This document shows, one piece after another, positions 1-32,000 of a DNA stretch of 32,000 nucleotides. The DNA lies in NCBI RefSeq assembly GCF_049243625.1, contig NZ_CP046975.1; one strand, given 5' to 3'. A program made the translations under genes and the position numbers. A model generated the notes under the pieces. It saw nothing but the letters and a program-made list of their open reading frames with translations. It had not been told where the DNA came from and made no database searches. The number at the start of each line of letters is the position of its first letter. Position 1 is the first letter of the stretch. This stretch comes from Corynebacterium amycolatum. Its GTDB lineage: Bacteria > Actinomycetota > Actinomycetes > Mycobacteriales > Mycobacteriaceae.

Positions 1-39
1 GCGTCGAATCGAAAAACGTGCTACCGACTTGTCACGGAC

Positions 40-85
40 CTAGATGTTGAACTTAAACTCGACGGTATGTAGTTGCAAAGTTACT
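40..85 (-). repeat. att-like copy A of the ychF 3' terminus (degenerate; minus strand reads ...HTVEFKFNI-stop)
   Basis: 46-63 gttgaacttAaactcgac matches ychF 16410-16427 at 17/18. The flanking arm 64-85 ggtatgtagttgcaaagttact matches 13209-13230 at 21/22. In-frame TAG at 40-42 (minus). Confidence 0.75.
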
Positions 86-139
86 TTCTCGTTAGCCTGC
101 AACAATCAGAAAACAGTAATTACGTCAGTACACAGAGAA

Positions 140-289
140 CATATGGGCGCGTGGAAACACGTAAAGGTTTTGCGGGATGGCGTGGACGTCAACGTGAAGA
201 TTCTGGAGAACCTCGCCGCCCACGTCGCTCCCGCGTTGGGTTGGCAGCCGAATCACGAAGGCCCAGTTACCGGCTATCCCATCGAATAA
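140..289 (+). pseudogene. C-terminal remnant of a luciferase-like (LLM class) flavin monooxygenase
   Basis: The frame of ORF 44..289 ends ...GVDVNVKILENLAAHVAPALGWQPN.... This resembles the ...VAPALGW C-terminus I recall for the LLM family whose N-terminus is MKAxGFLSFGHY. No N-terminal part is present and the fragment directly follows att copy A. Confidence 0.35.
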
Positions 290-323
290 TTCCTGCAGGC
301 CGCAAGCTCTTCGCTTCAATGTC

Positions 324-372
324 AGTTCAGCGCGTGTTGAATAGTTCAGTAATTGCTGTATAGTTCACCCCA
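324..372 (+). promoter_or_regulatory. Candidate leaderless cmtR promoter/operator
   Basis: TTGAAT 337-342, 16-nt spacer, TATAGT 359-364, with the cmtR ATG at 372 (7 nt after the -10). AGTTCA hexamers at 324-329, 343-348 and 362-367 sit at exact 19-bp phasing. TGAATAGTTCA dyad at 338-348. Confidence 0.4.
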
Positions 373-731
373 TGCTGACTATTGCTTCACGCCTCGACGT
401 CATGAACCGGCTCGGCCGGGCCATGGCGGATCCGACGCGCTCCAGAATCCTGCTGACCCTACTCGACGGCCCGAGCTACCCAGCCGTGCTTTCGCGCGAC
501 CTGGACCTGACCCGCTCGAACGTCTCGAACCACCTGACCTGCTTGCGTGACTGCGGCATCGTCGTCGCCGAGCCGGAGGGCCGCAAGACACGCTACGAAA
601 TCGCCGATCCGCACCTCGCGACAGCGCTCAACGCGCTAGTGAACGCGACGTTGGCTGTCGACGAAAACGCCCCGTGCATCGACCCGGAGTGCTCGGTGCC
701 TGGCTGCGACGGAAAAGGAGCGGACGCATGA
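372..731 (+). CDS. cmtR: ArsR/SmtB-family metalloregulator, CmtR type (Cd/Pb sensor)
   Basis: 119 aa. The N-terminus MLT...LGRAMADPTRSRIL and the HTH ...LTRSNVSNHLTCLRDCG resemble M. tuberculosis CmtR. Cys occurs at positions 57, 61 and 102, the same three positions as the CmtR metal ligands. Confidence 0.85.
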   Translation: MLTIASRLDVMNRLGRAMADPTRSRILLTLLDGPSYPAVLSRDLDLTRSNVSNHLTCLRDCGIVVAEPEGRKTRYEIADPHLATALNALVNATLAVDENAPCIDPECSVPGCDGKGADA

Positions 732-2620
732 GTTCAGCATGTGGATGTGAACACGAACCAGCCACGGAGATCGAAGATCTCGATCGGCCATGGTGGAAGG
801 ACCCCGAGTTGCTACTGCCAATCTTCTCCGGCGTAGCCCTCTGCATAGGTCTGGCGCTGGGCTGGTCCGGGCTAGAGACACCCGCGACAGTACTGTTCTG
901 GGTCGGCCTGCTGCTAGGGGCGTATACGTTCGCGCCCGGCGCTATCCGGAACCTTGCCACGAAGCGCAAGCTCGGCATTGGTTTGCTGATGACGATTAGC
1001 GCGGTCGGCGCGGTAATCCTCGGTTACGTCGGAGAGGCCGCGGCGCTAGCGTTCCTGTACTCGATCGCCGAGGCACTGGAAGACAAGGCGATGGACCGGG
1101 CCCAGGGCGGACTGCGGGCACTGTTGAAGCTGGTACCGCAAACCGCGACCGTGCTGCGCGACGGTACGACGGCCGAGGTCGCTGCGAAGGACCTTGAGGT
1201 TGGCGAGCTAATGGTCGTACGCCCCGGGGAGCGGATCGCCACGGACGGCATCATTCGGTCCGGACGCTCCAGCCTTGACACCTCAGCGATCACCGGAGAA
1301 TCCATTCCGGAGGAGGTTGCGCCCGGCGACGAGGTACCCGCGGGAGCGATCAACTCCACCGGTGTGCTGGAGGTCGAGACGACCGCAGCTGGAACGGACA
1401 ACTCGCTGACCACACTCGTCGACCTCGTCGAGCAGGCGCAGGCGGAGAAGGGTGACCGCGCCCGGATCGCCGACCGAATTGCCCAACCCCTAGTGCCCGG
1501 GGTGATGATCCTGGCGGTGCTGGTCGGCGTGATCGGCTCGCTGCTGGGCGACCCCGAGACGTGGATCACCCGTGCGCTGGTGGTCCTGGTCGCAGCGTCG
1601 CCGTGCGCGCTGGCAATCTCCGTGCCGCTGACGGTCGTGGCCGCGATCGGCGCGGCCAGCCAGTTCGGAGTAGTCATCAAGTCCGGCGCAGCGTTCGAGC
1701 GACTCGGCAGCATCCGTCACCTAGCGGTGGACAAGACCGGAACCCTTACCCGCAACCAGCCCGAGGTTACCGGAGTGGTCCCGGCAGAAGGATTCGATCG
1801 GGCGCAGGTGCTTTCCTTCGCGGCGGCGGTTGAGCAGCAATCGACGCACCCCCTCGCCGCGGCGATTGTGGCAGCGGAGCCCGAAGCGCCCACCGCCTTG
1901 GATATCAGCGAGGAAGCCGGTCATGGCATCGGCGGCACCGTCGAAGGCCGACGGGTGCTGGTGGGCAGCCCCCGATGGATCGACGCCGGGCCACTGAAGG
2001 CGGACGTTGAGCGCATGGAGTCCGAAGGCCAGACCTGCGTACTAGTCACCGTCGATGACGCTATCGCCGGGGCAATCGGGGTGCGCGACGAGTTGCGGCC
2101 CGAGGTGCCCGATGCCGTGCAGTCCCTGCACGACAACGCCGTGGAAGTGAGCATGCTCACCGGCGATAACACTCGCACCGCCCGGGCGCTGGCTGAAATC
2201 GCCGGAATCGACGACGTGCGCGCCGAGCTGCGACCGGAGGACAAGGCAAGCATCGTCGCCGAACTCTCCTCCAAGACGCCGACGGCGATGATCGGCGACG
2301 GCATCAACGACGCGCCGGCACTGGCGGGCGCAACGGTGGGCATTGCGATGGGAGCAACCGGCTCTGACGCCGCGATCGAGTCCGCTGATGTCGCCTTCAC
2401 TGGCCACGACCTCCGACTGATCCCGCAGGCGCTGCAGCACGCCCGCCGAGGCAGCAGGATCATCAACCAAAACATCGTGCTGTCTCTGGCCATCATCATC
2501 GTGTTGATGCCACTGGCGATCAGCGGTGTGCTGGGCCTGGCCGCCGTCGTGTTGGTACACGAAGTCGCCGAAGTCATCGTGATCTTGAACGGCCTGCGGG
2601 CTGCACGAGCGAAACGCTGA
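728..2620 (+). CDS. Heavy-metal P1B-type ATPase (Cd/Co/Zn class, SPC motif, no HMA domain)
   Basis: The ATG at 728 overlaps the cmtR stop (ATGA). Motifs seen: TGES, DKTGTLT, GDGINDAPAL, transmembrane SPC (VAASPCAL) and HEVAEV in the last TM helix. Short N-terminus MSSACGCEHE. I preferred this start over the upstream ORF-track start at 674. Confidence 0.9.
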   Translation: MSSACGCEHEPATEIEDLDRPWWKDPELLLPIFSGVALCIGLALGWSGLETPATVLFWVGLLLGAYTFAPGAIRNLATKRKLGIGLLMTISAVGAVILGYVGEAAALAFLYSIAEALEDKAMDRAQGGLRALLKLVPQTATVLRDGTTAEVAAKDLEVGELMVVRPGERIATDGIIRSGRSSLDTSAITGESIPEEVAPGDEVPAGAINSTGVLEVETTAAGTDNSLTTLVDLVEQAQAEKGDRARIADRIAQPLVPGVMILAVLVGVIGSLLGDPETWITRALVVLVAASPCALAISVPLTVVAAIGAASQFGVVIKSGAAFERLGSIRHLAVDKTGTLTRNQPEVTGVVPAEGFDRAQVLSFAAAVEQQSTHPLAAAIVAAEPEAPTALDISEEAGHGIGGTVEGRRVLVGSPRWIDAGPLKADVERMESEGQTCVLVTVDDAIAGAIGVRDELRPEVPDAVQSLHDNAVEVSMLTGDNTRTARALAEIAGIDDVRAELRPEDKASIVAELSSKTPTAMIGDGINDAPALAGATVGIAMGATGSDAAIESADVAFTGHDLRLIPQALQHARRGSRIINQNIVLSLAIIIVLMPLAISGVLGLAAVVLVHEVAEVIVILNGLRAARAKR

Positions 2621-2698
2621 GACATACCTTCGCCCAGCGCGCTGACTCTCCAGTGCGGATCTTGGAAGGATCGAGCTGCTCAGGGACCAAGCGTCGCC

Positions 2699-3061
2699 TC
2701 AAAACTTTTGATGCCGAGCTTCATCGACACGACCCGCGACTACCTGGGCAGTGTATTTGGCAAAGGGCCCGACACCCATCAGGGTTGCCGAGCCGTCGCC
2801 GGTCCAGTTGCCGTAACCAACTAGATGGAGATTCTTCACCGCGGTTTCGCGGCCGCGCATGAGATGGCGGAATGGGCCGAGGGCCGGACGGAAACCAGTG
2901 CACCAGATCAGATGGTCGTGGTCGAGCTCGCTCAAACTATCGAAGATGGGGGCAGCGGTGAGCTGGCCGGAATCGCGGAGCTCACGTAGATGAGGAAGCG
3001 CGAGAATGTCCCCGAGGTTCGGGCCGGAATCGCCACCGAGAATCCGGCGGCGGCTGCCCGC
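2699..3061 (-). pseudogene. C-terminal fragment of an FAD/NAD(P)-dependent oxidoreductase (ArsO-like flavoprotein)
   Basis: Contains ...HLIWCTGFRPALGPF...VGYGNWTG.... The frame stays open upstream as far as att copy B with no start codon. About 120 codons remain of an expected ~350. Confidence 0.55.
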
Positions 3062-3062
3062 G

Positions 3063-3099
3063 TTAAACGTTGAACTTGAACTCCACGACGTGTCGTTGC
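3063..3099 (-). repeat. att-like copy B of the ychF 3' terminus (minus strand reads [10 protein letters not shown]-stop)
   Basis: 3067-3083 acgttgaacttgaactc is identical to 16408-16424. TAA at 3063-3065 (minus). The arm ...cgtgtcgttgc resembles the A and C arms (tgtcgttgc). Confidence 0.75.
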
Positions 3100-3530
3100 T
3101 AAATACCCTTTACCCTATGGACATACAGTAGAAGCTGCTAGAGATTGAGTAGATACAAGAAGTAAAAAGCGATAGCTAGGATCGCAGTACAACCTTCGAG
3201 ACCGCGACGACGGCTGCTACCGTAGGCCTCGTTGCCTAACTGACACCAACGCCGTGTCCACTACTCGGGGGACACCCCAACATTAATGCTGCCCTGCCGG
3301 CAGACCAGGGCGGCCGTGTGAGTATCGGACAATAATGCGTAGTCCTCCAAGGGTCTGGACACAGGGGCTTTCCCCTTTCCTCAGTGGTGCGACCAGAAGG
3401 AGTAGAAACATCCACCCCGGTGCACCTGCTGCGGTGACAACGACCCATCGCCCGCAGCAGGTGGCAATCGTCACGGTTATCCCTCTTTTTCAGATTCCTG
3501 TCCTCGGGATCAGAAAAAGACGGGGACCTG

Positions 3531-4219
3531 TCATAGGTCAGTGAGCATTTGCTGCATCTGGGCGATCTCGGCCTCCTGGTCGTTGATAATTTGTTCGGCC
3601 AGGGTGATTGCATGGGAATTCTGGCCGTCAGCAACCTCGTCACGGGCCATGTCGACCGCACCTTCGTGGTGGGCGGTCATCTGCTCCAGGTAAAGGCGGG
3701 CGGCGCCGGTGCCCTGGGCTTCCTCAAGGGCTGTCATGTCCTCCTGGCTCATCATCCCGCTCATGCCACCCATCTAGCCGTGATCCATTCCACCTATCTC
3801 ATCCATGGTCCCCATGCCCCCCCAGAGTCGGTGACCGGCTGCTGTCCCCAGGCCTCGAGCATGGCGTTCATCCGGTCAATCTCCGGTCCCTGGGCGTCAA
3901 TAACCCCCTGGGCAAACTCCACGACCTGGGCGGGGATGCCCTCCTTGGCCAGGAGCATCTCACCCATTTCCACGGCCTGCTTGTGACGGGGGATCATCAT
4001 CTGGGCAAACATGATGTCCGCGTCGTTGTGATCGGCGGAAATCTCCCCGTCCTCCTCAGTCGCCGCCCTGGTGGTCTCGGTCGTCTCAGCGGTAGTCGTC
4101 GCAGTGCTGGTGGCCGAGGTGGTGGCGTCGGTGTTGCCTGAGTCGGTGGCCTCACCGCAGGCGGCCAGCGCCAGGGTGGAGGCTACGGCGAGAGCGGAAA
4201 GAACAAGGGTGCGCTTTAT
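3531..4219 (-). pseudogene. DUF305 family (copper-associated) lipoprotein, disrupted
   Basis: Two ORFs (3794..4012 and 3531..3773) together give DUF305 motifs (MIPxHKQAVEM; HHEGAVDMA). The frame changes at the C7 run 3817-3823, and one extra base would restore it. In-frame TAG at 3774-3776. The lipoprotein signal IKRTLVLSALAVASTLALAAC begins at ATA (4217-4219), with a stop 5 codons upstream. Confidence 0.8.
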
Positions 4220-4297
4220 GGTGAAGCCCGTTCAGGGTCAGTGGAGAGAAGTGATGGATCAGTGGACGGCGGTGGATTTCGGAGTAGGCGTGGTGTG

Positions 4298-6494
4298 TTA
4301 CTCCTTCGGACTGGTGGGAGCCAGGTGGGCCGGGTCCAGATCAATCCGGCGCAACAGCTGGGCGTTCAGGGCCACCACTATGGTCGAGGCAGACATCAAG
4401 ATCGCGCCCACGGCCGGGGACAGCACGAACCCGATCGAGGCGAGCACTCCGGCGGCCAGCGGCACGGCGAGGATGTTGTAGCCAGAGGCCCAGACCAGGT
4501 TCTGGATCATCTTGCGGTAGCTGGCCTGGGACAGCTCAATCATCGACAGCACTGCCCGCGGGTCATCACTGGCTAGGACCACCCCGGCAGATTCCATGGC
4601 CACATCCGTGCCGGCACCGATGGCGATACCGACCTCCGCGCGGGTCAGAGCGGGGGCGTCATTGACACCGTCACCGACCATGGCCACGCTCAAACCCCGG
4701 TCCTGCAGCTGCATGACCTTGGTGTCTTTGTCCTGGGGCAGGACCTCGGCGAAGACCTCATCGATCCCCAGGTCCTGGCCAACCGCCTGAGCCACCTGCT
4801 GCGCGTCACCGGTGATCATCGCGACCTTCACCCCGCGGTCCTGCAGGGCTTTCACGGCAGCTCGGGATTCGGGGCGGATCTTGTCCTCGACGGCCACCGC
4901 ACCGATAATCTGACCGTCACGGACAATATGGAGCACACCGGCCCCACGCCCGGTCCAGGCGCTGGTGGTGTCGGTGAGCTCGGCCGGGGTGGTGAGGTTG
5001 AACTCGCGCAGCATGTTCGGCCCGCCCACGAGGATCTCAGCGCCATCGACAGTGGCCCGGACCCCCCCGGCCGGAGGCGGCGCTGAAACCAGTTGCACGC
5101 ATTTGCCGACGGGAGGCCTCGGGATGGGCGGCCGCGGCCGCCACGATGGCGCGGGCCACGGGGTGCTCGCTGTCGGCCTCCGCGGCGGAAGCCAGGGCCA
5201 GCAGCTCGCCCTCGGTGACGCCGACAGCTGCTGCGACACCGGTGACCGCGTGCGCACCCTCGGTCAGGGTGCCGGTTTTGTCGAAGAGCACCACGTCGAT
5301 GGTGCGCATCCGCTCGAGCGCCATCCGGTCCTTGATGAGCACCCCGGATTTCGCGGCCCGCTCGCTGGAGATCGCAATGACCAGCGGAATCGCCAGGCCC
5401 AGGGCGTGCGGGCAGGCGATGACCAGCACCGTGACCGTGCGCACCACGGCATCGTCCGGGCTGCCGATGATGGTCCACACCACCGCGGTGATCAGAGCGG
5501 AGATCAGCGCGAACCAGAACAACAACGCTGCCGCCCTATCCGCCAGGGCCTGGGCCCGGGAGGAGGACTCTTGGGCGTCGGCAACCATGCGTTGGATCCC
5601 GGCCAGGGCGGTGTCCCCGCCGGTAGCCTCCACCCGGATGCGGACGGTGTTGTCGGTAGCCACGGTACCGGCGACCACCTTGTCACCGGTGTCGCGGAAG
5701 ACGGGACGGGATTCGCCGGTGATCATCGCCTCATCGAATTCGGCGGCTCCGTCGATGATGGTTCCGTCGGCCGGCACCCGGGCACCGGCCCTCACCAGCA
5801 CGACGTCGTCGACGACCAGCTCGGAGATGGCCACGGTGCGGGTGGTCCCGTCGATGACTTTCTCGGCCTCATCCGGCAGCAGGGCAGCCAGCGCGTCAAG
5901 CGCGGAGGACGCAGCCCCGAGAGCACGCATCTCCAGCCAGTGGCCCAGCAGCATGATGGTCACCAGCAGGGCCAGCTCCCACCAGAAGTCCAGGTCAAAA
6001 CCGCCCAGCCCCAGAGTGGTGACCCAGGAGGCGACAAACGCCACGGTGATGGCCATGGCGATCAGGAGCATCATCCCGGGTTGGCGGGATTTCAGTTCGT
6101 TCCATCCGCCCTTGAGGAAAGGCGTTCCGCCGTAGACGAAGATGATCGTGCCCAGCACCGGGGGGATCCAGGTGGATCCGGGGAATGCCGGGAGGTGGTA
6201 GCCGAGCAGCTGGGCGACCATGGGGCTGAAAATAACGACGGGAATGGACAGAATCAGCGACCACCAGAAGCGGTCCCGAAACATTGCGGTGCTGTGTCCG
6301 GCGTGTTCGCCGTGACCATGAACGTGGTGGTCTTCGTCCATGGCGGAGTGCGGGTGATCGTGGGGCATCGCCTGGCCGTGGGTGTCGGCGTCTGCGTGGT
6401 GTTCGTGGCTGGCATGATCCGGGTGGTGGGTGTGGTCTGTTTCCGGAGCGGGGTGATCACCATGGTGATCGCCGGAATGGTGGAGAGTGCTCAT
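4298..6494 (-). pseudogene. copB: Copper P1B-3-type ATPase (CopB-like: His-rich N-terminus, CPH motif), frameshifted
   Basis: ORF 5037..6494 carries a His-rich N-terminus, TGES, CPH (VIACPHAL) and DKTGTLT. ORF 4298..5257 carries GDGVNDAPAL and the C-terminal TM helices. The frames join if the C7 run 5061-5067 is read as C6, giving ...SGRGVRATVDGAEILVGGPNML. Confidence 0.85.
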
Positions 6495-6546
6495 GACGTT
6501 CCTTTCCGCTCAACCCGGTCGGGGTCGAGATGATGGGTAAAACCGA

Positions 6547-6873
6547 TCAGGATAAGACGGTGTAGCCGGCCTCTTCGATGGCCCGGCGAACCATCTCCGG
6601 AGGTACGACACCGGTGACCGTGACGGTGGAAACACCACCAGCAGCGAGATCAATCTGGACGTCGTCGACCTGGGGGAGGCCCTGAAGGGCCTGGGTCACG
6701 CTTTTCGCGCAATGCCCGCAGGTCAGGCCGGTGATCTGGTAGCTAAGGGAGGACCCTCCTGCTGACGAGTCGCTGGCGGCAGGGACGGAGGCGGTGTCGG
6801 CACGTGAGGCAGGTCCGCAACAGTTGCAGCCGTGGGAGGCCATCGGCAAGAGGCGGGGCGGGAAGGTGATCAT
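6547..6873 (-). CDS. Heavy-metal-associated (HMA) domain protein, CopZ-like, with an extra Cys-rich N-terminus
   Basis: GLTCGHCAKSV metal-binding motif and a ferredoxin-like HMA fold pattern. N-terminal HGCNCCGP. The start at 6873 is preceded by GAAGGAG. Confidence 0.8.
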   Translation of the reverse strand: MITFPPRLLPMASHGCNCCGPASRADTASVPAASDSSAGGSSLSYQITGLTCGHCAKSVTQALQGLPQVDDVQIDLAAGGVSTVTVTGVVPPEMVRRAIEEAGYTVLS

Positions 6874-6922
6874 GGGAAGGCTCCTTCGGTTCGGTGGGGT
6901 GTGGCAATTCCGCTCTCTAGCG

Positions 6923-6941
6923 TATACCCCCGGGGGGTATA
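6923..6941. promoter_or_regulatory. CsoR-type operator-like GC palindrome in the copZ-like/copB promoter
   Basis: tataccccc-g-gggggtata, with 9-bp perfect arms. On the minus strand it fills the spacer between TTGAAA and TACGCT, 50 bp upstream of the copZ-like ATG. Confidence 0.55.
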
Positions 6942-6987
6942 TTTTCAAGGAGTGGAGGGCACGGCCCTCACGCGGGGCAGGGTGTGG

Positions 6988-8116
6988 TCACCGAGCAGCC
7001 CCCTCACTGTCGGGAGGGGACATCGGGAGGCGGAGGGCAAACACCGCTCCGCGACCGGGTCCGGGGGAGGTGGCGGTGAGAGTGCCGCCGTGGGCCTCGA
7101 TCAATGCCTTGGAGATGGTCAGACCGATACCGGACCCGCCGTTGTCCCGGCTGCGGGCGGCATCCCCCCGGTAGAAGCGTTCGAAGATGTGTCCGAGCTG
7201 GCCAGGTGGGATGCCCTCGCCATCATCGGCGACGTGGATGAGCGCGGTGGACGCCCCCTGGCGGTGGACGCTGATCCGGACCTGCCCGCCGGCCGGGGTG
7301 TGCCGTAGCGCGTTCGACAGGAGGTTGCTCATCACCTGGCCGAAGCGTTGCCGGTCCACGAGCACCCGGGCGGTGTCCGTAATGGTCTCGACCTGTAAAT
7401 CGACGCCTTTGTCAGCATAAGCTTCCCCCGCGGCAGCAGCGGCGGTATGGAGCAGATCCCCGAGCCCTTCCTCCGCCAGGTCCAAATCGATCCGGTGTTC
7501 CTGGGCCCGGGAGACATCGTCAATGTCCTCCATCAACCGGGTCAGGCGGGTGAGTTGGTCAGCCATGATTGTGTGGGCGGCATTATTCCAGTCCACGACC
7601 CCGTCCTGGAGACCATCGAGGTAGGCCGTGAGCACCGATAAGGGGGTGCCCATTTCGTGGGCCAGGTCAGAGAGCATCTGGCGGCGGACCTGTTCGGTGT
7701 GTTCCAGTCGGTCGGCCATGGTGTTGAAGGCATGCGCCAGGGTGGTGACCTCGGGGCCTGCTTCTCCGGCGGGCACGCGGATACGGGAGTTACCGGCCGC
7801 CAGGCTGGTAGCGGCGCGGGTGAGATCCTGCAGGGGGGGTGCGCAGGCGACGCGATAACCACAGACTGGCCAGTAGGGCGCTGATCAAGGCAGTGGGCAG
7901 GGCGACGGCCAGGGTGATCAGGTTGGCGTCCCGGTAGGCCTGCTCGGCATGGAACAGCTCCAGCGAGGGGTCCTCCCGGCCGGCCATCAACATATGATCA
8001 TGGAACAGGGTCGGCCCCACCGTCGTGGCCACGGCCGCGGCCACCATCAGGCTAATCACCACGACCAACACCTGGGCGGCCAGGAAGCGGAAGGTCAAGC
8101 CGGGTCCGTGATTCAT
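6988..8116 (-). pseudogene. copS: Sensor histidine kinase CopS-like, frameshifted
   Basis: ORF 7790..8116 gives the TM sensor part. ORF 6988..7776 gives HAMP, the H-box SDLAHEMGTPLS, the N box LLSNALRHT and the G boxes DDGEGI and GGSGIGL. The frames join if the G7 run 7833-7839 is read as G6, giving ...RRLRTPLQDLTRAATSLAAGNSRIRVPAGEAG. The start overlaps the copR stop (ATGA). Confidence 0.85.
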
Positions 8117-8835
8117 GGCTGCCCCACCCGGTAGCCCACGCCACGCACGGTGTCGATAAACCCCCGGCCTCGGGTGTCGGTGCCGAGCTTGCGACGCAAG
8201 TTGCCTATGTGGACATCGACGATGCGTTCATCACCGACCCAGGTAGTGTCCCAGACCTCGGTGACCAGGTCGTGGCGGGTCAGCGCCTGGCCGGGGCGCA
8301 GGGCCAGGGCAACCAGCAGCTCGAACTCCGTGCGGGTGAGCTCCACAGTCGTCTCCCCCACCCGCACCTGATGGGCGACGGGGTCAAGGATGAGGTCACC
8401 AACGATCAAGGGGGTGGTCACCTGCGGTGGGGTGGTGCTGGTGCGCGGACGGCGCAGCACTGCATGCACCCGGGTCACCAGTTCCCGGATGCTAAAAGGT
8501 TTGGTGATGTAGTCATCCGCCCCCAGGGTCAAACCGCTGATCTTGTCGTCCTCGCTGCCACGCGCGGTGAGCATGAGGATGTAGCAGTCCGAGAAGGTGC
8601 GGATCCGTCGGCACACCTCCAGGCCGTCGAGTTCGGGCAGCCCCAGATCCAGCACCACAACATCGGGGGAAAAGCGACGGGTCTCGTCCACGGCCTGGGT
8701 GCCGGTGTGCGCCTGACGGGTATCGAAGCCTGCCCGGATGAGGTAGGAGGCCACCATCTGAGCCAGGGGTTGTTCATCATCGACGACCAGCACCCGCCCC
8801 GGGGGCGTGGCGGTGGTCGGTGTGTGGTCAGCCAT
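8113..8835 (-). CDS. copR: OmpR-family response regulator CopR-like
   Basis: 240 aa with a receiver domain (VLVVDDE...D...TAR...K) and a winged-helix C-terminus (...VRGVGYR). Synteny and an upstream CopR box support the call. Confidence 0.88.
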   Translation of the reverse strand: MADHTPTTATPPGRVLVVDDEQPLAQMVASYLIRAGFDTRQAHTGTQAVDETRRFSPDVVVLDLGLPELDGLEVCRRIRTFSDCYILMLTARGSEDDKISGLTLGADDYITKPFSIRELVTRVHAVLRRPRTSTTPPQVTTPLIVGDLILDPVAHQVRVGETTVELTRTEFELLVALALRPGQALTRHDLVTEVWDTTWVGDERIVDVHIGNLRRKLGTDTRGRGFIDTVRGVGYRVGQP

Positions 8836-8893
8836 AGACCCCAGTATCGCTCCGGCCAGGGGGGAATACCATCCTCGCTCAGTGCCCGGCGGG

Positions 8894-8913
8894 GAATCTT
8901 CATCAAATCTTCA
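8894..8913 (-). promoter_or_regulatory. CopR-box-like direct repeat
   Basis: The minus strand reads TGAAGATTTGATGAAGATTC, two 9-mers 11 bp apart. As I recall it, the C. glutamicum CopR site is TGAAGATTT-N2-TGAAGATTT, which this matches at 17 of its 18 specified positions. It lies in the copR/cueP-like divergent intergenic region. Confidence 0.6.
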
Positions 8914-9110
8914 AATATAACCCTTCGACCGCCGTCACCCCTGTGCCCCACCCCGGGCCGGCGGCATCGCCTCCCCTGGTCGGTTCAGCAGGCGCCACCA
9001 GGGATTTTACTGCAAGCACCGCATACCCGGGGCGGGTAGAAGGACATCGCCCACGGCTGTGGGGTGGTGTCCCGGTGGTGACCCAGCTCACCGAATTCAC
9101 CCTCTTTTCG

Positions 9111-9140
9111 CCCTGCTATAAAGCTGTGAGCAGGGTTTTT
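9111..9140 (+). terminator. Terminator-like hairpin inside the 5' leader of the CueP-like gene
   Basis: ccctgct (9111-9117), an 11-nt loop, agcaggg (9129-9135), then TTTTT 9136-9140. It lies 100 bp upstream of the 9240 start. Confidence 0.4.
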
Positions 9141-9239
9141 GATTTCTAGTCCGTCAGGCACCCGTGCTAGATAAAGGTATGGCATCGACCTTGAGGCGGT
9201 GTCTTCTCACGGTCCTACCCACGATCCAAGGAGATTGAC

Positions 9240-9815
9240 GTGAAACGAGCAGCGATCGCAGTCGCCGCCCTTGCCCTCGCCCTCACGGGGTGTTCGGCCG
9301 CCGACCCGGAACCCACGGCCGACGGGACGGTGTCCCAGGATACATTCCTGACTACCCATGGCCTGGCCGACATGGGCGCGGTGGAGATCATTGATCACCT
9401 CGACCGGCAGAAGGTCACTGAGCGTCCCACGGATTTGATCGCCTCAGTGCGCGCCGATGAACTGCTGCTCTCGAGCGGTGACCAGGAAGTCGTGGTCGAT
9501 CTTCCCGACAATCAGACGTATGTCTCGATCGCACCCTATCTCACCTCCACCCACGACTGCTTCTACCACAGCCTCACGACCTGCCTGGGGGAACTCAACA
9601 ATGAGGATATCCAGGTCACGATCACCGATGAGGCGACCGGTGAGGTGCTGGTGGACGAGGCGACAACCACCTTCGACAACGGGTTTATTGGCTTCTGGCT
9701 TCCCGATGATGTCACCGGTCTGATTGAGGTCAGCTACCAGGGGCGTACCGGCACCACGGAGTTTTCCACCACCGACGACGGTGCCACCTGTGTCACAGAC
9801 CTGCGCCTGACGTGA
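9240..9815 (+). CDS. CueP-like copper-binding lipoprotein (cg3286-position gene)
   Basis: GTG start after AAGGAG. Lipobox LTGC at Cys18. Cys107, Cys115 and Cys184 have spacings of 8 and 77, versus 8 and 76 for Cys96/104/172 that I recall in Salmonella CueP. Confidence 0.7.
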   Translation: MKRAAIAVAALALALTGCSAADPEPTADGTVSQDTFLTTHGLADMGAVEIIDHLDRQKVTERPTDLIASVRADELLLSSGDQEVVVDLPDNQTYVSIAPYLTSTHDCFYHSLTTCLGELNNEDIQVTITDEATGEVLVDEATTTFDNGFIGFWLPDDVTGLIEVSYQGRTGTTEFSTTDDGATCVTDLRLT

Positions 9816-9885
9816 TAGCTCAGCAGGGTCCTCACCTGCGCCTGTCTCCCGTGTCACTGAATTCTTACACCAGGAAGGTTAAATC

Positions 9886-11367
9886 ATGACGAACGCGTTT
9901 TCCCGACGACAGTTTCTGCTCGGCGGGCTCGTCCTCGCCGGCACCGGGGCCGTGGCCGCCTGCACCAGCGATCCTGGACCCGCTGCCTCGGCACCAGGTT
10001 CCTCCCTTCACCCCACTCCCACCCCCACTGCGCTCGGTGAGCCGACGGTGCGCCGGACACTGACCGCCCGGCCCCTCTCTCTGGATATCGGCGGTATCGA
10101 AGCCAAGACGTGGGGATACGTCTCTGACACCGGGGATGCGGCCATTGAGGCCACCGCCGGCGACGTCCTCCAGGTCGATATCACCAATGAACTGCCTGAG
10201 AGCACCTCCATCCACTGGCATGGCATCGCACTCCACAACGCAGCCGACGGTGTGCCCGGCATGACCCAGGACCCCATTGAACCTGGCGAGTCTTTCTCCT
10301 ATGTTTTTGAAGTCCCCCACGGTGGCAGCTACTTCTACCATTCCCACTCCGGCCTGCAGCTTGATCGCGGCCTCCACGCCCCACTGATCGTCCGTGACCC
10401 GCAAGACGCTGAGGACCAGGACGTCGAGTGGACCATCGTGCTCGACGACTGGGTCGATGGCATTCAGGGCACTCCCGACGATGAGCTCGACAAGCTCACC
10501 GGAATGGGTTCGGACGACCATAACGGGAAGAAGGGGATGGGAGGTCACGGCCATATGATGCACGGCACCCCGGACCGGGTACTGGACGGGGATGCCGGCG
10601 ATGTGATGTATCCGCACTACCTCATCAACGGACGTATCCCCCGTGCTCACCGGACCTTCGAGGCTCGCCCGGGCGACAAGGCCCGCCTGCGGTTTATCAA
10701 CTCCGGCGGTGACACCATCTTCAAGGTGGCCCTCGGTGGTCACCGCATGACCGTCACCCACACCGACGGCTTCCCTGTCCAACCCCGGGAGACCGAATCG
10801 ATCTACCTGTCGATGGGCGAGCGTGTCGACGTCGAGGTCATCCTCGGCGACGGCATCTTCCCGCTCACGGCTTTGGCGGTGGGTAAGGACGACCGCGCCT
10901 TCGCCGTCATCCGCACCGCCGGCGGCCAGGCCCCCCGCCCCGATGTCGACTTCCCCGAGTTGTCATCCACCGGACTGCTTCTGTCCTCCCTGAAGCCAGC
11001 AGACCGTGCACTCCTGCCCGAGGGCACACCAGACCGAGAAGTCAGCATCGACCTGGGCGGGCAGATGATGCCGTATGAATGGAGCATTCTCACCGACGGC
11101 CAATCGTCCTCCGCGACCGTGCAGGAGGGCCAGCGCCTGCGGATGGTCATGCGCAACAGGACCATGATGCCCCATCCCATGCACATCCACGGCCACACGT
11201 GGGCGCTGCCCGGCAGCGGCGGGCTACGCAAGGACACCGTCCTTCTCCGCCACGGTGAAACCATGATCGCCGACCTGATCGCTGACAACCCCGGTGAGTG
11301 GGCATTTCACTGCCATAACGCCTATCACATGGAAACCGGGATGCTCAGCTCGCTTCGCTACGAGTAA
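9886..11367 (+). CDS. Multicopper oxidase (CopO/CueO-like), Tat-signal lipoprotein
   Basis: Twin-arginine signal SRRQFLLG followed by AAC. Copper-ligand motifs HWHG, HSHS, HPMHIHGH and HCHNAYHMETGM. Confidence 0.92.
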   Translation: MTNAFSRRQFLLGGLVLAGTGAVAACTSDPGPAASAPGSSLHPTPTPTALGEPTVRRTLTARPLSLDIGGIEAKTWGYVSDTGDAAIEATAGDVLQVDITNELPESTSIHWHGIALHNAADGVPGMTQDPIEPGESFSYVFEVPHGGSYFYHSHSGLQLDRGLHAPLIVRDPQDAEDQDVEWTIVLDDWVDGIQGTPDDELDKLTGMGSDDHNGKKGMGGHGHMMHGTPDRVLDGDAGDVMYPHYLINGRIPRAHRTFEARPGDKARLRFINSGGDTIFKVALGGHRMTVTHTDGFPVQPRETESIYLSMGERVDVEVILGDGIFPLTALAVGKDDRAFAVIRTAGGQAPRPDVDFPELSSTGLLLSSLKPADRALLPEGTPDREVSIDLGGQMMPYEWSILTDGQSSSATVQEGQRLRMVMRNRTMMPHPMHIHGHTWALPGSGGLRKDTVLLRHGETMIADLIADNPGEWAFHCHNAYHMETGMLSSLRYE

Positions 11368-11517
11368 CCCCCACAGCAGGGTTGAGTGCCGAGGTGGGCA
11401 GAGTCGCTGCAGGCCACCCACCGGGCAGCACGATGACCTTCCTCGGTGTTGTGGTCTTCCGGGACAACCAGAACACCGTCTTCTTCCCCACCGCCCCGGA
11501 ATATGGAGATCTAATCC

Positions 11518-12133
11518 ATGCCGAGCACACCCCGCAGAGCCGCCATCGCGGTTGCCGCGGTGCTCACCGCCGTGACCCTGGTGGCCTGTTCCTCAGGCGA
11601 CGGCATCCGAAACGCCGTCGCCGTCGGGGGGGGCACCTTCCAGTTCCACTCACCAGGAGGCCAAACCGAGATTATCTACGCAGAGGAGGAATGTGCGCCG
11701 CTGCCGGGCTTCTCCTGCCCGTCGTTGATGGAGGAAGGTGAGGAGATCAGCCTGTCTGATTTTGAAGGCGAGGTCGTCGTCCTCAACGCTTGGGGCTAGT
11801 GGTGTGCACCGTGCCGGACGGAAGTCGATGACCTGCAGCTTGTCCAAGAGACTCTCGACCCCCTCGGTGGCACGGTGCTGGGCATCAACGTCCGTGACTA
11901 CAACCAGACCATCGCCCAGGACTTCAAACTCGACAACGCGGTGACCTATCCCTCGATCTACGACCCGCCGTTTCGTATCGCTGCGGCCCTGGGAGGTGCC
12001 GACCTCGGTCATCCCGACCACCATTGTCCTGGACCGAAGCCACCGCCCGGCCGCGGTGTTCCTGAGGGAGGTCACCGCCGATGACATCCTTGATGTCGCT
12101 CTGCCGCTGGCCGAGGAGGCACCAGCATCATGA
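11518..12133 (+). pseudogene. TlpA/ResA-like thiol:disulfide oxidoreductase lipoprotein, disrupted
   Basis: Lipobox LVAC. The active site reads NAWG-TAG-WCAPC, with an in-frame TAG at 11797-11799 where WGxWCxPC is expected. A second frame change near 11991-12000 is needed to reach ...VPTSVIPTTIVLD...LAEEAPAS-stop at 12133. Confidence 0.8.
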
Positions 12134-12465
12134 CCGTTGATGTGATTGCGCAGTTGGCGATCGGCCAGCAGTTCGCCGACGCCGCGGCCACCGGGCCACT
12201 GATGATCGGCATCCTGGCTGCAGCAGCTGCAGGTCTGATCTCGTTCGCCTCCCCGTGCGTCGTACCCCTGGTACCCGGATATATGTCGTATCTGGCCAGT
12301 GTGGTCGGCGGGGAGGTCGACTACGACGCCGAGGGGGCGCGGTGGTCACCAAACGCCAGTGGGCGGTAGCGGGTGCGGCCGGGTTGTTCATTCTCGGCTT
12401 CACCGTCGTCTTTGTGCTGGCCACCGTCACCGGGGGTGTCTCCCGAGTAAAGGACACGGCGTTGG
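12130..12465 (+). pseudogene. ccdA: CcdA/DsbD-family cytochrome c biogenesis membrane protein, frameshifted and 3'-truncated
   Basis: The ATG overlaps the upstream stop. SFASPCVVPLVPGYMSYL motif. The frame changes near the G5 run 12332-12336. Homology is lost after ~110 codons, where the repeat-bearing lower-GC DNA begins. Confidence 0.7.
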
Positions 12466-12486
12466 TGTCAATCTATTGCGCAGTAA

Positions 12487-12588
12487 ACGTGCCAATCGAA
12501 TGGCTGGCCACTTCACTGTTTAATTAACGTGTCAATGAAATGGCTGCCTAGTACATAGTGCAATCTACGTGTCAATAAAGTGGCTGGG
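12487..12588 (+). repeat. Three 22-23-bp direct repeats at exact 40-bp phasing (TGTCAAT...GGCTG type)
   Basis: 12487 acgtgccaatcgaatggctggcc; 12527 acgtgtcaatgaaatggctgcc; 12567 acgtgtcaataaagtggctggg. There is also a partial copy, tgtcaatc, at 12466. Confidence 0.8.
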
Positions 12589-12599
12589 ACAGAAGAGAG

Positions 12600-12845
12600 C
12601 ACGCAAGAAGGGCCAATTGAAGCAGCAATGCACTGCACGCTGGCGATATCGCGCATGGAATTACCGCGTTCGATAGCACGATAGATACCAAGTACAGCCT
12701 CCGCCTCAGCAGGGATGATCTCGCCTGTTGAGCTGTAGCCAATAGGACGTACACCGTCGGAACACCAGCGCCCTTGCTCAGCACGCTGCTGTTGGGCGCG
12801 TGACTGCCTAGCGCCTTTACGCTCGGGTACACTGGCGGAAGCTTG
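12600..12845 (-). pseudogene. Short internal fragment resembling a (large) serine recombinase
   Basis: A stop-free minus frame 12513-12845 reads ...RAEQGRWCSDGVRPIGYSSTGEIIPAEAEAVLGIYRAIERGNSMRDIA.... This follows the pattern ...G.W.GG..PyGY...l.i...EAe.v..if......G.S...IA typical of the recombinase domain. No catalytic domain, no start codon, and no C-terminal domains. Confidence 0.3.
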
Positions 12846-12864
12846 CTAGCGGTAGTCAACGATT

Positions 12865-13152
12865 TCACCCTCCCCTGGGCCCCGTGATGGTGTAGTCACG
12901 TTGAATATGCGCTGTTGCCTGACCCCACTCGCTCGCTTTAACCCGCGCTTGGTGCGAATCGAACGATGCTTGATCAGTGAATTGTTCTGATACATTCCAT
13001 ACGAGCGGGTCGTCGGATTGAGTGACCTCGAAGCGCAGACACCCGGGTTCATCACGAGAGAGCTCAACGTGTTTTGGAAGGAACCGTTCAACGATTGAAA
13101 CATCACTGTGGTCTTTGCAGATCAAGGTGCCGTTCAGCTCGATCATGCTCAT
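12865..13152 (-). CDS. Antibiotic-biosynthesis-monooxygenase (ABM) domain protein
   Basis: 95 aa. ...DEPGCLRFEV...WNVSEQFTDQASFDSHQARVKASEWG... is the typical ABM/YgiN-like pattern. An RBS-like gaaggtg lies upstream. Confidence 0.75.
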   Translation of the reverse strand: MSMIELNGTLICKDHSDVSIVERFLPKHVELSRDEPGCLRFEVTQSDDPLVWNVSEQFTDQASFDSHQARVKASEWGQATAHIQRDYTITGPRGG

Positions 13153-13184
13153 AGAACACCTTCGCTATAAGTCAGACGCGGCGC

Positions 13185-13230
13185 TTAAACGTTGAACTTG
13201 AACTCGACGGTATGTCGTTGCAAAGTTACT
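13185..13230 (-). repeat. att-like copy C of the ychF 3' terminus (minus strand reads ...RHTVEFKFNV-stop)
   Basis: 13189-13208 acgttgaacttgaactcgac is identical (20/20) to 16408-16427. TAA at 13185-13187. The arm 13209-13230 matches copy A. Confidence 0.8.
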
Positions 13231-13266
13231 CCCTCTCGTTAACACCATCAAAAGGAGTGTTATCCA

Positions 13267-13515
13267 ATGAAAGCGTTCGGCTTCTTAAGCTTCGGGCATT
13301 ACGCCTTCGGCAGCTAGTGCGGGCCATCTGCGGAAAAGATCGCCAAGACTCGTCTGGAGATCACCCAGGCTGCGGACGAAATCGGCGTGAACAACGCGTC
13401 CTTCCGAGTCCACCACTTCGCGCTGCAGGCCTCCGCCCCGATGCCGCTGCTGTGTGCTATCGCGGCCACCACCAAAATCATCGAGGTGGGCACCGGCGGC
13501 ATCGACCTGCGCTAG
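13267..13515 (+). pseudogene. N-terminal remnant of a luciferase-like (LLM class) flavin monooxygenase
   Basis: MKAFGFLSFGHYAFGS-TAG-CGPSA...FRVHHFALQASAPMPLLCAIAATTKIIEVGTGGIDLR-TAG. In-frame TAG codons at 13315-13317 and 13513-13515. Homology stops at 13515. Confidence 0.6.
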
Positions 13516-13558
13516 CGCATATCGGGGTTGTAGCGTTTGAGTCATTGAGTCCCGCCGT

Positions 13559-13948
13559 CTACAAGTACCTACACACTTGATCGGTGCTGCACGTTTCAGG
13601 ATCCGGGTGCGCGGCGTCCTGGCTAAGGTCCGCGATAGTGTCGCGCAGCACGGAGAGCTGCGCGATCTGCTGCTCGATCTCAGCGAGGCGCACGTCAAGC
13701 AGGTCGCGCACGTGCTCGCAGGGCGCATGGCCGCCGTCGCGGATGTCGAGGATCTGGCGGATCTGGGCGAGGGTGAGGCCCGCGGCCTGGCCGCGGTGGA
13801 TGAAGTCGATCCGAGCGACCGTCTCGGGCGCGTAGTCGCGGTATCCGGACGGCGTGCGCTCGGTCGGGGGCAGAAGGCCCTGTTCCTCGTAGAAGCGAAG
13901 GGTCTTCGCGGTAGTGCCCGCCCTCTCGGCGAGTTCTCCGATCCACAT
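13559..13948 (-). CDS. merR: MerR-family transcriptional regulator (mercury-responsive type)
   Basis: 129 aa. The N-terminal HTH is MWIGELAERAGTTAKTLRFYEEQGLL. A coiled-coil dimerisation helix follows. Cys occurs in HAPCEH and in the C-terminal ETCSTDQVC. The gene is divergent from merA. Confidence 0.88.
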   Translation of the reverse strand: MWIGELAERAGTTAKTLRFYEEQGLLPPTERTPSGYRDYAPETVARIDFIHRGQAAGLTLAQIRQILDIRDGGHAPCEHVRDLLDVRLAEIEQQIAQLSVLRDTIADLSQDAAHPDPETCSTDQVCRYL

Positions 13949-13972
13949 TACTGTCTCCCTCCGTGGCCGCGC

Positions 13973-14007
13973 TTGACCTTCCCCTGCACTGGAAGGTCCA
14001 GTATGGC
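13973..14007 (+). promoter_or_regulatory. MerR-type promoter/operator for merA
   Basis: TTGACC at 13973-13978. A perfect dyad gaccttcc-N8-ggaaggtc at 13975-13998 spans an overlong (~20 nt) spacer before a -10-like cagtat/tatggc at 13999-14007. Confidence 0.6.
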
Positions 14008-14046
14008 TGAGACAGAGCAGAAAGCCAAGAGTTGACAGGAGCAGCG

Positions 14047-15471
14047 ATGCCTACGAAGTACGATCTCGCCATCATCGGATCGGGAGGCGGCGCGTTCGCC
14101 GCTGCGATCCGCGCCAGCACGCTCGGGAAGTCGGTGGTGATGATCGAGCGCGGGACGCTCGGCGGCACCTGCGTGAACACGGGCTGCGTCCCGTCGAAGG
14201 CGCTCATTGCCGCGGCCGGCGCGCGGCACGTCGCGGTCGACGCCGCAACCCGGTTCCCCGGAATCGCTACGACGGCGGATCCCGTCGACATGCCCGCGCT
14301 GATCGCTGGGAAGCAAGCGTTGGTGGAGTCGCTGCGCGGCGAGAAGTACGCCGACGTCGCCGACTCCTACGGCTGGCAGGTCCTCCGCGGCGACGCCTCG
14401 TTCGTGGGCACCCCTGATGCGCCGGTTCTCGATGTTGCCGGATCCGACGGAAGCGTCGAGACCATCGAGGCCCACCACTACCTGGTCGCGACTGGTTCTC
14501 GCCCGTGGGCACCGCCGATCGACGGCCTGGAGGAGACCGGGTACCTGACCTCGACCACGGCGATGGAGCTGACGGAGGTCCCCGAGTCGCTGCTGGTGCT
14601 CGGCGGCGGCTACGTCGCCCTGGAGCAGACGCAGCTGTTCGTCCGCCTCGGCTCCCAGGTCACCGTGCTGGTGCGGTCCCGGCTCGCGTCGAAGGAGGAG
14701 CCGGAGGTGTCCCGGACACTGCAGGAGGTGTTCGCCGACGAGGGCATCCGGGTGGTCCGCCGCGCGGTGCCGACCCGGGTGTCCCGGGACGCGGCGACCG
14801 GGCAGGTCGTGGTTACCGCGGACGTGTCCGGCGGCTCGCAGGAGTTCCGCGCCGACCAGGTGCTCGTCGCTCTCGGACGCCGTCCCGTCACCGACGGCTT
14901 GAACCTCGATGCGGTCGGGGTGAAGACCGGGGACTCCGGCGAGGTGGTCGTCTCCGACCATCTGCAGTCGTCGAACCCGCGGATCTGGGCCGCGGGCGAC
15001 GTGACCGGGCACCCGGAGTTCGTCTACGTCGCGGCCCACCACGGCACCCTCGTCGCCGAGAACGCGTTCGCCGACGCCGACCGGTCCGTCGACTACTCCC
15101 ATCTGCCGCGGGTGACGTTCACCGGACCGGCGATCGGCGCGGTCGGGATGACCGAGAAGGAGGTCGTCGCCGCGGGGATCCGCTGCGACTGCCGCGTGCT
15201 GCCCCTGGAGTATGTGCCCCGGGCGGTGATCAACCGCGACACCCGCGGGTTCATCAAGATCGTCGTGAACGCCGATACGAGCGAGATCCTCGGCCTCACC
15301 GCCGTCGCCAAGGACGCCGGGGAGCTCGCCGCCGCAGGCGTCCACGTACTCGGCAGGACCGTCGCCGAGGTCGCCAACGCCTGGGCCCCCTACCTGACCA
15401 TGGCCGAGGGCATCCGGATCGCCGCGAAGGCCTTCACCACCGACCCGTCGCTGCTGTCGTGCTGCGCATGA
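14047..15471 (+). CDS. merA: Mercuric reductase MerA (core enzyme, no NmerA domain)
   Basis: ATG at 14047 after AGGAG (alternative TTG at 14032). Motifs: GSGGGAFAAA FAD site, redox-active GGTCVNTGCVPSK, and the C-terminal Cys pair ...LLSCCA. Confidence 0.93.
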   Translation: MPTKYDLAIIGSGGGAFAAAIRASTLGKSVVMIERGTLGGTCVNTGCVPSKALIAAAGARHVAVDAATRFPGIATTADPVDMPALIAGKQALVESLRGEKYADVADSYGWQVLRGDASFVGTPDAPVLDVAGSDGSVETIEAHHYLVATGSRPWAPPIDGLEETGYLTSTTAMELTEVPESLLVLGGGYVALEQTQLFVRLGSQVTVLVRSRLASKEEPEVSRTLQEVFADEGIRVVRRAVPTRVSRDAATGQVVVTADVSGGSQEFRADQVLVALGRRPVTDGLNLDAVGVKTGDSGEVVVSDHLQSSNPRIWAAGDVTGHPEFVYVAAHHGTLVAENAFADADRSVDYSHLPRVTFTGPAIGAVGMTEKEVVAAGIRCDCRVLPLEYVPRAVINRDTRGFIKIVVNADTSEILGLTAVAKDAGELAAAGVHVLGRTVAEVANAWAPYLTMAEGIRIAAKAFTTDPSLLSCCA

Positions 15472-15818
15472 ACGGCAACGCAGGCAATCGGGGAGATCTC
15501 ATCCAGAAGCAGACGATGAGCGCCGATCAGGACCGCGACGAATGGCGCGCCGGTCCCGTCGTCGCTGCAGTGACCGGGCTGCTCCTACTGGCATGCTGCG
15601 CGCTTCCGTCGCTGCTCTGCTGCGGCCTGCCGTTCATCGCGGCGGGCGGAGCACTCGCAGGCGTCGGTGGGCTCCTCGGTAATCCCTGGATCATCGGTGC
15701 CGGGACCGCCGTCGTGATGGCCGTCATGGCGGGGATGCTCGTCAGGCTACGGCGGCGGCACCGGCGCTGCAGGTCCGGCTGCTGCGAAAATCCTTCGACC
15801 GCTGATCGGAACCGGTAG
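15468..15818 (+). CDS. Small two-TM membrane protein with three vicinal Cys pairs, candidate Hg(II) transporter (MerF/MerH-like architecture)
   Basis: The ATG overlaps the merA stop (ATGA). 116 aa. TM1 is LLLLACCALPSLLCCGLPFIAAG, TM2 is WIIGAGTAVVMAVMAGMLV, and the basic tail is RRRHRRCRSGCCE. It lies inside a long GC-shadow ORF (14505..15818). Confidence 0.6.
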   Translation: MNGNAGNRGDLIQKQTMSADQDRDEWRAGPVVAAVTGLLLLACCALPSLLCCGLPFIAAGGALAGVGGLLGNPWIIGAGTAVVMAVMAGMLVRLRRRHRRCRSGCCENPSTADRNR

Positions 15819-16010
15819 TTCGAGCGGATCCAGCGATCACTGCCACCTGCGGAGGCCGCTGAAATCGAAGCCCGACGGGAGAAGGAGGAGCAAAAAGCGT
15901 TCGAATCAACCGGTGACGAGGATAATACTGAGGCTGGATCCCGGCCGTCGCGACGCGGTCTCCGCTTCCGCCGAGACGAGAAAGGGTTGTGGGCACCTAG
16001 GCTGGGCGGC

Positions 16011-16400
16011 ATGAACGACATGACCATAGCGCCCGGCCCGGGGATCCCCGACGGTGCGGTCATCGCCGCCGATCTCGCGGAGCGTTTCGCGAAATCGTCG
16101 ACTCCGGGCGGCCAGGGCGTCAACACGACGGACGGCAAAGTCCAGCTTTCCATCGATGTCGCCGAATGCGCATCGCTTACCGACGCCCAGCGTCACCGTA
16201 TCTCGCGCAACCTCGAGCACCGCCTAGACGGCTCCGTCTTTACCGTGACTGCGTCGACTCAGCGGTCTGTGTTTCGCTCCTGGTCCTCTCGCTTGCACCT
16301 GCGACACAGCCTCGTGCCCCCGGGCCGTAGCGTTCGGGGGAGCACAATAGCCCCAGTCCTCATCACGTCCCGGGATCAAAGAGTTCATCGCAGAGGTTAA
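16011..16400 (+). CDS. ArfB-like peptidyl-tRNA hydrolase (GGQ-motif ribosome-rescue factor family), atypical tail
   Basis: ...FAKSSTPGGQGVNTTDGKVQLSIDV...LDGSVFTVTASTQRS matches the RF-1-domain GGQ core of ArfB/YaeJ. The C-terminal tail is less basic than usual. The stop at 16398-16400 lies 3 nt from the ychF stop. Confidence 0.55.
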   Translation: MNDMTIAPGPGIPDGAVIAADLAERFAKSSTPGGQGVNTTDGKVQLSIDVAECASLTDAQRHRISRNLEHRLDGSVFTVTASTQRSVFRSWSSRLHLRHSLVPPGRSVRGSTIAPVLITSRDQRVHRRG

Positions 16401-16403
16401 GCA

Positions 16404-16427
16404 CTACACGTTGAACTTGAACTCGAC
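16404..16427 (-). repeat. att-like copy D, the functional 3' end of ychF
   Basis: 16408-16427 acgttgaacttgaactcgac encodes VEFKFNV, with TAG at 16404-16406. Confidence 0.8.
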
Positions 16428-17492
16428 CACATCACCGTCGTGCATGATGTAGTCCTTGCCCTCCTGGCGAACCTTGCCCTTGGCCTTCGCCTCGGCAATC
16501 GAACCGGCCTCGACCAAGTCGTTGAAGGACACAATTTCAGCCTTAATGAAACCGCGCTCAAAATCAGTGTGAATCACGCCGGCAGCCTGCGGAGCCGTAG
16601 CACCCTTCGGAATGGTCCAGGCGCGAGACTCCTTCGGGCCAGCGGTCAGGTAGGTCTGTAGCCCCAGGGTGCGGAAACCAGCGCGAGCAAGCGAATGCAG
16701 GCCCGGCTCAGTCTGACCAATTTCGGCCAGCAGCTCATTGCGGGATTCCTCATCCAGCTCCAGCAGGTCCGACTCAGCCTTCGCATCGAGGAATACACAG
16801 TCCGCCGGTTCCACAGCAGCGGCCAGATCCGCGCGGCGGTCCTCGTCGGCAAGCACTTCCTCGTCAGCATTGAAGACGTAGAGGAACGGCTTTGCGGTGA
16901 GCAAGTGCAGCTCGCGCAGAGCGGAGAGCTTCACATCATCGGAAGCAGCGAAGAGAGTGCGCCCCTCTTCCAACACGGCAAGGGCCTGTTTAACGGCTTC
17001 AACCTCGCCGACCTTTTCCTTATCCTTCTTGGCTTCCTTTTCCAGCCGCGGCAGCGCCTTCTCAATGGTCTGGATATCAGCCAGGATGAGCTCGGTTTCA
17101 ATCACACCGATGTCTGAGGCCGGGTCAACCTTGCCGTCGACATGCACGACATCATCATCGTTGAAGACACGGACGACCTGACAGATAGCGTCAGCCTCGC
17201 GGATGTTGGCGAGGAACTTGTTACCCAGGCCTTCGCCCTCCGATGCACCCTTGACGATGCCGGCGATGTCCACAAACGACACCGTAGCCGGAAGAATACG
17301 CTCGGAGCCGTAAATCTCGGCGAGCTTATTCAAACGGGGATCGGGAAGCTCCACAACGCCGACGTTCGGCTCGATGGTGGCGAATGGGTAGTTCGCAGCC
17401 AGCACATCGTTGCGCGTCAAGGCGTTAAACAGGGTTGACTTTCCGACATTGGGCAGACCGACGATTCCAAGTGTAAGACTCACATTGCCCAT
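16404..17492 (-). CDS. ychF: Redox-regulated ribosome-binding ATPase YchF
   Basis: [23 protein letters not shown]-loop, a TGS-like C-terminus and full-length similarity to YchF/Ola1. The start is ATG 17492 (MGNVSLTLG) or GTG 17483 (MSLTLG). The ORF-track start at 17594 is rejected. Confidence 0.93.
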
Positions 17493-17577
17493 CTTACGGG
17501 CTTGGGAAGACAGATTTGAACTCGCCCTAACTTCGTGAAGTTGCCCCCTATCCCCTGCGAACCCCCATAATGAATAT

Positions 17578-19128
17578 GTGAGCAATAAACCCAATGAAGG
17601 CGAAGAGTGGACTGCGCAGTCCGAAAAAGACGCTATCGATCACGTAATGGGATCGGAGCCTCTGCGTGTAGAACAGTCTCTGTCTATCCCCTCCGACGCC
17701 CATAAGTCAGCGGTAACGCAACCGGATTTGCCGGAAGATGCTGAGAATCTCGATGAGCTTATGAGCGAAAATGACTCCGAGTCCATCGACCGCGCCGACG
17801 TCATTGGCGAGGGCGCCCGATGGTTCGCAGGTTGGTGCCTGCGTTTCCTCATCACCGCAGCGGCGCTGTACGTCAGCGCTATGATTCTGGGAAAGATTTG
17901 GGCTGGCGTTCTGCCGATTCTGTTGGCCCTGATTGTCTCCACGGTGCTGGCTCCGCCCGCAGTGTTCCTGATGAAGCACCGCTGGCCCCGCGCGCTCTCC
18001 GCACTGACGGTCATCCTAGGCGCGCTGGCGGTGCTTGGCGGCGTTGTCGCGGTCCTCGCACCGACTGTGCAGTCGCAGTTCCCAGAATTGCGTCGCCAGT
18101 TCACCGACGGCATCCAAGAAGTCCAGAACATCATTCAGGCCCCACCATTTAACGTCAAGGATGAGCAGATTCTCGATGCTCTGGACCAGGGGTCCACATG
18201 GCTTCAGGAGCGCTCCGGCGATATCGCCAACACAGTCTTCCAAGGCATCTCGGTGGTCTCCTCGGTCGCCGTAACCTTGATGGCAATGCTGGTTCTGACG
18301 TTCTTCTTCATCAAGGACGGCCAGGACTTCCTGCCATGGCTCCGCCGCCTGACCGGACGTCGCCTCGGCTGGCATCTCACGGAGGTACTCACCCGCTCCT
18401 GGAACACGCTGTCGGGCTACATCCGCACGCAGGCTATCGTTTCGCTTATCGACGCGGTCTTCATCGGTGCTGGTCTTGCGATTTTGAATGTGCCGCTGGC
18501 AATGGTTCTGGCCGTGGTGACTTTCTTCGCTGGATTCATTCCTATTGTCGGTGCTTTCACCGCCGGCTTCATTGCAGTGGTAGTCGCACTTGTTGCCAAC
18601 GGCCTGACCACAGCAATCTTTGTCTTGCTCATCATCATTGCCGTCCAGCAGATTGAGGGCAATATCCTCTCCCCGATTCTGCAGTCCAAGGCTATGGACC
18701 TGCACGCCGCAATCGTCCTGCTGGTGGTTCTGCTCGGTGGCGGTATCTTCGGCATCATCGGCGCCTTCCTCGCGGTGCCAGTCACTGCAGTCGTCGCGGT
18801 CTGGTTCCGCTACCTCGGCGACCTCACAGATTTGCGTACGGGTGACAAGACCGCAAAGGATATCGAGTTCGCCACGGATGCCGGATCGATCTCCGGCATT
18901 CAGATTGAAGCTGCCGGCCGTGCGATGCGCGACCGACTGGCTTCGTTCCGCCTGGGCAGTGACGACTCCGACAGCTCTGCAGAGAGCGCCGTGAAGGCAG
19001 ATGCTCGCACCGCCGGTAAGGTTTCCCCCGATGCTGGTCCGACCAAGCAGGAAGAGGGAACGATGACCAAGGCCTTCCATAAAGTCTCTGAAGTGGTCTC
19101 CGGGTCTTTCTCTAAGAAAAAGAAGTAA
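17578..19128 (+). CDS. AI-2E family (PerM/YhhT, UPF0118) transporter
   Basis: 516 aa. A disordered acidic N-terminus, then 7-8 TM helices with the family pattern ...FFFIKDG...L.A.L.FIPIVGA....QQIEGNILSP...LHA..VLL. The GTG start at 17578 is uncertain. Confidence 0.85.
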   Translation: MSNKPNEGEEWTAQSEKDAIDHVMGSEPLRVEQSLSIPSDAHKSAVTQPDLPEDAENLDELMSENDSESIDRADVIGEGARWFAGWCLRFLITAAALYVSAMILGKIWAGVLPILLALIVSTVLAPPAVFLMKHRWPRALSALTVILGALAVLGGVVAVLAPTVQSQFPELRRQFTDGIQEVQNIIQAPPFNVKDEQILDALDQGSTWLQERSGDIANTVFQGISVVSSVAVTLMAMLVLTFFFIKDGQDFLPWLRRLTGRRLGWHLTEVLTRSWNTLSGYIRTQAIVSLIDAVFIGAGLAILNVPLAMVLAVVTFFAGFIPIVGAFTAGFIAVVVALVANGLTTAIFVLLIIIAVQQIEGNILSPILQSKAMDLHAAIVLLVVLLGGGIFGIIGAFLAVPVTAVVAVWFRYLGDLTDLRTGDKTAKDIEFATDAGSISGIQIEAAGRAMRDRLASFRLGSDDSDSSAESAVKADARTAGKVSPDAGPTKQEEGTMTKAFHKVSEVVSGSFSKKKK

Positions 19129-19144
19129 GGCGAAATTTTAAGAC

Positions 19145-19175
19145 ACGGGCGAGCCCACATACCGGGCTTGCCCGT
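19145..19175 (+). terminator. Hairpin after the AI-2E transporter gene
   Basis: acgggcgagccc, a 7-nt loop, gggcttgcccgt (one G-U pair). The downstream U tract is weak. Confidence 0.45.
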
Positions 19176-19207
19176 ATTATCACTAATAACCGGTAGGATA
19201 CGCATTC

Positions 19208-20362
19208 GTGTCGAACAGATCAGCAATAACCCGTAAAGGCAGTGGAAACAAACCCCTGCTTCCACGCGTGCCAATGTTTGTGCCGCCGTTGCTGATGCTT
19301 CTAGCTGGCGTTATTGGTTTGCTCTTTTCTGTTCCCAACGGTTCGATTGGCAAGCCCTACTTCATTGCTTTTGCCGTGGCTGCTGTGGCCGGAACACTGT
19401 TGGTGGTTCCTCGCGGTCTGGTAGTTACCGTCGCTCAAATCCCCATTTTGTTCGCGCTTGTCACCTTTTTCACAGCGTGGTTTACCGGTTCTCTCGCCGA
19501 TCCTGAAAATGGTGGCGCGACCGCGACGACCTCTAAACGCGCTCGCCTGGTGACCTCGGCATATCCCATCATCCAGCAGTTCCCGTGGCTGCTGGTCTTG
19601 ATGATTATCTGTGTCATCATCGCAGTGTGGCGTTACCTCGAAATCACCCGCACCCAGGAGAAATCCCTCAACACCCAGCGCAAGGTCGCTAAACAACGCC
19701 AGCACCGTGACGAAGCCGCTGTCGAATCCAGCTCTCAGGTTCGCCGTCGTCTCGCCGAATCTGATCGCCGGGTCGCCTCTCGTACCCAGGAACGTCCTGC
19801 TTCACGACGTCCCGCTGCGGACATTATCCGAGATGCCGAAGCTCGCCGCCAGGCGCGCCAGCAAGCTGCACGCTCTCGGCAGGAGACTTCTCGTTCTGGT
19901 GCCCGACCTGCAGCGAACGCCAACTCGGCATCGCGCAACGCCGAGCAACTGCGTAAGCGACCAGTTGACCGTTCTGGGGAGCGTGCCCAGCAGCGCTCGA
20001 ATTTCGCACAGCGGGCTCAGCAGCCAACCTCCCGTTGGCAGTCTCGCCCGCATCCGGGGCAGGCGCAGTTCACTCAGGATTCCACTTCGCCGAAATCGAC
20101 TAGACAGCAGCCTCGTCGTCCGATTGAAAGGCCAAACGCACCGCAGCGGCCAACGCCAGAGTTTCCCCGTCGTCAAGCTGAAGGAACGGCACGGATGTGG
20201 GGAGAACAGTCTTCACCGGAGTCTCCGTCCGAAAAGTCTCAACAGAGCCCCGCACGCCAAGTGGGCAACCACCGCCGCACCGAGGAGTGGCCACCGCGAC
20301 AGCAGCGCCCTCGCCAGGAGCGGATAACCGGCCGCGATAGCAGGTCTCGTTACCGCAAGTAG
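19208..20362 (+). CDS. Integral membrane protein (4 TM) with a ~230-aa Arg/Gln/Ser/Pro-rich disordered C-terminal tail
   Basis: GTG start. Four hydrophobic helices in the first ~150 aa, then low-complexity sequence such as ...RQARQQAARSRQETSRSGARP...QQPRRPIERPNAPQRP.... Codon usage is consistent with neighbouring core genes. It may belong to the family found next to xseA in Corynebacteriales, but I am not certain. Confidence 0.65.
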   Translation: MSNRSAITRKGSGNKPLLPRVPMFVPPLLMLLAGVIGLLFSVPNGSIGKPYFIAFAVAAVAGTLLVVPRGLVVTVAQIPILFALVTFFTAWFTGSLADPENGGATATTSKRARLVTSAYPIIQQFPWLLVLMIICVIIAVWRYLEITRTQEKSLNTQRKVAKQRQHRDEAAVESSSQVRRRLAESDRRVASRTQERPASRRPAADIIRDAEARRQARQQAARSRQETSRSGARPAANANSASRNAEQLRKRPVDRSGERAQQRSNFAQRAQQPTSRWQSRPHPGQAQFTQDSTSPKSTRQQPRRPIERPNAPQRPTPEFPRRQAEGTARMWGEQSSPESPSEKSQQSPARQVGNHRRTEEWPPRQQRPRQERITGRDSRSRYRK

Positions 20363-20388
20363 CTCGGGCTTGCACTTTTACCGTCACA

Positions 20389-20421
20389 GTTGCCCACAGG
20401 CAAATTTAGCCTGTGGGCAAC
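20389..20421 (+). terminator. Rho-independent terminator-like hairpin
   Basis: gttgcccacaggc, loop aaattta, gcctgtgggcaac (13-bp perfect stem), then ctgcgtttatt. Confidence 0.65.
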
Positions 20422-20469
20422 CTGCGTTTATTAGCAGGGCGATCCGCCCCATCGTGTAAGTGTTGATGT

Positions 20470-21705
20470 ATGTCGAAAATGGAAACGTCGGCCGAGAAAC
20501 CGGTTCAGGTTCGGCGCCTGAACCAGTTAGTCAAGGACTATATTGAGCGCCTTGGACAGATTTGGGTCGAGGGGGAAATCGCCCAGGTCAACTCCAAGCC
20601 GAGCTGGAAGCTCTCCTACATCACTCTGCGTGACACCTCCGCGGAGTTTTCGGTGTCGGTGACTTGTTCTACCGCGGCTCTGCGCAATAATCCGTTGCGC
20701 AACGGCGACCGCGTAGTGGTTTTGGGTAAGCCTGCGTTTTATGCCGGGCGGGGGCAGTTTTCCCTGTGGGCTACGGAGTGGAGGCCCGTAGGTTTGGGGC
20801 AACTATTGGCACGGCTGGAACAGCTGCGCCAGGCGCTAGCGGCGGAAGGCCTTTTTGATCCACGGCTGAAACGCCCTCTGCCCTACCTCCCCAACAAGAT
20901 CGGGTTGATTACCGGTCGCGGTTCGGCAGCTGAACGCGATGTGCTTTCGGTTGCGGGTGCCCGCTGGCCTGAGGTGGACTTCCGGGTAATCAACACAATT
21001 GTGCAGGGAGCCAAGGCTGTTCCGGAGATTATTGAGGCGCTGGCACAGCTCGACGCCGACCCGGAGGTCGATGTCATCATCGTCGCCCGTGGCGGTGGCA
21101 GTGTCGAAGATTTGCTGCCTTTTTCAGATGAGGCGCTGATTCGTGCGGTGAGTAAGGCGACAACACCGGTGGTTTCTGCGATCGGACACGAGCCGGATAC
21201 TCCGCTGTTGGATTACGTCGCTGATTTACGTGCTGCCACACCTACGGATGCAGCGAAGAAAACAGTGCCCGATGCTGCTGAGGAACGCCGCCTAATTGCA
21301 CAGCTGCGTGAGCGCTCCTCAGCATCTCTGCGGCGATGGGTTGACCGTGAAGTAGCGACCCTGCGGGATTTGACGTCGCGGCCGGTACTGCGCGATCCAC
21401 TCACTCCCATCCGCGTGCGTGACGAGTTTGTCACGGCGCAGGTGGATCGGCTGCGTTTTCTCATTCACCGCAGTCTGGAACGCGAGGAAGCAGTGGTATC
21501 GGGATTGCGCGGCAAGGTTTCAGCACTTGGCCCCTCTGCCACACTCGCTCGCGGCTATGCCATCGTGCAGGCACAATCGGCTACTCAGCCAGAACCACAG
21601 ATTGTGACCTCTATTGCAGATGCTCCGATGGGTTCCCAACTACGAATTCGCGTCAGTGACGGCTCCATCTCTGCAGCGACGCTAGCTACGAAGCCGGCGA
21701 ATTAA
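20470..21705 (+). CDS. xseA: Exodeoxyribonuclease VII large subunit
   Basis: 411 aa. An OB-fold N-terminus (VW.EGEI...) and a catalytic core ...[14 protein letters not shown]...ARGGGS.EDL..F.... An xseB gene lies immediately downstream. Confidence 0.93.
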
Positions 21706-21766
21706 TAAGCACTGACTTTTCCAACCTTGAAGCTTTAATTACTAGATGTGAAGGACGTATTCGCTA

Positions 21767-22057
21767 ATGAATGACAATGTTTTCGGCGCGGGTCAGGCTC
21801 CCTCTTCGGAGGAACAGGTACCGGTTGAGAACCTGAGCTACGAGCAGGCGCGAGATGCACTCGTCGAGACCGTCAAGCTCCTAGAACTCGGGCAGATGAG
21901 CCTGGATGAATCCCTGGCGCTGTGGGAGCGAGGCGAGGCGCTGGCCCGCCGCTGCGAGGCGCATTTGGCTGGCGCCCGGGCAAAGGTTGAAGCCGCCTTG
22001 GCCAGCAAAAATCAGGATGCCGCGACTTCGGCCGAGAATGGGGGCGGTAAGGAATAA
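21767..22057 (+). CDS. xseB: Exodeoxyribonuclease VII small subunit
   Basis: 96 aa. ...[45 protein letters not shown] is the typical XseB helical hairpin. Confidence 0.9.
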
Positions 22058-22060
22058 AAA

Positions 22061-22101
22061 GAGACGAGGAACGACCGTCAGTGCACGTCGTTTCTCGTCT
22101 C
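22061..22101 (-). terminator. Hairpin terminator between convergent xseB and the DUF4245 gene
   Basis: gagacgaggaacgac (22061-22075) pairs with gtcgtttctcgtctc (22087-22101) at 14/15. The U tract is on the minus-strand side (plus aataaaaa at 22053-22060). Confidence 0.6.
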
Positions 22102-22175
22102 GTCGCCGATAGCTGAGTTCAGCTATTTTATGGCCCTAGATGGGATTACCAATCCAGGTGAGTGCTCGACTCGGC

Positions 22176-22805
22176 CTACTTTGCTGGTGCCGATGGCGTC
22201 CCGGACGCAGTCTGCTGCGGCTGTGACGGATCCGGCATTGTCGCGTCCGGATCGATTGGCTCGGCCTTCTGCAAAGCCGCCGCCAACTGTGTGAACTCCT
22301 CGTCGTTGGCAGTGCCCTCGATAATTGCGCGGGAGTCACCGAGGTCCCCAACCCATACGCGACGCACGTTGTCCTCAGCCGGCACATACTTAGTCCAGGT
22401 TGTACCTTCCACGTCAGTGGTACCGTCGCGGAGACGATTCTTACCGTCATCCGGCAGCTGACCTGCTTCCGCATCTGTTTGCGTGACCTGAATGAATGCT
22501 CCGCTAGCGGTGACATAGCCAATAATGGTCGTCTGCTTCCCCGCCGCCATACCCGCGCGGGTCGAGTTTGAAGTCCAGCCCTCAGGCACCTTCGGCAGGC
22601 GAACTGGATAGTCCACGCGCCGAGCCTCCATGTTCACGAATGGGGCGGCATCGACCTCGCGCACCGGACCGTTTTCCGGCTTCCCGGGGTTAAAACTGCA
22701 CAGGCCGGTAAAGCCGATGGTGACAGCCACCGCAAGAAACATCACCACGAGGGTGAGAACCATGTCTCGACTGTCCTGCAAAATCCTAGGTTTCTCATTC
22801 GCCAC
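22176..22805 (-). CDS. DUF4245 domain membrane-anchored protein
   Basis: 209 aa. An N-terminal TM anchor followed by ...SFNPG......VD......A......P.R.P..P.GW..NS.... It occupies the conserved position between xseB and glpX in Corynebacteriales. Confidence 0.8.
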   Translation of the reverse strand: MANEKPRILQDSRDMVLTLVVMFLAVAVTIGFTGLCSFNPGKPENGPVREVDAAPFVNMEARRVDYPVRLPKVPEGWTSNSTRAGMAAGKQTTIIGYVTASGAFIQVTQTDAEAGQLPDDGKNRLRDGTTDVEGTTWTKYVPAEDNVRRVWVGDLGDSRAIIEGTANDEEFTQLAAALQKAEPIDPDATMPDPSQPQQTASGTPSAPAK

Positions 22806-23175
22806 GCGCTCAAGTATGCCAAAGGCCTCGCAACGAACCTAGTCATCAGTCGCATCCGCACAGCTGCGGCTAGCAATACTTGATGACGGACGCTGTCGAC
22901 GTCGTCAAGCGAACTGACGCCGGAACAAACTTTTGATACCCGCATGATGTGGGGGTTTAGCCCTGAAGCTCCCCCCACTTTGGCGCTGCGTCCACCCCCG
23001 AACATGAAAAAGGTGGAACACTAGTAACAGATGCAATGGCGCTCAAAAGGACGCGCCAAACATCGATAAATAGAAATTGTTGCAGCGCCAAACCCCAGTT
23101 TCCTGGCGTGGCGTCTCCCAGCACATTCTCAAACCTCAAAAGAGTTCCTAAAAAAGACGGAAGGGCCAGAATTCA

Positions 23176-24201
23176 ATGAACGCCTCGAATCCTGAAGCAC
23201 CAGATCGCAACCTTGCGATGGAGCTCGTCCGAGTTACTGAGTCCGCTGCACTGGCAGCCGGTCAGTGGGTCGGCCGTGGTCAGAAGGAAAAGGGCGACGG
23301 CGCTGCCGTCGATGCCATGCGTCAGCTCATCAACACCGTGGCTATGAACGGTGTCGTTGTAATTGGCGAGGGCGAAAAGGACGAAGCCCCGATGCTGTTC
23401 AACGGCGAAAAGGTCGGCAACGGCCAAGGCCCGGCCGTTGACATCGCGGTTGACCCGATTGACGGCACGACTCTGATGGCTGAGGGCCGCCCGAACTCCA
23501 TCGCTGTTCTTGCCGCTGCAGACCGCGGTTCCATGTACGACCCATCGGCTGTGTTCTACATGGACAAGATTGCTGTTGGCCCGGAAGCTGCCGGCAAGAT
23601 TGACATCGAGGCTCCGGTTGAGCACAACATTAAAGCCGTCGCTAAGGCCAAGGGTCTGCGTCCGGAAGATGTCACCGTTGTCGTGCTGGATCGCCCGCGC
23701 CACGCTGACATGATTCGTGACATCCGCGAGGCTGGCGCCAAGGTTCGCCTAATCGGCGACGGTGACGTTGCCGGCGCTGTTGCCGCAGCGCAGGACACGA
23801 ACTCCGTCGATATCATGATGGGCGTCGGCGGCACCCCAGAAGGTGTCATCACCGCATGCGCCATGAAGTGTATGGGCGGCGAGATCCAGGGCAAACTGCA
23901 CCCGCGCGATGAGGCTGAAATTAAGAAGGCTCTCGACGCTGGACACGATCTTTCTCGTGTTCTGACCACCGATGACCTGGTCGCATCCGACAACTGCTAC
24001 TTCGTTGCCACCGGTGTCACCAACGGCGACATGCTGCGCGGCGTCGCTTACCGCGGTAACGGTGCATGGACCCGCTCGCTGGTTATGCGCTCCAAGTCCG
24101 GCACCATTCGCCGCATCGAGGCTTTCCACTCCCTGGAGAAGCTGCGTAAGTACGCCACCATCGACTACGGCAAGGGCGAGATGCCTGACATCGATCTGTA
24201 A
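23176..24201 (+). CDS. glpX: Class II fructose-1,6-bisphosphatase
   Basis: 341 aa. ...VTE.AALAA..W.GRG.K...D.AAVDAMR...[13 protein letters not shown]...DPIDGTT.... Confidence 0.95.
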
Positions 24202-24215
24202 GTAACTACCCCTTT

Positions 24216-24244
24216 AGTGGTGCCCTCAGGGCACCACTTTTTTA
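24216..24244 (+). terminator. Rho-independent terminator of glpX
   Basis: agtggtgccc, loop tca, gggcaccact, followed by TTTTTT (24239-24244). Confidence 0.85.
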
Positions 24245-24361
24245 TCAATCTGATTCATACTTGAAGGCGAATGCGCTAGCGGCTCTGCATCGCATGAAAA
24301 TGACATGCGAAATCGGCCGTTGTGCACGCACTCAAGTTCCCCTAACTGAAAGAGGCAACGA

Positions 24362-25762
24362 ATGACAGAGCAGCAGTTCCGCATCGAGCACGACACTATG
24401 GGCGAGGTCAAGGTTCCGGTTAACGCACTGTGGCGCGCACAGACTCAGCGTGCAGTTGAGAACTTCCCGATTTCCGGCCGTCCGCTGGAGTCTGCACAGA
24501 TTCGCGCTATGGGTCTGCTGAAGGCAGCTTGCGCCATCGTCAACAAGGACCGCGGCCTGCTGTCTGCTGAGCAGGCAGATGCCATCGTCGCCGCTGCCAA
24601 GGAAATTGCTGAAGGCAAGCACGATGCTGAGTTCCCGATTGATGTCTTCCAGACCGGTTCGGGCACTTCCTCCAACATGAATACCAACGAAGTCATTGCA
24701 TCCATCGCAAAGGCCAACGGCGTTGAGGTTCACCCGAATGACCACGTCAACATGGGCCAGTCTTCCAACGACACCTTCCCAACTGCTACTCACGTCGCAG
24801 CAACCGAGGCAGCTGTCAAGGACCTCATCCCGGGACTGAAGGTTCTGCAGGAGTCCCTGGCTAAGAAGGCCAAGGAATGGGAGACCGTTGTTAAGTCCGG
24901 CCGCACTCACCTGATGGACGCTGTTCCGGTGACCCTGGGTCAAGAGTTCTCCGGTTACGCTCGCCAGATTGAGGCTGGCATTGAGCGCATCGAGGCGACC
25001 CTGCCGCGTCTGGGCGAGCTGCCAATTGGTGGTACCGCTGTTGGCACTGGCCTGAACACCCCGGCGGACTTCGGCGCCAAGGTCACCGCTGAGCTCGTCG
25101 AGCTGACCGGCATCAAGGAGCTGCGCGAGGCTCAGAACCACTTCGAGGCTCAGGCTAACCGCGACGGCCTGGTGGAATTCTCCGGCGCTATGCGCACCGC
25201 CGCAGTCTCCCTGAACAAGATCGCAAACGACATCCGCTGGATGGGCTCCGGCCCACTGACCGGTCTTGCTGAGATTCACCTGCCGGACCTGCAGCCGGGT
25301 TCCTCCATCATGCCGGGTAAGGTCAACCCAGTTCTGTGCGAGACCGCCACCCAGGTCGCAGCGCAGGTTCTGGGCAACGACACCGCTGTTGAGTTCGCGG
25401 GTGCTAACGGCGCATTCGAGCTGAACGTCTTCATCCCGGTCATGGCACGTAACGTGCTGGAGTCCGCTAAGCTGCTGGCGAACACCGCACGTGTCTTCGC
25501 TGAGAAGCTGGTCGACGGCATCGAGCCGAACGTTGAGCGTATGAAGACTTTGGCTGAGTCCTCCCCGTCGATTGTGACCCCGCTGAACTCCGCCATCGGC
25601 TACGAGAACGCAGCTAAGGTCGCTAAGACCGCTCTGAAGGAAGGTAAGACCATCCGTCAGACTGTTATTGACATGGGCTTCGTCGACGGCGAGAAGCTGA
25701 CCGAGGAAGAGCTGGACAAGCGCCTCGACGTGCTGGCAATGGCCAACACTGATCGTGACTAG
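24362..25762 (+). CDS. fumC: Class II fumarate hydratase
   Basis: 466 aa. [19 protein letters not shown]..., the GSSxMPxKxN signature ([11 protein letters not shown]) and [10 protein letters not shown]. Confidence 0.96.
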
Positions 25763-25804
25763 TTCTTTTCTGAGCTCAAAGGTGTGAATGCACCTTCCGT
25801 ATAA

Positions 25805-25850
25805 GACCCCGGAGTCTCACTTCGTTGAGAGACTCCGGGGTCCTTTGTTT
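25805..25850 (+). terminator. Rho-independent terminator of fumC
   Basis: gaccccggagtctc (25805-25818) pairs perfectly with gagactccggggtc (25829-25842), followed by ctttgtttt. Confidence 0.8.
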
Positions 25851-25945
25851 TGGTACTCCCCATTCGCAATGATCGGAGAGTGACTTCGTGTCCCCCATTC
25901 GACCCCTGCCATACTGCCGGGGATGCGCCCTGCGGCAAACTTTAT

Positions 25946-26002
25946 GTTGATTAATCAACTTGCCACCACATTGCACTCGGTGTAACTTTGCACCTTGTGC
26001 AA
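25946..26002. promoter_or_regulatory. Two palindromes upstream of and over the TetR gene start, candidate TetR operators
   Basis: gttgattaatcaac at 25946-25959 is a perfect 14-bp palindrome. ttgcac-ctt-gtgcaa at 25988-26002 overlaps the candidate start codon. Confidence 0.45.
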
Positions 26003-26692
26003 ATTGATGAAAAAGCTTCTCCCAGATTGGACCCGGGCGAACGTCCCGAATGCAGTCTCCGGGAGCTCAAAAGGTTTCAAACACACTGCGCTTTGGCCGA
26101 TGCCGCGACCACTCTTGTGCTGGATCGCGGATACGACCACGTCAACATCGAAGACATCTGCCAGCGGGTCAATATCAGTCGACGCACATTCTTCAATTAC
26201 TTCGACTCCAAGGATCAATCCATCTTCGGCAACGGCATCATGTCATTCGATGCTGACGATGAAGAGACATTCCTCGCCCAAACCCACCAAGACCCCATTG
26301 CGGACATGCTCAATTTCATCGAGAAAAAGCAGCGGGCCCAGCTACTCCGATATAAAGAGCTGGGGGCAACCGAGGAATTTCACCGCATGCTCAAGGAGCG
26401 TATCCGCGAGATTTTGCGCAATGAGCCAAAGCTCTCGACGGTTGTCATTTCCAATTTTGGCAGCTCAATGCGCCGCGTCCGGTCCGCATTTGAGCGCTAT
26501 TTCGAGATGAATCCACAGTCGCGCACGCACCCCGAGCTGCCCGTCGGGCACGAGGTAGCACTGTCGGTCGGTTTCGTCCGCGAATGCGTGCTCTACTCAT
26601 CGGCTCATCGGGACGAATTCACAACAGACACACCGCTTCACGACGCCGCCGACGTCGTTAAAAATTTCTGGAGGAGGAATAGTGACAGCTAG
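25988..26692 (+). CDS. TetR/AcrR-family transcriptional regulator
   Basis: HTH ...DHVNIEDICQRVNISRRTFFNYFDSKDQ. The start is TTG 25988 or GTG 25997. The 3' end overlaps the MFS gene start. Confidence 0.85.
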   Translation: MHLVQIDEKASPRLDPGERPECSLRELKRFQTHCALADAATTLVLDRGYDHVNIEDICQRVNISRRTFFNYFDSKDQSIFGNGIMSFDADDEETFLAQTHQDPIADMLNFIEKKQRAQLLRYKELGATEEFHRMLKERIREILRNEPKLSTVVISNFGSSMRRVRSAFERYFEMNPQSRTHPELPVGHEVALSVGFVRECVLYSSAHRDEFTTDTPLHDAADVVKNFWRRNSDS

Positions 26693-28280
26693 CAACACCA
26701 CTGCTCAAGGCCAAACCGACACCACGGTTTCTGACAACAAGTCCCACTTGGGAATCATCTTCTTCGCGCTCATTCTCACTATGCTGATGAGCTCGCTGGG
26801 GCAGATGATTTTCGCCACCGCCCTGCCGACCATTGTCGGCGAGCTCGGCGGAGTTGACCACATGTCGTGGGTTATTTCTGCATTCCTGTTGGCACAGACT
26901 GTGGCAATGCCGATTGTCGGCAAGCTCGGTGACATGATTGGGCGCAAGGGCCTGTTCATGATGGGCATCGCTCTGTTCATGATTGGTTCCGTCATGGGTG
27001 CAGTCACCAGCTCCATGAGCCTGCTCATCGCCGCCCGCGCTTTTCAGGGATTTGCTGGCGGTACATTGATGGTTTCCTCACAGGCCATCCTGGCCGAGGT
27101 TATTCCCGCACGCCAGCGCGGTAAGTACATGGGCATCATGGGTGCTGTGTTCGGCCTGAGTTCTGTGCTGGGACCAGTACTGGGAGGCTGGTTCACCGAC
27201 GGCCCGGGCTGGCGCTGGGGTCTGTGGATCAACGTCCCGATGGGCGTGATTGCACTATCGGCAGCTGCGGCCTTCCTGAAGCTGCCCCGACGCCAGCGCG
27301 AAGGAAACTTCGACTACATCGGTACGACGTTCTTGACCGCTGCTGCCTCGACGCTAATTCTCACCACCACGTGGGGCGGTACACAGTACGACTGGAACTC
27401 CCGGATCATCATCTCGCTTATCGTTGCCTCTGTCGTTTCCTGGGTGCTGTTCTTCCTCACCGAGACTCGCGTTTCCAACCCACTGATTCCGACGCACTTG
27501 TTTAATAACCGGAACTTCGTGCTCACGACTGTGTCGGGCCTCATTCTGGGTATCGCGATGTTCGGCACTATGGCCTATATTCCGACCTACCTGCAGATGG
27601 TGCACTCAATGTCACCGACCGCTGCAGGTTTGATGATGACGCCGATGATGGTCGGCATGCTTCTGACCTCGATTGGCGTGGGCCAGATTGTTTCCCGGAC
27701 TGGTAAATACCGCTTCTACCCCTTCGTCGGCCTGATGATTATGGCTGTCTCCCTCTACTTGCTGTCCACGCTGGAGACCACCACCCCACTGTGGCAGGTT
27801 GGTGTTTACCTGTTCATCATGGGCTTCGGCCTGGGAACCGGCATGCAGGTTCTGGTTCTCATCGTGCAGAACTCCTTCCCGGTCGCCATGGTCGGTACCG
27901 CTACCGCTGCGAATAACTTCTTCCGCCAGATTGGCGGTGCGGTCGGTTCCTCCATTGTGGGTTCGATTTTCATCCACCGGATGAAGGACCTGGCAGGCGA
28001 ACGCGTTCCGGCGGCTGTCGAACAAATCAAGGCCGCATCACCGGAGGCTGCAGCGGAGTTCGCAAAACAGATGGGCCCGGAGGGCTTTTCCTCTAAGTCG
28101 ATTGGCTCACTGACACCGCATGTACTGGATAGCATGCCGGCGCCAATCCATGAAGCGCTGATCTCCAGCTACAACGATGGTTTGACGCCGATTTTCTTGG
28201 TACTAACGCCAGTGATTATTCTGGCAGCAATCATTGTGTTCTTCGTTCGCGAGGATCCTTTGAAGGAAACCGTCGAGTAA
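26682..28280 (+). CDS. DHA2-family (14-TMS, EmrB/QacA-like) MFS efflux transporter
   Basis: GTG after AGGAGG. 532 aa with ~14 hydrophobic segments and motif A GKLGDMIGRKGLF. The gene is coupled to the upstream TetR gene. Confidence 0.9.
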   Translation: MTASNTTAQGQTDTTVSDNKSHLGIIFFALILTMLMSSLGQMIFATALPTIVGELGGVDHMSWVISAFLLAQTVAMPIVGKLGDMIGRKGLFMMGIALFMIGSVMGAVTSSMSLLIAARAFQGFAGGTLMVSSQAILAEVIPARQRGKYMGIMGAVFGLSSVLGPVLGGWFTDGPGWRWGLWINVPMGVIALSAAAAFLKLPRRQREGNFDYIGTTFLTAAASTLILTTTWGGTQYDWNSRIIISLIVASVVSWVLFFLTETRVSNPLIPTHLFNNRNFVLTTVSGLILGIAMFGTMAYIPTYLQMVHSMSPTAAGLMMTPMMVGMLLTSIGVGQIVSRTGKYRFYPFVGLMIMAVSLYLLSTLETTTPLWQVGVYLFIMGFGLGTGMQVLVLIVQNSFPVAMVGTATAANNFFRQIGGAVGSSIVGSIFIHRMKDLAGERVPAAVEQIKAASPEAAAEFAKQMGPEGFSSKSIGSLTPHVLDSMPAPIHEALISSYNDGLTPIFLVLTPVIILAAIIVFFVREDPLKETVE

Positions 28281-28310
28281 TTAATTCGCGGGAGCCACAG
28301 CTCCCGGCAG

Positions 28311-28943
28311 CTATGCCCCCACCTGGCCGTCGGCGCGGTCGAGCTTGTCCAGAATCGGACGGTTCGGCTCACCGGCGGCTTCTGCTTCTTCCTGGACGCG
28401 CTTCAGCGCACGCTCCTCTGGCTTTTCCAGGAGCTTTTCCAAAATAATGACATCGCGCCACTGCCCCGCCATTGGGCCGTAGGTCATCTTTGCCATGTGG
28501 TGGTAAATCCCCACTTCTCGGAAGCCAAGCTTTCGATGCAGCTTTAGCGATCCCACATTCTCCGGGAAGACCCACGAGTGAATCGACCAGCAGCCGCGCT
28601 CCGTGGCATCGTCGATAAGCTTCTGCAGCAGCGTCGCCGCCAGCCCCATGCCCTGCCCGTCAGGGTGGACGTAGATGGAGTCTTCGATGACGCCATTGAA
28701 AATCGGGCGCTTGGATACCGGCGCTGCTGATGCCCAAGCCAGAATCTTATCCGGGTTCTCTGCGTCGACGGCGACGTAACACAAATCCACTCGTTTGAGT
28801 GCGATGAATTCGTCCCACTCCGGAGCGGAGTGCTCCCACGACGCATGCCCCGTATCCAGGCCAATCTCGTAGATCTCTTGGATCTGTGGATAGTCCTCTT
28901 CACGCATCATTCGAATCGTGAAATCGCGCTTCTTTTCAGCCAT
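28311..28943 (-). CDS. GNAT-family N-acetyltransferase (phosphinothricin-acetyltransferase-like) with an acidic C-terminal extension
   Basis: Start at MAEKKRDFTIRMMREEDY.... The acetyl-CoA motif is ...VHPDGQGMGLAATLLQKLI.... The ORF-track start at 29075 is rejected because that upstream part has no homology-like sequence. Confidence 0.8.
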   Translation of the reverse strand: MAEKKRDFTIRMMREEDYPQIQEIYEIGLDTGHASWEHSAPEWDEFIALKRVDLCYVAVDAENPDKILAWASAAPVSKRPIFNGVIEDSIYVHPDGQGMGLAATLLQKLIDDATERGCWSIHSWVFPENVGSLKLHRKLGFREVGIYHHMAKMTYGPMAGQWRDVIILEKLLEKPEERALKRVQEEAEAAGEPNRPILDKLDRADGQVGA

Positions 28944-29007
28944 AACTACAAGTGTGGCTAATTTTTTCGCGCACGTCGAACGAAACGGCAAAAATATTGT
29001 AAAAAGA

Positions 29008-29760
29008 TTACTTTCTCCTGCGTGGTCGCCCGCTTCCGCCACCGCTTCGACGTCCGCCACGGCCACTGCGCGCATGCTTTACGACGGCCCCAGCGCGCTG
29101 CCGGCGGGCTTGCTTAGCAAGCGTCTTTTCTCGGGCCGACAACTTCTTCGGGTGCTCATCAGGGTTCCTGCGCCCCAGCTGCGTGCGTGTCGATCCCTCC
29201 CGACGCCCCTGGACAATGCCGACGAACTCCTGCCGGAGCTCGTCGTCCTCTGCTTTCGGCCACACCAACCAAATAGCTGTGCGGGACAGCGGATCTGTGG
29301 CACCTTCCTCGGCCACCAAGTTCGATGAGGCCACCGCCTTCTTCGATAGCGCCTTCAAAATCGTGCGAGGCCCCACTACGACACCTGCACCAGTGGCTGC
29401 GACAGGCAGCATCTGTCGCAGCTCGTCCGCATCCACGGAGGTCAGCAGCACAGTTTCGTCTGCCAACAGCTCCTCCGGCACGGACTCTGTGAGCGAGAAT
29501 ACGTGTTCTTTTTCGTAGGCCACGCCCCAGGCTTCGTCGTAAAGCCGGATGCGATGGAGCGACTCGGGCAGCGAGCTTTCAGACTCTAACCGAACCAGCG
29601 CCATGTCAGCGGCACCGCCGACCAGGTCGGACATCGGATCGTCGGCGGCGTGGGTGTGCAGTGTTGCCGGAATCCGCTCTCTAAAGCGGCGAAACCACTT
29701 CTCGGGACTGGTGCCGGTGGCGAACACGATGCGCAGGACGGCGGGTTCAGGAGTCGACAT
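29008..29760 (-). CDS. LysR-substrate-binding-like domain protein lacking an HTH, with an Arg/Gly-rich basic tail
   Basis: Start at MSTPEPAVLRIVFATGTSPEKWFRRF.... A periplasmic-binding-fold-like body is followed by the tail ...KHARSGRGGRRSGGGSGRPRRRK. The longer ORF-track form (to 30243) overlaps the divergent gene and is low complexity. Confidence 0.65.
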   Translation of the reverse strand: MSTPEPAVLRIVFATGTSPEKWFRRFRERIPATLHTHAADDPMSDLVGGAADMALVRLESESSLPESLHRIRLYDEAWGVAYEKEHVFSLTESVPEELLADETVLLTSVDADELRQMLPVAATGAGVVVGPRTILKALSKKAVASSNLVAEEGATDPLSRTAIWLVWPKAEDDELRQEFVGIVQGRREGSTRTQLGRRNPDEHPKKLSAREKTLAKQARRQRAGAVVKHARSGRGGRRSGGGSGRPRRRK

Positions 29761-29800
29761 ACTCCGCAAGGTTACTCGAATGGGTGCTAGCGTTGAACCC

Positions 29801-30193
29801 ATGAAACCCCTAACCGCAGCCAAGAAACTTGGCATTTTCCTCCCGGCCACACCCGAGGAATTTCGCACTGGTGAGATTTCGCACGCGCAGTTTGCGGAAC
29901 TGCAGTCCAATCCGCCGGAGTGGCTCGCTGAGCTACGTCGCAACGGACCGCACCCGCGCCCGGAAGTTGCCCGCAAGCTGGGCATTACTATCACGGCGTT
30001 GAAGAAGAATGACATGGACAAGCCGCTGACAACGGCGGAGATTAAGGATTTGCTCGAGCAGATGCCGGAGTGGCTGGAGGTCGCTCGTGAGTCCATGGCG
30101 AAGCAGCGCGTGGAAGCCGCTGAGGCAGAGTCCAAGAAGGACGACGGCCCTGGTCGGGCTGCCGCCGAAGCTGCTCGCAACGCCGAGAAATAG
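29801..30193 (+). CDS. DUF5997-like small protein (HTH-like segment, Ala/Glu-rich tail)
   Basis: MKPLTAAKKLGIFLPATPEEF...PEVARKLGITITALKKN.... Alternative start at ATG 29780. Divergent from the 29008..29760 gene. Confidence 0.7.
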   Translation: MKPLTAAKKLGIFLPATPEEFRTGEISHAQFAELQSNPPEWLAELRRNGPHPRPEVARKLGITITALKKNDMDKPLTTAEIKDLLEQMPEWLEVARESMAKQRVEAAEAESKKDDGPGRAAAEAARNAEK

Positions 30194-30235
30194 CAGACAC
30201 AGCCGACACAGCCGACGTCTTCAAGGAGGATCCTC

Positions 30236-31009
30236 GTGGCCATCGACTACACCGCACATGCAATCAACCACAAGGGCAACGGTACGGTTGTCCTGATTGG
30301 CTCGCTGGGCACCACACAGGGGATGTGGGAGCCACAGGTAGCCGCTTTGAGCGAAAAGTACCAGGTCATCACGCCAGATGTCCGTGGCCATGGCGAATCC
30401 CCTATCCCCGAGGGTGAGTGGGACATGAGCCACTTGGCCGCCGACATCATCGAGGTCCTCGACGAAGAGGATGTTGACCGCGCACATTTTGTGGGACTAT
30501 CTCTCGGCGGCGCTATCGCCCAGACCGTCGCACTAGAACACGCCGATCGTGTGGTCAGCCTGACGCTGTCGTCGACGGCACCGAAATTCGGCACACCCGA
30601 GGCCTGGCAGGAAAAGGCCGAGCTCGTGCGCGACAAGGGCACGGTCGCGCTCGCAGACACTGTCGTCCGCAACTGGTTTACCGACGAGTGCTTCGACACC
30701 ACCCCTGAGCTCCCCGCCCGCTTCCGCGACATGATCGCAGATTGCCCCGATGACGGCTACATCGGCGCCTGCGGAGCACTGTCCCGCTTCGACACCCGCG
30801 AGCGCCTCGCCGAGATCACCGCTCCGACGCTGGTCATCGCTGGCAAGCAAGACACCTCTACGTCACTCGACGTCGTCACTTCGCTTCACGACGGCATCGC
30901 GGGCTCGACCATGGTCGTCGTTTCGCCGGCCAAGCACCTGCTTAACCAGGAAACCCCGGAGTACTACAACTCTGCTCTGCTGGCGCACATTGATGGGATT
31001 GCCGACTAG
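30236..31009 (+). CDS. Alpha/beta hydrolase, 3-oxoadipate enol-lactonase-like
   Basis: GTG after AAGGAGG. 257 aa with the nucleophile elbow GLSLGG and the C-terminal ...KHLLNQETPE (catalytic His region). Confidence 0.85.
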   Translation: MAIDYTAHAINHKGNGTVVLIGSLGTTQGMWEPQVAALSEKYQVITPDVRGHGESPIPEGEWDMSHLAADIIEVLDEEDVDRAHFVGLSLGGAIAQTVALEHADRVVSLTLSSTAPKFGTPEAWQEKAELVRDKGTVALADTVVRNWFTDECFDTTPELPARFRDMIADCPDDGYIGACGALSRFDTRERLAEITAPTLVIAGKQDTSTSLDVVTSLHDGIAGSTMVVVSPAKHLLNQETPEYYNSALLAHIDGIAD

Positions 31010-31037
31010 CGCCTAATCGAAGCAATAAAAAAATAAA

Positions 31038-31098
31038 AATGACGCGACCTGCTCGCTGTCCATTCCACAGGGACGGCGCACGGGTCGCGTCATTTTTT
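31038..31098 (+). terminator. Long-hairpin, bidirectional-looking terminator
   Basis: aatgacgcgacc (31038-31049) pairs with ggtcgcgtcatt (31083-31094), with further inner pairing. An A-run lies upstream and TTTTTT at 31093-31098. Confidence 0.7.
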
Positions 31099-31563
31099 CG
31101 AGTGCAATTGGAGGTTGCTATGACTGCAGTGGAAGAAACTCGGATAATCAAGGGAACCGGTCTCCACCTGATGCTCATACTAACGACCACCAGCACTAAT
31201 GGGAATAAGAAAACGAAAATGTTTCGTTAATCACCCCCATGGCGACTACCTCACACACACAACCCCCGCACCCCAAAGCCCCAGCGGCCCAACTAGCAAA
31301 CATGACAAAAATAGCCATTCACCTGGCTTTGTAGGTTAGCATTACCTAACATTGCCGACCGTCGCTGATAGCCCAAAATTCAATAGCAACCCCCAACCGC
31401 AACGGGGGTAGTTTTCCGGGAGGGCTGAGCGCAATATCCGTCGTCAAGCGATTCCACATCACCAATCGGGAAAAAACTTTTAAAAAAACAAGTGTCTCTC
31501 ATCACACTCATGCATAATGGGGTACAACAGTCATAGTCACTATGACGATGAACCGAGGCCATC

Positions 31564-31588
31564 GCGTTTATCTGCAGCGTTTATCTGC
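31564..31588 (+). repeat. Tandem 12-mer upstream of the acyl-CoA dehydrogenase gene
   Basis: gcgtttatctgc (31564-31575), a, gcgtttatctgc (31577-31588), ~60 bp upstream of ATG 31646. Confidence 0.8.
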
Positions 31589-31645
31589 GACGTACGAAAA
31601 GGCCTTAAGACAAAAATTCCACGACAATATTTCTAGGAGCATGTC

Positions 31646-32000
31646 ATGAAGGACTTTCTGCCCCGTACTCACTTCGAAGAAGAGCACAACATGTTCCGCG
31701 ACATGGTTCGCGGCTTCGTCGAGAAGGAAATCACCCCGAACGTAGAGCGCTGGCACAAGGAAGGTCAGCCGGACCGCGAGGTCTTCAAGAAGGCCGGTGA
31801 GCTCGGCCTGATTGGTATGTCCACTCCGGAGGCATACGGCGGCGGCGGAGAGATGGACTTCCGCTACAACCAGGTCCTGAACGAGGAGCTCTCCAACGCT
31901 GACTGTGGCTCCATCGTCGTTTCCTTCGGCGTTCTCAACGACCTGGTCGCTCCGTACCTGGCTAAGTTCGGCAACGAAGAGCAGAAGCAGAAGTACCTGG
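31646..32000 (+). CDS. Acyl-CoA dehydrogenase (5' partial, runs off the window)
   Basis: Not in the ORF track because there is no stop. ATG after AGGAGC. MKDFLPRTHFEEEHNMFRDMVRGFVEKEITPNVERWHKEG...GLIGMSTPEAYGGGG is the typical ACAD N-terminal domain. Confidence 0.85.
   Translation, partial: MKDFLPRTHFEEEHNMFRDMVRGFVEKEITPNVERWHKEGQPDREVFKKAGELGLIGMSTPEAYGGGGEMDFRYNQVLNEELSNADCGSIVVSFGVLNDLVAPYLAKFGNEEQKQKYL

Follow-up and report, generated by a model that had tools for sequence, protein, structure and literature searches.

In the SCCmec/SCC composite islands of staphylococci, large serine recombinases (LSRs) enter the last codons of a conserved housekeeping gene, rlmH (orfX), while its reading frame is preserved. 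Every integration leaves a direct repeat, and elements stack in tandem. The same repeats delimit modules that lack ccr genes (ACME, COMER, psiSCC) and often confer resistance to Cu, Hg, Cd or As. Tandem accretion is likewise known from ICESt1/ICESt3 at the 3' end of fda in Streptococcus thermophilus, along with att-flanked integrase-less remnants (CIMEs). Measurements on SCC have shown that nested excision takes out a single module or several (PMC7029739). Moreover, actinobacterial pipolins encoding LSRs integrate at ychF (PMC11551731, 2024); that paper describes neither recombinase-less arrays nor an att core.

Here we analysed a stretch of 32,000 nt from a Corynebacterium of the ATCC 6931 lineage (the window), which spans most of an island at ychF. 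Our comparison suggests an SCCmec/ACME/COMER-like composite island, but in Actinobacteria and at ychF. It probably arose in an SCCmec-like manner by repeated integration into the last codons of ychF, most likely through a ychF-specific LSR. As in SCC, the last codons of a conserved gene are entered with the frame preserved, one direct repeat is left per integration, elements stack in tandem, and modules without a recombinase share the bounding repeats. In SCC, ccr-less modules are mobilised with or by a recombinase-bearing neighbour; in the ychF array, gain and loss of modules are read from sequence comparison. Phylum, target gene and recombinase differ: a single LSR gene takes the place of the ccrAB pair, and in one ychF architecture it lies 19-21 nt past the stop codon of the target. 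CcrB is among the named families nearest to the ychF LSR. SCC proper was rejected because the Ccr profile scores are far below the cutoffs (CcrB 72 bits, cutoff 900; CcrC 31, cutoff 900; CcrA 27, cutoff 700) and the target is ychF, not rlmH.

Pipolins share the ychF target, the LSR class and the phylum Actinomycetota with our locus. Since ychF is named as a target in the pipolin paper (PMC11551731), the integration site is not unreported, contrary to what a sequence-only reading of the window had proposed. The locus itself is no pipolin, as neither piPolB nor DNA_pol_B was found in those ORFs of the window that were scanned or in those loci with an LSR that were examined. Recombinase-less arrays at ychF are widespread in Actinomycetota, and we found no earlier description of them in the literature. 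CIMEs and the modules described here are both att-flanked remnants without integrase. Both stand in tandem with integrative elements located at a gene's 3' end or descend from such elements, and mobilisation in trans is proposed for both. CIMEs, however, use a tyrosine integrase and conjugative ICEs, whereas the ychF array is linked to a serine recombinase, and ychF arrays are much longer and more diverse. Tandem accretion of the CIME/tyrosine type, for which att sites with inverted core arms around a 6-8-nt spacer would be expected, was rejected, as its cognate integrase was not found in the screened Corynebacterium-type loci and the remnants belong to a serine recombinase. Long arrays of small, individually variable cassettes without recombinase at one docking site are also typical of integron cassette arrays and CALINs, and, as with CALINs, recombinase-free arrays are common. 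In contrast to integrons, there is no IntI, no attC hairpin and no common promoter logic; the ychF cassettes measure 1-10 kb, contain their own regulators (CmtR, MerR) and have a coding-sequence mimic together with an arm at their boundaries. An integron was rejected because of these regulators and because IntI was absent from every locus examined.

The 18-mer GTTGAACTTGAACTCGAC is found on the plus strand at 46-63 (1 mismatch), 3069-3086 (1 mismatch), 13191-13208 and 16410-16427. This compares to a chance expectation of 0.01 matches, and four copies were reached in none of 100 shuffles. All four positions had been recognised before, but the copy at 3069, described as 15/15 and then diverging, matches at 17/18 with the mismatch at base 16. 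The repeat also exceeds the 18 nt originally assigned to it. The repeated unit is the ychF terminus of 24 nt (7 codons plus stop), present four times on the minus strand of the window: copy A (40..63, VEFKFNI-stop, putative crossover octamer AACTCGAC at 56-63), copy B (3063..3086, VEFKFNV-stop, octamer AACTCCAC at 3079-3086), copy C (13185..13208, VEFKFNV-stop, octamer AACTCGAC at 13201-13208) and copy D, the functional terminus (16404..16427, octamer AACTCGAC at 16420-16427). As the sequence-only reading had stated, each copy reads VEFKFN(V/I)-stop with an in-frame stop (TAG 40-42, TAA 3063-3065, TAA 13185-13187), to which TAG 16404-16406 can be added, and solely the copy at 16404 is attached to a ychF body. 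This gene, the integration target, occupies 16404..17483 on the minus strand, encodes 359 aa and is assigned to the YchF equivalog. Copies A, B and C share ~25 nt more on their right side. This extension is of the GGTATGTCGTTGCAAAGTTAC type (70-88% identity over 50 nt) and is element-side sequence, not ychF.

The sequence-only reading had suggested looking for a fifth copy left of position 1. Such a copy is present in this genome 1.2 kb to the left, immediately after a SulP gene (window-equivalent -1173 to -1156); the flank sequence bearing it has 0 mismatches to the window across the overlap. Hence the number of modules in the array is four or more, and copy A is internal, joining a DUF488 module outside the window, on its left, to the Cd/Pb module. 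In this genome the order is SulP, att0, DUF488, A, Cd/Pb, B, Cu, C, Hg, D::ychF. All five copies lie on the same strand, reading frame and stop are kept in each of them, and direct repeats of the att core bound every module. The modules were rightly judged more GC-rich (0.63-0.71) than the core on the right (0.54-0.62). An assembly artefact was ruled out, since two independent assemblies are identical over the array and the same junctions recur in many genomes.

Crossover would take place within GTGGAGTT (AACTCSAC on the plus strand of the window), the right-hand 8 nt of the 18-mer. The junction ...GTGGAGTT|TCGTTTCAATGTAACCT... is identical through that stretch in five ychF backgrounds differing upstream. 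Moreover, 57 distinct arms have GGTWAC at -22 to -17 and CGA.AC at -9 to -4 in common. The element site was reconstructed as arm + GTGGAGTT + TCGTTTCAATGTAACC, a short common core with a distinct arm per side, resolved to the octamer. Core variants at third-codon positions are not cleanly tied to one flank, whereas a single fixed crossover would predict linkage.

The cargo assignment made from the sequence alone (Cd/Pb, Cu and Hg) holds. The Cd/Pb module has an element-side arm of repeat family D1 (GGTATGTAGTTGCAAAGTTACTTTCTC..., 64..95, minus strand). It encodes the ArsR/SmtB regulator CmtR, which senses Cd(II)/Pb(II) (372..731, plus strand; equivalog, 176 bits, cutoff 150), and a Cd-family P1B-type heavy-metal ATPase of 630 aa (728..2620, plus strand). 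In the Hg module (13209..16403, 3,195 bp from repeat to repeat) the arm (GGTATGTCGTTGCAAAGTTACTCCCTC, 13209..13240, minus strand) is followed by MerR (13559-13948, minus strand), MerA (14047-15471, plus strand), a 119-aa ORF (15459-15818) and an ArfB-like ORF (16011-16400). Module 2 does not fit the earlier picture of three coherent cargo sets. It is a decayed recombinase element, with the arm GACGTGTCGTTGCTAAATACCC at 3087..3113 (minus strand), joined to a plasmid-derived copper block (3279..12432) with 96% identity to Rothia terrae plasmids. In this block, CopA (4298-6494) and a histidine kinase (6988-8116) are frameshifted, and DUF305 is represented by fragments; the block also encodes an HMA protein (6547-6873), a response regulator (8113-8835), CueP (9240-9815) and a multicopper oxidase (9886-11367).

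The copper block is enclosed by 38-nt inverted repeats of family I1 (3241..3278 and 12433..12470, 92% complementary), whose GGGG ends (3278 and 12433) adjoin it. Transposons of the Tn3 family end in 38-nt inverted repeats whose GGGG ends point outward; they encode a DDE transposase, in some cases also a resolvase, and are flanked by a 5-bp target duplication. The repeat length is the same in module 2, but here the GGGG ends point to the copper block; module 2 contains no transposase, and its repeats are flanked by no duplication (AACAT vs CACCG).

Among other Corynebacterium genomes, eight loci contain the Hg module with 97.1-97.4% identity over all 3,195 nt, repeat to repeat. At these loci ychF (present on four of the eight) is 73-75% and the core genes flanking the module are 67-71% identical. 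Between loci, identity amounts to 90-94% for the Cd module and to 96.5% for the Cu block. Module order varies as well: in L006 and L010 the Cd and Hg modules are joined end to start through one single core, in L013 the Cu module directly follows ychF, and further orders occur among L003-L020. One and the same module is found with many different neighbours, and the junction is always the same octamer-containing core. Sequence comparison therefore indicates that the modules are discrete mobile units which strains seem to gain or lose as a whole, precisely at the repeats. The earlier proposal that the repeats are att-type junctions from repeated site-specific integration into the ychF 3' end is supported by this variation. 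Neither a circular form nor a free attP was found in the plasmid, phage and viral collections searched.

It is unlikely that integration merely made the first copies and that later strain differences are mainly due to RecA-dependent homologous recombination, with no recombinase acting on the modules. Such recombination would comprise deletions via the 24-nt repeats and exchange of whole arrays via flanking ychF/SulP after DNA uptake. It would explain why the core varies at synonymous ychF positions only, and why these variants do not stay with particular flanks, as gene conversion predicts, and it fits an array without intact recombinase in the window. Moreover, canonical large serine integrases accept no other pair than attP and attB and should not use hybrid junctions. 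On the other hand, repeats of 18-24 nt are very short RecA substrates. The modules are 90-97% identical where flanking genes are 67-75% identical, which makes the latter too divergent for flanking homologous exchange. The constant octamer-containing core between ever-changing neighbours argues against it too, as do the element arms, whose conservation would be expected of protein binding sites.

With regard to the recombinase, the sequence-only reading had found no integrase in the modules and had proposed a recombinase outside the window, possibly left of position 1, where a tyrosine recombinase was to be looked for. Neither the window nor the 10 kb adjoining it on the left contain an intact recombinase gene, which is a counterpoint to the LSR model; these 10 kb hold core genes and one more small module. 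The modules are hence without a working recombinase as described, but they are not free of traces: next to repeat C, the Cu module retains 61 codons of an LSR gene (12642..12824, minus strand), corresponding to residues 135-195 of the 503-aa protein P0241 (83.6% identity, E = 6e-27). A 95-aa ORF with an ABM domain (12865..13152, minus strand) sits between copy C and this remnant. The enzyme linked to the array in Corynebacterium is an LSR, not the tyrosine recombinase suggested by analogy to the CIMEs of ICESt1/3.

A recombinase specific for the ychF core does exist in relatives. An intact LSR of 503-504 aa with Resolvase and Recombinase domains adjoins ychF in L252 (Corynebacterium sp. P4_F2), L255 and L248-L251, while the LSR adjoining ychF in L142 is frameshifted. 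In all of these loci the gene starts 19-21 nt past the ychF stop codon on the same strand. LSR elements provide an RFNVT-stop ending to ychF. In L142 the order is ychF, LSR element, orphan terminus and Hg module, so that recombinase-bearing and recombinase-less units stand in tandem. Decay of the LSR gene, always directly after the repeat, can be followed through L113 (residues 1-195), L184 (5-140) and L234 (1-113); L137 retains the same residues 135-195 as the window. In L038, residues 1-44 are followed by a 668-aa ORF that corresponds in length and position to the cargo ORF of the LSR-bearing L251. L256 represents a complete element with both ends, the LSR start codon lying 42 nt from the distal orphan terminus. 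Its arm matches the arms of recombinase-less modules at 16 of 24 positions, a value equalled by 0.1% of shuffles. The arm type of the window modules (GTAACTTTGCAACGACATACC) was not seen beside an intact LSR, and the arms of the LSR elements in L142 and L120 show no significant similarity to module arms.

Actinomycetota other than Corynebacterium do have a family of tyrosine integrases specific for ychF. That such an enzyme (PF26003 + PF00589, ~369 aa), encoded elsewhere or present transiently, builds or moves the Corynebacterium modules appears very improbable. The family adjoins the ychF stop in Amycolatopsis, Blastococcus, Modestobacter, Arthrobacter, Rathayibacter and one viral contig, and on both sides of its elements 19 nt of the ychF terminus occur as a direct repeat, in which 5-nt inverted arms around a 7-nt spacer can be read by eye. 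Crossover in a tyrosine-type 7-nt spacer could account for the core variants that the LSR model leaves unexplained. However, no member was found in ~35 Corynebacterium-type loci screened, and matches to tyrosine recombinases among 120 metagenome loci are weak only (E 6e-16 or worse). Compared with the Corynebacterium copies, the repeats of this family begin 5 nt deeper in the terminus, the arms of its elements do not mimic ychF, and the remnants inside Corynebacterium modules are those of a serine recombinase.

A dif-like site consists of 28 nt, in which a 6-nt spacer separates the XerC arm from the XerD arm, and by eye the ychF-terminus site has no resemblance to IMEX/pdif sites. Although IMEX arrays, pdif modules and integron cassette arrays also form tandems of recombinase-less modules, host XerC/XerD acting at dif-like sites or an integron-like attC mechanism is hardly conceivable, as neither the inner dif palindrome ATAA-N6-TTAT nor an attC-like hairpin is visible by eye, the site is a coding-sequence terminus with dedicated LSR genes physically attached, and an IntI-like gene occurs in none of the loci examined.

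In the favoured LSR model, an incoming element would bring its own imitation of the ychF end, by which ychF stays intact, and the prior end would be displaced outward as an orphan copy. The ychF-specific LSR would cross over inside GTGGAGTT. All modules of the island would since have lost their recombinase, and module 2 would be a decayed recombinase element which kept 61 codons and acquired the plasmid-derived copper block. We assume that recombinase-less modules may travel as passengers in nested excision together with a ychF-adjacent recombinase-bearing element, comparable to ACME and COMER riding on SCCmec. Alternatively, an incoming element may supply the enzyme in trans. As canonical LSRs take attP x attB, the use of hybrid array junctions as substrates would need relaxed specificity or a directionality factor.

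A wider reading is possible, if doubtful: the last 24 nt of ychF might be an Actinomycetota-wide docking site on which at least three unrelated recombinase lineages have converged and whose recombinase-less cassettes are exchanged singly between species. The lineages in question are two kinds of tyrosine integrase and the LSR clade, in which the gene occurs in two architectures; the cassettes contain resistance, toxin-antitoxin and anti-phage genes. If true, the site would be an integron-like or SCC-like platform for gene exchange, so far undescribed as such, and a serine recombinase would have to accept hybrid junctions (arm-core-ychF-end) as substrates, which canonical serine integrases do not.

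The nearest solved or named relatives of the ychF LSR are large serine integrases and CcrB/XisF. Against the LSR model, close relatives may occupy other genome sites (P0252 with 55% identity, L107 type). In its favour, LSRs on three viral contigs adjoin copies of the ychF terminus without a ychF body.

The 18-mer GTTGAACTTGAACTCGAC occurs four times on the plus strand of the window (at 46, 3069, 13191 and 16410) with at most one mismatch each, the chance expectation being 0.01 matches. Read on the minus strand, these copies encode the C-terminal end of YchF with its stop codon (VEFKFNV-stop; in copy A VEFKFNI-stop). Only the rightmost one, copy D at 16404-16427, is attached to a ychF body (16404-17483, minus strand, YchF equivalog). 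Copies A, B and C are orphan termini on the minus strand (40-63, 3063-3086 and 13185-13208), as also present in the comparison loci L104-L113 and L128-L247, and share ~25 nt of further non-ychF sequence of the GGTATGTCGTTGCAAAGTTAC type on their right. The left flank was read from contigs (GCA_054653755.1, CP120206.1) that overlap the window by 10.7 kb and 21 kb without a single mismatch. Here a fifth copy (att0) with a right-hand arm of the same kind lies straight after SulP, at the window-equivalent position -1173 to -1156. Hence the array reads SulP / att0 / DUF488 / A / Cd/Pb / B / Cu / C / Hg / D::ychF. The repeats noticed in the sequence-only reading are thus confirmed and extended, and the accretion of recombinase-less modules proposed there proved right in outline, as the elements are indeed stacked in tandem. 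That the enzyme is located elsewhere also holds, not so its possible place left of position 1. Of the fifth repeat and the tyrosine recombinase envisaged in this flank only the former is present: the 10 kb contain the core genes for glutaminase, patatin, MFS and SulP plus DUF488, and no recombinase gene. Scans of the window for tRNAs and Rfam families gave no matches.

The cargo corresponds to the earlier assignment to Cd/Pb, Cu and Hg. The Cd/Pb module carries CmtR and a Cd-family P1B ATPase, the Hg module MerR/MerA and the Cu module (module 2) a copper set of CopA, an HMA protein, a two-component system, CueP and a multicopper oxidase. Also as claimed, the modules are richer in GC than the core genes at the right (0.63-0.71 vs 0.54-0.62). 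Module 2 is a composite. Its 9.15-kb Cu block (3279-12432) is bracketed exactly by 38-nt inverted repeats at 3241-3278 and 12433-12470 (92% complementary), and shares 96% identity with plasmids of Rothia terrae and 89% with one of C. marinum. A role of the inverted repeats as copper-transposon ends is unsupported, since the plasmid homology already ends 2-4 nt inside them, their GGGG ends adjoining the block, and neither a transposase nor a target duplication was found for block and repeats. The repeats hence belong to the flanking DNA. CopA (4298-6494) and the histidine kinase (6988-8116) are each frameshifted in the window strain; in the sister genome CP008913 (Corynebacterium sp. ATCC 6931) they encode intact proteins of 731 aa and 375 aa. 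The Cu module may thus be non-functional here.

Within the species and among relatives the ychF-SulP interval differs by whole repeat-joined modules, in line with the module variants looked for in related genomes. In L006 and L010 the end of the Cd module is fused to the start of the Hg module at one core, which equals a precise absence of the Cu module, and in L013 the Cu module directly follows ychF. Further modules, present in other strains, hold HXXEE, luciferase-like, DUF998/TetR/glyoxalase, epimerase, ApeA-HEPN, HepT/MNT or erm genes. The Hg module is 97.1-97.4% identical across all 3,195 nt, repeat to repeat, in eight loci of other Corynebacterium genomes, whereas in the four of these with ychF present, ychF is 73-75% and the neighbouring core genes are 67-71% identical. 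Identities between Corynebacterium loci amount to 90-94% for the Cd module and 96.5% for the Cu block. The neighbours of the Hg module vary (ychF itself, nSTAND, Abi_2, Cd or erm modules) and the junction core remains constant. Modules pass between species as core-bounded units.

The erm-type rRNA methylase (RrnaAD) is an array cassette in L004 (12699-20209), L112 (823-6759), L019 (11767-12621) and L234 (3542-4438). In L004 and L112 the erm stretch additionally encodes an HTH_17 protein as well as one of ~440 aa whose HxDE..PH motif is MobV/Pre-like, pointing to the remnant of a mobilisable element. Unannotated array proteins of ~440 aa were considered as novel recombinases and rejected. Based on its motif and a coiled-coil tail we read the L004/L112 protein as a MobV/Pre-like relaxase; the ~440-aa protein of L108 is unrelated to it and has no family match.

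A metagenome scan with the corynebacterial terminus yielded the decisive locus, L142. Here the gene of a large serine recombinase (LSR) lies 19 nt after ychF on the same strand, and ~5.3 kb further on an orphan terminus and the Hg module are found. Intact LSRs of 503-504 aa occupy the like position in Corynebacterium sp. P4_F2 (L252), in L255 (full corynebacterial synteny, LSR 82% identity) and in four further contigs with other cargo, the LSR gene starting 19-21 nt after ychF. An LSR gene is thus physically attached to the ychF site in relatives. L256 comprises a complete element of ~10.9 kb whose distal end encodes a 58%-identical relative, the start codon of the latter being 42 nt from an orphan terminus, and three viral contigs show the same distal architecture. 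The nearest solved or named relatives of the LSR are large serine integrases, XisF and CcrB. The 505-aa LSR of C. urealyticum-type arrays (L107, L111) was rejected as evidence for the responsible enzyme because no ychF-like site adjoins it; its close homologues reside in relaxase- or FtsK-type elements away from ychF. Searches of plasmids, phages and viral contigs with the 63-nt att plus arm and with the P arm of the LSR element found no free attP. The ychF gene had been taken for an unreported target, which does not apply, as it was published in 2024 as an integration site of LSR-encoding actinobacterial pipolins (PMC11551731). An earlier description of recombinase-less arrays or of their corynebacterial spread was not found in the literature.

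Integration takes place at a fixed core in the ychF terminus and restores the reading frame. Five LSR junctions consist of differing upstream ychF, the common GTGGAGTT and then identical element sequence TCGTTTCAATGTAACCT, the LSR gene starting ~20 nt further on. This places the exchange inside the octamer GTGGAGTT or at its border. The octamer reads AACTCSAC on the plus strand of the window and forms the right-hand 8 nt of the 18-mer noticed in the sequence-only reading. The element site was reconstructed as the L142 arm + GTGGAGTT + TCGTTTCAATGTAACCTAA.... Altered YchF C-termini of other genera diverge after VEFR, one or two codons farther 3'. Mapping the crossover from polymorphisms of the repeat copies gave no position, since the variants affect ychF third-codon positions only and are linked to neither flank; the comparison of LSR junctions succeeded. 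The third-codon variation looks as if each orphan copy had formerly terminated a genuine ychF in one host or another. Moreover, 57 distinct element-side arms have GGTWAC at -22 to -17 and CGA.AC at -9 to -4 in common. The LSR-adjacent arm of L256 agrees with the arms of recombinase-less modules at 16 of 24 positions, a value equalled by 0.1% of shuffles, and the element arms of L142 and L120 gave no match to module arms.

The window itself harbours a remnant of such an enzyme. P0241, an intact 503-aa ychF-adjacent LSR from a related Corynebacterium, matches 12642-12824 on the minus strand (residues 135-195, 83.6% identity, E = 6e-27), i.e. in module 2 just inside copy C and behind a small ABM ORF. 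Given 84% identity to these LSR residues, this "resolvase fragment" is not the remnant of a Tn3 TnpR. LSR remnants form a decay series and are always located immediately after a repeat: residues 1-195 are kept in L113, 5-140 in L184, 135-195 in the window and L137, 1-113 in L234 (then erm) and 1-44 in L038 (then a 668-aa ORF). The LSR gene decays in place, and the recombinase-less modules are accordingly, at least in part, decayed recombinase elements. L038 (Corynebacterium sp. Marseille-P4321, 11063-13269), with the 668-aa ORF following a ychF with RFNVT-stop ending, looks like a snapshot of recombinase loss. This ORF equals in length the 668-aa cargo ORF located after a lactococcin-972-like gene in the LSR-bearing L251; L142 has a 716-aa ORF at the corresponding position.

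By analogy with cis-mobilizable elements, a tyrosine integrase had been suggested as the enzyme class. Such enzymes do exist at ychF. A strongly conserved integrase family with PF26003 + PF00589 (~369 aa, >4,000 homologues, 63-67% identity across orders) immediately adjoins the stop codon of ychF in Amycolatopsis, Blastococcus, Modestobacter, Arthrobacter and Rathayibacter. Its loci are L025 (11112-12368), L039, L063 (11105-12214), L101 (8001-9107), L103 (8001-9113) and L125 (1335-2549), and L025, L039 and L103 extend to a distal copy, so that 19 nt of the terminus stand as a direct repeat on either side of the element. The linked Corynebacterium enzyme is however the LSR. No member of the family was found in the Corynebacterium loci screened, and a phmmer screen of 120 metagenome loci gave only weak tyrosine-recombinase matches (E 6e-16 or worse). 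The elements hosting the tyrosine integrase are small and prophage- or satellite-like with HTH_3, HTH_17, AAA_25 and sometimes a capsid gene; among sequenced phages none has an integrase closer than 31% identity. In the viral contig L125 (1335-4004) a single orphan ychF terminus separates tyrosine integrase and LSR, two unrelated recombinase systems being stacked at one site. Other viral contigs (L119 8518-8586, L122, L127) show a longer ychF mimic of 22 codons (GKDYTMQDGDVVEFRFNV-stop). It is adjoined by a fragment of a different tyrosine integrase, which may represent a third enzyme lineage at this target.

Integration is most likely catalysed by the LSR. Modules without a recombinase would move in trans, or else leave along with an adjacent recombinase-bearing element by nested excision. 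Nested excision was measured for SCCmec with ACME or COMER (PMC7029739). The ychF locus is best read as an SCC-like composite island. It offers a tractable parallel to SCCmec, as a single gene encodes the recombinase and the target, 24 nt long, belongs to a gene that is universally conserved. The array in the window genome is presumably immobile at present unless the enzyme is supplied. Four points do not fit the LSR model well. The third-codon variants of the core are linked to neither flank, the proximal halves of the modules resemble true ychF ends while LSR elements supply RFNVT-stop, the window's own arm type was not seen beside an intact LSR, and hybrid junctions are not recombined by canonical serine integrases. 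Part of the picture may be due to gene conversion between copies or to a second enzyme.

A survey with a YchF query and one genome per species gave 80 Actinomycetota loci. In about twenty of the 80 sampled species (about a quarter) the species' own ychF terminus recurs in frame farther downstream, as in C. jeikeium (four extra copies), Nocardia, Rhodococcus, Dietzia, Prauserella, Pseudonocardia and Psychromicrobium. Several other survey loci have replaced YchF C-termini, diverging after VEFR. The large ORFs scanned between survey copies are cargo (oxidoreductases, AbiEi, AbiTii, ApeA, an IrrE-like protein, TnpB). Orphan termini at this frequency suggest that small islands of this class are widespread and for the most part unannotated.

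The amycolatum, jeikeium and urealyticum groups of corynebacteria comprise skin commensals and multidrug-resistant opportunists. Between species Hg, Cd/Pb and Cu determinants circulate as near-identical cassettes (90-97% vs ~70% core-gene identity), and the same repeat-bounded slots hold erm-type (RrnaAD) methyltransferase genes and the defence systems ApeA-HEPN, GmrSD, Abi, HigB and ParE. All are inserted at one chromosomal site, a resistance route that would be missed by plasmid- or transposon-centred surveillance. The new ychF-specific serine integrase with defined junctions would be a candidate genome-engineering tool for Actinobacteria.

Two minor features of the window remain. A small ArfB-like gene (RF-1 domain, 16011-16400) is located at the ychF-proximal end of the Hg module, and similar 147-aa ArfB-like genes are found at module ends in arrays of other species (L106, L108-L110, L112). 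It may be a captured native ychF neighbour or a recurrent passenger. In the core region a 27-nt inverted repeat at 31035-31097 (85% complementary, 9-nt loop) lies between a run of A and a run of T and resembles a bidirectional intrinsic terminator.
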